The translations under genes and the position numbers were made by a program. Under the pieces are notes generated by a model. The model had not been told where the DNA came from. It saw only the letters and a program-made list of their open reading frames with translations, and made no database searches. A stretch of 64,000 nucleotides of DNA, taken from IMG/VR virus record IMGVR_UViG_3300028800_000057; one strand, written 5' to 3'. Origin of the DNA: a virus. Its lineage: Duplodnaviria; Heunggongvirae; Uroviricota; Caudoviricetes. Below, in pieces: positions 1 through 64,000 of this stretch; the first letter of the stretch is position 1; the number at the start of each line of letters is the position of its first letter.

Positions 1-717
1 TCTGGGTGCACCCAACCATAGGAACCATCTCCGGGAGGATGACACCCAAGACCCTAGTATCAACCATCTCATTCATGGCGAGAGTGGGTTGGGGTGATCT
101 CATGATCTTGAAGAGTTCGTCCTGAACTCTCTCGACACTAACCTTAGCCAGAGAGTTCAGAGAATCCGAGTGCATGATTCCATCCAGAGTATAAATCTCT
201 ATAGTGAACCCAAGAGTGCTCATAAAGCGGAGGGCGCGGAGGGCGCGCAAACCATCTTCCCGAAATCGATCTTCGGGCACTCCAACCGCTCGAATGCGTT
301 TAACCCCAATGTCAAAAACCCCACCGAATGGATCACAGACAACATCCCTCAGCGGGTCGTAGGCGATGGCGTTCATCGTGAAGTCACGCCTAGCCAAGTC
401 CTCTTCAATCGAGTTCAAGAACTCGACACTGTCGGGGTGTCGACCATCCGAGTAGGTACCCTCACCGCGGAAGGTGGTGACCTCGTAGGCCTCACCTTCC
501 AACATCACAGTAACCGTCCCATGTTGAATGCCAGTCTCAATGACATGGCTGAACAACTTTACCACTTGCTCTGGACGAGCATTGGTTGCTACATCAAAGT
601 CGTGGGCTTCTCTATTGAGTATGGAGTCGCGCACCGCTCCTCCAACGATCCAGGCCTCAAAGCCTGCTCGTTTCAAACTACTGCAGATAAAGCGGACTCT
701 CTCAGGAACTTGCATGA
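1..717 (-). CDS. cca: CCA-adding tRNA nucleotidyltransferase (class II nucleotidyltransferase), 5' portion only; continues beyond window start
   Basis: Minus-strand translation from the ATG at 717 gives MQVPERVRFICSSLKRAGFEAWIVGGAVRDSILNREAHDFDVATNARPEQV...RIRAVGVPEDRFREDGLRALRALRF. The GGAVRD..D.D motif and the head-domain layout are typical of CCA-adding enzymes and poly(A) polymerases. The ORF track missed it because it has no stop inside the window. Confidence 0.7.
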
Positions 718-772
718 CACTAGCGATTCTTCTTTTGCAGTTTCAATTAGGGGTCGAATAGAACCCAAAAGT

Positions 773-1159
773 ATGGAACACGTTCTATTGGTGGAAGACG
801 AGCCCATTTTGAGAAAGATGTTCTGCACCTTTCTTCGGGCTGAGGGTTACATCGTCGAGGCGGCTTCGACCCTTGACGAAGCCAAGCTACTTCTAGATAA
901 CGAGCTGATTGACTTAGTTGTCTCAGACTTGAGGCTTGGATCTGGATCTGCTGATGACCTGTACAAGTGGATTCTGGGTAAGTACCCGGCAATGAAGGAA
1001 AGGTTCATTGTAATCTCAGGGTGGCCCGAGGTCGAGGGATTTCCTTACTTTTTGGCCAAGCCATTTCATATTGACGCTCTCATTGAAATCATCAAGTTGG
1101 CAATGAGGGGGTCATCTATCGTAGATTTGGCCCCTCGTGATAAGATTGGGGGTCCCTAG
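773..1159 (+). CDS. Orphan response-regulator receiver (CheY-like) domain protein
   Basis: The C-terminal 128 aa of track ORF 170-1159 read MEHVLLVEDEP...LVVSDLRLG...LAKPF, which carries the acidic pocket, the phospho-acceptor Asp and the conserved Lys of REC domains. The upstream in-frame part (170-760) is a shadow of the minus-strand cca gene. Confidence 0.55.
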   Translation: MEHVLLVEDEPILRKMFCTFLRAEGYIVEAASTLDEAKLLLDNELIDLVVSDLRLGSGSADDLYKWILGKYPAMKERFIVISGWPEVEGFPYFLAKPFHIDALIEIIKLAMRGSSIVDLAPRDKIGGP

Positions 1160-1799
1160 GTTGCTCTCTGGTAGAGAAGATCTTCCCAACTAGTGGTAGT
1201 AGGTGGGTGACTTGAAGCGCCGTAGTAGCAATCTTTGGGTAGCCGTCGAGTCTTAGGCACAACTCGTGATAGCGCTCCAAGTACTTTCGTTGGGTCTTTC
1301 TCCAACCCCACGGTTTGATCTTGAAGTTGTACGGCTGAACGGAGTAGTTCCACTGGAGGGCCACGAGTAGGTCCCTTTTCTCCGTGAAGAGCATGCGGTT
1401 GTCAGCGTCCTTGATGACCTTCTCGTTGAATATGCCCTCGGGCAGAGAGAAGCGCTTCTCGATGACTCGATTCAATCGATCATCGGCTATCCGGTAGGCT
1501 TCTAGCTCGGGCATGTTCTTCAGCGGCCGGGTCATATCCCCGAGGTAGGACTCTCCCGAATCGTGAAGTAGAAAGGCCAAGGCGAACAGTAGGTTTTCTG
1601 TCTGTTCCTCGATGACATACGAGCCGAGGACACAGTGCTGGCCCACGGAGTATGGGACTCGTGGGTGTCCGTTGAAACGGCAGATCTTGCAGATCGATCC
1701 TGAGATATCCTCAATGAGGATATCCGCTGGGTCTGGGTCAAGGACGTAGAATCGTTGTCCGGTCAAAGTCTGAACCCAGTCACCATAGCGCGGTCGCAT
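1116..1799 (-). CDS. HD-domain phosphohydrolase (YfbR-like 5'-deoxynucleotidase family)
   Basis: HD motif H...LLHDSGESYLGD; the N-terminal ICRFNGHP matches the YfbR-type HD hydrolase pattern. Confidence 0.55.
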   Translation of the reverse strand: MRPRYGDWVQTLTGQRFYVLDPDPADILIEDISGSICKICRFNGHPRVPYSVGQHCVLGSYVIEEQTENLLFALAFLLHDSGESYLGDMTRPLKNMPELEAYRIADDRLNRVIEKRFSLPEGIFNEKVIKDADNRMLFTEKRDLLVALQWNYSVQPYNFKIKPWGWRKTQRKYLERYHELCLRLDGYPKIATTALQVTHLLPLVGKIFSTREQPRDPQSYHEGPNLR

Positions 1800-1818
1800 C
1801 CGACCAACTACACCGAGG

Positions 1819-2349
1819 TCAAATTACTGGTGGGCGCTCGTACCGACTCTTACGCACTACTGGCTTTGGTTCTGGTTTGCGTAGAGGTTCGTCTTCCTTT
1901 GGGCCCTGCCCTAGGATAAGAGAGAGTGGGTCTGGGATTTGCTCTCGGAGGCGGGCAACAGCATCTTGATCTATGCGCACCTGACCGAGTTGAATTTGTT
2001 GCTGGGGGGTTAGCCCTGCTAAGAAGTCTGGATTTAGCCTGACGGCAGGTGTTGCTTCCTCGTAGTCATAGGGCCCAGCGAAGTCATTAACGTCATACTG
2101 AGGTCTAGGTATTGGTGGAGCGATCCGTCTTCGCTCTCCGTGGGCAAACCTCAGTACTGAACGGTCGATCGCAACCCGGAGTCTCTCCAACAGGTGCAAC
2201 TCAAATGAGTTCACGGCAGACCCGTCAGGATCTTCATGAAGTAGAGCTGGATTATTGAAGTCCTCGTAACTTAAAGGTGACCAATGTTGGGTATGAATCG
2301 TATGATTCTGATCATCCACAACATCGATGCTGATAGCTAAACGTGGCAT
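1819..2349 (-). CDS. Hypothetical protein with C-terminal RYERPPVI tag
   Basis: ORF ending ...RKSRYERPPVI*; its start ATG overlaps the stop of the upstream gene (ATCTGATG). Confidence 0.5.
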   Translation of the reverse strand: MPRLAISIDVVDDQNHTIHTQHWSPLSYEDFNNPALLHEDPDGSAVNSFELHLLERLRVAIDRSVLRFAHGERRRIAPPIPRPQYDVNDFAGPYDYEEATPAVRLNPDFLAGLTPQQQIQLGQVRIDQDAVARLREQIPDPLSLILGQGPKEDEPLRKPEPKPVVRKSRYERPPVI

Positions 2350-2696
2350 CAGATGACCGGTTCTCTTTCATATCGATTGGGGATCTCGACTTCATACACC
2401 TCGAAAGACTCCCCTTCTCCGAGAATAACAGCACCACAGGGGTTACCTGACAGTCTTTTGGAGATCTCAACAAGGTCTTCAATCTCTCGTGTGCTCATGA
2501 CTGGGTTACGAAACACGAACAAGTTTAGCTTCTTATCCTGACCTTCAATGGGGATCTCGAAGGTCTCAGGTTCTATCCCGTTACCCTTGATGACTCTGAC
2601 TTCGAGGCGGCGCGAACTCATATCACTTGACCTTCGAGTACTCTGGTATATCTCGTCTTCGGAACTGGTGGTAGCTTGAGAACGGAGATACCCCAA
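2349..2696 (-). CDS. Hypothetical protein with C-terminal RYEREPVI tag
   Basis: ORF ending ...PNRYEREPVI*; stop overlaps the ATG of the next gene. Confidence 0.5.
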   Translation of the reverse strand: MGYLRSQATTSSEDEIYQSTRRSSDMSSRRLEVRVIKGNGIEPETFEIPIEGQDKKLNLFVFRNPVMSTREIEDLVEISKRLSGNPCGAVILGEGESFEVYEVEIPNRYEREPVI

Positions 2697-3253
2697 TTAC
2701 GAAGGGCAATACCATACCCACAGCAAGATACCCCGCAAACAATTCTACCAAGTAGCGTAAATACCAAGACAGTGTCCTCATCGACGCCCTCAGGTAGTTC
2801 CATCTGAGGGTACTCAATCTTCTGAGCATGAGCTGAGTCCAGGTGTCTGGAAACTCTATACTGAAGGTCATCTCGTTGTTCATCAGAGAACGTGAGTACC
2901 TTGGTACTGCTCTCGAGAGTGGACAAGCGGTTGACCGTCTCAATGAGTGTGTCATGGGTGCTCGTGTATCCGTTTGACGAGAGGTGCTCCCTCACGTGAA
3001 GGAGTAGCATTATCTTACCCCAGTTTCGTGCATAGTCTAGGTAATCATCCGAGATACACCTGAATGGTATTCGTAGAAAGTCCCGGTTAATCTCTGGTTG
3101 ACGGCTGAAGCTCATGTCTGCTTCTAGCACTGTCCAGTAGAGATATTGAGGAACTTGATAGAACGCAGCTCCCTTATATGCATCCTGCGGGAGACTCTGC
3201 GGAGACCAAACTTCGAACTCGAAGTAGTCAGAAATATCAGTATAACTTGACAC
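2618..3253 (-). CDS. Hypothetical protein
   Basis: 211-aa ORF in an operon-like run; the C-terminus TRYTRVLEGQVI is a weak tag-like ending. Confidence 0.4.
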   Translation of the reverse strand: MSSYTDISDYFEFEVWSPQSLPQDAYKGAAFYQVPQYLYWTVLEADMSFSRQPEINRDFLRIPFRCISDDYLDYARNWGKIMLLLHVREHLSSNGYTSTHDTLIETVNRLSTLESSTKVLTFSDEQRDDLQYRVSRHLDSAHAQKIEYPQMELPEGVDEDTVLVFTLLGRIVCGVSCCGYGIALRNWGISVLKLPPVPKTRYTRVLEGQVI

Positions 3254-3884
3254 TTAGGCGGGCCGTTGGCTCGCCAGAGTCGAACAGTATGGCCAAATAG
3301 TCAAGAGCTTCTTTGGGGCTCGGGAAGACACAGCCGAGAATAGCCGAATGAATCATGAGATTATCGACCATGTTGAAATCTTCGATCATTAGACCGTCCG
3401 GTGAAACCCGGTTCTTGTACAGGCTTAGGCTCGAAGTGTATGCGACGATCTCCAATCCAAGGGCGCGACCGAATCCAATCTCGAACGCAGTACCCGCATC
3501 GAGTGACGGTCCTCGGAACGGACTGATATTGGCCAATATAGCATGACAGCTTTGGATTAGCTTGATATTGGCTTCGTAGATGAAGTACCCATTCTCCTCG
3601 GTGTTGATGGGATTCGCTAGTTTAAGATCAGAATCCAATGGAAACACGCCTTCGAAGCCAAAGTGGCGACAAGTATCTTTCAACCTAGCCGAACGATCGG
3701 CCACATCAGGGAAGAAAACATCAGGACCCGCAAGGTACACCCGTCGGTAAGGGCTATTCACCATGTCACTACTACTCCAAAAACAGATTCTAGATGGGTT
3801 GCTTGTACGATTGAAAGAGCTTGCCGGTTGGGTAGACCCGGATAAGAGCGAAATAACGCAGAATGTTATTATTCTGCTCCTCAC
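3237..3884 (-). CDS. Nucleoside 2-deoxyribosyltransferase-like protein
   Basis: YLAGPDVFFPD near the N-terminus and DAGTAFEIGFGRALG later match the N-deoxyribosyltransferase-fold signatures YLAGP..F and D.GT.FE.G. Confidence 0.55.
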   Translation of the reverse strand: MRSRIITFCVISLLSGSTQPASSFNRTSNPSRICFWSSSDMVNSPYRRVYLAGPDVFFPDVADRSARLKDTCRHFGFEGVFPLDSDLKLANPINTEENGYFIYEANIKLIQSCHAILANISPFRGPSLDAGTAFEIGFGRALGLEIVAYTSSLSLYKNRVSPDGLMIEDFNMVDNLMIHSAILGCVFPSPKEALDYLAILFDSGEPTARLSVKLY

Positions 3885-4081
3885 TCTCCAAGTACTGTTT
3901 AATTCTATCAGCTGAAAGCCCTGATACTTCTGCTACTTTTGCGATGTCTTGATCAGTGACCTCTACCCAATTGATCTCAACAAACGTAGTCTCACCTTTG
4001 ATTGAGGACATGTTTGACTACTACACCGAAAGGTAGGATTGTTAAGGTTCTAGCTACGCGGTTTAATACCGATGTGCGAGG

Positions 4082-4714
4082 ATGTTTCTACTTATCCTCA
4101 TCATCTTAGGTGACCCGCTTTACCTAAAAGTGGAGGAGTTGGACCTACTTGTGTCCGCGCTACATACTAATCAGAATAATCAAGAACTATTCGAAATCAA
4201 CACGAATATGGTAGCAAGTATCGCTGGGTACTATGCCAAAAAGTGTGTACCTTTTCTACAATACCAAGAACTCTATCAGTGGGGTTTGATAGGCTTATGG
4301 GATGCTTGTCGCAAGTGGAGGGGCACGCGCGACGAGTTCAAGTACTACGCTCGACGGAGGATCAAAGGCCACATCATTGATGAGATCCGAAACTCAACCC
4401 CCCTCAGGCGCAAGAAGAAGACTATGAGTGGCGTGATGCCCAAGTTTGACACTTTGGAGCCTAATATCGTTGACTCTGGTGATAGTCCAGTGGATGAGCT
4501 TGTGCACGCGCGGGTTGAACTAAGGAAGGTGATAGAGGCCCTCAGCTTACTAACTAAGAAAGAGGCTCTTATCATCTCAATGTATTGCTTTGAGGACTAT
4601 AAACTCAGAGAAATAGCTGATTACCTGGGTGTTACTGAGGCGTACATATGCCAGGTCAAGGATAAGGCTTTGGACCAATTAGCTCGTGCTTCGAGCGCTG
4701 GCTTGGACCCCTAG
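4082..4714 (+). CDS. Sigma-70 family RNA polymerase sigma factor (regions 2 and 4 only; FliA/ECF-sized)
   Basis: Region 2-like LYQWGLIGLWDACRKW...EFKYYARRRIKGHIIDEIR and a region 4 HTH LREIADYLGVTEAYICQVKDKALDQL. Confidence 0.7.
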   Translation: MFLLILIILGDPLYLKVEELDLLVSALHTNQNNQELFEINTNMVASIAGYYAKKCVPFLQYQELYQWGLIGLWDACRKWRGTRDEFKYYARRRIKGHIIDEIRNSTPLRRKKKTMSGVMPKFDTLEPNIVDSGDSPVDELVHARVELRKVIEALSLLTKKEALIISMYCFEDYKLREIADYLGVTEAYICQVKDKALDQLARASSAGLDP

Positions 4715-4722
4715 TATTCCTT

Positions 4723-5169
4723 TTGGACGAGGTGTACTGTGTAGCCATGGATCTCGTCGTAACCGTACCCAAGAACGTGTGGGCCTATTGGATCAAAGAA
4801 GGCGACCCGGCTGGGTCCTCCGAGAGCGGGGAGGAGTGGGCTTATTGGATCGGGGGTGCCAAGCCAAAGATCGAAGCTGGCGAGCGCCTGTATATCGTCT
4901 CTTGGGGGAAGCTCCGCGGGTACGCACCGGTGACTCGAGTTATTCAGAAAGGGGCAAGCGGTTGGGGTATCTGCCGGCGTGGGGGCGCGATAGCCTGTAC
5001 TATCCCAGAAGACGTTCCAGGCTTCAGGGGCTATCGGAAGCGCTGGTGGGACAAGAAGGATGAGACCCCGTATCCAACCTGGCGCACGGATGGAATCCCC
5101 AAAAGGCAGGTTGAACTGCTATTCAAAGCTGACAAAGAGGAAGAAGCTAGAGTTAGGTCGCGTTTCTGA
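4723..5169 (+). CDS. Hypothetical protein
   Basis: 148-aa ORF directly after the sigma factor gene; no motif recognised. Confidence 0.45.
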   Translation: MDEVYCVAMDLVVTVPKNVWAYWIKEGDPAGSSESGEEWAYWIGGAKPKIEAGERLYIVSWGKLRGYAPVTRVIQKGASGWGICRRGGAIACTIPEDVPGFRGYRKRWWDKKDETPYPTWRTDGIPKRQVELLFKADKEEEARVRSRF

Positions 5170-5175
5170 TTCTCT

Positions 5176-5739
5176 CTAGATCACCCACTTGAGCGGGTCG
5201 GCTATTCGTTCATATCGTGATACTCGAACTGGTTTGGCCAAACGTATAGTTTTTGTCTTGCTGAATCTGATACTTGATCCACCGATGGTGGTAGGTTCTA
5301 CGGTACTAGCCTCTGGATTAGTCGCAACCCACATCTCACCTTCAGCATCCCAAGCTATTGGGGTTACAGTAGAAGGGTGCGGGTCTGGTCGAAGTTCTCC
5401 GCTCCCTGACATGGACATAAGCCTCCCAGGAGACATCCCGTAGTTCAGTGCAAAGTTCATAACCCGGGCACTCTGCCGGCGCATTCTCCACTCGTACTGC
5501 TGGTGATCATAGAGAACTAGGCCAACGAACCAAGTTATGGTCACTGGCAACGCGATGTAGCTATACGGAGCCCACCGGTTGACCTGGATCACGGTGACTA
5601 CGTATAGAGACAGTATGAAGAAACTCCCCCATATCCGTAGCTTCTCATTGAATTCCCGGTTCGTGTTCATCTTGAGGAGCCATCGGCCACCCAGGATAGC
5701 TACGAAGCAGGTGACCCCAAAACCCAGGAAACTCAACAT
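5176..5739 (-). CDS. Predicted membrane protein with tag-like C-terminus
   Basis: Several hydrophobic segments; ends RVSRYERIADPLKWVI*, a variant of the recurrent C-terminal tag. Confidence 0.45.
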   Translation of the reverse strand: MLSFLGFGVTCFVAILGGRWLLKMNTNREFNEKLRIWGSFFILSLYVVTVIQVNRWAPYSYIALPVTITWFVGLVLYDHQQYEWRMRRQSARVMNFALNYGMSPGRLMSMSGSGELRPDPHPSTVTPIAWDAEGEMWVATNPEASTVEPTTIGGSSIRFSKTKTIRLAKPVRVSRYERIADPLKWVI

Positions 5740-5814
5740 GTCCGTCGCGCACCTTGCCGGCTTGCTATCGGCCTGTCAATCTAAAACCGTAGTGAGAACC
5801 CTACCCGTTTCTTG

Positions 5815-5842
5815 TTGAGTTATAGCCCCCTCACACGTAATA
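5815..5842 (+). promoter_or_regulatory. Conserved phage promoter (TTGAGT-N16-GTAATA); predicted TSS at the A of ATG 5849 (leaderless)
   Basis: Matches the 13-member promoter family; the -10 ends at 5842, and 7 nt further is position 5849, the A of the ATG. Confidence 0.55.
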
Positions 5843-5848
5843 GAGAGT

Positions 5849-6238
5849 ATGGCTGACAGAATCATTGTTGTAGAAAGCGAAAGAGGCGGTCCAGGGTATC
5901 GAATCCAGTGGGAGATCAATACTGACGGGGATACCGACCTGGGTGCTTACTGTGGGCAATCAAGAAAGAAGCCTTCAGATGAGATCCCGAGTGACCATGA
6001 AGCGCGAGAATTCTGGGCTTACGAACGGGCCGGGTTTCAAGTTATAGAAGAGGGCCCAAAGGGATATTGTGGACATGATCGTATCGGATTCTGGTGGGAA
6101 TCTAAGAGTCATGCTACAGCCGCTCTTGCTAAAGTCAGAGCGCTCGCCAAAGTAACCTTGAGTGGGGTACCTTGGCCTGATTGGGCTACGCAGGCGTTAG
6201 CCGCCGGTTGGAAGCCTCCGAAGGGTTGGAAGCCCTGA
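5849..6238 (+). CDS. Hypothetical protein
   Basis: 129-aa ORF starting exactly at the predicted leaderless TSS. Confidence 0.5.
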   Translation: MADRIIVVESERGGPGYRIQWEINTDGDTDLGAYCGQSRKKPSDEIPSDHEAREFWAYERAGFQVIEEGPKGYCGHDRIGFWWESKSHATAALAKVRALAKVTLSGVPWPDWATQALAAGWKPPKGWKP

Positions 6239-6240
6239 GC

Positions 6241-6795
6241 TTACTTCTTCGAGTCCTGAATCACCTGTTCGAACGAGGGTAGCTTCGATGGGCTCGGTGC
6301 TTGAGATATCTCGGGGAGGGCATGCACAAGACGAGATTCAGGGGCAGCCTGAGCCGCGCTGAACGCTACTCTTGGTTGCTCTGAAGCGCTTGCTGCTTCC
6401 TCGGGACCCACAACTTCCTCAATGGGGAGTGGCTCCTTCTTCTTAGGCTTGTAGAAGGTGGACACCTTGGGTGGTAGGGCTGGAGTCGTTGAAGTACTAG
6501 TAGAAGTCGAAGTATTTGTGAGGGCTGCAGTCTTAGAGGCGGCCATACCGTTTAGATATGCCCAAACTTCTTTGACATCCGAGTGGGTATCTTGGATGGC
6601 CGCTGCGTTCTCCTCTACCTTTTTTCCCAACGTCTCGTAGATCGCTTTTTGGCCTGTCTGGTCATAGGCTTTGATCAAGCCGATGACCGAGGTAATGAGA
6701 GCTACCACGATTGGGGCGAACCCTAGGACTATCTTTGCTTTAGACCAGAAAGGGGAGATGGGGGGAGATTCTGAGTCGGCCATACACCCCAGCAA
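6241..6795 (-). CDS. Predicted membrane-anchored protein with Ser/Thr-rich linker
   Basis: N-terminal TM helix (IVLGFAPIVVALITSVIGLI), then TSTSTSTSTT and a Pro/Ala-rich tail. Confidence 0.45.
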   Translation of the reverse strand: MLGCMADSESPPISPFWSKAKIVLGFAPIVVALITSVIGLIKAYDQTGQKAIYETLGKKVEENAAAIQDTHSDVKEVWAYLNGMAASKTAALTNTSTSTSTSTTPALPPKVSTFYKPKKKEPLPIEEVVGPEEAASASEQPRVAFSAAQAAPESRLVHALPEISQAPSPSKLPSFEQVIQDSKK

Positions 6796-6878
6796 TACAC
6801 CAAAGGAAAAACTGTTGAGAATTAGGAACTTGAAACGTAATAGCCTATGAGAGCCTACGGGCCTAGTGAGAGCACAAT

Positions 6879-7109
6879 ATGAATGACCGACCTGATACCT
6901 TTGAAGGAGAGCCTGCTTATGTCCAAGATTTCTGGGACAGAGCCAAAAATGGGGGCGCGGAAGTTGACGAAACCGTATACAAGTTCACTATCACCAAGGA
7001 AGATTCAGAGAAGTACCCTGAGTTGAAACCGGGTATGCGCTTGCTACTCGCCAAGTCACCCGATGGGTTCGTATTTCATGACCTGCTACCCCCCAGATTG
7101 ACTAACTGA
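6879..7109 (+). CDS. Hypothetical small protein
   Basis: 76-aa ORF; placed only by its position in an otherwise ORF-free gap. Confidence 0.35.
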   Translation: MNDRPDTFEGEPAYVQDFWDRAKNGGAEVDETVYKFTITKEDSEKYPELKPGMRLLLAKSPDGFVFHDLLPPRLTN

Positions 7110-7129
7110 CCTAACTACTACGATTTTAG

Positions 7130-7157
7130 TTGAGACCAGAGAGCGCCGTGCGTAATA
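7130..7157 (+). promoter_or_regulatory. Conserved phage promoter (TTGAGA-N16-GTAATA) upstream of ATG 7176
   Basis: Family consensus including the CGTGC element upstream of the -10; leader about 12 nt. Confidence 0.5.
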
Positions 7158-7175
7158 CCCTCTACGAGAACTGTA

Positions 7176-7445
7176 ATGAACTCTGATACCATTCTACCTG
7201 AAGGAATAAGCACGCTGAGGCCACAAGCGATCGACCACAACGACTTCATTTGCGGTTACCGCCTGGCAAGAGTAGCATCGATTGACGTTATCAACTCTAT
7301 GCAAGGACACTCGACGTACTCTTTACGAATGGGCTACATTGCTTACATAGCCTTATCCACTAACAACTTCCCAGACATCGACTGTATTAAAGCAGCTGAG
7401 TTCGCTGAAGGTTTAGGTCTGGGGGAAAGCCTGAAACATGACTGA
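7176..7445 (+). CDS. Hypothetical protein
   Basis: 89-aa ORF downstream of a family promoter. Confidence 0.45.
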   Translation: MNSDTILPEGISTLRPQAIDHNDFICGYRLARVASIDVINSMQGHSTYSLRMGYIAYIALSTNNFPDIDCIKAAEFAEGLGLGESLKHD

Positions 7446-7947
7446 GCAGTATCCAAAACATCAGATTGAGGATGAGATCGAAGTTCGTGTTAGTGACCAA
7501 CACCACCGCGGAACCATCACTGGCATCGCATATTCTTGCCCCCTTTACATGTACATCGTTCAACTCAACGACCCAGTAGAAGGTGAGTTTGGACCCCAGA
7601 CTGGCTTGTACGTTCCCGAAGGGATCTTGATAGCCAAGCCCGATGTTGAGTCTCTTTCCATGTGGACCACCGTTGGTTCATACACCTTCGTGGATGAGAC
7701 TGAAGACGGTGAAGTTTTTGCGCTTGACGTCCAAATTGGTATTGCTGAGGAGGGTGATGCTATCTACGTCGTTTCGAATGATACTGCAGATGGCAAGCAA
7801 CCCCTCGAGTTTACCTCCTTCGGTAGCCATCAGGAAGCTCAGGAGTATGCTCTCGAGTACATCAAAGAGAACCACGCGGCGGCCCCAGGTGAGAATGCTG
7901 AGCAATACTTGGCCAGAGTCAGCAGCGAGTGTGATTCGGAGAACTAA
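7438..7947 (+). CDS. Hypothetical acidic protein
   Basis: 169-aa ORF whose ATG overlaps the upstream stop. Confidence 0.45.
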   Translation: MTEQYPKHQIEDEIEVRVSDQHHRGTITGIAYSCPLYMYIVQLNDPVEGEFGPQTGLYVPEGILIAKPDVESLSMWTTVGSYTFVDETEDGEVFALDVQIGIAEEGDAIYVVSNDTADGKQPLEFTSFGSHQEAQEYALEYIKENHAAAPGENAEQYLARVSSECDSEN

Positions 7948-8339
7948 CCACAGTCAGTGATGTCGAAGACTTGTTCCCCGGCTACGGGTGGGCTCATGAA
8001 CTCTTTTCTGAGTTCTTCGACTCGATGATCTGGGAATTCTAGCCCGCGGGGGCGGAGTTCCCAGATTGGTCGCCTCTTCAATGAGATGAAGGTCTTCTTC
8101 GAGTTGATGTACCCAGCTAGCGCCAGTTCTTCCTGGGTGAGGGGTCTAGCTCTGTACCCAAGCTCCTTGGAGCTGAACATGAGGATGTCAGCGTAACTCC
8201 CAGGGTAGATGTCAAGGACAATCGCGTAGTGCGAGCCCTCAGTGTCGTCATGGGTTACTACGCTTCCCGGTGCGACTGTGGAGAAGTCCAAGTCCAACCG
8301 TGCGTCAGGCATAGGCGGTCTACGGAACTTGGTCATCAA
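7944..8339 (-). CDS. Hypothetical protein
   Basis: 131-aa ORF. Confidence 0.4.
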   Translation of the reverse strand: MMTKFRRPPMPDARLDLDFSTVAPGSVVTHDDTEGSHYAIVLDIYPGSYADILMFSSKELGYRARPLTQEELALAGYINSKKTFISLKRRPIWELRPRGLEFPDHRVEELRKEFMSPPVAGEQVFDITDCG

Positions 8340-8433
8340 ATCGTAATATCATAGACACCTGGCCGGATCAATCGCTTCAATTTTGTTACCAATTAGCGTA
8401 GGTTTTAGGGTACCCTACGTTCCAATGTTCAAC

Positions 8434-9282
8434 CTAGGTGGCTAAATTCATAAGTTGATGCAGGTGCACTTTGAGTTTGCGCTTCGCACGGGACTCCAAC
8501 TGACGAACTCTCTCTCTAGTAACCCCAAGGTCCTTACCTATCTCTTCAAGGGTCTTAGAGTCCTCGTGAAATCTCATGAGGCGGGTTTCAGCAATGTAGC
8601 GCTCCCTCTTGTCAAGGTAGGTCAGGCTCTTCTTGACTATGCTCTTGATTCCAGTGACCTGCCTATTGCTAATAACCAAGTCCTCGGGGCTGTCTCCGTT
8701 GAACTCGAGGGTGTCTCCTAGCGTCGTTTGAGCATCATCGTAGGCTGGTAGATCAGTGGATACATCTGACCACTCCATGACTCTCTTCAACTTACTTAGT
8801 TGAGCTGATGTGATCTTGAGCTTATCCATCAAGTAAGAGTCAGCCTGCTCAGATCTACCATACAGGCTCTCTGCCTTGTTACGCTCCCGCTTGTACTGGT
8901 AGAAGTTATCGCTCCTAACCTTTCCTTGAGTGTGAGTTTCCAAGTGGTAAGCAAGGATCGCATTGTACATAAACGCTTTGATCCAGTAAGATGCATAGGT
9001 TACAAACCTATTGCCCATCTCAGGCTTGAACTTGTCGAAGGCATGCATCAGACCAAGACTACCCTCAGAGACCAGATCATCGGTAGCTATGGGGTAGCGG
9101 CGATACATGATGGCTAGAGCCACCACATGACGCATTGATGCCTCGATGATACGCACCTTGGCTTTAGCATCACCCGCAGTACGCCACTGTTCGAATAGAC
9201 GCAACTCCTCATCAGGATCAAGAGGTGGGGTTCTCTTTGTAACCCTGAAAAGTTTTTCTAACCTGTCATTAACTTGCAACAC
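8434..9282 (-). CDS. Sigma-70 family sigma factor (RpoD/RpoS-like, regions 2-4)
   Basis: Region 2 DLVSEGSLGLMHAFDKFKPEMGNRFVTYASYWIKAFM; region 4 HTH TLEEIGKDLGVTRERVRQLESRAKRKLK. Confidence 0.8.
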   Translation of the reverse strand: MLQVNDRLEKLFRVTKRTPPLDPDEELRLFEQWRTAGDAKAKVRIIEASMRHVVALAIMYRRYPIATDDLVSEGSLGLMHAFDKFKPEMGNRFVTYASYWIKAFMYNAILAYHLETHTQGKVRSDNFYQYKRERNKAESLYGRSEQADSYLMDKLKITSAQLSKLKRVMEWSDVSTDLPAYDDAQTTLGDTLEFNGDSPEDLVISNRQVTGIKSIVKKSLTYLDKRERYIAETRLMRFHEDSKTLEEIGKDLGVTRERVRQLESRAKRKLKVHLHQLMNLAT

Positions 9283-9612
9283 GACACTTTACCAGGGTAC
9301 AAGTACACTAAGCATATTAGGTTGTGCTTCCAACCGCGGGTCGATTATCATCCCGCATTGAATCGATGCTCAGAAGCCCCGAGGCCCATAGAACCCCCTG
9401 AATAAAGCAGATCCATCGCATGGCCTTGTCACGATCCCCCAATCGAACTTGATGTTCAACTTCACTGCACATCCATAGGCAATGGTCAAAAGCACAAGGG
9501 TCCCCTGTCTTTAAGTTCAGTGAAGTGTCACACTTTTGGGCTCGTGCACCTGTAGCCTGAAGTACTTCTTCGTACTTACTCGATATCTTTAGAATTTGCG
9601 TTGGGTCCATAA

Positions 9613-9987
9613 TTGGTGCTATCTTTGGCGCGCGTGTCAGAAGGTCCTAAATCATTCCTAGGTAACGAGTTCAAGGAAGACGACCTTTCGGGGAAGTTTC
9701 TTCCTTGGGCAAATGGGGTTCCCGTCTACGTAACCTCGAGTTCAAGCCCAGGTCAGTACTATCTACCTTGTTTCACTGATATTGATGCCCTCAGGATCTT
9801 TATGCTGAAGGCGCAGGTCTTTGAGTATGAGGTGAAGAGGATCGGGGTCGGAAGTGAGTTTCTGAAGAGCTTTGAGGGGAGTAATATCAAGGTTGTACTG
9901 GATCCGAATCAACTGCCTGATGGAAAGGTTGAGATCGGAGAGTTTCAGCTACCGGCGTCAGATAAGTGGAAGCTCTCTCAGTGCTGA
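9613..9987 (+). CDS. Hypothetical protein
   Basis: 124-aa ORF. Confidence 0.4.
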   Translation: MVLSLARVSEGPKSFLGNEFKEDDLSGKFLPWANGVPVYVTSSSSPGQYYLPCFTDIDALRIFMLKAQVFEYEVKRIGVGSEFLKSFEGSNIKVVLDPNQLPDGKVEIGEFQLPASDKWKLSQC

Positions 9988-10378
9988 CCACACCATCAGG
10001 TAAGTTTCGATCACAAGCGAGCCAGACTGTATGCGGTTGCTCAAGTCCATTGTAGTCGACGAGGAACTGAATCGCCCCCCAAACCTCCTGGTACTTCCCT
10101 GGAAGCACATCGAGTCGAATCACATCTTTAGCGTGACGCTGAAGAAGTTCCATTGACCTCACGTTTACCCACACTTTATCAACATCTCTGGGGATAGCCG
10201 CGAGCATCTCGTTGACAATCGGCGGCCTGAGGTTCTGTATGATCAATTCTAGCTCTTTAACCCGACGCCATAGGATCACTTCTTCTCTGGTGGCCTCGTG
10301 ACTCTCACACTGTGAGTGGTGGTAGGCTTTACTGATGAAGGATTCGTATTCATCCAGCTTGAAGTCGAGTAGGGCCAT
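9887..10378 (-). CDS. Hypothetical protein
   Basis: 163-aa ORF; its 3' end overlaps the previous gene convergently. Confidence 0.4.
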   Translation of the reverse strand: MALLDFKLDEYESFISKAYHHSQCESHEATREEVILWRRVKELELIIQNLRPPIVNEMLAAIPRDVDKVWVNVRSMELLQRHAKDVIRLDVLPGKYQEVWGAIQFLVDYNGLEQPHTVWLACDRNLPDGVVSTERASTYLTPVAETLRSQPFHQAVDSDPVQP

Positions 10379-10419
10379 CTAAGTTGGTTACACCGCGGAT
10401 GGCCCTACTCGACACTTGG

Positions 10420-10647
10420 TCACCGGCCCTTCTTCTTGGCAACCTTGACTGTCTCAACTGTCGTAGTCTTGGGTCGCTTCTTGGCTTCTGTCACCGGGAT
10501 GAACTCGCCACTCCCAGAGTCTCGACCAATCTTTTTCACCTTTACTGTACTAACTTTGGCTTTAGGCATAGAGCCGTCCTTTCGTCCGATTAGTACACCG
10601 GATACCCAAACGGATTTTAGCCTACAGTGGCACTTTGCCAAACTCAA
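10420..10647 (-). CDS. Small lysine-rich basic protein (possible DNA-binding)
   Basis: 75 aa, KAKVSTVKVKK...KRPKTTTVETVKVAKKKGR. Confidence 0.35.
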   Translation of the reverse strand: MSLAKCHCRLKSVWVSGVLIGRKDGSMPKAKVSTVKVKKIGRDSGSGEFIPVTEAKKRPKTTTVETVKVAKKKGR

Positions 10648-10666
10648 AGTTATTTTGACAATTAAG

Positions 10667-10694
10667 TTGAGTTATCGAGTCGTCGTGCGTAATA
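10667..10694 (+). promoter_or_regulatory. Conserved phage promoter (TTGAGT-N16-GTAATA) upstream of ATG 10704; a consensus TTGACA lies at 10655-10660
   Basis: Family consensus with the CGTGC element; predicted TSS 3 nt before the ATG. Confidence 0.5.
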
Positions 10695-10703
10695 ACGTGT
10701 TGC

Positions 10704-11843
10704 ATGACGACCCCTATTACCCGTTGGATAGCTGGAACTGGACGAGTCACACCTGTCATAATCCTTGAGGCAGGTACCGGGGGGCAGAACTTGGCTTTTG
10801 TACCTCCTGACCCAGTAGTAGTCCGATCCATAACAGACTATTTTGAATTTGTGGCCAGCGAGAGCGCTCTATTTACAGATAAGGGTTTGGCTATCGAGGA
10901 ATCCCGACGTCTACAGGACGAGGAGATCTTGAAGGCAAAGAAGCTCCTTGCGCAAATTGAGCGCAGGGAAGTACTGGAGGCCCGAGCTCTGGAGATTAGT
11001 GCCCTGGAGGTTAGTGCCCTGGAGATTAGTGAGGATATTGATACAAGTCCTCCCCAACCTGTGGTAAAGATGTCACAAGAGAGTAGCGATACTCTCAAGC
11101 CGCCAGTGGAGGTTGTTGTTGTGACCAAGAAGAGTACCCCAGAAGAAACCGAGATACCCGTAACTTTGCTGGCACGAATCCTATATGTCATAGGAAGGGA
11201 AACCCTAGGTTTTGACGAGATCTGCCAGCGACTTCAGGCAAGAACCTGGATGCCCAAGCGCCGGAGCTCGGTGAGCAATGTCCTCAGTGGGTACAAGAAC
11301 ATGTTCCACTGCCCGGTTAAGAGTATCTACTCTTTGCGCAACAAGCCCAAGGTATCTCCGGTCGAGAGAGACGAGGTTACTCTTCAGGGAGAAAGCGAAG
11401 CTGAATCGACGTCCGAAGGTTACCAGGACCAGGACCAGGACCAGGACCATGGTACTAATCCAATGATTTTGGAAGCTGAGTATGAAGTAGTGGATGAGGG
11501 TTTGGGTAAGTCTGACGAGCCTGAGGAGCCTGAGGAGCAAGAAACCCCCGTGGAAACCCACACGGTTGACGACGAGCCCCCGTCAGAGTACGACACCTGG
11601 ATGGGCATGCCTATGACCAGCCTGAGCCCAACACGAGCCCATTACCATGACGAGGATCTAGTCCTGGCCGAGAAGAGTAATGGTGACGGTGAGTGGACAG
11701 CTGAGATCCATGTCGAAGGGCTCGCTCTGTGGTTTGAGGGTAGCGCGGGAGATCGTCTGAGAGCGCGCGAGTTGGCGCAAAACAAGCTCAACAAGCAGAC
11801 TGAATCCATTGAAAGCAGACTCGAGAGACTTCAGGGTCTGTAA
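10704..11843 (+). CDS. Acidic low-complexity repeat protein
   Basis: 379 aa; in-frame tandem nucleotide repeats encode LEISALEVSALEIS (10981-11030), QDQDQDQD (11426-11450) and EPEEPEEQE (11518-11540). Confidence 0.55.
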   Translation: MTTPITRWIAGTGRVTPVIILEAGTGGQNLAFVPPDPVVVRSITDYFEFVASESALFTDKGLAIEESRRLQDEEILKAKKLLAQIERREVLEARALEISALEVSALEISEDIDTSPPQPVVKMSQESSDTLKPPVEVVVVTKKSTPEETEIPVTLLARILYVIGRETLGFDEICQRLQARTWMPKRRSSVSNVLSGYKNMFHCPVKSIYSLRNKPKVSPVERDEVTLQGESEAESTSEGYQDQDQDQDHGTNPMILEAEYEVVDEGLGKSDEPEEPEEQETPVETHTVDDEPPSEYDTWMGMPMTSLSPTRAHYHDEDLVLAEKSNGDGEWTAEIHVEGLALWFEGSAGDRLRARELAQNKLNKQTESIESRLERLQGL

Positions 11844-12063
11844 CATGCCGACAGTGCACATACCAAATAGTTCTGAGAGTGTATTTGTTATCGGAACTCA
11901 GGATGATGCCGACAAGACGCAAGCAATACTCGACGCCCGTCATGCCTTCATACAGAGGTACTGTAAAGAGCAAGGGTGGCCTGAGGACGAAGATAAGCTA
12001 TCAATCCAGCAGATTCTACAGATCAGACAACAAGACGGCTGGAAGAACCCAACCCTAGCGTAG
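11809..12063 (+). CDS. Hypothetical small protein
   Basis: 84-aa ORF. Confidence 0.35.
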   Translation: MKADSRDFRVCNMPTVHIPNSSESVFVIGTQDDADKTQAILDARHAFIQRYCKEQGWPEDEDKLSIQQILQIRQQDGWKNPTLA

Positions 12064-12071
12064 AGTTTTAG

Positions 12072-12100
12072 TTGAGATCCGCATACCCTTGCGCGTAATA
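12072..12100 (+). promoter_or_regulatory. Conserved phage promoter (TTGAGA-N17-GTAATA); predicted TSS at ATG 12107 (leaderless)
   Basis: -10 end plus 7 nt is 12107, the A of the ATG. Confidence 0.55.
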
Positions 12101-12106
12101 GCGGGT

Positions 12107-12376
12107 ATGTTCATGCTCCTTGTTGACCAAAACCCATTGAGATCACGAGTCGAACTGGCAAGCTGCCTCCTAGTCGAGGCGTCTACCAGTGGTTCCAATC
12201 AGGACCTGTACTTGGAAGAGGCTTGGTGGCATATTGAATGGGCCCTCAAGCTCATAAAAGCAGAAGCTCGTCCAGACCCTCTTGCCCTTGAGGCTCTGGA
12301 CGAGCTTCTGCCTGTCTACCAGTACCTGTGTTGGGTTATGCAGGATGAGATTCAGGAGTCATCTGCGCAGACCTGA
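12107..12376 (+). CDS. Hypothetical protein
   Basis: The track ORF 12089-12376 uses an upstream TTG; the ATG at 12107 sits at the leaderless start. Confidence 0.45.
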   Translation: MFMLLVDQNPLRSRVELASCLLVEASTSGSNQDLYLEEAWWHIEWALKLIKAEARPDPLALEALDELLPVYQYLCWVMQDEIQESSAQT

Positions 12377-12696
12377 GCTTATCTACCTTGTCCCAGGAGA
12401 CCGTGTAGGCTGGATGGCGCTTTTCAGCTCCCTCCGTCTTCCAATGGACTCGAAGTCCTTTATGAGTAGCCAATAACGTGACTTTGGTTCCGTTTCGGTA
12501 AGTGTGCGTGTGTTTAGTTGCCTTTGCCATAAGGCATTGTACACCGTGGCTCGTAGTGTTCGAGATAGTTAGGCTTGAGGGGTATCTAAAAAGCGTAGAG
12601 AGGCAACCTCAAAAGCTCTACCTACGCTTTGAATTACAGCAAGATCGTTCACCACGGGGTAAGCAAGATATAATCTTCTTGTAACCTAGGTGCTTT

Positions 12697-13059
12697 ATGT
12701 CAGACCCAGAACTTCGGAGGGCGGCGACCCTATCCCCCTTGGCTAAGCGTGTTCTTTTGACGTTTGATCACATAGACGCCAAGACGGGCAAGGGGAACTA
12801 TGTTACCCTTTACGCTTTGAGGGAAGCGTTGCCTGGGGTACCCCGTGGGGATTTTGACCAGGCGGTCAATGAGCTTAGGATAGCTCGTAAGGTAAGTTTG
12901 GACTCAGCTGATGGGCGGCATGTGAGGATATCCCCTGCGGAGCAAGCAGCTGCCATAGTGGAGGATGGGGACAGGCTTGTGTACATGGCGCGAAGATCGT
13001 CGATCACCGCCTCAGACATAGTTCAGAGGGTGGCGGCTAGGTTTATTCGAAGTACCTAG
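12697..13059 (+). CDS. Hypothetical protein
   Basis: 120-aa ORF; a TATAAT-like element at 12668-12673 lies upstream. Confidence 0.45.
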   Translation: MSDPELRRAATLSPLAKRVLLTFDHIDAKTGKGNYVTLYALREALPGVPRGDFDQAVNELRIARKVSLDSADGRHVRISPAEQAAAIVEDGDRLVYMARRSSITASDIVQRVAARFIRST

Positions 13060-13248
13060 AGATCCAACTCATCGAGCTATTATTCACTCTATAAGGTGGA
13101 GTTTAATTCCTAGTAGAGTGATGTATTTGTCAATGATTCCACCTTGTTGGGTAGAGTCGTTAACCTATTTTACCAGTAGGTTTTCGTCAATAGTATGTGT
13201 TTGGCCCCTAGGCTGAAGTTAGAGGTTTTTTGAAAAAGTCAACCTTTT

Positions 13249-14034
13249 ATGAGTTTTGGGGGTTGTAGTCTCTCATACTTTGATCCACTATTGCTTGGAA
13301 CTGCCGCTAAAGGCTCAACAAGGAAAACAGTTATGGCAATCATGAATCAGAAGTTCAATAAAACAGAGTTCATCCGAGCTCGCCCTAACATGAAACCCAT
13401 TGATATCGTGGGGGAGGCAGCAAAACTAGGTCAGAATATTCGAATCAACTTCATCTGGACTATTCGAAGCAATGACCGTAAGGCGGCCGGCATCAGCAAG
13501 AAGGTTGCCAAGAAGGTTGCCAAGAAGAACGCGGCCCCCGTCGTGCAACCTGTCGAAGCTGAAGCTGAATCAACCTTCAACAAGTCGGACTTTATCCGCA
13601 AGCGCCCCAACAAGTCTGCGGCTGACATCTCTATCGAGGCTGAAGCACTCGGGCAGGACATTCCACCCCAGATGGTTTGGAGCATTCGGAGCGCCGACAA
13701 GAAGAAGGCTTCGGAGGAACCTGTTCCAGCTAAGAGGGTTGCCAAGGCTAAGAAGGTTGCCAAGAAGGTCTCCAAGAGGGTTGCTGTCAAACCAGTGGTT
13801 GCCAAAGCTGCCCAGGCTAAGAAGGTTGCCAAGAAGGTTGCCAAGAAGGTTGCCAAGAAGGTATCACCACCGGTATTTATGCAACCTACCAAGATTCCAA
13901 TGGTCACAGGGTCGTCAGCTTTTGCTCAGGCCCGCAATGGGAATAGAGTTACTCTGGTCGTCTTCGATCCACGTGATCCGAAAGCAGTCAAAGCTGCTAC
14001 TGCCGCAATGAGGGAAGCAGTCGCTCACGCATAA
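13249..14034 (+). CDS. Histone H1-like lysine/alanine-repeat protein with an internal domain duplication
   Basis: Several runs of KKVAKKVAKK encoded by 12-bp tandem repeats (AAGAAGGTTGCC)n. Two copies of an about 45-aa module: FIRARPNMKPIDIVGEAAKLGQNI...IWTIRSNDRK and FIRKRPNKSAADISIEAEALGQDI...VWSIRSADKK. Confidence 0.55.
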   Translation: MSFGGCSLSYFDPLLLGTAAKGSTRKTVMAIMNQKFNKTEFIRARPNMKPIDIVGEAAKLGQNIRINFIWTIRSNDRKAAGISKKVAKKVAKKNAAPVVQPVEAEAESTFNKSDFIRKRPNKSAADISIEAEALGQDIPPQMVWSIRSADKKKASEEPVPAKRVAKAKKVAKKVSKRVAVKPVVAKAAQAKKVAKKVAKKVAKKVSPPVFMQPTKIPMVTGSSAFAQARNGNRVTLVVFDPRDPKAVKAATAAMREAVAHA

Positions 14035-14152
14035 TCCAACCAGTGGTAACGTTCCAGCCTCCGAGAATGTCTTCGGAGGCTGATGCGTTTAATGGGTAAG
14101 AAACCGGCCAGTCAAATACTAACTACTGGTTGAATTAGTAGCAAATTAGTAG

Positions 14153-14181
14153 TTGAGAACTGGTGCAATCTGCGCGTAATA
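14153..14181 (+). promoter_or_regulatory. Conserved phage promoter (TTGAGA-N17-GTAATA); leaderless start at ATG 14188
   Basis: -10 end plus 7 nt is 14188. Confidence 0.55.
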
Positions 14182-14187
14182 GTAGGC

Positions 14188-14457
14188 ATGGATACCCAAG
14201 CACCCAGCAGATCTCAAGTACTCCCTACAATCACTATCGGTGGGACCTCACGGAATACATTGCTTGACGACACCTCAGATGCCCTCAATGCGCTTCGTGA
14301 CGCACTCCGTGCTCTATCTGTTACGACCCCTAACGCACGCGACTATCCGAACCCTGGGGACATAGGACTAGCGATGACTCAGTACCTCGACCGCAAGCGA
14401 CGGATCGAATCGGTGATCACTGAGCTCGAAGTTCTTGCTGAGCACATTGTTGAGTGA
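14188..14457 (+). CDS. Hypothetical protein
   Basis: 89-aa ORF at the leaderless start. Confidence 0.5.
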   Translation: MDTQAPSRSQVLPTITIGGTSRNTLLDDTSDALNALRDALRALSVTTPNARDYPNPGDIGLAMTQYLDRKRRIESVITELEVLAEHIVE

Positions 14458-14561
14458 GCCATGGGAGATGCGCTAGCTAAGGTTTTTGGTGTATTCATCC
14501 TAGTTATATGGTTAGTGTATTGGGTAGTTGATAATCTGATCCAGTTACTTGGAGGTTAAGT

Positions 14562-14882
14562 ATGCCGACTCGAGATATGGACCAAGATCACCATCGTATC
14601 AAAGGACATCCAACTTCAGAGGGTCAAGAGCAGGCCCCGTTGATGTTGCCCTACACACCTTTGCCAACCGAGATCATCCCCGCTGACAATAAATGCAGTG
14701 TCCATCTATTTGTAGGTGGGATCAATGCAATGACTGCCGAATTCATCCAAGAGGTTCAGAAAACTGATGGATCAATCAAACTAACTGAGAGTGAGTGGGT
14801 TGAGCGATACTCTCAGTTCGTTACCTTGACTCAAGACAAATGGGTGAAGCGGTTTGCTAACTTTTTAGCAAGGTCTAGGTAG
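14562..14882 (+). CDS. Hypothetical protein
   Basis: 106-aa ORF with the SD-like GGAGGTTAAGT just upstream. Confidence 0.45.
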   Translation: MPTRDMDQDHHRIKGHPTSEGQEQAPLMLPYTPLPTEIIPADNKCSVHLFVGGINAMTAEFIQEVQKTDGSIKLTESEWVERYSQFVTLTQDKWVKRFANFLARSR

Positions 14883-14912
14883 TCGGTAATCCTTTAGTCT
14901 GGACTCAATAGT

Positions 14913-15353
14913 ATGACTCACGACCCGCTCATCCAAAAAATAGCTGCAAGGTTCGCCGCTGAAGGTGGTGGGTCTGAAGAGTTCATCAAGGCTGTTGAGT
15001 CTCACTTGAATCTTCAGGGTCGTCAGATCCGATTCGATAATGAATCGAGGCTCGCCGGTAATCGTTACGATACTGTGTTCGTCAACTTCATCAACATGCC
15101 CACTGGGCATGGAAGAGGTGGTGGGGCCGAAGCTGAGAACAACAGGATGTCTTTTTTCATCGAGGGTTTCGGAAAAGAGACTCCCCACAGCCCGCCTCCG
15201 ACCGGCAAAGTCAAGATTGAGATGCGAGTCTCATCCCTTCCCCGAGAGTACAAGCTTCGAGGGAAGACGGGGACTCCCGCGCAGGTGGCAAAGTATCTGG
15301 CTGACTTCCTGAACAATGTGGTCAAGAACGTCGAGCCTAAGCTGCAGCCCTGA
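14913..15353 (+). CDS. Hypothetical protein
   Basis: 146-aa ORF. Confidence 0.45.
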   Translation: MTHDPLIQKIAARFAAEGGGSEEFIKAVESHLNLQGRQIRFDNESRLAGNRYDTVFVNFINMPTGHGRGGGAEAENNRMSFFIEGFGKETPHSPPPTGKVKIEMRVSSLPREYKLRGKTGTPAQVAKYLADFLNNVVKNVEPKLQP

Positions 15354-15617
15354 TCAGATCACCGGCTTGCGTTCGTATCTAGAGGTTCTCGACGTTGGTG
15401 GTGGGTCATCGGATAGTCGATTCCGATTCAATAGTCCCATCGGTTGAATGTGGCCTTCAATGAAGGCGCTCATGCGCTTCCATTGCTCTTTATCATAGTC
15501 GGCCGTTCCGACGGCTTTAGTCCACAGGGTGTGGAGAAGATGGTGAATCTCTTGGTCAGTTTCCATGTATGTAAGTGTACTCTTACTGACTACAGGTGTC
15601 AAGTGGTCAGCTACCAC
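15354..15617 (-). CDS. Hypothetical protein with C-terminal RYERKPVI tag
   Basis: Ends ...TSRTSRYERKPVI*. Confidence 0.45.
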   Translation of the reverse strand: MVADHLTPVVSKSTLTYMETDQEIHHLLHTLWTKAVGTADYDKEQWKRMSAFIEGHIQPMGLLNRNRLSDDPPPTSRTSRYERKPVI

Positions 15618-15700
15618 TCTACGGGACGCCAGCGGAACTGTTAAGCTTCTGTACTCAGTCTTTGACTTCTCCGATACTTTTCAAGTATAAGGTGTAAGGT

Positions 15701-15868
15701 ATGGCAGTAGTAACCGAAGCCCATCGAGCCTTAGCCCATCAAGTATTCATGATGGGTGAGTTACACGGTCAATCTGAGCTGAAGAGAGCTATTGCTCAGG
15801 CAATAGCGGATGCTGAAGAGCGTGGCACCCAAACAATGACTCTGAACCAAAAAAGAAAGACAGAGTAG
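15701..15868 (+). CDS. Hypothetical small protein (55 aa), not in the ORF track
   Basis: An ATG preceded by the SD AAGGTGTAAGGT encodes MAVVTEAHRALAHQVFMMGELHGQSELKRAIAQAIADAEERGTQTMTLNQKRKTE; it fills a gap before 15873. Confidence 0.3.
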   Translation: MAVVTEAHRALAHQVFMMGELHGQSELKRAIAQAIADAEERGTQTMTLNQKRKTE

Positions 15869-15872
15869 AGGA

Positions 15873-16076
15873 ATGGACGTAATCACACCCCCACCCAGAC
15901 CTGACAACGACATCCCATCCATCTTCACCGAGGAGGGAAAGCAACAGGCTTTCAAAGCCATCGATAAGGGATTCAGATACGCCAAGTTTGCTTTCTTCGG
16001 TGTCCTTGGGCTAGGGTTGTCTCTTGCAGTCCTGGTGATCTATATTGCGTTCCACTTCATCCAAAAGGGATGGTAG
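15873..16076 (+). CDS. Small membrane protein
   Basis: 67 aa with a C-terminal TM helix (FAFFGVLGLGLSLAVLVIYIAF); GAGGA SD upstream. Confidence 0.4.
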   Translation: MDVITPPPRPDNDIPSIFTEEGKQQAFKAIDKGFRYAKFAFFGVLGLGLSLAVLVIYIAFHFIQKGW

Positions 16077-16100
16077 CCACTTCGGTGTACTCAGGTACCC

Positions 16101-16802
16101 ATGGGCTATTCAATATCCATTAGAGTCAGCTCTACCAAACTACGTAAGAGGATGCTTCTTTCTATGGAGAAGAACTTCCGTCGTTGGTGCGCTGTCTGTG
16201 GGGTTAAACCTGATGAGTGGAATGGGTCGGCAAGTAACCCCACTGAGGATATATTTGATCGACCCAAGTCTATAGGGTTTCACTACCAATCAGGAATGTA
16301 CGGGTTCGAGCGCGACTACATATACAGTGTGCTTCGCTGGATGGCTATCAAGGTTGGTGATCGTAAGTTGAAGATGAAGACAGATGAGACGGATGAAGGG
16401 CAGGAAGTTGTTACATTTCCAGAGCCAGTCCCTTACTACAACTACGACGGTGACCCAGTTTTCACCCCGATCTTAGTTGTCACTGAAGAGCAAGCTGCAG
16501 CTCTTACTAAGAACCACCGTCATTGGGCAGTCGACGAGTGGGGGATTAGAATTGGACCGACTGTAGCTGATAGCCAGATCATGTCGTGTATGGGGGTGTT
16601 TAGACCGAACGGGCCAGCTATCTTAGCTGAATCAAAAGCTCTTGGAGAGTTACCAAAAGAAGAGGGGCCGGAGAGGGAATCCTGGTTTGATAAGCGACGA
16701 GTGATCTACCTCAAGTACCTGAAGCCCGAGATTGACGAGAACATTAGTCTCATTCGGAAAGAGATCCAACGACTAGACCAGTTATGGACAGGTAAGGTAT
16801 GA
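16101..16802 (+). CDS. Hypothetical protein
   Basis: 233-aa ORF. Confidence 0.5.
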   Translation: MGYSISIRVSSTKLRKRMLLSMEKNFRRWCAVCGVKPDEWNGSASNPTEDIFDRPKSIGFHYQSGMYGFERDYIYSVLRWMAIKVGDRKLKMKTDETDEGQEVVTFPEPVPYYNYDGDPVFTPILVVTEEQAAALTKNHRHWAVDEWGIRIGPTVADSQIMSCMGVFRPNGPAILAESKALGELPKEEGPERESWFDKRRVIYLKYLKPEIDENISLIRKEIQRLDQLWTGKV

Positions 16803-17158
16803 TCTCCACCACCTGCTCCCACGCCATTCTGGTTGCCATTGGACTCTTCCCTGTTCAATCAGCAATTCTGGAGTCCTACGAAAGTCACTGGGAAAACCTA
16901 CCTCAGGAGATGACTTCAATCTGGGAGTTCATCACCGAGGTTGATAACGATCGGATCAGCCTTTGGGAGTTGTTCCCTGAGCTCCCTACAAATCCAGGGT
17001 TCTGGGTCTGGGAAGGGACCCTCACCCTTGACGAAGACAACGAACCAACCTCTGTGGCCTTTAGTGGCCAATGGCGCCGAGCTACGCTAGGTGAAGTTAC
17101 TGCATGGGACGAAAGCACTCGTTCCATCTTTGATAGACTGACTAACGAAAATGCCTGA
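16799..17158 (+). CDS. Hypothetical protein
   Basis: 119-aa ORF with ATGA stop/start overlap to its neighbours. Confidence 0.45.
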   Translation: MISTTCSHAILVAIGLFPVQSAILESYESHWENLPQEMTSIWEFITEVDNDRISLWELFPELPTNPGFWVWEGTLTLDEDNEPTSVAFSGQWRRATLGEVTAWDESTRSIFDRLTNENA

Positions 17159-17528
17159 CCTACTCAACGATGATGTATCTCAAACCTCCACTCACTCTTC
17201 TGCGGGTGGTCCTGTAGTCCTGGACGAAACTCGACTTGATACCGACTGGGACAGCATGACTTTACTATTGAGTGATATGAGGCGGTTCGCCAAGGATCAC
17301 CCAAACCACAAGTTCATGTGTTCCGACGACCCTGGCTTCAATCACAAGCCACCAAGGATTCCCCGACTAGGTTGGTCTGCTTTCCTTGAGGTAGGCTCCG
17401 GCGAAGATGAGCAGGCCAAGCACTGGACCATTACTTTCAGTAGGGCAAGCAGGTACATTCAGGACAACCCAACCCTTAGTGTTGCCGAGGGTCGTCAGAA
17501 GATGCTCGAAACTCTCAGGGGTGAGTAA
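17151..17528 (+). CDS. Hypothetical protein
   Basis: 125-aa ORF. Confidence 0.45.
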   Translation: MPDLLNDDVSQTSTHSSAGGPVVLDETRLDTDWDSMTLLLSDMRRFAKDHPNHKFMCSDDPGFNHKPPRIPRLGWSAFLEVGSGEDEQAKHWTITFSRASRYIQDNPTLSVAEGRQKMLETLRGE

Positions 17529-17533
17529 TGGGT

Positions 17534-17947
17534 TCAGCAGAGCCCAGCATCGTTTCTGGGAATTGACGAGATCGCCATCGCGGCCATTCGGGTATCGGGC
17601 AAGCACACCATGAACCAGAAGCTCAAGTACCCTGGTACCTCTGAACCGAAAGACGCTACTTCCGAGGATGGCTGGGACATCAGGGACTTCATCTCTTCTG
17701 GGGCTTCAGGATCTGAAAGAACTGCTGACCGTTCCAGTTGATACAGGGTTTGGTCCACCGTGTTCAAGTAGATGACGAGGTCCTTCACTCCTTTGCTTTT
17801 GGCTTCGAGTACCGCCATTATGACTTGGTCATCCAAGTAAGGGGCCAAGAGAGTACTGACTTCAATAGCCAACTCGCTTGGATTCGAGTCGGTTGGGATC
17901 ATCTGGGTCGGCTGTACCATGGTTACTCCAACGCCCCTATCAAACAA
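17534..17947 (-). CDS. Hypothetical protein
   Basis: 137-aa ORF. Confidence 0.4.
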   Translation of the reverse strand: MFDRGVGVTMVQPTQMIPTDSNPSELAIEVSTLLAPYLDDQVIMAVLEAKSKGVKDLVIYLNTVDQTLYQLERSAVLSDPEAPEEMKSLMSQPSSEVASFGSEVPGYLSFWFMVCLPDTRMAAMAISSIPRNDAGLC

Positions 17948-17985
17948 TTGTCAACAAGCGGTCGCTTGTGGTATAAATTCTGCCT

Positions 17986-18396
17986 GTGGCGAAGCTAAGG
18001 CTCATAGTTCAACTCATCGAGGACGATGATACTAGACACCAGAACGAAATGGACATCCCCCTGTCGGAGTTCAAAGACCCAGATCTGGTCAACGAAGAAG
18101 ACATGATACATGCCTTCAATAGTACTTTTGGGTTCTTGATGAGGAGCGCCCAACACTTCGTTAGGTATTGGCGCTTGAGTGCTGAAAACAAGGCTTACTT
18201 CGAGAGGATAGAGCAGTACGCTCGTGACCGCGGTATGGGTGATATAGGTGCAGCGGCAATGATAGCGGGGGCTATCATCACTCCTGAGGGTACGAGCCAC
18301 CTTCAACTTCCCATTCAGGTGTTAGAGCCAAAAGAAGGGGAGGACTTTCCCCGTCCAAAGTTCCCCAGTCGGTATACACGCAAGCCGGTGATCTGA
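17986..18396 (+). CDS. Hypothetical protein with C-terminal RYTRKPVI tag
   Basis: GTG start downstream of a TTGTCA-N18-TATAAA promoter-like element (17948-17977); ends PSRYTRKPVI*, with the stop overlapping the next ATG (GTGATCTGATGG). Confidence 0.5.
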   Translation: MAKLRLIVQLIEDDDTRHQNEMDIPLSEFKDPDLVNEEDMIHAFNSTFGFLMRSAQHFVRYWRLSAENKAYFERIEQYARDRGMGDIGAAAMIAGAIITPEGTSHLQLPIQVLEPKEGEDFPRPKFPSRYTRKPVI

Positions 18397-18929
18397 TGGC
18401 AGCTGAAGACATGGTCCTATTCGGTATAGCTTGTGACAAGGTAGACCGAGGAAGCATTGACGAGGCGCGCAAGCTCCTGGCTGGTAACCCAGACTTAGCC
18501 ACCCGATTGGAGATGAAGATCCGGCCGCCAGATGATGTGGGTCGGTTCTTGGAACTCAAGCGGCTAGCCCAGCTGGCATCCTTTCACCGGGGGCGAGCCT
18601 GGATTTACCAGTTGGAGGCCACCCAAGTCTGTCACTACTCTCGAACGCTGCTCAAGGACCCCCTGGGCTGGCTTACAGACTTCCTGGACAGGCAGGGACT
18701 CACCTACCAACAACGAGTGACCTTGCACTCACAGTTCTTCGACCTCTACCATGAAGAGCTGAAGTCGGTGCGCGAGATTGTCTACAATAACTGGGCTGGG
18801 TACAAGAAAGAGAGACCAAAGGGTGTTCGGTTCAAGGACTACACCCAATTCAAGTCGATGCCAGCCCCCCAAGAGTTCCCACAACCACCGAAGGTCCTGA
18901 GTCGATACGAGAGGCCTTGGGTGATCTAA
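18396..18929 (+). CDS. Hypothetical protein with C-terminal RYERPWVI tag
   Basis: Ends LSRYERPWVI*; stop overlaps the next ATG (ATCTAATGG). Confidence 0.5.
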   Translation: MAAEDMVLFGIACDKVDRGSIDEARKLLAGNPDLATRLEMKIRPPDDVGRFLELKRLAQLASFHRGRAWIYQLEATQVCHYSRTLLKDPLGWLTDFLDRQGLTYQQRVTLHSQFFDLYHEELKSVREIVYNNWAGYKKERPKGVRFKDYTQFKSMPAPQEFPQPPKVLSRYERPWVI

Positions 18930-19531
18930 TGGTAGGGTTCTTCCCATCACCAGAGGTTGCTCGGGCTGCTGGAGTCTCCAAAGACTTTCTTGATTGGATG
19001 GTGGCCACTGGGGTCAGAGATTTCGACACAGCTTGGACTACCTGTGTAGATGTGAATGCAATGACCAAGCTGCTATGGTCATTGAATCCTCAGTCCAATA
19101 ACTTGCATTGGATAGCGTTCCGAGCCGCGTCACGGACTGCTGAAGCGGAGCAAATGGACCTTGATGAGCAGCTGATCGACCACCTCGTGAACAAGCTGCA
19201 TGCTCTTGAATTAGGCACTGACTACGACGGTATGGTCGCCATTGAGCGGGCTATAGCTCTTCATCGAATCATGAGAGATGACGGACCAAGTTCCAAGGAC
19301 CAAGCTCAGCTAGCGATAGGGTGGGCTTGTTGCAAGGCATCTCTCAACTGTATAAAAGCACTCGACTGTGCCCTACGCTCAGAACGCTTCCGGCTGGGAA
19401 TGAACGATGGTCCGCACGTAGTCACCGAACCTTCTTACCAGGTGAAAGACATCCACGAGTTGTTCCCACTACCACTCACAGATTCCAGGGTTAAGTACTT
19501 GTCACGGTACGAACGACCGTGGGTTATATGA
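18929..19531 (+). CDS. Hypothetical protein with C-terminal RYERPWVI tag
   Basis: Ends LSRYERPWVI*. The ATG at 18929 is preferred over the track's TTG at 18917. Confidence 0.5.
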   Translation: MVGFFPSPEVARAAGVSKDFLDWMVATGVRDFDTAWTTCVDVNAMTKLLWSLNPQSNNLHWIAFRAASRTAEAEQMDLDEQLIDHLVNKLHALELGTDYDGMVAIERAIALHRIMRDDGPSSKDQAQLAIGWACCKASLNCIKALDCALRSERFRLGMNDGPHVVTEPSYQVKDIHELFPLPLTDSRVKYLSRYERPWVI

Positions 19532-19964
19532 CCGGCGGGCGCTCGTACCGTGAGACCCGCTTTGACTGATTTATTTTCTCTAACTCCATTTTCTCAGCGA
19601 GGCTCATGATACGAACCTTGGTCTCTTCAATCTGTTGAGTTAGTTCTTGCTGCGAAGCTATAAACTCAGCATGGTGACGAGCTACCCTTCTATCACTGTA
19701 CTTGGAAATTCGTGATATGTAGGCTAGTGCAGCAGGTCCACAACATGCTACTACGAAGACTTGGAGCTTAGGTAGCTTAGTAGGCATCAGAAAGCCTACT
19801 AAAACTATGACATAGAGCAAGATCGGTAGTTCGAAACAGGCCTTCTTCCAGGTCGGGTACTGACCCTCACCACTCTCAATTAGCGATGACAGAAGAAGAA
19901 CGATGCAAACAGCAGCCAGCACTATCGCGCATAACACTGAGAAGTTTTGGAATCTCTGCAGCAT
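19524..19964 (-). CDS. Membrane protein with C-terminal RYERPPVI tag
   Basis: Two TM helices; ends RVSRYERPPVI*. Its 3' end is convergent with 18929-19531 and overlaps it by 8 nt. Confidence 0.5.
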   Translation of the reverse strand: MLQRFQNFSVLCAIVLAAVCIVLLLSSLIESGEGQYPTWKKACFELPILLYVIVLVGFLMPTKLPKLQVFVVACCGPAALAYISRISKYSDRRVARHHAEFIASQQELTQQIEETKVRIMSLAEKMELEKINQSKRVSRYERPPVI

Positions 19965-20011
19965 AATGGCGATTCACCATGCCATTCTTGACTAGAAAGT
20001 CAACCAGTGGC

Positions 20012-20248
20012 TTACTTACCCGCCTTTTTAGCCGGAACCGCTTTCAGGTAGTACTTGTCGCTGTTCTGAACAACGATGTACCCTTCCGCGTAGCCGTCGC
20101 CCAGGTCGTGGGGTCCTTTTCCGTGCTGATCAAAGAGATCCTTGCAGATGCCACTGATCTTCTTCTTCTGAATTTCAAGTGCTTTTTCTACTTTGGCCAG
20201 GCGGTCCTTCTCGAACCTGTAGCTTGTGATCAGCTCAGACTTATCCAT
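20012..20248 (-). CDS. Hypothetical small protein
   Basis: 78-aa ORF. Confidence 0.35.
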   Translation of the reverse strand: MDKSELITSYRFEKDRLAKVEKALEIQKKKISGICKDLFDQHGKGPHDLGDGYAEGYIVVQNSDKYYLKAVPAKKAGK

Positions 20249-20295
20249 GATGGTCTATACACCGGAAGTCAATTGGGGTATCTTGTGTCCAGGTC

Positions 20296-21249
20296 ATGCC
20301 ACGAATAGAAGTACTAGTCCGAGTCATGCTGGACACAGGAGAGGAAGCTTCTGGAGCACGTTTCACGATTCAAGACAACTTGGTCAATGAAATACAGACT
20401 GGGTTTACTCCAGAGGGTTTGGCACGTTACTTTGGAGAGAGATTTCGTCAAAACGCTCTTCACTCCCCACATGTCCGGTTAGAGCTGCCTGAAGTAACCA
20501 CTCAAGAAATTACCTCGGTGACTTCTTGGGCTATAGAGCATCCTACCCAACGAGAAATACGAGAGGCTGTACAGCAAAGACTCGCTGAAGTACCTGTCCT
20601 GCCCGATATAGGGACAATGATCTTCCAATCATCAGCTCTAGAACGGTTAGAAAGTTATGCACAAGCTATCGGTCGTAATAGCTCTGATCTAACTGCCGAA
20701 GATCTTCAACGAGAGTCATTGACACGTGACTTTGCCCTCGATGATGACCCCGCCTTCCCAATTGAGTATCAAGGGCAATTTGCATCTGACGGTGGGCATG
20801 TTGTCACTGAAGAGGAGGTTGCCGCTCATCTGAGAGCCTTACGGAGTGCACGCCCAGAGGTGCAACGAGAACAAGGCCAAGAGATGACTGAGGTCGCGCA
20901 GAGAGTAGCCGCTGAGGCAAGGTTCCCGTCTCCTTCAAGGGAAGTGTCTCTGCCAGCGTATGATACCCCAAGTGAAGAGGTACAAGGGTTGATAGACTTG
21001 CACAGAGAGTACCCAGTCAGATTGATTCAACCGCTTCCTCAAGATAGGATGCTTGAACTTCGACGAGCCTATGCTGGATTCGGGGCTACCGCCGGAATCG
21101 AGCCGACACATCGTTTCCCTCGAAGGACATCCAGAGATATTCAAGCTGAGGGGCGAGTTGCGCGCCCAAGTAGGGGTCCAAGTACCCCGAAAAAGCCTGA
21201 GGGTAGGTCAGCGATACCCACAAGATACCACAGAAAACCGGTGATATGA
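20296..21249 (+). CDS. Hypothetical protein with C-terminal RYHRKPVI tag
   Basis: 317 aa, ends IPTRYHRKPVI*. Confidence 0.5.
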   Translation: MPRIEVLVRVMLDTGEEASGARFTIQDNLVNEIQTGFTPEGLARYFGERFRQNALHSPHVRLELPEVTTQEITSVTSWAIEHPTQREIREAVQQRLAEVPVLPDIGTMIFQSSALERLESYAQAIGRNSSDLTAEDLQRESLTRDFALDDDPAFPIEYQGQFASDGGHVVTEEEVAAHLRALRSARPEVQREQGQEMTEVAQRVAAEARFPSPSREVSLPAYDTPSEEVQGLIDLHREYPVRLIQPLPQDRMLELRRAYAGFGATAGIEPTHRFPRRTSRDIQAEGRVARPSRGPSTPKKPEGRSAIPTRYHRKPVI

Positions 21250-21359
21250 CGTTTCCAAGACAAGTGTCATATTCGTTTGGCCATTGAAAACCTGTTGCTT
21301 TCTGTATTGCGAGCATTCTATAATTCAGAGCAAGCGGAGAACCCCGAAAAGAGAGTGAA

Positions 21360-21725
21360 ATGGAGCCTGAAAAAGTGGCAGAACACTTGAGACCCTATGT
21401 GAACGAAGACCTATTGCGCATAGCTAGGGATGGTTTGAAAAACATCGGGAGTGACTTGGTTCTCTATTTGGATACCTCAGAAGGCAGTAGTGGGATCCTG
21501 GTTACTAACCGAAGGAGGTTCCTATCGTTATTGGGGAAGTTGGACGGAATTCGAAGGACTCTCAGGGAGCCGGCGCGGTCCTTGGCAGCAAGGACCCAAG
21601 TATTGCACCGGCACGCTGTGGTCTTTTGGTTCGTGGTGGTCTTGCCCGGAGGTGAAGTCCGGGCTCAGGTATTGACCCTGGACAACCACTACCGTCTTAC
21701 GACCCATACCGTTGGAATCGCATGA
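21360..21725 (+). CDS. Hypothetical protein
   Basis: 121-aa ORF. Confidence 0.35.
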   Translation: MEPEKVAEHLRPYVNEDLLRIARDGLKNIGSDLVLYLDTSEGSSGILVTNRRRFLSLLGKLDGIRRTLREPARSLAARTQVLHRHAVVFWFVVVLPGGEVRAQVLTLDNHYRLTTHTVGIA

Positions 21726-21940
21726 AGCTATTCCCTCCCGGAGTGAAGCTGACAAGACAAGGTGTTCGGGACCTAGGCGGTAACGACCGCAGGGTTGACC
21801 CTAAGTGGTGGTACCCTATTATCTACCAGTGTCAGCATCGACGAATGAAAGAGTGTCACCCCCGATGTGGCCACTGGCACTGTCCAGACTGTGGGATCGG
21901 TTTCGATGATTGGGGTGAAGGAGGTGTAATACGACGGTGA
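21722..21940 (+). CDS. Small Cys/His-rich zinc-finger-like protein
   Basis: CQHRRMKECHPRCGHWHCPDCG. Confidence 0.35.
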   Translation: MKLFPPGVKLTRQGVRDLGGNDRRVDPKWWYPIIYQCQHRRMKECHPRCGHWHCPDCGIGFDDWGEGGVIRR

Positions 21941-22081
21941 ACCAAAGGATTAAGTATGATCAAGCTCAAACGTGAGTTAGCACTCGGAGTAGCCAAAGGA
22001 CTGAGTATTGCTTTGCTGATAATCGGAGTTCTTCTGGTGGTGTGCGAGCACTAGTGCGCCTGGTGTACCTCTGGTACCATC

Positions 22082-22399
22082 ATGGACATCGGCGGATACG
22101 ACATTACGGTTCCAACCAAGTTCGACCCTAAACGGACTCTCACTGAAGCTATCAAGGCAATAGAGAGCGTATGGGGTACCTCAATAGTCGAGGTTGATAG
22201 CACTGTTGAGGTGTTCGTTTACCAGTGCAAAGAAGCAGCTGAGGCTTGGGACGCGGAAGGTTGGACGGAGCAATACGGTAAGAGCATGGTGACCGTTGTA
22301 GCAATGACACCAGGAGAGTGTACATTTGTCATTGACAACAACGAGGATACGATCCTCTTGAATATTGTCGACGCCCTCACCGCTGCCCTGAAGCCCTAG
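22082..22399 (+). CDS. Hypothetical protein
   Basis: 105-aa ORF. Confidence 0.4.
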   Translation: MDIGGYDITVPTKFDPKRTLTEAIKAIESVWGTSIVEVDSTVEVFVYQCKEAAEAWDAEGWTEQYGKSMVTVVAMTPGECTFVIDNNEDTILLNIVDALTAALKP

Positions 22400-23337
22400 A
22401 TTTGGATGTTGATGGTCACTACTCGACTCGAACTACCCCATTGGGCTCCAAACTCAACGAGGAACCGAGTAGGATTCTCGTTGTAGGCTCTCCTCAAGAG
22501 ACCCTCACCAAGGTTTTGCTGAATCTCCCACGTTGGGATCTGAAGAGCGAGTGGGGCCCCCTGGGACTCATTCTGCATCCCATACATGAAAGCATTGTAG
22601 AAGGCCCCTGAGGCCACCCTAGGAGTTGATAGTATGGCATAGCGCCCAGATGGGGTTACCGTGGGCATAATAGCAGCATACGCATCTCTTTCGTTTGCCA
22701 TGTGAGCCAGCTCATTCACCACGAGCTGTACCGAACTAAAACCTCTTGTTCGGGCAACATTCGAATATGACCTGAGTCCCAGGTTACCTTGCGTACCCCC
22801 TGCTTGTCTTCCGGCATGGGTCTCGAAGGTAATGTTCGTGAGAGTGTTGCTGACCAATGCACTCTGAAGATATTGGCAATGCTCAATGTGGTAGTAAATA
22901 CCTGAGGTCAATGCATCGCGTCGAGCTGCATTCATACTGAAACACAATACATTGAGCCTCTGCCTCGGAGTCACTCCAAAGACTGGATGTGGATCCATCA
23001 TTTGCAACAGCTGGACGATTGTGTATGTGGCAATGAACTCTGCCAGCAGATCCTTACCAACCCGGCGCCCCGCTGAGAGTACCATTCCTCTACGCGGTAG
23101 GGTGCTCGTGTCTGAGACGCTACAGCGACCATTCTCAAAGAGGAACCTCAGGTACTCTTGCTCCGTGAGGGTGTAGCGTACCTGCTCTAGGAACATGTCA
23201 TGGACGATGATTGTCCGTTGAGTGCTGTCTAGTTCGAGTCCGTAGTAGAGCTTAAGAATGAACCGCTGAACAGGGTACAATGTCCAACCAAGACCCTCGG
23301 GTCCTTCCACATACTCCAAGATGCTGTTGAACGGCAT
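22396..23337 (-). CDS. Terminase-large-subunit-like ATPase domain protein (no nuclease domain; non-canonical Walker motifs)
   Basis: Q-motif-like LYPVQRFIL; Walker A-like LSAGRRVGKD (compare the terminase GRRxGKT/S); Walker B-like VQLVVNELA (NE instead of DE); coupling-motif-like AILSTP. Only 313 aa. Confidence 0.45.
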   Translation of the reverse strand: MPFNSILEYVEGPEGLGWTLYPVQRFILKLYYGLELDSTQRTIIVHDMFLEQVRYTLTEQEYLRFLFENGRCSVSDTSTLPRRGMVLSAGRRVGKDLLAEFIATYTIVQLLQMMDPHPVFGVTPRQRLNVLCFSMNAARRDALTSGIYYHIEHCQYLQSALVSNTLTNITFETHAGRQAGGTQGNLGLRSYSNVARTRGFSSVQLVVNELAHMANERDAYAAIMPTVTPSGRYAILSTPRVASGAFYNAFMYGMQNESQGAPLALQIPTWEIQQNLGEGLLRRAYNENPTRFLVEFGAQWGSSSRVVTINIQI

Positions 23338-23358
23338 TCCATTGGAGCTACACCATAA

Positions 23359-23781
23359 CTAAATTACCCACTTGCGTTCGTATCGAGTAAGAATCACTCG
23401 AGTATCTGGTTCGTTCGCCGGTTCAAGGTTGATGAAGTCGTAGTCCGCGCGGTATGCCGTAGCGCAGAGTTTTGGAAGCCTACATTGATTGGGCTTCTTC
23501 CTTGATAGATCGTTCCTTCTCTCATAGCAATCTGGGCAAAGAGTAGGAGACCCAGGCTTTCGTCGACAATCGTCACACTCAAAGTAGTTGGAGGCTAAGA
23601 AGACCGAGTGGAGATAGTCGATGCGAGTACAGTGCGTACCCGTACCAGGTTCCTTCTCTCTGGCCCAAACGAATCGTCCCTTGACCTTAGTCACTTGGTA
23701 CAAGGCCTCTGGGCTATCCTTGTCTCGGAGCCAGAGGCCAACTTTAACCCAACCTGGCATCGGTGGTATTTGAAGTGGCAT
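23359..23781 (-). CDS. Cys-rich protein with C-terminal RYERKWVI tag
   Basis: CTRIDYLH...FECDDCRRKPGSPTLCPDCYERR; ends ILTRYERKWVI*. Confidence 0.5.
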   Translation of the reverse strand: MPLQIPPMPGWVKVGLWLRDKDSPEALYQVTKVKGRFVWAREKEPGTGTHCTRIDYLHSVFLASNYFECDDCRRKPGSPTLCPDCYERRNDLSRKKPNQCRLPKLCATAYRADYDFINLEPANEPDTRVILTRYERKWVI

Positions 23782-24101
23782 TAGAAGACGACCGAGGTGT
23801 TGTGCTTGACACTGGCCTTCTTAGTTACCTCCAGGATGACATAGGGCTTCTTGTTGGAGCCAGATGCCATCTCTTGGATGCTAACGAACTCCTCAAGGGT
23901 GGCGCGCTCGGTCGTCACCCAGTGCTCAATGTCGTCGAAGTGATCTGTGTGCTCAGGGTACCCGTGTCCGGGGTTGGTGCGCGAGCGCTCATCACCGGGG
24001 ACCCAAACACTTCGCTTGCCATAGATGATCACCGCGAAGTGGGTACCACTGGGTATGTCCTCAGGTCCCTTGATCCGTACCATTTTCGTTTGATTTCTCA
24101 T
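23781..24101 (-). CDS. Hypothetical protein
   Basis: 106-aa ORF. Confidence 0.35.
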   Translation of the reverse strand: MRNQTKMVRIKGPEDIPSGTHFAVIIYGKRSVWVPGDERSRTNPGHGYPEHTDHFDDIEHWVTTERATLEEFVSIQEMASGSNKKPYVILEVTKKASVKHNTSVVF

Positions 24102-24459
24102 TGTACACCTTGGGTCCAGGAGATCCTAAAGCCATATCCAACGCATCAGTCAATGATCGGATTGCTTCCATGACACCATCATTGCCACTGAAAGGAGCCA
24201 CATGAAGCTCTTTACAGACCTCGCCGAACTCGTGATCACGTTTCATGAGCAAAGACATGAGGATCTTTTGGGGGACCACCGTTGATAGGCTCAGTAGGGA
24301 CTCCTCTAGAGATACCTCATCGAACCATTGGTCAATCAACGGAGGTCGAGTCGGAAGAAACCCTCGAAGCATAACCGTTTCTACCCACATCTGAAGTTCC
24401 TTGGCTTCTTGGTCGGTAAGATCCTCGAATAACTGAGTCGTCTTGTTGATTCTTGCCAT
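24061..24459 (-). CDS. Hypothetical protein
   Basis: 132-aa ORF directly downstream of a family promoter variant. Confidence 0.45.
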   Translation of the reverse strand: MARINKTTQLFEDLTDQEAKELQMWVETVMLRGFLPTRPPLIDQWFDEVSLEESLLSLSTVVPQKILMSLLMKRDHEFGEVCKELHVAPFSGNDGVMEAIRSLTDALDMALGSPGPKVYNEKSNENGTDQGT

Positions 24460-24466
24460 ACTCTGT

Positions 24467-24494
24467 TAATACGCGCGAGCCGCACAGCTCTCAA
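24467..24494 (-). promoter_or_regulatory. Conserved phage promoter, variant -10 (TTGAGA-N16-GTATTA); near-leaderless for ATG 24459
   Basis: The reverse complement reads TTGAGAgctgtgcggctcgcgcGTATTAacagagtATG, including the CTCGCGC element. Confidence 0.45.
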
Positions 24495-24615
24495 CTTGAT
24501 ACTCAAGAAAACTACAGGTCATCCTGACCTAGTGGCCAAAAGTAGCGTCGTACTCTATACTTATTGACACCTGGATGCTACTGAGGCTACTGAATTAGGG
24601 TCAGGAGTACAACAG

Positions 24616-25134
24616 ATGACAATTCGTATAGCACTTCCTAATGGAAACGTGGAGTTTGATACCTTAGAGGACGCACTCGGGTTCTACAGGGGAATTTACA
24701 AGGGAGCAGCCCCAAAGTCAACGAGTCCAAACGGCAATGGGGTGAAGCTGGCTCTTCGACCGTTGAATAACAACGGTCCAGTAAACCTGTTGGAGGCCAT
24801 CCAAGTAGTGATTGGCAACCAAGAGGTCTCGGTCGCCGACGTCAAGTCTGGTCTAAAGTCCCATGGTTGGCTGCCAAAGAGCAAGGACCTGATCAGCTAT
24901 CTTCGGTACACGCTCAAGACGAACAAGGAGATCTTCATCAGTCGAAAGTTGAAGGAGGGCAAGCGAGTCTTGTACCACTTGAGCAAGACCAACCCTTATT
25001 GCAAGCCAGTGGATCGTCCTATCCGAGCTAGCACTCGTCGGCGTCTTCGGAAGGCTTCTCCGACCATAATCGCGGGACCGGTCAAAGCCCACAAGAGCAA
25101 GGTGAGGGTTAAGGTGAAGACGGCTCAAGCCTAA
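24616..25134 (+). CDS. Basic protein, possible winged-helix/linker-histone-like DNA-binding protein
   Basis: 172 aa, pI clearly basic; the C-terminal RRRLRKASP...KAHKSKVRVKVK tail and a central segment are loosely H15-like (weak). Confidence 0.4.
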   Translation: MTIRIALPNGNVEFDTLEDALGFYRGIYKGAAPKSTSPNGNGVKLALRPLNNNGPVNLLEAIQVVIGNQEVSVADVKSGLKSHGWLPKSKDLISYLRYTLKTNKEIFISRKLKEGKRVLYHLSKTNPYCKPVDRPIRASTRRRLRKASPTIIAGPVKAHKSKVRVKVKTAQA

Positions 25135-25177
25135 GTATCCGTGGTGTAGTTGCCAACAAGTCAGAATCGAGTAGACC

Positions 25178-25879
25178 ATGTCCATACTAGACGACCTATC
25201 AGAGGGGTTTGCAGAGAGCGTCAAGCTCCTCATCAAGTTGGCGGACGGCATCAAGGACGATAGCGACCGAGATACTCCAGAGATGCAAGAAGCTGAAGAC
25301 AGAGCCGAGAGGCTCTGGTACGAGCTCAATGACACGGACACAATCATTCTCGATGCCATGTCGGCGGACCTCTGGTACTTAGCTGACGAAGGTCCACTCA
25401 AGGGCAAGGAGCCTACCCTCGAGCTTCGAGGAGGTTATGAACGAGCCAAGCAAGATGACAACTTGCTTGGTATCGCTTGGTCGCTCCACGAGTGTGCTAA
25501 GCTTGCCTCCGGGGTTGAGGGGGCTCGGGTTCGTCTTCACCTGTGGAAGTCTCTCAAGCAAGAGGAAATGACCCGACGCTTTGAAGTCCTGTGGACTCGT
25601 GAGAAGTTCAAGGAGTTTCGGAGCCAATGGCACAAGGACACCCAGTTCTTGTCTTTCATCAACTCTGACCATCCGGCCTATCAGGAGATCATCAAGTTGG
25701 GCATGCCAGTGGTTCCAATCCTTCTAGAGGAGATGCGTGACGACCCTGATTGGTGGGGGATCGCTCTAGCGGCTATCACCGGGGAGAACCCCTGCAAGTT
25801 CCCTGAGATGTCTGGAAACCTTGCAATGATCTCCAAAGCATGGGTAGAGTGGGGGGTAGCGCGAGGACTAATTAAGTGA
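25178..25879 (+). CDS. Hypothetical protein
   Basis: 233-aa ORF. Confidence 0.45.
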   Translation: MSILDDLSEGFAESVKLLIKLADGIKDDSDRDTPEMQEAEDRAERLWYELNDTDTIILDAMSADLWYLADEGPLKGKEPTLELRGGYERAKQDDNLLGIAWSLHECAKLASGVEGARVRLHLWKSLKQEEMTRRFEVLWTREKFKEFRSQWHKDTQFLSFINSDHPAYQEIIKLGMPVVPILLEEMRDDPDWWGIALAAITGENPCKFPEMSGNLAMISKAWVEWGVARGLIK

Positions 25880-26352
25880 GAACTATTCAGGTCAATTGGT
25901 TAGAATCTCCACATTACATGGTACTATACCAGCGAGATAGACCTGGGATGGTTCTTGTCGCAGATGATAAGATGTGGGGTGTGAAGGCTCCACCTGAAGA
26001 TGCTGGTGGATCTGGATTTAGTCTACCTCTCTGCAGTGCAACAGACCCTATGATTGACTCTCAGTTCAAGAATGCACTTCAGACCCGATTGCAGATGCTT
26101 GTGGTCTACGCCTGGCAACAAGGGTTACTCGATCAAGTAACCTTCTTTGGGGTTATTCACAACTACCGCCAGAACATCATGATCGGGATGGGGTACTCGA
26201 CGGTAAACGTCCTTCCTCGCTTCGACCACACTCCTAGCAGCTTATTCAAGTATTTACCGTCTGAATTCGAGGTAGACATAGATAGTATACTAGGGACACA
26301 AGCACGTGCACGGTCTCAGAGGTCTCGTTACGATCGCCCTTGGGTAGTCTGA
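25876..26352 (+). CDS. Hypothetical protein with C-terminal RYDRPWVV tag variant
   Basis: Ends RSRYDRPWVV*. Confidence 0.5.
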   Translation: MRTIQVNWLESPHYMVLYQRDRPGMVLVADDKMWGVKAPPEDAGGSGFSLPLCSATDPMIDSQFKNALQTRLQMLVVYAWQQGLLDQVTFFGVIHNYRQNIMIGMGYSTVNVLPRFDHTPSSLFKYLPSEFEVDIDSILGTQARARSQRSRYDRPWVV

Positions 26353-26885
26353 TGAAGCGATCTCTATCGTTGGTAGTCCTACTCTCGGGTGGGCTGGCGC
26401 GGGCAAGTGGTATCTGTGAAGAACCGGTGAAGAACCCGCTCCTCACGTTCGAGGGCGACCCCTACTTCATCACTGAACTCAACGACCCCGAGTTCGTCCC
26501 TCTCGGGACTGCCATCACGTACACGACGAAGAAGTACAACTCCTGTGCTAATGGATGCGCTAACCTTGCCTGGCACAATGCCGAAGTGATGGCCGAGGAT
26601 TGGCTCTATGACAGGGTCATGACTACGACGGGAGAGGTTATCGGGTCCGAATGTGGTGGGGGAGCCACATGCGAAGAACCTGTACGCGCGCACAACGTCC
26701 AGTGTAGCGTGGAGATCGGGGACTGTGATTATCTTGAGGACTTGAAAGCCAGTCCTTACACCTACTTCAGAATCAAGCGCACCTTCAAGTTGGAGTGCCT
26801 GGGGGATGAAGGATGCCGGCATGAGGGGCGGCCTATTACCGATTGCTGCATAATCACCTCGACTAAGACGTTCGGTTCGGGGTAA
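26340..26885 (+). CDS. Secreted cysteine-rich protein
   Basis: Signal-peptide-like N-terminus MKRSLSLVVLLSGGLARASG; 14 Cys. Confidence 0.45.
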   Translation: MGSLMKRSLSLVVLLSGGLARASGICEEPVKNPLLTFEGDPYFITELNDPEFVPLGTAITYTTKKYNSCANGCANLAWHNAEVMAEDWLYDRVMTTTGEVIGSECGGGATCEEPVRAHNVQCSVEIGDCDYLEDLKASPYTYFRIKRTFKLECLGDEGCRHEGRPITDCCIITSTKTFGSG

Positions 26886-26894
26886 GGTAGTATC

Positions 26895-27380
26895 ATGCTC
26901 TGCATAGGGTTGTTCGGAACTTGTGATAAAAACCGGTGGCGGGATCCGTTCATGTCCAAGTATACTGAGCTTGGAATCGAGTACTTCAATCCGATGGTTG
27001 ATGATTGGAACCCCGGAATGGTACCTCTGGAAGCCCAGCACCTAGCAGAAGACGAAGTGATCCTATTCCCGATCCTCGGATGGTCCTACGCTGAAGGCTC
27101 CTTGTCCGAGATGGGCTTTGGCCCCCTCAAAGCCATGAGACAGAACATGAACCGGAGCTTTGTGTTCTACATCGAGACCACTCTCCATGAGCGTCTGAAG
27201 GATCAGGACCGATGCAAAGCATCCTTGCGAGCGCGCGAGCTAGTACTTGGTCACTTGGCCCAAACGAATGCCCCAAACATATATGTAGTGAAATCTCTTG
27301 AGAAAATGCTGGATGTGAGCATCAAAGTCTTTCAGGCTCACAAGGATTTGTTGGGTATCCGTGCTGGGGTAGCCGGGTAG
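26895..27380 (+). CDS. Hypothetical protein (weakly nucleoside deoxyribosyltransferase-like)
   Basis: 161 aa; the N-terminus CIGLFGTC...YFNP is weakly reminiscent of the Nuc_deoxyri_tr2 fold. Not secure. Confidence 0.35.
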   Translation: MLCIGLFGTCDKNRWRDPFMSKYTELGIEYFNPMVDDWNPGMVPLEAQHLAEDEVILFPILGWSYAEGSLSEMGFGPLKAMRQNMNRSFVFYIETTLHERLKDQDRCKASLRARELVLGHLAQTNAPNIYVVKSLEKMLDVSIKVFQAHKDLLGIRAGVAG

Positions 27381-27417
27381 GGACTTGCCGGATATTAGAT
27401 CGAACTCTAAATAGTTG

Positions 27418-37321: not shown

Positions 37322-37565
37322 GATCTAAAGTTCTTTCTAGTAGTTCTTTGGTCTTCGTATCAATGCCTTGTTTTGCTAGTAGCCAAGCCCATACATAGGG
37401 ACCATAGATGGCTTCTAGCACGTTCACAGCCAAGAGGTGCTCAAAGTCAGGTACTGTTCGACCCGCCTCGAGCTCATTGCACCCGTACACTGCATATTCA
37501 AGTACTACCCCCCAGTTAATGTCCTTGTTCATGGTAGGCATCTTGGGTTTTTCTGATTCGCTCAT
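37287..37565 (-). CDS. Hypothetical protein
   Basis: 92-aa ORF. Confidence 0.35.
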   Translation of the reverse strand: MSESEKPKMPTMNKDINWGVVLEYAVYGCNELEAGRTVPDFEHLLAVNVLEAIYGPYVWAWLLAKQGIDTKTKELLERTLDHVPPSTHLPHP

Positions 37566-37571
37566 GACTCC

Positions 37572-37964
37572 TCATTTCTTGAACTTAGCCGTTGGGTACT
37601 TCTCACGAACATATTTCTTGGCTTCTCGCCTGTTGTCTGCGCGAAACGTCAGCTCGACTTTCCCATCCTCTGAAGAGCACCAGTACAGAGGGCGACCAGG
37701 GCCGAAGTAGGTTACAAATCGATCATACCCCAACCGGTCAAGATGTACTGCGTGCATCTTCATGAGACTGCCGTCATACACCCCAAGTAAATTTGGCCTG
37801 TCTGTAAACCCACCCTTGAGTTCAGGTTCTGTATCCCCATCGATCTCTGACTGCAGCCTCTCCTGCAGGCCGTGAAGTATCCGATAGGCGTCGTTCGTAG
37901 TAGTTAACGGCAACAGCTCCCGCAGGGCCAGGTTCACTTGACCTAGTATCTCTGAGACTCTCAT
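37572..37964 (-). CDS. Hypothetical protein
   Basis: 130-aa ORF with stop/start overlap to the upstream gene. Confidence 0.4.
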   Translation of the reverse strand: MRVSEILGQVNLALRELLPLTTTNDAYRILHGLQERLQSEIDGDTEPELKGGFTDRPNLLGVYDGSLMKMHAVHLDRLGYDRFVTYFGPGRPLYWCSSEDGKVELTFRADNRREAKKYVREKYPTAKFKK

Positions 37965-38464
37965 GGGATCAAGATCTTTTCGATCTCGGCCATGACGGCC
38001 AAGTGGCTTTTGGTCAACTTGCGCTTGGCGCGCAAGTGCTTGAGGATAATCACTGTCTCCTCCAATTGCTTGGGAGAAGGATTGTCCCGAAGGTTTGCTA
38101 ACCTATCGCAAAGCTTTAGGAATAGGGCATAACTAGACATACCGGCCATGTGGCCTTTCAGGTACTCCAGCTTGCCCATCTTCTTGAGGGCTACGGGGTC
38201 TGAGGTCAGCTCGAAGACGAGGGAGGCAATCGACATCCCAAAGAGCCGAAGGATCTGGGCATAGGTGGCCTTCGTGTCCTCGACAGTGTCGTGAAGGATG
38301 GCCGCGCAAATCAGAGTCTCTAGGGCCTTTGACCGCTTGTAGCTCGCGGCCAAGTACGACACGAGTATTGGGTGTGTGACGTAATCAGCCCCAGATACCT
38401 TGCGTTTCTGCCCACGATGCTTTGAGGTAGCGTACTTGAGGGCTTTGAGGATTAGTTCGCTCAT
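37961..38464 (-). CDS. HD-domain (p)ppGpp hydrolase-like small alarmone hydrolase (RelA/SpoT HD family)
   Basis: ATSKHRGQKRKVSGADYVTHPILVSYLAA...ICAAILHDTVEDT matches the Rel/SpoT hydrolase HD signature (HxGQxRK...PYxxHPL...AALLHDxxEDT). Confidence 0.65.
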   Translation of the reverse strand: MSELILKALKYATSKHRGQKRKVSGADYVTHPILVSYLAASYKRSKALETLICAAILHDTVEDTKATYAQILRLFGMSIASLVFELTSDPVALKKMGKLEYLKGHMAGMSSYALFLKLCDRLANLRDNPSPKQLEETVIILKHLRAKRKLTKSHLAVMAEIEKILIP

Positions 38465-38470
38465 GCATGG

Positions 38471-38498
38471 TATTACGCACGAGGAACTACAATCTCAA
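38471..38498 (-). promoter_or_regulatory. Conserved phage promoter (TTGAGA-N16-GTAATA); leaderless for ATG 38464
   Basis: The reverse complement reads TTGAGAttgtagttcctcgtgcGTAATAccatgcATG; -10 end plus 7 nt is 38464. Confidence 0.55.
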
Positions 38499-38904
38499 CA
38501 TCTTTTGAAGAAGACCAGTCATCCCACTCGTCCTCGGTCAGTATAAAAGACCCAATCGGCAACGGATCTACAATACCATCTGAGCGGTAAGTCTTGATAC
38601 TCTCCCCGTCGAGTCGAGTGATTGTCCCGTCCTGCTGACGAATGAAAATTAGGCACTCCGCGTGAGATGGGTCGCTCTTCCATCCAGAATTCTTCTCTGC
38701 CCATACGACTAAGTCGTTGTTATTCATGGGCTTACCACACGTTTTGCAGCAGTAGGGGTGGATCTGGACCCGCGCGATCCTCGGGTACTCTACCTGGTCT
38801 TCCATCCTTTGACCGGGCTTCTTCTTCCTTTGGTAGTGGCCATAGAGGAGAGTTATGGCCAAGCCCACCAAAAATGAGATGATGATAGCAACTGTACTAC
38901 ACAT
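38473..38904 (-). CDS. Membrane-anchored Cys-containing protein
   Basis: N-terminal TM helix; CCKTCGKP. Confidence 0.4.
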   Translation of the reverse strand: MCSTVAIIISFLVGLAITLLYGHYQRKKKPGQRMEDQVEYPRIARVQIHPYCCKTCGKPMNNNDLVVWAEKNSGWKSDPSHAECLIFIRQQDGTITRLDGESIKTYRSDGIVDPLPIGSFILTEDEWDDWSSSKDVEIVVPRA

Positions 38905-38909
38905 GCCTT

Positions 38910-39758
38910 CTACTCCAAGATCAGCGACAGGGGCTCGGTTGAGATTCTGAAGTCGACTCTCTGCTCGTATTTGACCGGATGTTTGATGAACGGGCCGTCG
39001 AGGTACAAGATGCCGTCGTTGACTTTGGAGATAAGCTTGAAGCTCATGCCCTCAAAGAATCGAGTCACTACCTCTCCAGGACCCGCGTAGGGTTCTCGGA
39101 TGATAGCTTGGAGGTAGTTGCACTCAGGTGAGTAGCAGGTACCTCCTGCTGACTTCATGGCTCCCGTAGAGCCAGCTCCGGTACCAACCCAAAGCCCCGA
39201 GGACCCGTAGCGGTCCTTGCCCAGAATGAATTTGGTCATAGCGGCAGGGCACACATGGGAGAATAGGGCCTCATTCAGTACCCGGTTCGAAACCACCTTG
39301 CCATCAACTAGTACCTGGAGGCGGGTGACTCTCCTGGCCATGCCTTTGAAAGTCTTAGACTTTAGGATACCAGCAACATCGGAGGCGAGGGCCGCGCAGA
39401 GGTACCCTGTTGAAGTCTTGGGGTCTGAGTTCACACCAAGTATAGGGACGCCTGCAGGCACCTTGTGGGAGGCAGAGAGCAGTGTCCCATCCCCACCGAC
39501 CGTGATGACCAGCTTCGTGGTTACTGGTACTTTGAAGTCTACTCCAAGCCCATCAATTATCACTGGCTTTTGGCCTACTGCATCTAAAGCCTCGAGGATG
39601 ATGTCTATCGACTTCGAGTGCCTCAGGTGGACACTACGAGCGCGACGAATCGCTGAAGGGGCCACACCATCAAATCCACCACGAGTATGGGATAATTGTT
39701 CCCAGGTACTACGCTTGACAACTAGAATGATTCGTTCTCTCATGGGTCTTCCTTGCAT
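38910..39758 (-). CDS. nadK: NAD(+) kinase
   Basis: 282 aa with the GGDGT motif (VITVGGDGTLLSASH) and the downstream ILGVNSDP (the NxG loop) typical of ATP-NAD kinases. Confidence 0.65.
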   Translation of the reverse strand: MQGRPMRERIILVVKRSTWEQLSHTRGGFDGVAPSAIRRARSVHLRHSKSIDIILEALDAVGQKPVIIDGLGVDFKVPVTTKLVITVGGDGTLLSASHKVPAGVPILGVNSDPKTSTGYLCAALASDVAGILKSKTFKGMARRVTRLQVLVDGKVVSNRVLNEALFSHVCPAAMTKFILGKDRYGSSGLWVGTGAGSTGAMKSAGGTCYSPECNYLQAIIREPYAGPGEVVTRFFEGMSFKLISKVNDGILYLDGPFIKHPVKYEQRVDFRISTEPLSLILE

Positions 39759-40031
39759 TTACCCTAGTTACAGCTTCTATCACTTCTATCGGAGCAACTC
39801 CAGTAGATATTCGCAGGCTTTCCCCGGATATCTCAGCGATGCAGTCGTACTCCCAAGTGAAAAAGGCAAGCTGCTAGTAGACCCTCTCGGACGTACCAGC
39901 CCCATTCTTCTGGAAGCTCCGGCAAGTCGTACTCGTTGGTCATGCTTCAGCTACACCTAAACCCCACACGTTTACAGACATGCCTCTCTTTGGGTTGTTG
40001 ACGTACTGAATACTTAGGTGTACTTGATGGC

Positions 40032-40427
40032 ATGAGCTGTCGGCACGACCTAGCACTAGGGAATTGTAAGATCTGCTACCCTTTCACCGGTATGATTACC
40101 CCAGATTCAGAGGATGGTGGACTCGATGGACCGGGGGCTATCTCGAAGGTAGTGTACGATTTCGTGATGAGCACGAAGAAAAAGACTCCGACGCGTCGCG
40201 TTCTTCTTGACTCTTGGGTCAGATTCAAGGACCCGGTTACTGGTGAGTATCTCTACCGAGCACGCAAGCCTGGGGAGATGACCCAGGGGGAAGCTAAGCG
40301 GGCTTTGAAACTTGAGTTCATCATCAGCAGGCTGAACTCGGGACCGCCCATTGAAGATCTACTAGACTCAGCGCAGAAGGTCCTTGACAAGTTTCAAGAG
40401 ATCGAATCTATGGGGATCGAGTCTTGA
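40032..40427 (+). CDS. Hypothetical protein
   Basis: 131-aa ORF. Confidence 0.4.
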   Translation: MSCRHDLALGNCKICYPFTGMITPDSEDGGLDGPGAISKVVYDFVMSTKKKTPTRRVLLDSWVRFKDPVTGEYLYRARKPGEMTQGEAKRALKLEFIISRLNSGPPIEDLLDSAQKVLDKFQEIESMGIES

Positions 40428-40583
40428 GTTTCTTTCTCAGGGCAGCTCGCGCACGCTTGGCTACCCATTCAATTAATCCACTAGTGGTGGAATCGTTCTT
40501 GTTCAGTAGGTCATAGGAGCGACTGCAGGCTGGACACATAGCCCCCGGCTCCGCGTGGGGCTTCTCACAGATGATACAGGGAC

Positions 40584-40901
40584 TCATCTCATCGGTTCCA
40601 GTGTGTGACCCCAAAAGTACGTGATCGGTAGGTACTCTGGTGGGCCATCGGCGCAGATAGTTATGGCTGGGTCCTTACCATTCGGGCATTTGTCCTTCCA
40701 AAGTGCTTGCAGGATCTTCTGGTTCCGGTAGTAGACTTCTTGAAGTGCGTTGTCCCGAGCATCCTCTTGTCGGTAGCGCGCAAGTCGCTGGGCTTTAGTC
40801 TCGAAGTGAGGATCAATTCGGACAGGTGGAATAAAATGGAGCAAACAAGCAGCTATAAAGACCCACCCTAAGACTAGGATTACTTTGGACATAGGCTTCA
40901 T
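40584..40901 (-). CDS. Small membrane protein, paralog of 40898-41197
   Basis: The shared motif KDKCPNGKDPAITICADGPP aligns with KCDAGQNSVLQICIDGPP in the neighbouring paralog. Confidence 0.4.
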   Translation of the reverse strand: MKPMSKVILVLGWVFIAACLLHFIPPVRIDPHFETKAQRLARYRQEDARDNALQEVYYRNQKILQALWKDKCPNGKDPAITICADGPPEYLPITYFWGHTLEPMR

Positions 40902-41197
40902 GGCACTACTTTCGGTGGCCCGTCAATGCAGATCTGTAGAACGCTGTTCTGACCAGCATCACACTTATCCTGCCAGTACTGGGATAAGATCAATCGGTTG
41001 TGCTCTTTGGCTAGATGACGCTCTTGAGTGAGCCTTACCATATCCCGGTTGAACTCTTCTCTCTCCTTGTCCGCCTTGGACACTGTGGGCTTTACTTGTA
41101 GCTCCTCGACATTGGAATCGTGGATTGGTTTCAAGTAGTACATTGATACCAGTCCGGCTACAAAACCAAGAATGAACCCAAACACTAAATGTCTCAC
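40898..41197 (-). CDS. Small membrane protein, paralog of 40584-40901
   Basis: Tandem duplicate; N-terminal TM helix. Confidence 0.4.
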   Translation of the reverse strand: MRHLVFGFILGFVAGLVSMYYLKPIHDSNVEELQVKPTVSKADKEREEFNRDMVRLTQERHLAKEHNRLILSQYWQDKCDAGQNSVLQICIDGPPKVVP

Positions 41198-41715
41198 AAC
41201 TCACCTCTCTCGTGCGCGAGCATGCATCGCACCCGGTCCAGCTCCTCTTGGGTATGCGGGGTTCCGCCGGCATTGATGTTGAGGTACAGTTGGAGGATTT
41301 CAGCTCTTGTTTCAAGGCTGCAGACCCTCCATTTGAAGCCCATGTGGAGTCTCATTCGGTCCGTGAACTCTGACCGGTAATAACCATGAGCCTTGAACTC
41401 ATCCCGGAGCCATGCTCGAACCGCTTCGAGTCGTTGCTTGCCGTCGACGATCTCGTAAGTACCAAGCTCTATGCAGCTTCCCCAACCCACCGCGTTGAAG
41501 GTGAGGTTCTTGCCAACCTCACCACCTTGCATGACATACTCGACATAGTCCTGCTGTTGCTGCTTGGACCACACATGAGCGCGCTGAAAGTCAGGGTCGA
41601 GGTTCAGACCGTCTTCTTCGATAGCGGACCTTATGAAGCCCTCCAGGAAGTGCCAGTCAACATCAACCTCGTAATGAGCTCGCGGGAGTAACGGTATGTC
41701 TTGGAAACGGGCCAT
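41194..41715 (-). CDS. DUF262 (ParB/Srx-fold, GmrSD N-terminal-like) domain protein
   Basis: DPDFQRAHVWSKQQQQDYVEYVMQGG...YEIVDGKQRLEAV matches the DUF262 signature (QR..VW......I.S...G.P...............DGQQRL). Confidence 0.5.
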   Translation of the reverse strand: MARFQDIPLLPRAHYEVDVDWHFLEGFIRSAIEEDGLNLDPDFQRAHVWSKQQQQDYVEYVMQGGEVGKNLTFNAVGWGSCIELGTYEIVDGKQRLEAVRAWLRDEFKAHGYYRSEFTDRMRLHMGFKWRVCSLETRAEILQLYLNINAGGTPHTQEELDRVRCMLAHERGEL

Positions 41716-41942
41716 AATCAGGATTCCTGGCTGAGGCTCATGGCCTCAGAAATACTTCCAAACTGGATTTGCAAGGTGATCTCGTAGGCAATCTTCATCG
41801 ATACCGGTCGACAATGGCCACCGCCTTATTGTCTTTCCACCCAGGGAAGAGTCTGAGCTTGAGTCCTCGGTCACCCTTTCCTTCGTACGTGTAAGATGAC
41901 CCGTCTCCGGTAAGCACAAGGTTACCGATCTTCATAGTGTTA

Positions 41943-42620
41943 TCAGGCATTGGTGGTTTCCTTCGGTAGTGCTTCAACGATCTTTACAACTCCTTGCATG
42001 CGATCTTCATTGAGCCCTTGGGAAGCCTCAACGAGTTTGACGATTGCCCGCACGCGCGCTTCGGTGAGGCCTCGAATGGTGATGTTGAAGTAGCAGTCAG
42101 TTTTGGACATCGGGAAGATCAAGTCAGCATACGCTGGTAGGTCATCTCGAAGGCGACCCAGGGCGGCCATGACTTCTTGACGTTGCTGCTCATGGAGCGC
42201 CCGGCGCTCAAGCATCCGTTTGAACCAGCTGTTCTGTTTTAGGGTCTCCTCGTAGACTTCCTCTGCAAAGTTCTCGAGCCCTTCTTCGATGGTAGTACCC
42301 CGGTAGAGGATCTCACCATCAGGTTCCATTCGGATAGTCTCAAAGGACATCACAAGAACGCCCTTGTCGACACCCTCGGTGACGGTGAGTGCCCGATACA
42401 CCTCAGGGTCTTCGGTGATTAGGAAAGTGAACCAATACCGATTGTTGGCCCTCTCAGCGTTGATTCCTACTCCTTCGAGTTTTGCTTGGAGTGCAGACAG
42501 GATGTCTAGGGCTCGGTTTTCGACTTCGGGGCTGCTGTAAAATGGCATTTGGATCTTCTTCCTCAGTTGGAACAATGGGTGCTGGTGGATAATCTCGGTC
42601 GAGACCTCGGGCGATCTCAC
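41943..42620 (-). CDS. Hypothetical protein
   Basis: 225-aa ORF. Confidence 0.4.
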   Translation of the reverse strand: MRSPEVSTEIIHQHPLFQLRKKIQMPFYSSPEVENRALDILSALQAKLEGVGINAERANNRYWFTFLITEDPEVYRALTVTEGVDKGVLVMSFETIRMEPDGEILYRGTTIEEGLENFAEEVYEETLKQNSWFKRMLERRALHEQQRQEVMAALGRLRDDLPAYADLIFPMSKTDCYFNITIRGLTEARVRAIVKLVEASQGLNEDRMQGVVKIVEALPKETTNA

Positions 42621-42852
42621 CTAAGGTTGGTCGGTGGGCAATCTTCCAGTGACGACACCAGACTTCTTTCGTCGGGACGTCAGAGGGCTCTCCGCGAGCT
42701 GCACAGAGAGGGCAAACTGCTACCTGCTCCCCAAGCTTACGGTCGGCAAGCGATGTCCACCAAGGAGTAGGCGTTCGACAGAAGCAACACGTCTCCTGGT
42801 CGGTATTCCTAGTCAGTTCGTCGTCGGGCTCTCGGTGAATGGGGATTGGCAT
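42454..42852 (-). CDS. Cys-rich zinc-binding-like protein
   Basis: CCFCRTP...CPLCAARGE; downstream of a family promoter. Confidence 0.4.
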   Translation of the reverse strand: MPIPIHREPDDELTRNTDQETCCFCRTPTPWWTSLADRKLGEQVAVCPLCAARGEPSDVPTKEVWCRHWKIAHRPTLGEIARGLDRDYPPAPIVPTEEEDPNAILQQPRSRKPSPRHPVCTPSKTRRSRNQR

Positions 42853-42864
42853 GTACTCGTGGAG

Positions 42865-42892
42865 TATTACGCACGAGTAGATACTTTCTCAA
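42865..42892 (-). promoter_or_regulatory. Conserved phage promoter (TTGAGA-N16-GTAATA) for ATG 42852; the -35 is part of a short palindrome with a plus-strand TTGAGA
   Basis: The reverse complement reads TTGAGAaagtatctactcgtgcGTAATActccacgagtacATG. Confidence 0.5.
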
Positions 42893-43112
42893 GCTATTAG
42901 TTGAGAAAGTATAATACCGAACGAGAGGCCTACTACCGCTTACCCTCAATTGTGTGGAGTTCCTTGAGGAGCTTATCTGCCATGTCGAGCTTACCAACTC
43001 GACGAGCCCAGTTGATCTTTAGAAGAAGGGCCAAGCAAGTCGCCAATTTGAGAGAGGGTTCACGCTCGGGTATCACCTCAGGTTGAGGCATCAGTGTCTC
43101 CCGCGCAGGGTA

Positions 43113-43427
43113 CTACTTCGAGGGGTATACCTCTTTGGGCCAAGCCATCAATCGAGCCAGGTACCCTAGCCTGTTTCCGAGTTCCAGGTAAGCTTGAGCA
43201 TACTTGGGTCGGTCTTTGGGGAATACCCAGATAGAGTAGTTGGGGCTTTCACTCAAAGGGAGAACTGGCTTAGGAGCTCCTTCGAAGGGGGTGCCTCGAA
43301 GGATCGTGAAGTCCAGCGTTCCACCAAACAAGTTAGCGGCCAAGAAAATGAACTCTTGGGCCTTGTCGAAGTCCGCGACCAGAGCGAACAACCCACCGTG
43401 CTTTCGAACATCAAACTCTTCTGGCAT
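43113..43427 (-). CDS. Hypothetical protein
   Basis: 104-aa ORF. Confidence 0.35.
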   Translation of the reverse strand: MPEEFDVRKHGGLFALVADFDKAQEFIFLAANLFGGTLDFTILRGTPFEGAPKPVLPLSESPNYSIWVFPKDRPKYAQAYLELGNRLGYLARLMAWPKEVYPSK

Positions 43428-43430
43428 GAG

Positions 43431-43694
43431 TTAGAACCCCTTGAAGTTGCTAAGTATTTTACTGACGTTGTTCATACGGCCTATGAGATCGTTACGCGCA
43501 GATCGTTCAGTATTCCCGGAACCAAAAAGAACTGGTCCACCAAGAGTGAGTTTAACTGCAATAGTCCAAGAGTCATCTGCATGCTTGTTCAAGGTGATAT
43601 TGAGCCCACCTGAGTCGTTATTGGACCACATGTCGAGCTTGACATCCTTCTCAAGAGTGTGACCGAGGAATCGTTTGGTACTTACTTTACCCAT
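43431..43694 (-). CDS. Hypothetical protein
   Basis: 87-aa ORF. Confidence 0.35.
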   Translation of the reverse strand: MGKVSTKRFLGHTLEKDVKLDMWSNNDSGGLNITLNKHADDSWTIAVKLTLGGPVLFGSGNTERSARNDLIGRMNNVSKILSNFKGF

Positions 43695-44034
43695 TGGGTA
43701 ACCCTGAATCTTCTAGTTTAACCTCTGTCCCGGGGTACTTCTTCTCTAAGATGCGCCCGCACTCACAAGTGAAGACCAGAACTACTTGCCCTTGAAGCAG
43801 GGATATAGCACCCAGGGCGGCAATCCCTTCGGCCTCAAATCTACGACCTGAGTAGGGTTTACTTGCTATTCTAGCTCTCAAAGTCCATTTGTGTCGATGA
43901 AACATGATTCCTCTCAAATCGGTTGACAGCACGCCTCCGGTGACAGCCTTAGGGTACGACAGCTCACCGTGGTCTTGCACAACATTGGAGTCCTGACCCA
44001 ACTTGGACCAAAGCTTCCGGGCTCTATCCAGCAC
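43687..44034 (-). CDS. Hypothetical protein
   Basis: 115-aa ORF. Confidence 0.35.
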   Translation of the reverse strand: MLDRARKLWSKLGQDSNVVQDHGELSYPKAVTGGVLSTDLRGIMFHRHKWTLRARIASKPYSGRRFEAEGIAALGAISLLQGQVVLVFTCECGRILEKKYPGTEVKLEDSGLPNG

Positions 44035-44256
44035 TCAGCATACTCAGGGTAGCAGTTCGTCTCGTGGTGACAGTAGGCGCGCGAGGTGAACGACAAGTCA
44101 GACAGGTAAAACGAGTTGTCGACTGCGTACGGTTCTATCAGGATCTCAGACGGCAAGGCATCCAAACCCAAGGAAAAGATTACGGCTGGGATGTACCCGC
44201 ACAGAAACCACGGTAGCATGGCTGTCAAAGCTACAGTAGCTGGGAACCAAAGTCAA

Positions 44257-44781
44257 TCAAGCTGATTGTTTCAATTCGAATCCACCACACTCCGGACAAT
44301 GGCACGGATCTTCCATCTTTGAGTACTTGGACCACTCCTCCGGGTACGGGATGAGGAACGCCCAGTAGATGACCTCGATGAGCCCGGTCCGGCGAGGGTG
44401 AGGGTCCCAGAGAAGCTCCCCGTAGCGCGCAACCACAACGTGATTCTCTTTTGAGACAGCGGTCCGGACTGTCTTGCCAGACATGAAGTGAATCCCCGGT
44501 GCCTTTACTTCGAGAGCACTCAAGAAGTGAGGTTGTAGGTTGACATAGGCCAGCCCATGGTGCTTGCGCAAGTAGGTTCCCAGTTCGTTCTGGTAGTAGG
44601 GCTCCTTGCGTGTCCACGTCCCGCTCTCTTCAGGGTTTGGCTTGTCCCAAAGATCACACACAGTCTGATCCGGTAGTTGCTCAGGAGGGATCTCTAGTAC
44701 GCAAGCTACAGCAGTTTGCCAGCAATTGCCGTGTATGACATTGGTTTGAGTGTACTCAATCATCACCCTTGTGTACACCAA
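44257..44781 (-). CDS. Hypothetical protein (weakly papain-like: GNCWQTAVACVL; C-terminal CPECGG)
   Basis: 174-aa ORF; the motif resemblance is weak. Confidence 0.4.
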   Translation of the reverse strand: MVYTRVMIEYTQTNVIHGNCWQTAVACVLEIPPEQLPDQTVCDLWDKPNPEESGTWTRKEPYYQNELGTYLRKHHGLAYVNLQPHFLSALEVKAPGIHFMSGKTVRTAVSKENHVVVARYGELLWDPHPRRTGLIEVIYWAFLIPYPEEWSKYSKMEDPCHCPECGGFELKQSA

Positions 44782-44832
44782 GGGGTAACCATTACCTCAT
44801 AATGGCTACCCACATAGTAGTAAACGATGACT

Positions 44833-45264
44833 TCAGTGCTTGGCTGCAATCAACGAAGTCGATGAGATAGGTGAGGAGGATGAACGAACGCTCAATATTG
44901 ACTCTAGGCTGCTGATTGCTGAGCTCATCGAATCGACCGGGATGACCTCCAACTGAGTTTCAACCCCAACTGCGAGTTGTTCCGTTGCTGCTTCGATTTG
45001 CTCAACCATATCCGTGATCCCAGCTAGGTTTTCACCGATCTCGGTAACTGCCACTAGCAGTTCCTCGGAGAACTCCTCGAACTGTGGAGTGAACCGCCGA
45101 GCACCCTTGAGCGGAGTCAGGGTGGACTTCAGGACACCGTCCTGAGTAATCTCGAAGTGAGTCGCCATCTCGGCGAAGCGGGCCTGGGCTTTCGTTGCTT
45201 TTTGAATCAATTCAGGGAGTATGCTGAGAATCTGTGCTTGACGTTGGCTTGTTGTCTGTTTCAT
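44833..45264 (-). CDS. Hypothetical protein
   Basis: 143-aa ORF downstream of a family promoter with a 49-nt leader and an SD. Confidence 0.45.
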   Translation of the reverse strand: MKQTTSQRQAQILSILPELIQKATKAQARFAEMATHFEITQDGVLKSTLTPLKGARRFTPQFEEFSEELLVAVTEIGENLAGITDMVEQIEAATEQLAVGVETQLEVIPVDSMSSAISSLESILSVRSSSSPISSTSLIAAKH

Positions 45265-45319
45265 CCTGGTCCCCTATTGGGTGCGTTTAGATCTCGAGAG
45301 TATCGAGGTCGTTAGTCCA

Positions 45320-45347
45320 TATTACGCGCGAGGATGGCAGATCTCAA
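45320..45347 (-). promoter_or_regulatory. Conserved phage promoter (TTGAGA-N16-GTAATA)
   Basis: The reverse complement reads GTTGAGATCTGCCATCCTCGCGCGTAATA; the first 20 nt are nearly identical to the promoter at 63251-63270. Confidence 0.5.
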
Positions 45348-45365
45348 CAAGTCAGATCAAAAGTA

Positions 45366-45710
45366 TCACACCTTGTGGGCAAACCCTACTCTAACCCCAG
45401 GGTAGTGCTGACTTCCGTCGTCTGGCCCCCCAGGCTTACAGGTTATTTGGACCTCGGCCCAAATCTCTTCAAGTTCGATTTTAAGTGCCTCGGCCTCAAG
45501 CTCATTTGAATTGAGTAGAGAGAGTGGTATCCGAACCCCCATTACTTCAGCTATTGAGTAGGTGAACCGCTGGCGTAGGTACTGGCGGACTCGGTTTGGC
45601 GTTGGGCCAAAGGAGGTTAGCGTCACGTGGTACTCATCCGGGTAGTCGATGAAGAATGGCATCTGCATGGCTACTAAGGGTATGGGGTCCGGAGGATCTT
45701 CAAGGGGCAT
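45366..45710 (-). CDS. Hypothetical protein
   Basis: 114-aa ORF. Confidence 0.4.
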   Translation of the reverse strand: MPLEDPPDPIPLVAMQMPFFIDYPDEYHVTLTSFGPTPNRVRQYLRQRFTYSIAEVMGVRIPLSLLNSNELEAEALKIELEEIWAEVQITCKPGGPDDGSQHYPGVRVGFAHKV

Positions 45711-46176
45711 AGTACCTGTATCTCCATACCTCGCCCGTGAATACTTGGTTGGCTAGGTCGTACTCCATGCCAACTTCTATGGTCTTCTCAGGGTTAGTGT
45801 CCCAAGAAGATACCTTGAAGGACACACCCTGGTGTGCCCCAGAGGTTGCGTCGACCCACCTGACGCTCATGTGATCTCCGGTATCAAGGTTGAATAGTCC
45901 AACTCCAATCCGTTTGGCCACAAGGGAAGTTTGACGTCTAGTTCTAAGATCTTCCTCCCACTCAACGATGTTCTCCCAAGTCACATCAGAGAATTGTGGA
46001 ATCTCAGAGGTGGGTAGGCTACGAGATTCGAACTTACGTGGGATAGTCTGAAGAGCTGCGTTGACGGCCTCCTTACACTCCGGACAATAGTCAGTGCAGG
46101 ACTCTCGAGAGCGGTTGTAGGAGTTCCACAGATAGATGATCTGGCAGTTCTTGCATCGGATGTAGCGTTCGATCAT
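45700..46176 (-). CDS. Zinc-ribbon protein
   Basis: CKNCQ...CTDYCPECKE; its start ATG overlaps the tagged upstream gene's stop (ATATGA). Confidence 0.4.
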   Translation of the reverse strand: MIERYIRCKNCQIIYLWNSYNRSRESCTDYCPECKEAVNAALQTIPRKFESRSLPTSEIPQFSDVTWENIVEWEEDLRTRRQTSLVAKRIGVGLFNLDTGDHMSVRWVDATSGAHQGVSFKVSSWDTNPEKTIEVGMEYDLANQVFTGEVWRYRYYAP

Positions 46177-46424
46177 ATCACTGGGTCCCTCTCGTACCGA
46201 GTCTTCACCCTGGACCGATTCTGAATATCCAAGTTTACAGCTATAATGAAGTCCCTCTTAGTATTGAACTTAGCTCGAATAGAGGAGCTATCGTTCCAAA
46301 TGGCTGTGAACAATTCAGAGAACAAGCTGAGGGTGATCTCCTCAGCAGGCTTACCTGAGATACCATTGTCCTCTAGTACCCCCTCAACTGCCTCGATGAA
46401 CTTGAGGAAGCGAGATTTGTTCAT
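46173..46424 (-). CDS. Small protein with C-terminal RYERDPVI tag (paralog of 46421-46729)
   Basis: Ends KTRYERDPVI*; the shared core with its neighbour is I...W......I..KF.T...F. Confidence 0.5.
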   Translation of the reverse strand: MNKSRFLKFIEAVEGVLEDNGISGKPAEEITLSLFSELFTAIWNDSSSIRAKFNTKRDFIIAVNLDIQNRSRVKTRYERDPVI

Positions 46425-46729
46425 ATCACGGGGTCCCGTTCGTAGCGGCTCTTGATCCTAGTCACTGCAGGTTTTGAGTCAGGATCTACGAGTCGTGTCT
46501 TGACCACGTGTACCCTGAAGCTATCGAATGTTTTGAACTTAGACTTGATAGCATCATTGTTGTCCCAGGCTGCCCTAATAACTCTATCAAGCACTGAGAT
46601 GACGGTGGTCTCGGCAACCTCACTACTGATGTTGTCCTCCTTCATAGCATTCATCACCGAAGTGACAAGCTTGAGGTAGGCTGAGTTAGCCATGGCCCGT
46701 GTAGAACTCCCAAGATTCTTGCTCTTCAC
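46421..46729 (-). CDS. Small protein with C-terminal RYERDPVI tag (paralog of 46173-46424)
   Basis: Ends KSRYERDPVI*. Confidence 0.5.
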   Translation of the reverse strand: MKSKNLGSSTRAMANSAYLKLVTSVMNAMKEDNISSEVAETTVISVLDRVIRAAWDNNDAIKSKFKTFDSFRVHVVKTRLVDPDSKPAVTRIKSRYERDPVI

Positions 46730-46949
46730 TCCAACACCAACCGAGTTCCTTGAGTTGGTTTATCTCTGCGGTTGTGAAGGACAAGTCGGTATCTGGGCTC
46801 TCTAATGGTCCAACATAGACTCCCTTATCCAACCCAATCAAGGTGACTTTAGGTTTGTGCTTTTGGATGATCCGAATGCCTTGGAGGATCTTGAGGGCTA
46901 TCTCCTCAGCTGGGGATCCAGGCTCGTTATCTTCAGGAAGAGTGTTCAT
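46686..46949 (-). CDS. Hypothetical protein
   Basis: 87-aa ORF. Confidence 0.35.
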   Translation of the reverse strand: MNTLPEDNEPGSPAEEIALKILQGIRIIQKHKPKVTLIGLDKGVYVGPLESPDTDLSFTTAEINQLKELGWCWSEEQESWEFYTGHG

Positions 46950-47398
46950 GCGATGGCTAACTCCATTGGTAGTTGGTTGGCGTCACAGAGAGCTTGGACT
47001 CGCTCCGGGACCCCGCAGGTGATGTTCTTCATTGGATAGGTCGTGTACCCGAGTCCGATGTGGACACAGTGCACAGTGTTCGTTGGGTTAGGGTCAATAT
47101 GACTCATCAGCTCACCCCGTATGAATCCGTAGAACTGGGCTCGTCCTTGATTCGGTAGAACCCCTTGCCAGGTATCATAGAGGCTCTTCATGAGCTTCGT
47201 GATCCCATCCCTGACGTGACTCGGGTGTTGAGTGTTCACCGCCAGCTCGAAGAACTTGAAGCTGATTGTTGTTTCTCTGCGAAGTAAGAGGATATCGTGC
47301 CCATTCTCGCCTAGTAGTAAGAACGGAACCCCTGCATCCTTCTCGAGAACTGGGAACTCTCCTGTAAGTTGAACCCAAAATGCTGGAATACTAATCAT
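46946..47398 (-). CDS. Hypothetical protein
   Basis: 150-aa ORF. Confidence 0.35.
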   Translation of the reverse strand: MISIPAFWVQLTGEFPVLEKDAGVPFLLLGENGHDILLLRRETTISFKFFELAVNTQHPSHVRDGITKLMKSLYDTWQGVLPNQGRAQFYGFIRGELMSHIDPNPTNTVHCVHIGLGYTTYPMKNITCGVPERVQALCDANQLPMELAIA

Positions 47399-47635
47399 CT
47401 AGTCAACTACACCAGTTCCCCTAACAGGTTCTAGCCAAGTTGTCCCGCAGTCTTTACAACAATACCAGCGACGCCCAGGATATTCTGGGTCTAACACCCA
47501 ACGATTATCGTGGAACGCTCGGCATCGCAATCGATACATACTATCCTGCCACTTACGAAAGCGGATCACTGTATTGATGGTTGGGCCAAACCTAGCCGCT
47601 AACAATAACTCAAACCCTAACAGGTTCAGTCTCAT
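47399..47635 (-). CDS. Small Cys-containing protein
   Basis: 78 aa, CCKDCGTTW. Confidence 0.35.
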   Translation of the reverse strand: MRLNLLGFELLLAARFGPTINTVIRFRKWQDSMYRLRCRAFHDNRWVLDPEYPGRRWYCCKDCGTTWLEPVRGTGVVD

Positions 47636-48108
47636 CGATTGGGGGCCTCGCTACCGGGGTGTTGATCACAGTTGCCGTCATTGTTGTGGTCGCGCTCGCA
47701 ACAAGGGATGTTCTCTGGTTTGACTTCGACTTCCTTTGCAGCCTCCTCACAAGTAATAAACGGCCTTTCACACAAGAGTCCAATCAACTCCGTTAGAACG
47801 ATAGCATCAGGTATCGCAATCCCAAGTTTCTCCTGGACGTACCTCCAGTGAAGTAGTGCGGAGCTACAGATGACAACCATCGTTCGAATTGGAACTTGGT
47901 TCAAGTACGAAACTAGGACCCCATCACCCTCGCTACCTAACCCCAACCGATCCTTAACCTCTGGGGCGAACTCCTTCAGGTCGGTGAAGGATATGAGGTA
48001 CAACGACCCGTTTCCAGGTACATATTCGACAATTGTAGTCTCCCCATAACTACTCTCTCTTTTGACTCCGTCTCGAATCGACCCTTGCTTACGTAGTTCC
48101 AGGTTCAT
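47632..48108 (-). CDS. Hypothetical protein
   Basis: 158-aa ORF. Confidence 0.35.
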   Translation of the reverse strand: MNLELRKQGSIRDGVKRESSYGETTIVEYVPGNGSLYLISFTDLKEFAPEVKDRLGLGSEGDGVLVSYLNQVPIRTMVVICSSALLHWRYVQEKLGIAIPDAIVLTELIGLLCERPFITCEEAAKEVEVKPENIPCCERDHNNDGNCDQHPGSEAPNR

Positions 48109-48149
48109 TGGCGCAGGGTACCTTTATTATTGTTGTTATTCAATGGGTT

Positions 48150-48596
48150 CTATATGACCCACCCTCGTTCATACCTTGATATTCGTCGAGGTATTTCCTG
48201 AGGGCCCCAGTCAAAGGGCTTCTCTGGCTCACGAATCATGGACTCGAATTGAGGGACGACTTGCTTGTTTGTGTAGAACAACCCATATCGAACGAGAGAC
48301 CCAGGCCTCTCGTACCAGGTCACGAGGTTCATGACCCCATCAACGATACCGAAACCAAACCAGTTTTTGGAGATGAGCCTGGCACCTCCGGCCTTAGCCA
48401 GTTCCTCGATGGTATTGATGGTGGCCTGCTGTAGGTGGACAGTAACAAGATGATCGCCACAATCATCTGCTGAATAGGGTGCTAGTAGATGATCTATGCC
48501 GCAAAACACGTACCCTTTACATCCGCTGGTAAGCCTAAAGTAGACTTGGTCCTCCTCTTGGTGAAGATCATGCCATAGAGTAGTAATTGCCATCAA
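48150..48596 (-). CDS. Hypothetical protein with C-terminal RYERGWVI tag
   Basis: Ends ISRYERGWVI*. Confidence 0.5.
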   Translation of the reverse strand: MMAITTLWHDLHQEEDQVYFRLTSGCKGYVFCGIDHLLAPYSADDCGDHLVTVHLQQATINTIEELAKAGGARLISKNWFGFGIVDGVMNLVTWYERPGSLVRYGLFYTNKQVVPQFESMIREPEKPFDWGPQEIPRRISRYERGWVI

Positions 48597-48946
48597 ATCA
48601 CCGGTTTACGTTCGTATCTAGTGGGTATTGATGCCTTGTCAACTGCCTTGGCAAATCGTTCTCTGAACTCTGAGTTTGATCCTAGTGCATGCTCCAAGTC
48701 CATTGCATACTTCCAGTGCTCGTCACAGAGAGGGATCGGTTGACCCTCCTTATCGGGATCTTCCAGGTGATGGGTCACCGGCTTTGAGCAGGGTTTGAAT
48801 AGGCCTGCACAGACTTCAGGTTCATCCGCCATCGCCCACCCCATCAGATTCTGATAATCCTTCATCCTCATTAACCGCTGATGGAACCCCTTGCCCAGGA
48901 TGAGAGAGTTGCAAACCATTCGGACAGAGCCTCTGAATGGTTTCAA
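48593..48946 (-). CDS. Hypothetical protein with C-terminal RYERKPVI tag
   Basis: Ends IPTRYERKPVI*; stop overlaps the next ATG (GTGATTTGATGG). Confidence 0.5.
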   Translation of the reverse strand: MKPFRGSVRMVCNSLILGKGFHQRLMRMKDYQNLMGWAMADEPEVCAGLFKPCSKPVTHHLEDPDKEGQPIPLCDEHWKYAMDLEHALGSNSEFRERFAKAVDKASIPTRYERKPVI

Positions 48947-49122
48947 ACCATCCGTAGATCATCAGGTTCTCCACCCACGTGACCAAGTCCTGGAAACTAA
49001 GGACATCATCACCTACCCCGGTACAGGGGCATCATTTGTGATATCAAATATGTCAATCCACGGGTTAAATGCTGTATCCGTTGTGGCAGAGGCTGGTAAT
49101 ACTGACACTTACTCCCTGAGAG

Positions 49123-49737
49123 TTGAGTGAATGTTGGTGTAAATACACCAACATGCGCTCACCAACTAGAAGAATACCAAAAACTCCACTACCACTGGAC
49201 GAACGTCTTGCTCTCATCGACTTGGACGGTACTCTGGCTGACTACGACACCAAGATGCGCAGGGAGCTGGCCAAGCTTGTTGCACCGGGGGAGACTGGTG
49301 TGCAAGGGGAGTACCTGGAGAACCGGCGTAAGCTGGTCAGGAGTCAGCCTGGGTTCTACTTGAACCTGAAGCCCCTCAAGCGAGGGTTCGAAGTACTGAA
49401 CGTGGTCCGGAGGATAGGCTTCGACCTCGTGGTGCTCACGAAGGCATCAGTCAAAGTTCCCAACTCATGGTCCGAAAAGGTGTCCTGGGCACAGAAGCAT
49501 CTGTCTGATGCTTCAATTACGATCTCGCAGACCAAGGAGATCGTCTATGGTCGGGTCCTCGTTGACGATTGGCCTGAGTACTACGAGGCCTGGCTTCAGC
49601 GCAGACCAAGAGGGCTTGTGATTGCCGTGGCCCACCCTCACAACGACAAGCCCACCAACGACCCGCGCATCATCCGCTATGACGGAACCAATCTAGCGCA
49701 GGTCGAGGAAGCCTTACTCAAAGCGTACAACCGGTGA
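49123..49737 (+). CDS. HAD-superfamily 5'(3')-deoxyribonucleotidase-like phosphatase
   Basis: HAD motif I in IDLDGTLADYD, which resembles the NT5C-type DMDGVLADF. Confidence 0.55.
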   Translation: MSECWCKYTNMRSPTRRIPKTPLPLDERLALIDLDGTLADYDTKMRRELAKLVAPGETGVQGEYLENRRKLVRSQPGFYLNLKPLKRGFEVLNVVRRIGFDLVVLTKASVKVPNSWSEKVSWAQKHLSDASITISQTKEIVYGRVLVDDWPEYYEAWLQRRPRGLVIAVAHPHNDKPTNDPRIIRYDGTNLAQVEEALLKAYNR

Positions 49738-50837
49738 TTGAGTACCTAGCCACCCTGGGCGCGGGTCTCTTCTTGGAGGGGACTGCAGTATTCTGGACTC
49801 ATTACTCAGAACGAGGGAACGCGGCCATTGCTGCCTTGTTCTCCGGAGTTCAGGCCATCGCTCTGGTGTTCGGGGTTGGAGAGTCAGTACACGACCCAAA
49901 GCATGCCCCTTTCTTCGTGTTAGGGTATGCAAGTGGGTCGTACTTGGCCATCAAGATCAAGGGTAGGATTAAGGCTTAGCGTCGTCAGTGACATTCTGGT
50001 CGAGGGCTGGCTCTGGGATATCTCCGACTACCTTGTTGGACATCCATGGTTTTAGGTGCCACTCACTCCTATATAGTCAAGACTAGAAATCCCCCGCCCT
50101 CGGGTGTCGATTTCTAAGATTCACAGAACTTCCCAGTCATCGGCGAAGCGGTCTTCATCGCTGAGGGTCAAGCGCATGTTGTTTTCAACTGATGTGTAAT
50201 TCCCGAACTGGTCTGCCATCACCCAGCCGCCCCCGCGACGACGGGCTAACCTGCCCGCCCTGAGATATGGGATAACCTGTGAGAAGTTCATTCTATGCTC
50301 TTTGCCGCGTACTCTAGAGATTGCGAGGCAGCCCAAGGCGTTGTTCCTCCAGATTGGCCAGGCCGAAGCCTGCTTTCAACCGGGTGAACTACTTCCCAGT
50401 CGACGATCAATTATCCGAAAGAGTTCGTTCAATCCTTATTGATCCTGGGGTTGGTGCGGACGACGTACCGCTTGTCGTTTTGCCAGTTAGGAGGCCGCCT
50501 TGGGCCCTCTGCCCCTTAGGTACACCGGGTGGCGCCAGTGGTCAACGAAAAGTTGGACCTGTCACTCAAATCGAGGTATCGTCGGCCCCATGCCTTGTGA
50601 AAAGTTTGACCCCAAGTGTACAGGATGTCGCCCAGCAATCATGGATCCACTCACCGGTAAAGTCCTAGATGAGAATGACCCCGTGATGAAGGCCCTGAAC
50701 GAGGTATGGGATTCCTCACCTCTTGAAGAGCAGGAAGCCTATTGGAGAGTTATGGTCAAGAACAGTAGAGATCTCAATGACATACGGTTGATGAGATCCA
50801 TAACGTCTAGGCTAGAATCTAGGGTTCACCTGAACTA

Positions 50838-50866
50838 GGGTTGATAGGTACCTAGTTCAGCAGCGG
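50838..50866. repeat. 29-bp direct repeat, copy 1 (GGGTTGATAGGTACCTAGTTCAGCAGCGG), containing the 10-bp palindrome TAGGTACCTA
   Basis: Read directly; copy 2 at 50907-50935 is identical. Confidence 0.6.
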
Positions 50867-50876
50867 TTATGGCGAT

Positions 50877-51251
50877 TCAGAAGCCCACTTTTTTACGATA
50901 TGAGACGGGTTGATAGGTACCTAGTTCAGCAGCGGATATGACTGGGATTCCTGGCTCTCTCGCCAGATCAATCTCCTTTCTGACCCCGGAGGATGTCCCC
51001 CACCCGGGAACCAGTACCAGAACATCGCACGTCCTTAGGATGGCAAGAGCAGCTTCTAGCCAGAAGTCGTAATCCTGCAGTTCTGCGTATGAATGCCAGT
51101 AGACATTTGGGCACTGGGGTACCCATCCGGCTTTGATAACGTCCTCGATGACACACCTTGCCTTTGAGACGTTGATCTCTACTTCAGAGATACTACCCCC
51201 GCTGTAGGCACCGGAGATGAATGCTTTGCCCTTGATCTTCATACTAGGCAC
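50877..51251 (-). CDS. Nucleoside 2-deoxyribosyltransferase-fold (DUF4406-like) protein
   Basis: KIKGKAFISGAYSG...DVLVLVPGWGTSSGVRKEIDLAREPGIPV matches the DUF4406 and N-deoxyribosyltransferase fold pattern (IYIAGPM...W.S.G...E...A...G.PV). Confidence 0.45.
   Translation of the reverse strand: MPSMKIKGKAFISGAYSGGSISEVEINVSKARCVIEDVIKAGWVPQCPNVYWHSYAELQDYDFWLEAALAILRTCDVLVLVPGWGTSSGVRKEIDLAREPGIPVISAAELGTYQPVSYRKKVGF
50907..50935. repeat. 29-bp direct repeat, copy 2
   Basis: Identical to 50838-50866; overlaps the 3' end of CDS 50877-51251. Confidence 0.6.
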
Positions 51252-51642
51252 TGCCCACGGTTACCTTTGAGCCGAATACTCGATCCCAACCAGACCGATA
51301 CTCGTTGCTTGCTACCATTGCTGGACCATGGGTAGAGGATTCAATCTCTTCAGAGGCTGAGGCTTGCTCTTGGTTGGGGTTGTAGATCGATTTGACCTTG
51401 AAGTCCCCCACCTGGGCATCGTACTGGATTGAGAGCATCTCAGCCCCATTGAGGGGAACCCCTTGCTTCAGGGGTTTGACCCATCCGTTGGTGATGCTGT
51501 GGTCTGGGTGGTGACGGACGCAAGGGCGAATCTCGCCGGCTCCCACATCGGGTCCTATTATCAGTCGGTCGCCTTTCAACTTGCATTCATCCTTGGCCAT
51601 TCGAGTAACTACGGTGTCAGGGAGAGCCCTCAAAGTCAACAC
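51244..51642 (-). CDS. Hypothetical protein
   Basis: 132-aa ORF. Confidence 0.35.
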   Translation of the reverse strand: MLTLRALPDTVVTRMAKDECKLKGDRLIIGPDVGAGEIRPCVRHHPDHSITNGWVKPLKQGVPLNGAEMLSIQYDAQVGDFKVKSIYNPNQEQASASEEIESSTHGPAMVASNEYRSGWDRVFGSKVTVGSA

Positions 51643-51919
51643 CTTTAGATGGCCTTTGCGTCAGGAGTGACACAAAATTGTACTGAAAGTATGATACTTA
51701 GTTCGAGGGTTATAGCACCCATTGGTTACCCTAAGTTGATAAACAGGCATTTCCGATGCTGTAAATCGACAAGTCAAGAAGAAAATATGTTGCTCTGCTC
51801 CTAGTACTAGTTTAGTGATTGGTATCCCGGATGAATCATAACTCGGGCACAACCTGTTCTCGTCACGTCAGATAATTTTTTGAGAGTAGCAATATAAACA
51901 GCAATGGTTTCAAGGTATT

Positions 51920-52423
51920 ATGAACATACATGAGCTAAAAGATACTGTGGATGCGTTGATTCACCTCAGGTGCTTGAAAAGGCCGAGGGCCAGAAGACAA
52001 TTACACACCGAGACGGCTATCATGTTGTTGAGCCAGACGGTGCAGGATAACGGATACGACCCAGGGGACACAGAGGATGACGCCAAGAAGCTCAAGTTAT
52101 CGCTTCTGGACTCGGTACCTTCACAGAGCGGATTCCACTTACTCTACCGACAGCTTGATGTTGTTCTGGAGCAAACCGCAAAGATTACAGGTACTTTCGA
52201 CTTGTTCAGAGAGCTGCAGAGGTTCTGTAGTTTCTGTTCAAAGATGAAAGGGCATGGGATCTCTCAGGATCCCATGGGTATGTCGATCTATAATTGGTGC
52301 CGAGAGGGCCAGCGCTACCCGGCAACGACCCTAGATGGCGCTTCAAAGCTGTACTTACAATGGGTTATCGACTCCTACGGTCAAGTTGATGACTCCTCGT
52401 TAGTAGGTTTCAAAACAGCGTAG
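51920..52423 (+). CDS. Hypothetical protein
   Basis: 167-aa ORF after a 260-bp AT-rich ORF-free region. Confidence 0.4.
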   Translation: MNIHELKDTVDALIHLRCLKRPRARRQLHTETAIMLLSQTVQDNGYDPGDTEDDAKKLKLSLLDSVPSQSGFHLLYRQLDVVLEQTAKITGTFDLFRELQRFCSFCSKMKGHGISQDPMGMSIYNWCREGQRYPATTLDGASKLYLQWVIDSYGQVDDSSLVGFKTA

Positions 52424-52459
52424 TATTGTGGATCTATTTCATGCTACTGTTTAGGTACC

Positions 52460-52825
52460 ATGAAGAAACTACTATGCTTGGTCCTACTCTCAGTTGGTTG
52501 TAGTGGTGCATCACCTGATAAGACTCAACCAGAACCTCAGACTCCCGCCTCTACCGTAGTCAGTATATCAGCTGGCTACGACTGCGAAACTCGGGCTACT
52601 CCAACCGCATCCGCCTATATGTCGGATGGGTCTTTCCAGTCCGTCAAGTTATACCCACCAACAGGAGATGGCTCAAGTGTCCCCTGTGCTGATGGTTTCA
52701 TTGTCAACAGTCTCGTAGATTGCAATGGAACCAAAGTAGTCTACTTCTGCGCCCCAGCGGACTTCGCGTGTACCTACTTCACTTCTGATGGGTTTAGCTC
52801 TCAAGAACTCTGTAAAGCTGGTTGA
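52460..52825 (+). CDS. Predicted lipoprotein
   Basis: Lipobox-like MKKLLCLVLLSVGCSG. Confidence 0.4.
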   Translation: MKKLLCLVLLSVGCSGASPDKTQPEPQTPASTVVSISAGYDCETRATPTASAYMSDGSFQSVKLYPPTGDGSSVPCADGFIVNSLVDCNGTKVVYFCAPADFACTYFTSDGFSSQELCKAG

Positions 52826-52861
52826 AGTCAGAACTATACCGGTGTAGACTGACAAGCTACT

Positions 52862-53803
52862 ATGGAAAAGTACCCTTCAATCGTCGAACTAGCCAAGTGT
52901 CCTGAGATATTCCACGTTAAGCAAGTGATAGCCTGCGAAAAAGTGCATGGAGGCAACTTTCGTTTGTTTTTCCCTCTCGGTATGAAGAGTATTGAGGAGA
53001 TAGGGTACGGATCGCGCGACGTCGAGTATGGGGTTGGGGATCAGAAGTTCCCTCTTGGGTCGATGCTCAACAGGTTCAAGGCTCTACCTGAAGTGTTGAA
53101 CCGTATGTTCGAGGTTCTCATGGTCTCGTACGGGTTCTCAGAAGTCACTGTCTTTGGGGAAGCTCACGGACCAGGTATCAAAGCCAAAGGGGTCAGGTAC
53201 AGCAATGGCCAGGAGCCTCTATTCCGAGCCTTCGATATCATGGTGGCTCAGAACTTCGTCACCTACGATCTGTTCTGTGAGATATGTGACAAGATTGGAC
53301 TTCCAAGAGTACCTGAAGTCTGGCGCGGGGAGCCAACCCAAGATAACTTCGATTCCCTACTCGAAAGGCCTAGTACTGTCGGTAAGCTTAATGGGTTTGG
53401 CGATGACAACATTGCTGAAGGGGTGGTCCTTCGTTCGAATCCTCTCTTCAGGAACGTGTTTGGGGAGTGGCTCATCTGCAAGCACAAGTGCGCAAAGTTT
53501 GCCGAGGTGGCTACAGCCGCTGTCCAGAAGATCCCACGGGGGCCGACGGCAGCCGACGACTTTGCAGCCAGGTATGTCACTGAAGGTAGGGTTACCAACG
53601 CCATCGGGAGACTCAATGACTCTGGTGTGGAGCTTACCAACAGCATGAAGGACATGCCTACAGTCCTGGGAGCGGTCTGCGCCGACCTAGCCAAGGACTG
53701 TACTGTGGAGATGACGGAACTTGGACTCTCTGAAGTATCCGTCAAGGGGAATGTATCTCGGGTATTAGGCCCAATGTACAGAGAAATGCTAACCCGAGAG
53801 TGA
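52862..53803 (+). CDS. RNA ligase, Rnl2 family
   Basis: Nucleotidyltransferase motif I in CEKVHGGNFRLF (compare T4 Rnl2 REKIHGTNFSL); 313 aa, similar to T4 Rnl2 at about 334 aa. Confidence 0.65.
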   Translation: MEKYPSIVELAKCPEIFHVKQVIACEKVHGGNFRLFFPLGMKSIEEIGYGSRDVEYGVGDQKFPLGSMLNRFKALPEVLNRMFEVLMVSYGFSEVTVFGEAHGPGIKAKGVRYSNGQEPLFRAFDIMVAQNFVTYDLFCEICDKIGLPRVPEVWRGEPTQDNFDSLLERPSTVGKLNGFGDDNIAEGVVLRSNPLFRNVFGEWLICKHKCAKFAEVATAAVQKIPRGPTAADDFAARYVTEGRVTNAIGRLNDSGVELTNSMKDMPTVLGAVCADLAKDCTVEMTELGLSEVSVKGNVSRVLGPMYREMLTRE

Positions 53804-54056
53804 TCACAAGATCAGGTCTTGTTCAGTACCATCCGGGAGCTTCAGAACCAGTTTCCCGCCATTGGCTACCAGAAGCAGAAGAGACTCGTACACTGAAGTC
53901 GATCGTCGGATAACCTAGGTAACACTATCGGCTTCGGTGAGGTCCCTCATACGGTCCAACCGTATTCGTACCCTCTCGAGAACTTCGATAGTCAGACGGA
54001 CCCGTGGTTCGGTACTAGCGGGTCTAGGCATATCGACACCCAATCTAAAATTCTGG

Positions 54057-54085
54057 TTGAGATCTGGACGGGCTCGCGCGTAATA
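54057..54085 (+). promoter_or_regulatory. Conserved phage promoter (TTGAGA-N17-GTAATA) upstream of 54127
   Basis: Includes the CTCGCGC element; this copy has a leader (about 35 nt) and the SD AGAGGGT before ATG 54127. Confidence 0.5.
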
Positions 54086-54126
54086 TGGATCAATCCAGGG
54101 AATAAGGGTTGAAAGAGGGTATATTT

Positions 54127-54420
54127 ATGCAAACTAGTCAAGTAGTACCATCATGCAACGAGCTGAGTTTGTCAAGCGTTCTAAAGACTCGTACACTACA
54201 TACCGACTTGCTCTACCGCTTACTCAATGCTCGCCTCTCGGCTAAGAGGGAGATGGATAACGACATTCTGAGGTGGAAGCTACAGCAGTTGGAGCTGTTG
54301 TACACTGACACCATCGGGAAGATGCCCCCACAGTCACTGGCTGGGCTCTACACCCTGATTGCTATTAGCGGGGGTAACAACTCAAGCGTAGAAAGAGACA
54401 TTCTCACTCTGAAGCTCTAA
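54127..54420 (+). CDS. Hypothetical protein
   Basis: ATG with an SD; the track extends the ORF to an in-frame TTG at 54109. Confidence 0.4.
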   Translation: MQTSQVVPSCNELSLSSVLKTRTLHTDLLYRLLNARLSAKREMDNDILRWKLQQLELLYTDTIGKMPPQSLAGLYTLIAISGGNNSSVERDILTLKL

Positions 54421-54560
54421 CCAAAGAAGGTCCAATGTTCAAGCATTTATTACAACTCATCAAGCAAAACTACCAACTCACGGAGAGTCGAGCACACATC
54501 AGACACATTGCTGACGTCGAGATCTACCTCAACCCACTAGGCTAACCCCTAGGGGTAATA

Positions 54561-54603
54561 CAGAAGAAGGTGCCGTGGCTAAGAACCGCGGCACCTTCTT
54601 CTG
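54561..54603. terminator. Perfect 15-bp inverted repeat hairpin (CAGAAGAAGGTGCCG / 13-nt loop / CGGCACCTTCTTCTG) between convergent genes
   Basis: Read directly; a bidirectional terminator candidate. Confidence 0.55.
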
Positions 54604-54638
54604 TATTAAAGGCAGATTCTAGTTGAGACTAACCCTGG

Positions 54639-55451
54639 TCACAGATCTATGTCCTGCAGAGCTTGCTCAAATATGTTCTCGATAACATGCCCCTGTCCGC
54701 GCTTCACCATCTTCCAGGTACCATCCTCGCCCATGCCCCACGTGTTCGTAGTCTCGTGAAACATAGTTGGGTTGGCCTGCAGTAGAAACATCTGAGCCAG
54801 CATCTGGTCATGTTTCGGGATGAAGCCCCTGCACACAATGCAGTACATGAACATCTTCTTGCCGTCCTCTATTCGGAACACATTGTGGTGTCCACTACTT
54901 GTGATGAGGTACTGGTAACCATCCGCGCCAATGACCGTGAAGTCTCCGGTGGTCTCGAACTCAACCCGTTGCTCCTCACTGAGGTACTCAGTCAAGATAG
55001 CCAGAGCTTTGGCTGCAGCCTTTTTTCGTTTATCTTCAGCTATCCTGTTTCTTTCGATACGTGCCCGCCGTTGCTCCTCAGCGCGAATACGCCAAGCTTC
55101 GAGATCTGGGGTATCCCGATCGAAGTCTTTACCGGCCAGCATAAGACAGGTCTGCTCGATTGCTGGGGTAGGATCTCGCCCTTCGAGGTTAGTCCCCACT
55201 TGGACCCCCTCGATGAAGGCCAGGCCCCCGATGATGAGTACCCCTTGATGACGGTCTTGGACTCGCTCACCGTTGTAATCGTCCCACTGGACGTTACCCT
55301 CAATAGTGTAGGCCGAGCTGATAACTACTAGCAGTGTCCCCTCGATATCAAATGGTCCATGCCCCGTTCGATGAAGGTCGATGATCGGAAGGCCCTGCTC
55401 CCCAATATGATACCCTGTCTCAATGAGCTCCAACTGTCGAAGGCGATTCAT
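54639..55451 (-). CDS. Hypothetical protein
   Basis: 270-aa ORF. Confidence 0.45.
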   Translation of the reverse strand: MNRLRQLELIETGYHIGEQGLPIIDLHRTGHGPFDIEGTLLVVISSAYTIEGNVQWDDYNGERVQDRHQGVLIIGGLAFIEGVQVGTNLEGRDPTPAIEQTCLMLAGKDFDRDTPDLEAWRIRAEEQRRARIERNRIAEDKRKKAAAKALAILTEYLSEEQRVEFETTGDFTVIGADGYQYLITSSGHHNVFRIEDGKKMFMYCIVCRGFIPKHDQMLAQMFLLQANPTMFHETTNTWGMGEDGTWKMVKRGQGHVIENIFEQALQDIDL

Positions 55452-55655
55452 CAGCTCGTCGACGAACAGAGTGAGAGGCTCATCTACCTCCAGGCTGAGG
55501 ATGGTCTTATGTTCCCTCTGGATACTCCCTCGAATATCCCAATGGCCCCCATGCTCCTCACCGGCGGTCCCACGCCACTGATACGAGCGCTCTACCCCAA
55601 ACTCAAAGAGAGGAAGCTCTCCTGGTTCTAAGCAGTGGATGTAGAGATGAATGGA

Positions 55656-56084
55656 TCACCTCGATGCGAAGTGAGGACACTCTCGCTCGGGATCTACCTT
55701 AGGAGCAGTCTTGACCACTGGAGTCTCAGTACATCCCTCGGGTCGAACATCATCACCCTGAGGGATGTACGGGGTCCCTAGACAGGCAACTGATCCACAG
55801 GTGCAATTCATGTGGTGAAGCTCACCCTTCAGGCCCTCGCGCTTGACTATCGAGTTGAGCCTCGCCTCTTCCCATCGGATCTGACGCATGCGCCATTGAG
55901 GGAGGAATACGCGACCACCCTTCTGGATGTGGTCGGACACTCGATTGTTCATGGTTCGGAATCGTAACATGGAGTCAACCGCCTTGCATTGCTGGGGTGA
56001 CAACATAGTTGGCCCCTGGCTCGAATTCAGTAACCATTTCTGGAGCCGTGTAGATGTACTTGCCAGCCTTTGGATCAAACTCAC
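55656..56084 (-). CDS. Hypothetical Cys-containing protein
   Basis: 142-aa ORF. Confidence 0.35.
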   Translation of the reverse strand: MSLIQRLASTSTRLQKWLLNSSQGPTMLSPQQCKAVDSMLRFRTMNNRVSDHIQKGGRVFLPQWRMRQIRWEEARLNSIVKREGLKGELHHMNCTCGSVACLGTPYIPQGDDVRPEGCTETPVVKTAPKVDPERECPHFASR

Positions 56085-56313
56085 CAGTTATAGGTTTCTT
56101 CTGTTTTCCACCAAGTCGATTGACTTTGAAGGCGAGGAATCCTTTTGCCCTCAACGAGTCAAAGTGCTCCTTGGCCGCGTCACACTCGGCCTTGTTCTTC
56201 CGGTCCCATGAATAGGTAGAGTCCCCTTCATGGTTCAAGTGCGCAATAGTCCCAAGATCTGACTCGGAGTCTACAAATATACTCAGGTGGGCACCCATGA
56301 CTGCTTCATCCAT
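55975..56313 (-). CDS. Hypothetical protein
   Basis: 112-aa ORF; overlaps the previous gene, so one of the two starts is probably wrong. Confidence 0.3.
   Translation of the reverse strand: MDEAVMGAHLSIFVDSESDLGTIAHLNHEGDSTYSWDRKNKAECDAAKEHFDSLRAKGFLAFKVNRLGGKQKKPITGEFDPKAGKYIYTAPEMVTEFEPGANYVVTPAMQGG

Positions 56314-64000: not shown

What the first reader, a model, noticed from the sequence alone, without database searches (positions are those of the whole stretch)
1819..48946. Portable C-terminal peptide [ST]-R-Y-E-R-x-[PW]-V-I-COOH on at least 17 unrelated small proteins
What the sequence shows: the proteins ending at 1819, 2349, 15354, 23359, 33992, 34448, 46173, 46421, 48150, 48593 and 19524 (minus strand) and at 18396, 18929, 19531, 21249 and 26352 (plus strand) all terminate in RYERxPVI or RYERxWVI. 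Variants are RYTRKPVI at 18396, RYHRKPVI at 21249 and RYDRPWVV at 26352. Looser variants occur at 5176 (RYERIADPLKWVI) and 2618.

The upstream parts of these proteins are unrelated: soluble, membrane, Cys-rich, 83 to 317 aa. Codon usage inside the motif varies (cga/cgg/aga for Arg; tac/tat; gaa/gag), so selection is acting on the peptide, not on a DNA element.

Interpretation: this behaves like a sorting or recognition tag. Three options are worth weighing:
1. A cargo-loading signal for the MVP-like shell or for the virion. Encapsulin cargo proteins carry short C-terminal targeting peptides by analogy.
2. A ClpX-type C-terminal degron. The MuA C-terminal RRKKAI class is basic followed by hydrophobic, as here.
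3. A docking peptide for a phage-encoded processing enzyme.

Two tagged genes (33992-34957) lie immediately upstream of the MVP-like gene on the same strand.
Basis: seen in the sequence. Interest (0 to 1): 0.88.

Follow-up and report, generated by a model that had tools for sequence, protein, structure and literature searches.

The report
Shared C-terminal tag in huge phage
About one in seven small proteins in this stretch of a very large phage genome ends in the same nine to eleven amino acids, which looks like an address label or recognition label read by one still-unknown partner and is found only in this phage clade.

Summary
Sixteen ORFs end in [S/T/N]-R-Y-x-R-x-[P/W]-V-[I/V]-stop and two carry conserved looser variants. 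Every RYER in six frames lies exactly 8 codons before a stop, and 200 shuffles gave none. Synonymous codons vary freely, so selection acts on the peptide.

The tag recurs on 84 distinct proteins (about 45 BLAST families) in related metagenomic contigs. The window protein at 15354 lies on a 443 kb contig. The tag is essentially absent from the rest of IMG/VR and from 185,000 bacterial genomes.

"Unrelated" is overstated. One paralogous pair and one remote superfamily exist. Even so, the tag sits on clearly different proteins: a Tad2-like anti-defence domain (untagged in this window), membrane proteins, Cys-rich proteins and helical proteins.

The architecture is a folded body, a Pro/Lys-rich linker predicted to be disordered, then a bipartite tag that needs a free C-terminus.

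The best reading is a sorting or cargo-loading peptide read by one conserved receptor. The leading candidate is the adjacent, highly conserved full-length major-vault-protein homolog, or else the capsid. A degron and an enzyme-docking role remain open. The receptor is not identified.

The parts
1819..2349 (-). tagged ORF, 176 aa, ends VRKSRYERPPVI
   Evidence: orthologs with the tag in L039, L054, L029 and L041
2349..2621 (-). tagged ORF, 90 aa by the collection's gene call, ends EIPNRYEREPVI
2618..3253 (-). ORF, 211 aa, loose variant ending PKTRYTRVLEGQVI; the variant is conserved in orthologs
5176..5739 (-). membrane protein, 187 aa, with a split tag SRYER-IADPLK-WVI (5 residues more than the canonical single spacer); conserved in the L039 ortholog, which shows the tag is bipartite
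15354..15566 (-). tagged ORF, 70 aa (P0001), ends SRTSRYERKPVI; lies on a 443 kb JGI contig
17986..18396 (+). tagged ORF, 136 aa, ends KFPSRYTRKPVI
18396..18929 (+). tagged ORF, 177 aa, ends KVLSRYERPWVI
   Evidence: ortholog P0010 keeps the tag
18917..19531 (+). tagged ORF, 204 aa, ends KYLSRYERPWVI; its last 8 nt overlap the convergent tagged gene
19524..19964 (-). tagged membrane protein, 146 aa, with 2-3 TM segments followed by a coiled segment; ends KRVSRYERPPVI
20296..21249 (+). tagged ORF, 317 aa, ends AIPTRYHRKPVI; the L069 ortholog ends TIPTRYHRKPVI
23359..23781 (-). tagged Cys-rich ORF, 140 aa, ends VILTRYERKWVI
25876..26352 (+). tagged ORF, 158 aa, ends SQRSRYDRPWVV; member of the remote superfamily
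33992..34447 (-). tagged ORF, 151 aa, ends PILSRYERPWVI; upstream of the MVP gene on the same strand
34448..34957 (-). tagged ORF, 169 aa, ends HRLNRYERPWVI; AF2 body folded, residues 149-169 (linker and tag) mostly at pLDDT below 50
46173..46424 (-). tagged ORF, 83 aa, ends RVKTRYERDPVI; paralog of the next gene
46421..46729 (-). tagged ORF, 102 aa, ends RIKSRYERDPVI
48150..48596 (-). tagged ORF, 148 aa, ends RRISRYERGWVI
48593..48946 (-). tagged Cys/His-rich ORF, up to 117 aa, ends SIPTRYERKPVI
30759..33374 (-). full-length major vault protein homolog, 871 aa; candidate receptor or shell. It is 76-94% identical in relatives whose tagged neighbours are 44-73% identical
33500..33688 (-). conserved small acidic protein (about 57-62 aa) always found directly upstream of the MVP gene
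50121..50336 (-). best candidate for the window's Tad2-like protein (71 aa, ends DDWEVL), without the tag. Three Tad2-like proteins in relatives carry a linker plus the tag
   Evidence: The assignment to this ORF rests on a weak local HMM hit (E = 0.015), the shared DDWE ending, and a faint Tad2-like mark at the matching position in L063

Best explanation
The tag is a genuine, portable short linear motif. Its consensus is [R/I]-[V/L/P]-[S/T]-R-Y-E-R-x-[P/W]-V-I-COOH. It is bipartite: an [S/T]RYxR half and a [P/W]VI-COOH half that needs a free carboxy terminus. It is held away from a folded body on a Pro/Lys-rich linker that the one structure model predicts to be disordered.

Inference: one strongly conserved receptor, most likely phage-encoded, binds the tag. 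This gathers a large and fast-evolving set of accessory proteins in one place. That set includes anti-defence-type proteins and a few membrane anchors whose tails are predicted to face the cytoplasm.

The most likely destination is a phage-built protein shell. In that case the tag works like an encapsulin cargo-loading peptide or the T4 capsid targeting sequence. The leading receptor candidate is the adjacent full-length MVP (vault) homolog, and the capsid interior is the alternative.

Shown here: the motif, peptide-level selection, portability, clade restriction, the linker-plus-tag architecture, and the synteny and conservation of MVP.

Inferred, not shown: that there is a single receptor, the receptor's identity, and the outcome of binding.
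For: Motif and statistics:
- 16 strict and 2 loose tags are present. Every RYER lies 8 codons before a stop. 200 shuffles gave none.

Peptide-level selection:
- Synonymous codons are scrambled.
- Across 49 homolog pairs the tag is 85% identical, against 45% for the body and 46% for the linker.
- Orthologs P0004-P0008 keep the tag while the linker changes in length and sequence.

Portability:
- After one chance hit was removed, 84 distinct tagged proteins fall into about 45 BLAST families.
- Three Tad2-like domains carry a linker plus the tag, while the window's best Tad2-like candidate (50121-50336) lacks it.
- About 5% of tagged proteins have TM segments, and the basic residues that follow them suggest a cytoplasmic tail.

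Architecture like a cargo-loading peptide:
- Linker Pro is enriched 2.25-fold and Lys 2-fold.
- In the AF2 model of 34448, the linker and tag (residues 149-169) are mostly below pLDDT 50.
- PMC8229669 describes encapsulin CLPs as about 10 aa at the C-terminus, after flexible linkers, with secondary cargo encoded elsewhere.

Bipartite tag needing a free end:
- The split variant SRYER-IADPLK-WVI is conserved in an ortholog.

Clade restriction:
- Only a few IMG/VR contigs carry it. About 20 metagenome loci carry true tags. There is no true tag among GTDB species representatives.

MVP link:
- The MVP homolog matches vault MVP over its full length.
- One to three tagged genes lie upstream of it on the same strand in four lineages.
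- It is 76% identical in a relative whose tagged neighbours are 44-57% identical.

Precedent:
- T4 internal proteins are diverse anti-defence proteins that share only a capsid targeting sequence (PMC3012670).
Against:
- Membrane proteins with the tag are poor cargo for a closed shell. They fit a docking or anchoring role, or a degron, better.
- The MVP synteny could be simple collinearity of related genomes. Most tagged genes are far from the MVP gene.
- CPR-bacterial chromosomal MVP homologs show no tags in 22 kb of flanks.
- The tag has no sequence similarity to known encapsulin, T4 or vault targeting signals.
- No capsid or prohead-protease genes lie in the window. The tags cluster in an accessory-gene region, with none between 49 and 71 kb.
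- Part of the tag's spread is explained by paralog expansion.
Confidence: 0.4

Rival explanations
1. Degron. The tag marks a cohort of accessory proteins for timed removal. The protease would be a host AAA+ protease (ClpXP, Lon or FtsH), possibly with a phage adaptor, or a phage protease. The RYxR half would bind the adaptor and the [P/W]VI-COOH half the unfoldase, as in the bipartite ssrA tag with SspB and ClpX.
For: - The tag sits at the extreme C-terminus and ends in hydrophobic residues after basic ones.
- It is bipartite.
- Its tail is predicted to be disordered.
- A degron works equally for soluble proteins and for membrane proteins with a cytoplasmic tail.
- Tagged genes lie among small accessory genes.
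- A single-domain response-regulator gene (773-1159) lies nearby, and CpdR and RssB are adaptors of this type, but its similarity to them is only generic.
- ClpX degrons at C-termini are established (PMC12723719). The MuA RRKKAI class is cited from my own knowledge.
Against: - Known degrons are short and loosely conserved. This tag has 9-11 constrained positions that are nearly invariant across lineages.
- No ClpX, ClpP, Lon or FtsH gene was seen in the window or in the fetched flanks.
- No host-genome proteins carry the tag.
- It is unclear why a Tad2-like sponge would need to be degraded.
Confidence: 0.22
2. Docking peptide for a non-shell hub. Candidates are a conserved enzyme or machine such as RNA polymerase with the phage sigma factors, a modifying enzyme, or the two conserved HExxH proteins at 58887-61489. 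The hub would act on the tagged proteins or be regulated by them.
For: - Near-invariance of the tag implies a conserved binding pocket.
- The two paralogous HExxH proteins are 80-91% identical in a relative.
- Two sigma factors lie in the window.
- Membrane-anchored tagged proteins could recruit such a hub to the membrane.
Against: - Nothing links any specific enzyme to the tag.
- No PDZ, TPR or other known C-terminal-peptide-binding domain was detected.
- The HExxH proteins lie in the tag-free part of the window.
- About 15% of local genes sharing one enzyme dock has no precedent that I know of.
Confidence: 0.2
3. Not a portable tag. The motif would be the conserved C-terminus of one ancient paralog family whose bodies have diverged beyond recognition.
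For: - A remote superfamily links 26352, 34448 and several relatives, with leave-one-out E values down to 1e-9.
- 46173 and 46421 are paralogs.
- Some families are weakly linked to each other.
Against: - The tag sits on a Tad2-like domain, which is a Pfam family that normally lacks it.
- It also sits on multi-pass and single-pass membrane proteins, Cys-rich proteins and small helical proteins.
- Most families give no profile hit to each other.
- Linker length varies between orthologs while the tag is fixed.
Confidence: 0.05
4. A DNA- or RNA-level element at gene ends, such as a recombination site, a terminator or a mobile cassette, that merely happens to be translated.
For: The motif always abuts a stop codon.
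Against: - Every synonymous codon is used, and third positions are only 40% identical.
- The DNA downstream of the stop is not conserved.
- All three stop codons are used.
- The tag occurs on both strands.
Confidence: 0.01

Closest known systems
Encapsulin cargo-loading (targeting) peptides
   Same: - About 10 conserved residues at the extreme C-terminus of otherwise unrelated cargo proteins.
- A variable flexible linker rich in Pro.
- Core cargo genes directly upstream of the shell gene, and secondary cargo elsewhere in the genome recognised only by the peptide (PMC8229669).
   Different: - The sequence is unrelated. Encapsulin peptides are of the GSLxIGSLK or TVFSLIQ type, against SRYERx[P/W]VI here.
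- No encapsulin (HK97-fold) shell gene lies in the window.
- The adjacent shell-type gene is an MVP homolog.
- There are dozens of tagged families rather than one to four.
- Some tagged proteins are membrane proteins.
T4 capsid targeting sequence (CTS) of internal proteins
   Same: A short shared peptide is the only common feature of a hyperdiverse set of small phage proteins, many of them anti-defence (PMC3012670). Here a Tad2-like anti-defence domain carries the tag.
   Different: - The CTS is N-terminal and is removed by the prohead protease. This tag is C-terminal and needs a free end.
- Virion location is unknown here.
ssrA tag and ClpX C-terminal degrons (C-motif 1 LAA; C-motif 2, MuA-like)
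   Same: - A portable C-terminal peptide.
- Bipartite logic, with an adaptor-binding part and a terminal hydrophobic part.
- Basic residues followed by hydrophobic residues.
   Different: - The tag is genome-encoded, not added by tmRNA, and no tmRNA lies in the window.
- It is much more strictly conserved than known degrons.
- No protease link has been shown.
Vault cargo targeting by the PARP4 INT/MINT domain
   Same: A possible link to a full-length MVP shell.
   Different: INT is a folded domain of about 160 aa, not a 9-11 aa peptide. This comparison is from my own knowledge and was not tested here.

Membership tests
Encapsulin cargo-loading peptide | Short conserved peptide at the extreme C-terminus, after a flexible linker | tested here: met
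   Logo and linker composition; the tail has low pLDDT; the linker is variable in orthologs
Encapsulin cargo-loading peptide | Sequence consensus of known CLPs (Gly/Ser/Leu-rich, for example GSLxIGSLK) | tested here: not met
   The consensus is [S/T]RYERx[P/W]VI
Encapsulin cargo-loading peptide | An encapsulin (HK97-fold) shell gene in the operon | tested here: not met
   A Pfam scan of 116 window ORFs shows no encapsulin or capsid family. The adjacent shell-type gene is MVP
Encapsulin cargo-loading peptide | The peptide binds the luminal face of the shell and causes encapsulation | not testable with these tools
   Needs multimer modelling or experiment
T4-type capsid targeting sequence | Shared targeting peptide on otherwise diverse small phage proteins | tested here: met
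   About 45 BLAST families; a Tad2-like domain with and without the tag
T4-type capsid targeting sequence | N-terminal position, cleaved by the prohead protease | tested here: not met
   The tag is always the last 8-9 residues before the stop
T4-type capsid targeting sequence | Tagged proteins are present in virions | not testable with these tools
   Needs proteomics
ClpX C-terminal degron | Unstructured extreme C-terminus ending in small or hydrophobic residues, often preceded by basic residues | tested here: inconclusive
   R-x-[P/W]-V-I-COOH fits loosely, but the 9-11 constrained positions are atypical
ClpX C-terminal degron | ClpXP-dependent degradation | not testable with these tools
   The host is unknown, and no protease gene lies in the window
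tmRNA (ssrA) tag | Added co-translationally from tmRNA | tested here: not met
   The tag is encoded in each ORF; ARAGORN finds no tmRNA
Class II PDZ ligand (hydrophobic-x-hydrophobic-COOH) | C-terminal Φ-x-Φ and a cognate PDZ protein | tested here: inconclusive
   W-V-I fits and P-V-I is atypical. No PDZ domain was found among the window ORFs. The rest of the genome and the host were not seen
Single diverged paralog family | All bodies are homologous | tested here: not met
   Only subsets are related. Tad2-like, TM and Cys-rich bodies are distinct

The most novel reading that the evidence does not exclude
The tag is the cargo-loading signal of a phage-built vault. The phage's full-length MVP homolog would assemble a closed particle in the infected cell. 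Dozens of unrelated accessory and anti-defence proteins would be sorted into it or onto it through the SRYERx[P/W]VI-COOH peptide, with the tagged membrane proteins anchoring the particle. This would be a viral organelle with its own proteome-wide zip code. It would also be the first defined short targeting peptide for any vault.
Probability: 0.2. Interest if true: 0.92.

Novelty: new variant of a known kind. Interest (0 to 1): 0.74.

Why it matters
Portable terminal peptides that sort unrelated proteins are known for encapsulins, microcompartments, T4 heads and proteases.

I found no description of one that marks about 15% of the genes in a region of a huge phage, that is nearly invariant across a whole clade, and that lies next to a full-length vault-protein gene. 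Two literature searches for the motif and the concept found nothing.

It gives an experimental handle on dozens of orphan phage proteins at once. A single peptide pull-down would reveal the receptor. The set of tagged proteins then defines a functional cohort, and the presence of a Tad2-like domain suggests anti-defence or host take-over roles.

If the receptor is the MVP homolog, the finding would make the long-standing question of vault function directly testable in a bacterial system. It would also supply a compact loading tag for engineered vaults.

Tried and rejected
- Tail-only profile against the 5.8-billion-protein index. The query was first too short. A 40-aa tail profile then found only 3 proteins, because the word index needs several shared words.
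- Exhaustive representative search with a window-only tail profile. Only E ≤ 1e-3 is listed: two true orthologs and two repeat artefacts, P0009 and P0012. It gave no census of tags.
- The search for related loci for the MVP homolog and for the 130-aa neighbour in IMG/VR found nothing, because exact 8-mers are needed.
- Megablast of 25 kb against INPHARED phages gave no match.
- GTDB hits are chance matches. L022 (Planctomycetia) lies in a non-coding frame of a high-GC chromosome. L053 (a Metallophos_2 protein ending LRYERKPVI) lacks the S/T and is an isolated hit.
- Pfam, PHROGs and NCBIfam gave no family for any window tagged protein.
- A promoter-like motif, GTTGAG-N17/18-CGTAATA, occurs 12 times against 0.08 expected, but none lies directly upstream of a tagged gene. 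It gives no timing information.
- The ORF 170-1159 was first read as a 329-aa response regulator. Its N-terminal 200 aa are an antisense artefact of the CCA-adding enzyme gene, and the real gene is a 128-aa single REC domain.
- The two HExxH proteins were considered as tag readers. No evidence links them to the tag.

Full report
**1. The observation**

A six-frame scan finds 18 ORFs of at least 30 aa whose last residues match RY.R followed by 1-8 residues and V[IV]. The two loose forms are at 5176 (SRYERIADPLKWVI) and 2618 (TRYTRVLEGQVI).

Of all RY.R tetrapeptides in the six frames, every one of the 14 RYER instances sits exactly 8 codons before a stop, in a long ORF. None is internal. Two hundred shuffles of the window gave no strict match, against 16 observed.

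At the DNA level the two invariant Arg positions use all six Arg codons, Val uses all four and Ile all three. Among identical residues the third codon positions agree only 40% of the time. All three stop codons occur, and the sequence downstream of the stop is unrelated.

**2. What the window is**

The window is densely packed with small genes, about 116 ORFs of at least 60 aa covering roughly 91% of the sequence. Recognisable families include:
- two sigma-70-family factors
- an RNA ligase
- a nucleoside 2-deoxyribosyltransferase
- NT5C and HD phosphohydrolases
- NAD kinase
- GmrSD_N
- a Tad2-like protein
- a terminase-like fragment
- a tail-fibre-like N-terminus
- an MVP shoulder-domain protein

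The window protein at 15354 and the MVP homolog lie on a 443,068-bp JGI contig. This is an accessory-gene region of a huge phage. It has no megablast match among 50,697 GenBank phages.

About 15% of the ORFs (17-18 of about 116) carry the tag. All of them lie between 1.8 and 49 kb. One more lies just left of the window. None lies in the 22 kb from 49 kb to 7.5 kb beyond the right end.

**3. Distribution elsewhere**

Degenerate DNA patterns for the tag were scanned against three collections.
- IMG/VR (2.9 million contigs): the hits fall on only a handful of contigs. These are 3300037067_010056, 3300038415_000126, 3300038415_000117 and 3300031712_000051, plus two contigs (3300030328_003006 and 3300009347_000012) whose hits are not at an ORF end. 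Several of the true contigs carry many tags each.
- Metagenome collection: 32 loci, about 20 of which carry true C-terminal tags and several of which carry 2-7.
- 185,579 species-representative bacterial and archaeal genomes: five isolated hits, none of them a real ORF end. For example the Planctomycetia hit is in a non-coding frame.

The refutation condition 'common at C-termini in unrelated genomes' is therefore not met. The tag is specific to one clade. Homologs of a tagged protein are also extremely rare, with only 5 found in 5.8 billion sequences.

**4. Anatomy of the tag**

From 84 distinct tagged proteins, counting back from the C-terminus:

| Position | Residues |
|---|---|
| -11 | R (58%), or I/V |
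| -10 | V, P, L or K |
| -9 | S (75%), T or N |
| -8 | R |
| -6 | E (76%), otherwise N, D, S, K, Q, A, T or (in two tags the counted set dropped) H |
| -5 | R |
| -4 | any residue |
| -3 | P (67%) or W (31%) |
| -2 | V |
| -1 | I |

The upstream context comes in two flavours, R-[V/L/I]-S and I-P-T. In every example I looked at, the I-P-T flavour goes with the P class.

The 5176 variant has a six-residue spacer (IADPLK) between SRYER and WVI where the canonical tag has one residue. Its ortholog keeps the same split form (SRYERISDPLKWVI). The motif is therefore bipartite: an RYxR half and a terminal [P/W]VI-COOH half.

The 26 residues before the tag are enriched in Pro (2.25-fold) and Lys (2-fold). 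In orthologs the linker changes in length and sequence while the tag stays fixed. Over 49 homolog pairs, identity is 45% in the body, 46% in the linker and 85% in the last nine residues.

An AlphaFold2 model of the 34448 protein has mean pLDDT 74 and pTM 0.68. It has a folded beta-rich body (residues 1-148). The segments 149-161 and 164-169, which make up the linker and tag, are below pLDDT 50.

**5. Are the carriers unrelated?**

Mostly, but not entirely.
- With tails removed, all-against-all BLAST within the window finds only one clear paralogous pair, 46173 and 46421 (3.5e-9). 1819 and 17986 are borderline.
- Across all loci, 85 proteins fall into 46 BLAST families. One of these (L053) is a chance hit, which leaves 84 proteins in about 45 families.
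- Family profiles add only a few links between families.
- I noticed a recurrent N-terminal 'P-I-x-W' motif and a C-terminal 'G-L-x-Y-S...P-x-F' motif. Leave-one-out profiles confirm a remote superfamily that includes window 26352 (1e-8) and 34448 (9e-5). They give no support on their own for 33992 (E = 0.11-21), 48150 (E = 0.11-0.39) or the untagged 46946 (E = 0.56). I place those three in the family only on the shared motifs.

Part of the tag's spread is therefore paralog expansion. Other carriers are clearly different:
- Three proteins in relatives are Tad2-like (Thoeris anti-defence 2) domains followed by a linker and the tag. The window's best Tad2-like candidate, 50121-50336, ends at the domain boundary (DDWEVL) with no tag.
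- 19524 and 5176 are multi-pass membrane proteins.
- L039+7364 and L039+8200 have N-terminal TM anchors followed by basic residues, which suggests that the tail faces the cytoplasm.
- 23359 and 48593 are Cys-rich.
- 46173, 46421 and 15354 look like small helical proteins.

None of the window's tagged proteins matches any Pfam family.

**6. The MVP neighbour**

The protein at 30759-33374 aligns collinearly with eukaryotic MVP through the shoulder and cap-helix.

A model built from 42 homologs has mean pLDDT 74. It shows N-terminal beta-repeat domains, an alpha/beta shoulder and a helix of about 180 residues. Foldseek matches full-length vault structures at E about 1e-32 and the R1-R7 repeat crystal structures at 2e-14. 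Viral MVP homologs have been reported before, in gut phages (bioRxiv 10.1101/2023.11.10.566534).

In four lineages of this clade the gene order is conserved: tagged gene or genes, then an optional 333-aa gene, then a small acidic protein of 55-63 aa, then MVP. The four are the window, L064 (MVP 94% identical), L065/L066 (76%) and L069 (65% by BLAST). The number of tagged genes upstream is 2, 2, 3 and 1 respectively.

MVP is much more conserved than its tagged neighbours. It is 76% identical over its full length, with long nearly invariant stretches in the N-terminal 500 residues, where the neighbours are 44-57% identical. That is what one expects of a partner for an invariant peptide. It is also what one expects of any structural protein.

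Homologs at 43-54% identity are chromosomal genes of bacteria. These include Candidatus Uhrbacteria, where the gene lies beside rpmE, prfA, rpsB and tsf. No tags occur in the 22 kb around them.

**7. Mechanism**

A strictly C-terminal, bipartite, nearly invariant peptide on a flexible tether, attached to many different bodies, is the signature of a docking motif. Such a motif is read by one conserved pocket that also caps the carboxylate.

Its restriction to the phage clade, and its absence from bacterial genomes, favour a phage-encoded reader. This is an inference.

The architecture and the operon logic match encapsulin cargo-loading peptides closely. The biology matches the T4 capsid targeting sequence, where diverse anti-defence proteins share only a targeting peptide.

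I therefore rank 'sorting or cargo-loading into or onto a phage-built shell' first, at 0.4. MVP is the leading receptor and the capsid is the alternative.

The membrane-anchored carriers argue against pure encapsulation. They fit recruitment or anchoring, or the degron rival (0.22), which I cannot test. A non-shell hub (0.2) also remains open. A paralog relic (0.05) and a DNA element (0.01) are largely excluded.

**8. Comparison and novelty**

The tag fails the sequence and shell criteria of encapsulin CLPs. It fails the position criterion of the T4 CTS. It is not tmRNA-derived. It is a new motif of a known kind, namely portable terminal recognition peptides, used at an unusual scale and in a new setting. 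Literature searches for the motif and for the concept found nothing.

**9. Limits**

- The receptor is not identified, and no binding was modelled.
- Only about 80 kb of the roughly 443 kb genome was seen.
- The host is unknown.
- The identity figures for the tag are inflated, because sequences were selected by a pattern that fixes the two Arg residues and limits the last two residues to V/I/L.

Noticed in passing
window 30759-33374 (-); L067 10001-12622; L068 10001-12577: The phage MVP homolog has the full vault-protein architecture: repeats, shoulder and a cap helix of about 180 residues (Foldseek E = 1e-32 to vault structures). Its closest cellular relatives, at 43-54% identity, are chromosomal genes of bacteria. 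These include Candidatus Uhrbacteria (CPR), where the gene lies beside rpmE, prfA, rpsB and tsf. This may hint at the host lineage, or at the source of the gene.
   Followed up: partly
window 5814, 6814, 7129, 10666, 12071, 14152, 27417, 54056, 56754, 63251 (+); 38471-38499 and 45320-45348 (-): A promoter-like motif, GTTGAG(A)-N17/18-CGTAATA, occurs 12 times against 0.08 expected. Most sites I checked lie just upstream of gene starts. None directly precedes a tagged gene.
   Followed up: partly
window 58887-60245 (-) and 60242-61489 (-): Two adjacent paralogous proteins of 452 and 415 aa carry HExxH (HEFGH, HELGH) and a downstream E-[D/N]-F-A-E-[T/M]-F motif. They share similar N-termini (IAL[K/R]VAARY). 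They have no Pfam family, and they are 80-91% identical in a relative (L015). They look like zinc metallopeptidases. From memory the motif pair resembles the anthrax LF and MtfA type.
   Followed up: partly
window 19524-19531: Two convergent tagged genes overlap by 8 nt (TTATATGA). The last Ile codon and the stop codon of each gene are read from the same bases on opposite strands.
   Followed up: no
window 63286-64000 (+), running off the end; L061 6972-8204; L059 14188-15399: An IS-type DDE transposase gene (DDE_Tnp_1) sits at the right edge of the window, directly after one copy of the promoter-like motif. A second copy lies in the left flank of one strain variant. A relative carries a DDE_Tnp_IS1595 gene. 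Insertion sequences therefore seem to be present in this huge phage genome.
   Followed up: no
window 170-1159 (+): The long ORF is misleading. Positions 170-772 are antisense to the 3' end of a CCA-adding tRNA nucleotidyltransferase gene that runs off the left end of the window. The real gene is a 128-aa single-domain response regulator at 773-1159.
   Followed up: yes
[not shown]
   Followed up: partly
window 4723-5169 (+): A 148-aa protein directly downstream of the ECF-type sigma factor gene (4082-4714) is the most conserved protein in its neighbourhood, at 95% identity in L039. It has no family assignment.
   Followed up: no
L065 3662-4663; L064 11160-12206: A conserved gene of 333-348 aa lies between the tagged genes and the MVP module in relatives, but is missing at the corresponding place in the window (33408-33991).
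   Followed up: no

Follow-up and report, generated by a model that had tools for sequence, protein, structure and literature searches.

A stand-alone TerL-type ATPase gene with altered Walker motifs in an uncultivated huge phage, a likely accessory paralog of the large terminase subunit

The DNA analyzed here, a stretch of 64,000 nucleotides from a tailed phage (Caudoviricetes) that is referred to below as the window, encodes the ATPase domain of a large terminase subunit (TerL) as a gene of its own. It seems reasonably likely that this gene is a paralog of the TerL ATPase that stands alone, has an accessory role and carries a rewired nucleotide site. The gene occupies positions 22396..23337 on the minus strand, begins with ATG and encodes 313 amino acids followed by a stop codon, and its 3' limit coincides with the linker that joins the ATPase and nuclease domains of complete TerLs.

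Four motifs of the ATPase domain can be recognized in the protein, all of them encoded on the minus strand. The adenine-binding or Q-like motif LYPVQ (aa 20-24, 23266..23280) includes P22, V23 and Q24, which are invariant in the window's clade. In Walker A, GRRVGKD (aa 90-96, 23050..23070), Asp has taken the place of Ser/Thr96 next to an unchanged Lys95, and in Walker B, LVVNE (aa 205-209, 22711..22725), the catalytic Glu209 is kept and Asp208 is replaced by Asn. The coupling (C) motif, ILSTP (aa 235-239, 22621..22635), contains an invariant T238. An earlier note on this DNA had described a terminase-like ATPase domain that lacks a nuclease and has degenerate Walker motifs, and this description holds, with all four motifs at the positions given there. 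The protein ends in a C-terminal tail, SRVVTINIQI (22399..22428, minus strand), which follows the clade pattern R-x-V-x-I-x-h-x-[VI]-stop. The first residues of the tail align with the start of the linker in full-length TerLs. The tail is modeled with low confidence (pLDDT below 50) and may represent a docking strand.

Homology of this protein to TerL is weak with respect to curated models and strong by fold and family profile. The match to PHROG_2, 'terminase large subunit', has an E value of 1.9e-7. The Pfam model PF03237 (Terminase_6N) scores 13.5 bits (E 0.057), below its gathering threshold of 22 bits, and T4 gp17 is found in a sequence search of the PDB at E 1.4. A precomputed match to PF27249 (MJ0330_N) was only 'faint' and was disregarded. 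When the ATPase alignment profile was searched against the PDB sequences, one spurious match and no TerL was returned, and a fold search was needed. An AF2 model was made from a 20-sequence homolog alignment, with a pLDDT of 88 and a pTM of 0.89. The top 31 matches to this model in a Foldseek search of the PDB were all TerLs (P74-26, T4 gp17, Sf6, HK97, D6E and T7), the best at E 7e-10. Additionally, the family profile recovers full-length TerLs at E 1e-60 to 1e-71. Based on the model and its Foldseek matches, the window protein is a TerL-type ASCE P-loop ATPase domain with a lid. Among the features of a complete TerL, it possesses the ATPase fold and lacks both a nuclease in the same chain and canonical Walker A and B motifs.

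The gene is complete. The search for homologs yielded 21 sequences, from contigs as large as 443 kb. Full-length proteins of 305-318 aa, beginning with MPF (one with MSF), account for 19 of these, and a short hydrophobic C-terminal tail is common to all but one of the 19. The remaining two are a 228-aa fragment and a protein with an N-terminal extension (P0021, 459 aa). The position of the stop codon is kept in 20 orthologs, and the reading frame is intact on many contigs in orthologs that are 46-87% identical. A conserved gene of 105 aa converges on the ATPase gene from the plus strand (22082..22399) and overlaps its stop by 4 nt. The same arrangement is found in five related loci (L001, L002, L045, L048 and L056), and this conserved neighbor rules out a downstream nuclease exon. 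The dN/dS ratio is 0.27 with respect to an 87%-identical ortholog and 0.20 with respect to a 73%-identical one, which indicates a functional gene under purifying selection.

The earlier note had also proposed an interrupted gene. A TerL split by an intron or intein, or the remnant of a pseudogene, now seems extremely improbable. A scan of the whole window at the Rfam gathering thresholds returned 0 matches, and thus no group I or II intron, around position 22396 or elsewhere. The match to the family HMM runs unbroken over positions 1-311 without an intein insert, even though inteins are frequent in related TerLs, at GK^[ST] and other sites. The C-terminal tail lacks a conserved Cys, Ser or Thr nucleophile as well as intein block A. 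One ortholog has genuinely decayed (see below), but the conserved stop codon, the convergent gene that abuts it, the dN/dS values and the intact orthologs on many contigs all speak against decay in the window.

When the clade profile was searched exhaustively with HMMER, 1812 relatives were identified among 50%-identity cluster representatives. For a census of the family, the best 150 of these 1812 matches were taken, yielding 147 sequences beyond the window clade's own representatives. Complete TerLs account for 98 of the 147, with an ATPase domain followed by a nuclease tail of ~250-290 aa and, in many cases, inteins. The other 49 are ATPase-only, and most of them terminate no more than a few residues from HMM position 299, as does the window protein (position ~299). 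Combined with 21 sequences of the window family, these 49 make up a group of 70 nuclease-less relatives. The window protein resembles this group in its length (~300-330 aa), in consisting of the ATPase domain only and in ending just past EYGAxF/W. Judged by sequence, the gene appears to belong to a large and widespread set of TerL-like genes that encode only the ATPase and are found in large and huge uncultivated phages. This set is apparently new to the literature, in which no description of ATPase-only TerL paralogs was found. The relatives in IMG/VR are huge phages of 180-530 kb that possess complete TerLs. The closest phages in GenBank are an uncultured phage of 485 kb and Tunturiibacter phage Tunturi_5 (309 kb), and for each of these only one TerL is annotated or can be inferred. 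Searches with the ATPase and MVP queries did not find the window clade in IMG/VR, and it was likewise absent from the GenBank phages. Longer ATPase-only members of the family contain no informative fused domains in Pfam.

The nature of these genes is clearest where an ATPase-only gene and a complete TerL are found on the same contig, as is the case for seven related contigs. On four of them, Ga0180432_10029588, OJEP01000177.1, Ga0306906_1000019 (P0069) and Ga0102940_1058113, the paralog lies directly upstream of TerL. IMGVR_UViG_3300035182_002586 (529 kb) carries a 296-aa paralog 9 kb from its TerL, and the Logan contig SRR12901004_4532 carries a 308-aa paralog (P0155) 7 kb downstream. The paralog of the remaining contig, Ga0209777_10001206 (P0040), is a recent duplicate that is 88% identical to its own TerL; apart from this duplicate, the co-resident paralogs share 22-39% identity with the TerL of their own genome. 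This co-residence means that the ATPase-only TerL genes on these contigs are extra copies beside a normal terminase, and they arose more than once. The identity of the window protein to canonical huge-phage TerLs, 33-35%, falls within the 22-39% range of the proven paralogs. A review of 224 jumbo phages found TerL to be universal among them, and the RNase H-fold nuclease domain of TerL to be universal across Caudovirales (PMC7824862). The 88%-identical duplicate (L058) also illustrates that ATPase-only genes arise repeatedly, and what is true of other lineages may not apply to that of the window.

In neighbor-joining (NJ) trees, ATPase-only sequences lie nearest to the window clade in all 200 bootstraps, with P0026 joining at 98% and P0024 at 81%. 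The window clade and the proven co-resident paralogs fall together in a pure ATPase-only clade in ~55% of the bootstraps, and a specific sister relation between them is recovered in 0%. In the tree, the window clade is connected to these paralogs with moderate support only.

Further evidence on the role of the gene comes from a related phage represented by three JGI contigs (L055, L056 and L057), which are possibly re-assemblies of related samples. On these contigs, the ortholog of the window gene is a pseudogene that carries a frameshift and an internal deletion of ~135 codons, removing Walker B and the C motif. The surrounding synteny is intact and comprises the MVP-like gene, the upstream genes of 106 and 140 aa and the convergent downstream gene. 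The presence of this pseudogene argues that the gene is dispensable. A packaging ATPase that is essential and has no substitute would hardly be expected to decay in an otherwise intact locus.

The altered Walker motifs are a derived feature of the window's lineage. The ancestral state of the window clade is GRRTGK[ST] together with hhhhDE, and within the clade only the window's sub-clade is altered (198/200 NJ bootstraps). Specifically, GKD is combined with NE in the window protein (P0001), P0002 and P0003, and GKN is combined with NE in P0004, P0005 and P0007. Across the 70 ATPase-only sequences, 28 are non-canonical for at least one of the P-loop Lys, the Walker A Ser/Thr, the Walker B Asp and the catalytic Glu. 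All 194 aligned full TerLs possess the Ser/Thr and the catalytic Glu, and 192 of them possess the Asp. An apparent substitution of Lys by Asn in full TerLs proved to be an artefact of inteins inserted at GK^C...HN^[ST].

The changes in the two motifs are coupled. The Walker B Asp is missing from 11 of the 13 ATPase-only sequences that lack the Walker A Ser/Thr and from only 1 of the 57 that possess it (Fisher's exact p = 4e-10, a statistic that ignores phylogeny). The coupled change, from S/T to D/N in Walker A and from D to N/Q/E/S in Walker B, is found in at least five places in the tree: the window sub-clade, P0036, P0110, P0116 and P0115/P0142. The window protein retains Lys95, Arg91/92, Glu209 and the STP motif. 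Because the Walker changes are both coupled and recurrent, we infer that they represent a compensated rewiring of Mg2+ coordination, in which a carboxylate or amide would be provided from Walker A, and not random decay. Nucleotide binding would then probably be kept and the chemistry of hydrolysis altered or slowed. One of the four readings offered in the earlier note was an inactivated ATPase-fold paralog. A paralog is the best supported of the four, but the word 'inactivated' does not agree with dN/dS values of 0.20-0.27 and with coupled, recurrent substitutions.

A missing nuclease partner was sought with an HMM built on 92 nuclease tails, which were taken from the closest full-length relatives and contain the motifs GxDxG...DGTA, FDQW and GKHDDxSDA. 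With an E value of 8e-4, the nuclease-tail profile matches the nuclease domain of the HK97 TerL (6z6d), and both domains of the full-length relatives are recognized as TerL (for P0023, PHROG_2 matches aa 30-616 at E 1e-21). In a six-frame translation searched with the --max option, the nuclease HMM had no match anywhere in the 64-kb window. There was also no match in the 8.9 kb past the window start (L040), in the 7.5 kb past the window end (L109) or in the 20 kb loci of two window-clade relatives. The 31 kb downstream and the 48 kb upstream of the ATPase gene were found to contain no nuclease coding sequence, and when the 89 window ORFs of at least 120 aa were compared with the nuclease profile by hhalign, the probability was at most 4%. 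The search for nuclease and TerL sequences covered ~80 kb (the window and ~16 kb of flanks) of a ~443 kb genome, and no canonical TerL was seen in these ~80 kb. Similarly, no canonical TerL lies within 10 kb of the ATPase gene in the window-clade relatives L001, L002, L045, L048 and L056. PHROG and Pfam scans of 130 window ORFs gave a single TerL match, the target itself, and no portal or capsid protein. Neither the separate nuclease domain nor the portal that the earlier note had suggested looking for was thus found, within the ~80 kb and among the window ORFs, respectively. A protein search with the nuclease profile yielded only close relatives of the queries, most of them fragments. Two candidates for a 'stand-alone nuclease' were actually cut by a contig end or a frameshift.

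The neighboring genes are related to nucleotide metabolism and regulation or are small ORFs without recognizable function, of which there are many. They include two sigma factors, an RNA ligase, a NAD kinase, a deoxyribosyltransferase, HD hydrolases, a GmrSD_N protein and a response regulator, as well as a tail-fibre-like protein and an MVP_shoulder protein of 882 aa. The ATPase gene lies 2-7 kb from the gene for the MVP-shoulder protein, and this synteny is kept across the clade. No description of MVP-encoding phages was found in the literature.

Two alternative explanations would make the window protein the sole packaging ATPase of its phage. It could be the only TerL ATPase, with the nuclease half encoded by a separate gene and assembled in trans, and the conserved C-terminal beta-strand tail might mediate this assembly. 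Such a split terminase would be consistent with purifying selection on the gene, with a stop at the same place of the linker and a conserved amphipathic tail in all 20 clade members, and with no second TerL having been seen in the ~80 kb. However, no stand-alone nuclease gene is found in the window, its flanks or the window-clade loci, and the nuclease-only proteins that were checked are truncated by contig ends or frameshifts. Moreover, the partner on the seven contigs with both genes is a complete TerL and not a nuclease-only fragment, and neither the loss of Walker residues nor the pseudogene in L056 would be expected for an essential sole ATPase, making a split terminase unlikely. Alternatively, the protein could resemble phi29 gp16 in being the only packaging ATPase and free of a nuclease, in a phage whose replication produces unit-length genomes that need no cutting. 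An ATPase domain with no nuclease attached to it or found in the ~80 kb would suit this explanation, but the closest folds and sequences are TerLs of the T4, P74-26 and Sf6 types. In addition, gp16 is absent from the top 50 PDB matches, and the window protein has no gp16-like C-terminal domain. The universality of TerL in jumbo phages and of its nuclease across Caudovirales (PMC7824862) also counts against a gp16-like system, as do the Walker-motif loss and the pseudogene ortholog, so that it must be considered very unlikely. Both explanations are disfavored because seven contigs pair an ATPase-only gene with a complete TerL and because an ortholog is a pseudogene.

It is also conceivable that the ATPase domain of a TerL was recruited to a role outside packaging, either as another kind of DNA translocase or as a mimic or sponge for TerL sensors of the Avs type. 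The gene lies outside a structural module, its catalytic site is altered, and its position 2-7 kb from the MVP-shoulder gene is kept across the clade, all of which would fit such an exaptation. The Avs3-TerL complex (8dgc) is among the structural matches, solely since this entry contains a TerL. In contrast, the paralogs that abut TerL on four contigs point to packaging, and the longer family members have no informative domain fusions, which renders a non-packaging role quite unlikely.

The favored explanation remains an accessory paralog. The protein has the ASCE fold and lid and stops within the linker, at the point where full-length TerLs run into the RNase-H-like nuclease. A canonical TerL would be expected elsewhere in the ~443 kb genome and would carry out cutting and the main translocation, and the paralog would assist or regulate the packaging machinery as a partner, possibly through interaction with TerL or the portal. 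The gene for the small terminase subunit is usually found directly upstream of TerL. This is the slot taken by the paralog on four contigs, from which the accessory role is deduced. In the window's sub-lineage, the Mg2+-ligating pair would have been rewired by the replacement of Thr/Ser by Asp/Asn in Walker A and of Asp by Asn in Walker B, whereas the Lys and the arginines of the P-loop region are retained, as is the catalytic Glu.

A more speculative proposal, which we regard as doubtful at present, is that huge phages possess a second, dedicated TerL-derived ATPase subunit that works with the canonical terminase and has a 'swapped' site. This subunit might be a regulatory or initiation subunit in the small-terminase slot or a non-catalytic member of a mixed motor ring. 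The site would be 'swapped' in that the acidic Mg2+ ligand would have moved, repeatedly, from Walker B to the position of the Walker A Ser/Thr. In a bolder version of this tentative proposal, the protein would be the sole packaging ATPase of the window's MVP-encoding clade and would function without any terminase nuclease.

Comparison with known systems places the window protein close to the ATPase domains of well-studied TerLs. The ATPase domain of T4 gp17 (PDB 2o0h, 2o0j and 3cpe; Pfam Terminase_6N) shares with it the ASCE fold, the Q-like motif, the P-loop with arginines, the catalytic Glu of Walker B and the S/T-T-P coupling motif. The window protein differs from gp17 in the absence of the C-terminal nuclease and in having GKD in Walker A and NE in Walker B. 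The best structural match is the TerL ATPase domain of Thermus phage P74-26 (PDB 4znk and 4znl; E 7e-10, target TM-score 0.71), with which it shares only 14-16% identity. In addition, the P74-26 structure is that of a crystallized TerL fragment, whereas the window protein is the product of a natural stand-alone gene. The nearest relatives in sequence are full-length TerLs of huge phages (P0023, L019 = P0271, LR745208.1 and Tunturiibacter phage Tunturi_5), whose identity to the window protein is 27-35% across the full ATPase domain and which profile searches join to it without a break. These differ by a nuclease of ~270 aa that bears the GxDxG...DGTA, FDQW and GKHDDxSDA motifs and by strictly canonical Walker motifs.

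Two further systems can be compared with the window gene. The phi29 gp16 protein, like the window protein, is an ASCE packaging ATPase that lacks an active nuclease, but it is not among the detected relatives. Its C-terminal domain is a nuclease-like vestige, and the protein acts together with pRNA to package unit-length genomes whose replication is protein-primed. A phage TerL gene can also be interrupted by an atypical split intein, as in the AceL-TerL system that was reportedly described by Thiel and co-workers in 2014 (Angew. Chem.). In that system, the TerL gene occurs naturally as two ORFs, and its N-terminal piece, like the window protein, ends in a short tail. In contrast, the window tail has neither a Cys/Ser/Thr nucleophile nor block A, and no partner with a C-intein and nuclease was found. 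The tail was considered as the short N fragment of an atypical split intein, and this was ruled out by the absence of a conserved Cys, Ser or Thr nucleophile.

TerL is a universal marker for the classification of tailed phages and for inferring their packaging strategies. Among the best 150 of 1812 matches, roughly one in three of the nearest clusters at 50% identity is ATPase-only. Such paralogs can be mis-annotated as 'the terminase', can distort TerL phylogenies of huge phages and can falsely suggest split or broken genes. Through the recurrent, coupled substitutions in Walker A and Walker B, nature has in effect run an experiment on how ASCE ATPases coordinate Mg2+. Overall, the finding points to an unstudied accessory component in the packaging of very large genomes.

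In four metagenomic contigs, the complete terminase large subunit (TerL), which combines an ATPase with a nuclease domain, is directly preceded by a TerL paralog consisting of the ATPase domain alone (L062 581-1525, L068 8943-9917, L069 9953-10969, and L108 552-1451). The position immediately upstream of TerL is usually occupied by the small terminase gene. In a related phage whose contig size is about 100 kb, the ortholog of the window ATPase gene is a pseudogene (L055 3945-4455; L056 and L057 10001-10511), having lost about 135 codons through an internal deletion and acquired a frameshift, while the adjoining genes are intact.

The full-length TerLs related to the window ATPase are hot-spots for inteins, each protein carrying one to three of them (L031-L038, L069 10973-14317, L085-L100, and those of the related proteins P0027-P0168 that are longer than 850 aa). 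Insertion is most frequent precisely at the boundary between the Lys and Ser/Thr of Walker A (GK^C...HN^[ST]), and further sites are found near HMM positions 40, 180, and 225. In the TerL protein P0084, one intein is located at the junction of the ATPase and nuclease domains. Mobile elements also appear to be active in the phage population. Near-identical or related copies of the window phage genome are distinguished by IS insertions (L040 14188-15399; L109 and L110 6972-8204; L002 12901-14121). In some assemblies, a DDE_Tnp_1 transposase lies just outside both window ends, and an IS605 OrfB/TnpB is present in L002.

Among the other window genes, 24616-25134 (+) encodes a protein of 172 aa whose C-terminal tail is strongly basic and which may be a DNA-binding neighbor. 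This protein is also retained in the related locus L048 and is weakly similar (34% over 47 aa, E-value of 9e-6) to an ORF at L044 15015-15155, 4 kb from the ATPase-only paralog of a 529 kb phage. Two adjacent large ORFs of 452 aa (58887-60245, -) and 415 aa (60242-61489, -) may be a paralogous pair; at the C-terminus, each weakly matches families of putative zinc metallopeptidases (Peptidase_Mx and Peptidase_Mx1, E-values of about 0.03-0.05).

The 882-aa major vault protein (MVP)-like product of 30759-33407 (-) has the shoulder domain of that protein (Pfam MVP_shoulder, E-value of 1.2e-10). Conserved counterparts sharing 67-82% identity occur in L001, L002, L048, and L056, where the gene is syntenic with the ATPase gene at a distance of 2-7 kb. 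The patterns used to query IMG/VR retrieved no relatives, and a literature search found no paper connecting MVP with phages.

Sixteen small and otherwise unrelated window proteins (94-330 aa) share the C-terminal peptide [ST/N]-R-Y-E-R-x-[PW]-V-I-stop. Eleven are encoded on the minus strand (1819-2349, 2349-2696, 15354-15680, 19524-19964, 23359-23781, 33992-34447, 34448-34957, 46173-46457, 46421-46759, 48150-48596, and 48593-48958) and five on the plus strand (17986-18396, 18396-18929, 18917-19531, 20296-21249, and 25876-26352). Because the codons for this motif differ synonymously among the ORFs and the DNA downstream is not conserved, the motif is a peptide tag rather than a DNA repeat. The window ATPase itself lacks the tag, and the gene immediately upstream of it has one. 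The tag may serve as a signal for targeting, cargo loading, or virion packaging, a possible role that is intriguing beside an MVP-like shell protein in the same window.

Follow-up and report, generated by a model that had tools for sequence, protein, structure and literature searches.

A phage with a genome of roughly 443 kb codes for a small alarmone hydrolase (SAH) and, close by on the same strand, an NAD kinase of the same type as human mitochondrial NADK2, and we favor, as reasonably probable, the explanation that these are two unrelated auxiliary enzymes whose genes happen to adjoin. A conserved two-gene SAH-kinase module is rejected, since the adjacency is confined to one subclade; the two are independent auxiliary genes, with no indication of mutual dependence. 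The novelty lies in the kinase and not in the hydrolase: the kinase adds a phage member to an enzyme family already known, and its NADK2 type had been overlooked in a preliminary description of this DNA. The genes lie in a stretch of 64,000 nucleotides (the window) in which ∼90% of the genes are ORFans and the PHROG matches are to sigma factors, an RNA ligase, a dNMP phosphatase, and a terminase-like piece. The exact proteins recur on contigs of 52 to 443 kb from several samples, the exact kinase protein being present on 19 contigs of up to 443,068 bp, and one relative is an IMG/VR viral contig.

Both enzyme genes are minus-strand genes located where the preliminary description had placed them, and the interval 37961-39758 contains three genes: the 277-aa kinase, a 143-aa membrane-anchored ORFan, and the 167-aa SAH (Table 1). 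The two enzymes had been described as lying two genes apart, which is corrected here to the single 143-aa gene, with spacers of 5 nt and 8 nt. The kinase reading frame (38910-39758) extends as far as an alternative ATG at 39758, but the likely start is the second ATG, at 39743, which has a Shine-Dalgarno-like AAGGAAG 5 nt upstream and agrees with the database gene call. With two further ORFans, the string comprises five tightly packed genes that are probably cotranscribed; the presumed promoter region is the intergenic space separating the kinase gene from a divergently oriented 131-aa gene, where a consensus promoter scan gave background-level scores and no promoter was assigned. The 143-aa ORFan has no match in Pfam, NCBIfam, PHROGs, or PADLOC, and profile searches returned no family match for either the 130-aa or the 92-aa ORFan.

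Table 1. Positions of genes, motifs, and the intergenic region at the SAH-kinase locus
Feature	Coordinates	Strand	Basis or description
NAD kinase gene, 277 aa, NADK2-type	38910..39743	-	Pfam PF01513, AF2, Foldseek
143-aa ORFan, first cassette gene	38473..38904	-	N-terminal hydrophobic helix, then HPYC/CKTC/HAEC (zinc-ribbon-like)
SAH gene, 167 aa	37961..38464	-	HD_4, TIGR00691, phrog_990, AF2, Foldseek
130-aa ORFan, cassette member	37572..37964	-	Start overlaps the HD gene stop (ATGA)
92-aa ORFan, last cassette gene	37287..37565	-	6 nt past the 130-aa gene, GGAG in spacer
Intergenic region, kinase to divergent 131-aa gene	39744..40031		Gene layout
Kinase VVKRS, N-terminal strand, invariant K10	39708..39722	-	Aligned to NADK2 K76
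Kinase GGDGT, residues 83-87	39483..39497	-	Invariant in 25 homologues; D85 = NADK2 catalytic D161
Kinase GVNSDPKTSTGYLC motif, common with NADK2 (GVNTDPERSEGHLC)	39396..39437	-	Alignments, PMC9245612
Kinase NE short motif LNEAL, residues 156-160, N157-E158	39264..39278	-	Invariant in family
Kinase Gly-rich motif II, variant form SSGLWVGTGAGSTGAMKSAGG	39141..39203	-	Homologue alignment
SAH KHRGQKRK...THP, H16, R21/K22, H31	38369..38422	-	Alignments to hMESH1
SAH HDTVEDT, H58-D59 metal ligands and E62-D63 catalytic pair	38273..38293	-	Invariant in 21 homologues
SAH CDRLANLRD, D120 metal ligand and N124	38084..38110	-	Invariant; hMESH1 D122, N126
SAH counterpart of Mesh1 nicotinamide-riboside (NR) contacts, NPSPKQLEETVIILKH	38036..38083	-	No W/H/R/E pattern

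The kinase matches the Pfam NAD_kinase family (EC 2.7.1.23; PF01513; 5e-7), and its best match by both profile and structure is human mitochondrial NADK2 (C5orf33; PDB 7r4j-m and 7n29), to which it is about 20% identical in sequence. A profile of the kinase family matches NADK2 at 4e-20, and the AF2 model (pLDDT 93.2), which has the two-domain NADK fold, matches NADK2 in Foldseek at 2.4e-20; the best structural match is NADK2 7r4l (TM 0.89, rmsd 2.5 Å), compared with TM values of 0.60 to 0.71 to canonical NADKs. All 50 PDB matches listed by Foldseek are NAD/NADH kinases, except for an unnamed structural-genomics "putative kinase" (2an1). The NCBIfam NadK models score at most 44 bits, far under their cutoffs of 211 to 493. 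The profile and structure match scores of the kinase and of the SAH are far beyond chance. The kinase is much more compact than NADK2 (277 versus 442 aa) and has neither a mitochondrial presequence nor the EMKA dimerization segment, a tetramer-disrupting insert of 22 to 47 aa between alpha8 and alpha9 of animal NADK2 (PMC9245612); only ∼14 residues, about the canonical length, separate SAGG (198-201) from R216-E217. It is thus NADK2-like in its core and not an ortholog of animal NADK2.

An NAD kinase with a GGDGT motif had been proposed in the preliminary description, and this assignment is right; judged from the motifs, the active site looks intact, with 46 columns invariant among 25 homologues down to 38% identity. 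The kinase and NADK2 have in common a VVxK strand with the K76-type Lys, a GVNxDPxxSxGxxC motif, GGDG, NE, and a Ser in place of Asp189. In NADK2, D161N leaves only trace activity, and K76 contacts the substrate diphosphate, with K76A cutting activity about 10-fold (PMC9245612); the profile alignment at K10 reads kvivvaKrsaye against RVVVVAKTTRYE. Within the GVNSDPKTSTGYLC motif, N105, S111, G113, and C116 are invariant, and Y114 corresponds to NADK2 H191, which stacks on adenine; position 114 varies in the family (Y/F/H/R/K/C). The NE short motif, whose absence had been put forward as evidence against an active kinase, is present, with L156-N157-E158 invariant. Canonical NadK/PpnK enzymes (Mycobacterium tuberculosis 1u0r, Archaeoglobus fulgidus 1suw, and Listeria monocytogenes 2i1w) are alike in the two-domain fold, GGDG, NE, and Gly-rich GST, but the phage kinase has an extra N-terminal strand and helix and has replaced Asp189 and Tyr202: S182, T193, and A195 occupy the M. 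tuberculosis D189, T200, and Y202 positions, so that the Thr alone is retained. Their replacement is no argument against activity, since NADK2, an active enzyme, carries Ser, Lys, and Trp there (PMC3535332). S182 and K10, both marks of the NADK2 type, are invariant in the family. The kinase departs from NADK2 in retaining the Thr where NADK2 has K317 and in having an invariant Ala (A195) for the nicotinamide-stacking W319; the nearby invariant W185 might substitute for this Trp. With the D189-to-S and Y202-to-A replacements and without the stacking Trp of NADK2, an altered substrate is possible.

NADK2-type kinases are absent from the phage catalogues and literature searched. The kinase belongs to no PHROG family, its fold has no phage match in BFVD, a comparison with 50,697 phage records gave only five weak partial matches, and no paper on a phage NAD kinase was found in the literature searched. 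Among the best 80 cellular matches, almost all are from Polyangia (Myxococcota), including the "NAD(+)/NADH kinases" of Sorangium, Chondromyces, and Labilithrix, which are 36 to 43% identical over the full length and have the same motifs and length class, although theirs are cellular genes in a high-GC context and with no SAH nearby. These cellular relatives are what could suggest that nonfunctional host fragments, decaying or misassembled, account for one or both genes, but this is highly improbable, and decay is effectively refuted already by conservation: the genes are present in identical form on 12 to 19 independent contigs, all catalytic residues are invariant across 21 to 25 homologues, and both proteins yield high-confidence models. 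Moreover, the GC content of the genes (about 0.53) is like that of the phage (0.51) and unlike that of Polyangia (median, 0.69), and a rough tree places most viral kinases in a sister clade of their own, not nested inside Polyangia.

The SAH, in contrast to the kinase, is ordinary for large phages and is a common jumbo-phage gene, with relatives in 271 deposited phage genomes and at least 479 viral contigs. It matches Pfam HD_4 (2.5e-12), the N-terminal hydrolase region of TIGR00691 (RelA/SpoT; 8e-21), and phrog_990 (7.5e-27), and its best PDB sequence matches are Drosophila and human Mesh1 (2e-16 and 8e-15). The AF2 model (pLDDT 95.8) is a single all-helical hydrolase domain without synthetase, TGS, or ACT domains, which long RSH models match in their hydrolase part only, and Foldseek aligns it with Mesh1, the Pseudomonas aeruginosa SAH, and Corynebacterium glutamicum RelH at TM 0.77 to 0.81. 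It resembles the phage SAHs of Salmonella phages PVP-SE1 (PbcSpo) and SSU5 (PaSpo) and the jumbo-phage "HD-alarmone PDEase" in being a single-domain protein of ∼170 aa with the full HD/ED set in a large phage; homologues are 47 to 50% identical in Vibrio phiKT1024-like phages and Burkholderia phage BcepSauron and 36 to 41% identical in uncultured phages of 484 to 636 kb. Unlike these, the SAH here sits in a small variable cassette beside an NAD kinase, and its activity is predicted.

The Rel/SpoT-type assignment, made originally from an HD...EDT signature, holds, and the active site appears complete. Thirteen columns, including all catalytic positions, are invariant in 21 homologues down to 28% identity, and the conservation in both enzyme families points to purifying selection; the Mn2+-binding His and Asp residues, whose lack had been named as grounds for rejecting the hydrolase, are among the invariant positions. 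LHDTVEDT spans residues 57 to 64, with H58-D59 and E62-D63 aligned to hMESH1 H61-D62 and E65-D66, and the metal ligand H31, equivalent to hMESH1 H35, is invariant. R21 and K22, in the N-terminal beta-hairpin, correspond to the base-stacking R24 and K25 of hMESH1, whose roles have been described (bioRxiv 10.1101/325266), and R21 is at least 90% conserved. Mesh1/HDDC3, a metazoan ppGpp hydrolase and NADPH phosphatase, is 39% identical over SAH residues 5 to 127 and has the metal, catalytic, and base-stacking Arg/Lys residues in common with it, as well as the fold (TM 0.77 to 0.79).

This similarity raises the possibility of a coupled module in which the kinase converts NAD+ to NADP+ and the SAH serves chiefly as a 2'-phosphatase of NADP(H), so that the phage would set the balance between NAD(H) and NADP(H). 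Mesh1, the best PDB sequence match of the SAH, has NADPH phosphatase activity (bioRxiv 10.1101/325266); a bacterial SAH that lacks the NR motif nevertheless removes phosphate from NADPH in vitro and alters NADH levels in vivo (PMC9765508); and here only one gene in a tight codirectional string separates the two enzymes. However, the Mesh1 NR contacts W138, H141, R142, and E145, on the alpha8-alpha9 loop and alpha9 (bioRxiv 10.1101/325266), are absent from the SAH, which has E136, I139, I140, and H143 instead, and the SAH family consensus has no Trp in this region. The BLAST alignment with hMESH1 ends at D127, and the C-terminal helices are unalignable in sequence; in structure, the SAH is no closer to Mesh1 than to the alarmone hydrolases of P. 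aeruginosa and C. glutamicum. A weak NADPH phosphatase side activity, by analogy with XccSAH (PMC9765508), would be compatible with the missing contacts. A kinase and a phosphatase acting on one cofactor would also constitute a futile, ATP-burning cycle unless regulated, and we consider the coupled module unlikely.

Gene-by-gene synteny weighs further against coupling. The kinase is a conserved backbone gene, and the four-gene block coding for the 143-aa protein, the HD protein, and the 130-aa and 92-aa proteins is an indel directly downstream of it; in one subclade the SAH and kinase are adjacent because this cassette sits there. The window, L009, L183, and a 435-kb contig carry this cassette; at the same spot in the close relatives L001 and L179, which retain the backbone with the kinase, it is missing. 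The 143-aa gene is 51% identical in L009 and the 130-aa gene 73% identical, in a different order, and both are absent from L001 and L179, whereas HD orthologs with 66% and 55% identity occur elsewhere without the kinase (L184 and L185). No SAH was found within 6 to 10 kb of the kinases of phage lineages with 43 to 47% identity (L003 to L005, L010 to L015, L181, and L182) or of the L180 kinase (55% identity), nor within 6 kb of the cellular kinase at any of 80 loci, and just one of 80 viral SAH loci has an NADK2-type kinase within 10 kb. The pair is therefore rare, as the preliminary description had it, but the functional pairing which that description implied is not supported. Its view that the genes were selected jointly to stop the stringent response and raise NADPH, thus contributing to a coordinated host takeover, is about as doubtful as the coupled module: both activities would help productive infection, the genes are probably cotranscribed, and the pair is retained in at least four related genomes, but the pairing is limited to one subclade and lost in sister genomes that have the kinase, and it is common for phages to have an SAH but no kinase.

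One observation points toward coupling. In a deeply divergent kinase lineage (L016/L018; 32% identity), a genuine RelA/SpoT-type hydrolase is encoded 4.7 kb downstream, a proximity greater than naive random placement predicts (roughly 0.01 to 0.04), and this could be a hint of a functional link in an independent lineage. The presence of an SAH within about 5 kb of the kinase in two deeply divergent huge-phage lineages could be explained if the kinase were a weapon in conflict over NAD, parking host NAD+ as NADP(H), where NAD+-cleaving defense effectors could not reach it, with a promiscuous SAH acting as a 2'-phosphatase that releases the pool and also destroys alarmones, but we regard this as a long shot.

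Under the favored reading of two unrelated auxiliary enzymes, the SAH would strip (p)ppGpp and (p)ppApp of their 3'-pyrophosphate, and might do likewise with pyrophosphorylated tRNA 3' ends, keeping the infected cell out of growth arrest imposed by alarmones or by toxic alarmone synthetases (toxSAS). A dampened stringent response, as first proposed, is plausible, but the literature on phage SAHs gives at least equally strong grounds for toxSAS neutralization and reversal of tRNA pyrophosphorylation: phage SAHs neutralized all toxSAS toxins tested (PMC7229694), and SAHs reverse tRNA CCA pyrophosphorylation (bioRxiv 10.1101/2021.04.30.441581). The kinase is predicted to phosphorylate the adenosine 2'-OH of NAD+ (or NADH) with ATP or polyphosphate, and it would enlarge the NADP(H) pool feeding NADPH-dependent phage nucleotide synthesis. 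The proposed boost to NADP(H) supply is reasonable from the gene context in other lineages, in that the kinase gene is 4 to 6 kb from genes for thymidylate synthase (ThyA) and NADPH-dependent DHFR in L181, and a dNMP kinase gene is nearby in both L181 and L182. The window itself contains no recognizable NADPH-consuming enzyme, an observation that runs against an NADPH-supply role.

Much of the conflict between phages and bacteria centers on NAD metabolism, with NAD+-depleting defenses on one side and phage NARP pathways on the other. An anti-defense islet is conceivable, in which the kinase shifts NAD+ to NADP+ away from NAD+-cleaving effectors such as SIR2 and TIR, or alters the substrate for NAD-derived immune signals, and the SAH independently counters abortive infection by alarmones or toxSAS. 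NAD+ depletion is a widespread defense to which phages respond with NAD-rebuilding pathways (bioRxiv 10.1101/2024.02.11.579819; PMC13464706), and phage SAHs have been proposed as counter-defense genes (PMC7229694; PMC7824862); in addition, Acb1-like and Acb5 anti-CBASS genes neighbor the kinase in L181 and L182, and a YpsA/SLOG protein gene directly follows it in L016. We nevertheless judge this interpretation improbable. The NARP1, NARP2, and NARP3 pathways and jumbo-phage NAD+ synthesis genes likewise provide phage enzymes acting on the NAD pool, but NARP pathways synthesize NAD+, whereas the kinase is predicted to phosphorylate it and so to consume and not restore it. No NARP-type genes (Adps, Namat, Nampt, or NMNAT) were detected within the window, there is no PADLOC or anti-defense family match, neither "NAD kinase" nor "NADK" occurs in the NARP papers found or in the jumbo-phage NAD+ paper, and Polyangia carry a kinase of this type on the chromosome.

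No phage enzyme at the NAD-to-NADP step was present in the catalogues or literature searched, and here a conserved kinase with an apparently intact active site is found in phages of roughly 100 to 470 kb. If the kinase is active, the NADP(H) pool would join the host parameters under direct phage control. For genome annotation the locus offers a caution, as a striking gene pair reflects a cassette inserted beside a backbone gene and not a functional module. The kinase also makes available a compact, EMKA-less, 277-aa relative of human NADK2 for structure-function work, and the finding that its best 80 cellular matches are confined to Polyangia may bear on the origin of mitochondrial NADK2. More speculatively, the compact NADK2-type kinases of Polyangia and huge phages may indicate from which prokaryotic enzymes mitochondrial NADK2 arose.

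The HD hydrolase and the NAD kinase that the preliminary description placed within 37961-39758 are both present there, among three co-directional minus-strand ORFs that span this interval in an ORF map of the window. The kinase gene likely starts at the second ATG of its ORF (position 39743), giving a 277-aa product; AAGGAAG lies 5 nt upstream of this ATG, and the start agrees with the database gene call. Genes for 130-aa and 92-aa proteins continue downstream of the hydrolase gene on the same strand, and the five genes form an operon-like string: the first two junctions measure 5 nt and 8 nt, the third is an ATGA overlap, and the last measures 6 nt. A scan for promoter and terminator consensus sequences over 36.7-40.2 kb returned counts equal to the shuffle background and does not define a transcription unit. 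The 143-, 130-, and 92-aa cassette proteins and an 82-aa protein have no match in Pfam, NCBIfam, PHROGs, or PADLOC.

Features of the window and of related loci (window coordinates unless a locus is named)
Feature	Location	Strand	Size and best match
NAD kinase ORF	38910-39758	-	282 aa
ORF between kinase and hydrolase genes	38473-38904	-	143 aa
Small alarmone hydrolase (HD) ORF	37961-38464	-	167 aa
Receiver-domain protein	170-1159	+	329 aa; PF00072 (C-terminal), 6.5e-10
Sigma-70-family factor	8434-9282	-	phrog_351, 4e-39
Major-vault-protein (MVP) shoulder protein	30759-33407	-	882 aa; PF11978, 1.2e-10
GmrSD_N/ParB-like protein	41194-41715	-	173 aa; Pfam 2.4e-11; PADLOC NsnA 8e-10; phrog_1583
NT5C-type dNMP phosphatase	49123-49737	+	phrog_318, 8.9e-54
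RNA ligase	52862-53803	+	phrog_548, 1.4e-29
Nucleoside 2-deoxyribosyltransferase			Pfam 8.5e-31
Type I-C CRISPR-Cas genes	L001:1-2206
YpsA/SLOG-family protein	L016:11139-11615	+	Pfam 8.4e-16

The kinase and hydrolase genes belong to the phage, are closely spaced, and share one orientation. The exact kinase protein is found on 19 contigs and the exact hydrolase protein on 12, from several samples, the longest contig being 443,068 bp; one IMG/VR viral contig is among the relatives. About 90% of the ~117 ORFs in the window belong to no family, no tRNA was found in a scan of the window, and a DNA-level search with 6 kb around the locus against 50,697 phage records gave a sole match of 71 bp, to a 485-kb uncultured phage. 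We conclude that the source is a huge phage whose group is poorly sampled.

The recognizable families elsewhere in the window include, besides a weak terminase-like match, two sigma-70-type factors within the 64 kb, a pair suggesting that the phage reprograms the RNA polymerase of its host. The predicted dNMP phosphatase, RNA ligase, and deoxyribosyltransferase constitute a nucleotide and RNA toolkit; the deoxyribosyltransferase ORF lies outside 28.9-49.7 kb and is not among the ten candidate ORFs checked. The window also codes for a response-regulator receiver domain, which is unusual in a phage.

For the 167-aa hydrolase, profile matches are to Pfam HD_4 (2.5e-12), phrog_990 (7.5e-27), and the hydrolase portion of the RelA/SpoT model TIGR00691 (8e-21). 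Among PDB sequences it is closest to Drosophila Mesh1 (2e-16) and human Mesh1 (hMESH1; 8e-15); bacterial small alarmone hydrolases (SAHs) and the hydrolase domains of long Rel enzymes come next. Across 21 homologues, down to 28% identity, H16, H31, H58, D59, E62, D63, D120, and N124 are invariant and R21 is nearly so. The first five align with H19, H35, H61, D62, and E65 of hMESH1, and D63, D120, N124, and R21 with its D66, D122, N126, and R24, so that, as aligned, none of the metal, catalytic, or base-stacking residues is missing from the phage protein (bioRxiv 10.1101/325266). The hMESH1 sequence used for this comparison is identical to 3nr1, as printed by HMMER, over residues 7-128, and its numbering reproduces the residue numbers of that paper. 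The AlphaFold model (pLDDT 95.8) superimposes about equally well on Mesh1 (TM 0.77-0.79), Pseudomonas aeruginosa SAH (0.78-0.80), and Corynebacterium glutamicum RelH (0.80-0.81). The complete residue set and this near-equal superposition identify the protein, as predicted from sequence and model, as a generic stand-alone SAH.

Mesh1 is also an NADPH phosphatase (bioRxiv 10.1101/325266), as is a Xanthomonas SAH (PMC9765508), an activity that might matter beside an NAD kinase, and the Mesh1-specific contacts were therefore checked. The nicotinamide-riboside contacts W138, H141, R142, and E145 of Mesh1 (bioRxiv 10.1101/325266) are absent from the phage SAH, in which E136, I139, I140, and H143 occupy those positions; the SAH family consensus has no Trp at this site, and the BLAST alignment with hMESH1 ends at the NLRD motif. 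A Mesh1-type NADPH phosphatase assignment is rejected because this motif is absent, and its absence also counts against a coupled NAD(P) module of kinase and SAH, an improbable reading.

The SAH is an already known kind of phage gene, with relatives in 271 deposited phage genomes, mostly of jumbo phages. The closest deposited are those of Vibrio phiKT1024-like phages (50% identity) and Burkholderia phage BcepSauron (47%), with matches at 36-41% identity in uncultured 484-636 kb phages; a relative is found on at least 479 IMG/VR contigs as well. SAHs of phages PVP-SE1 and SSU5 neutralize every toxic alarmone synthetase tested (PMC7229694), pyrophosphorylation of the tRNA CCA end is reversible by SAHs (bioRxiv 10.1101/2021.04.30.441581), and an 'HD-alarmone PDEase' is already among the counter-defense candidates of jumbo phages (PMC7824862).

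The kinase is less readily recognized: Pfam matches the GGDG region only (5e-7), no NCBIfam NadK model comes close to its cut-off, and PHROGs has no family for it. A homology search recovered 1,713 relatives, the closest on 98-460 kb contigs, and Polyangiaceae 'NAD(+)/NADH kinases' are among them at ~41% identity. In an alignment of 25 sequences whose identity goes as low as 38%, 46 columns are invariant; these include K10, G83-G84-D85-G86-T87, N105, S111, G113, C116, L156-N157-E158, H163, P166-A167-A168, S182-G183, W185, A190-G191, T193-G194-A195, S198-A199-G200-G201, R216-E217, and D249-G250-P251. Where canonical NADKs keep Asp189, Thr200, and Tyr202, human NADK2 carries Ser, Lys, and Trp and is active (PMC3535332); in the phage family these positions are occupied by Ser182, Thr193, and Ala195. 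NADK2 is the top match of the family profile (4e-20 versus 6e-15 for the Archaeoglobus fulgidus enzyme), the N-terminal strand aligns, with the diphosphate contact K76 of NADK2 corresponding to invariant K10, and a GVNxDPxxSxGxxC motif falls within the profile alignment (PMC9245612). The AlphaFold model (pLDDT 93.2) superimposes on NADK2 with a TM of 0.89 (rmsd 2.5 Å), as against 0.60-0.71 for canonical NADKs from bacteria, archaea, and yeast and for the human cytosolic enzyme. The phage protein nevertheless lacks the EMKA insert of animal NADK2 and the Trp that stacks on nicotinamide, and is by these predictions a compact kinase of NADK2-like type rather than an orthologue of the animal enzyme.

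The 50,697 phage records contain five weak partial matches to this kinase (at most 31% identity and 63% coverage), which resemble canonical host-type NADKs and are annotated as such in three of the five cases. Among BFVD viral structures no phage protein has the kinase fold, the one match being a giant-virus fragment (TM 0.47). Ten loci were found in 2.9 million IMG/VR contigs, all on contigs of 98-459 kb, and 810 relatives at E ≤ 1e-30 among 1.84 billion representatives. No paper on a phage or viral NAD kinase was found in the literature searched by phrase, and 'NAD kinase' is unmentioned in the jumbo-phage NAD+ paper and the NARP papers found. This kinase adds a new and uncatalogued phage member to a known enzyme family, and its NADK2-type architecture is unexpected.

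The adjacency of the two genes is lineage-specific. In locus L009 (kinase 65%, HD 83% identity) one gene separates kinase and SAH, as in the window, and they are also one gene apart in L183 (465 kb; HD 82%); in a 435-kb JGI contig the intervening gene is a different one, on the opposite strand. L001 (442 kb; kinase 71%) and L179 (237 kb; 63%) share a backbone with the window consisting of the GmrSD_N gene, homologues of 41943-42620 and 34991-35389, and the kinase, yet at exactly the cassette position the 143-aa, HD, 130-aa, and 92-aa genes are absent. The kinase is therefore a backbone gene, and the hydrolase is carried in a variable cassette. Two L001 candidates were rejected, a downstream 169-aa gene as HD orthologue (BLAST E of 0.39) and a 132-aa gene as counterpart of the 143-aa ORFan.

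The GmrSD_N/ParB-like gene is the most conserved of the region (84-90% identity in L001, L009, and L179), and the MVP-shoulder gene is kept in the backbones of L179, L183, L006, and the 435-kb contig. L001 and the 435-kb contig also carry type I-C Cas genes, beginning ~3.8-4.9 kb from the kinase gene, with a Cas_Csd1 of 623-625 aa and, in the 435-kb contig, a 229-aa neighbor weakly matching Cas5d. No Cas family occurs among 100 window ORFs, and the window's phage thus lacks Cas genes at that position.

Among more distant loci, no SAH is near the kinase, over the 6-10 kb covered, in L180 (55% identity) or in the 43-47% loci L003-L005, L010-L015, L181, and L182; none lies within 6 kb in 80 cellular kinase loci, the kinase occurs within 10 kb in just 1 of 80 viral SAH loci, and HD orthologues at 66% and 55% identity sit elsewhere. 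A RelA/SpoT-type hydrolase (TIGR00691, 5e-15) does lie 4.7 kb downstream of the kinase in L016/L018, the viral lineage whose kinase diverges most (32% identity), and L017 has a weaker match ~9.7 kb away. The chance of two such lineages among about eight is roughly 0.01-0.04 assuming one randomly placed SAH per genome, a figure inflated by accessory-gene clustering, and the L016/L018 proximity is thus kept only as a hint against accidental adjacency. The preliminary description had implied that the two enzymes act as a coordinated pair; its enzyme identities stand, with complete conserved active sites and confidently predicted folds, but synteny and distribution make the functional pairing unlikely, even with that hint. 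In L016 and L018 a YpsA/SLOG-family gene directly follows the kinase, with a transglycosylase and the HD_4 hydrolase further downstream; SLOG proteins bind nucleotides, which makes this a possible NAD-related context.

We consider two independent auxiliary functions the probable reading. The SAH would hydrolyze (p)ppGpp and (p)ppApp, and possibly restore pyrophosphorylated tRNA, and would so prevent stringent or toxSAS-mediated arrest, and the kinase would enlarge the NADP(H) pool. No other NAD-pathway or NADPH-consuming gene was found among 100 window ORFs. The neighborhoods of two 47%-identity kinase lineages (L181:1255-15186 and L182:1-12003) support a nucleotide-synthesis role for the kinase: in L181 it lies 4-6 kb from thymidylate synthase (ThyA) and the NADPH-dependent DHFR, a dNMP kinase (DNMK) is nearby in both, and L182 also has a deoxyribosyltransferase. 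Both loci carry Acb1-like (2',5'-RNA-ligase-family) and Acb5 genes, which are anti-CBASS-like and keep alive the reading that the kinase serves counter-defense in conflicts over NAD, to which we give little credence beside independent auxiliary functions.

At least 449 kinase matches occur in 185,579 species genomes, and the best 80 of these (loci L099-L178) are essentially all from Polyangia (36-43% identity), including Polyangiaceae MAGs, the rest being labeled unclassified 'delta proteobacterium', Proteobacteria, or 'uncultured bacterium' MAGs. A rough neighbor-joining tree, computed without bootstraps and with a partial NADK2 fragment as its root, places 13 of the 15 distinct viral kinases in one clade, whose sister group combines the Polyangia sequences with a third viral lineage. 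Polyangia as host is not settled by these relatives, given this sister position and a GC content of 0.51 for the window versus a cellular median of 0.69. In Polyangia such as Sorangium, Chondromyces, and Labilithrix, the compact NADK2-type kinase is encoded on the chromosome, an occurrence that may be relevant to how mitochondrial NADK2 originated.
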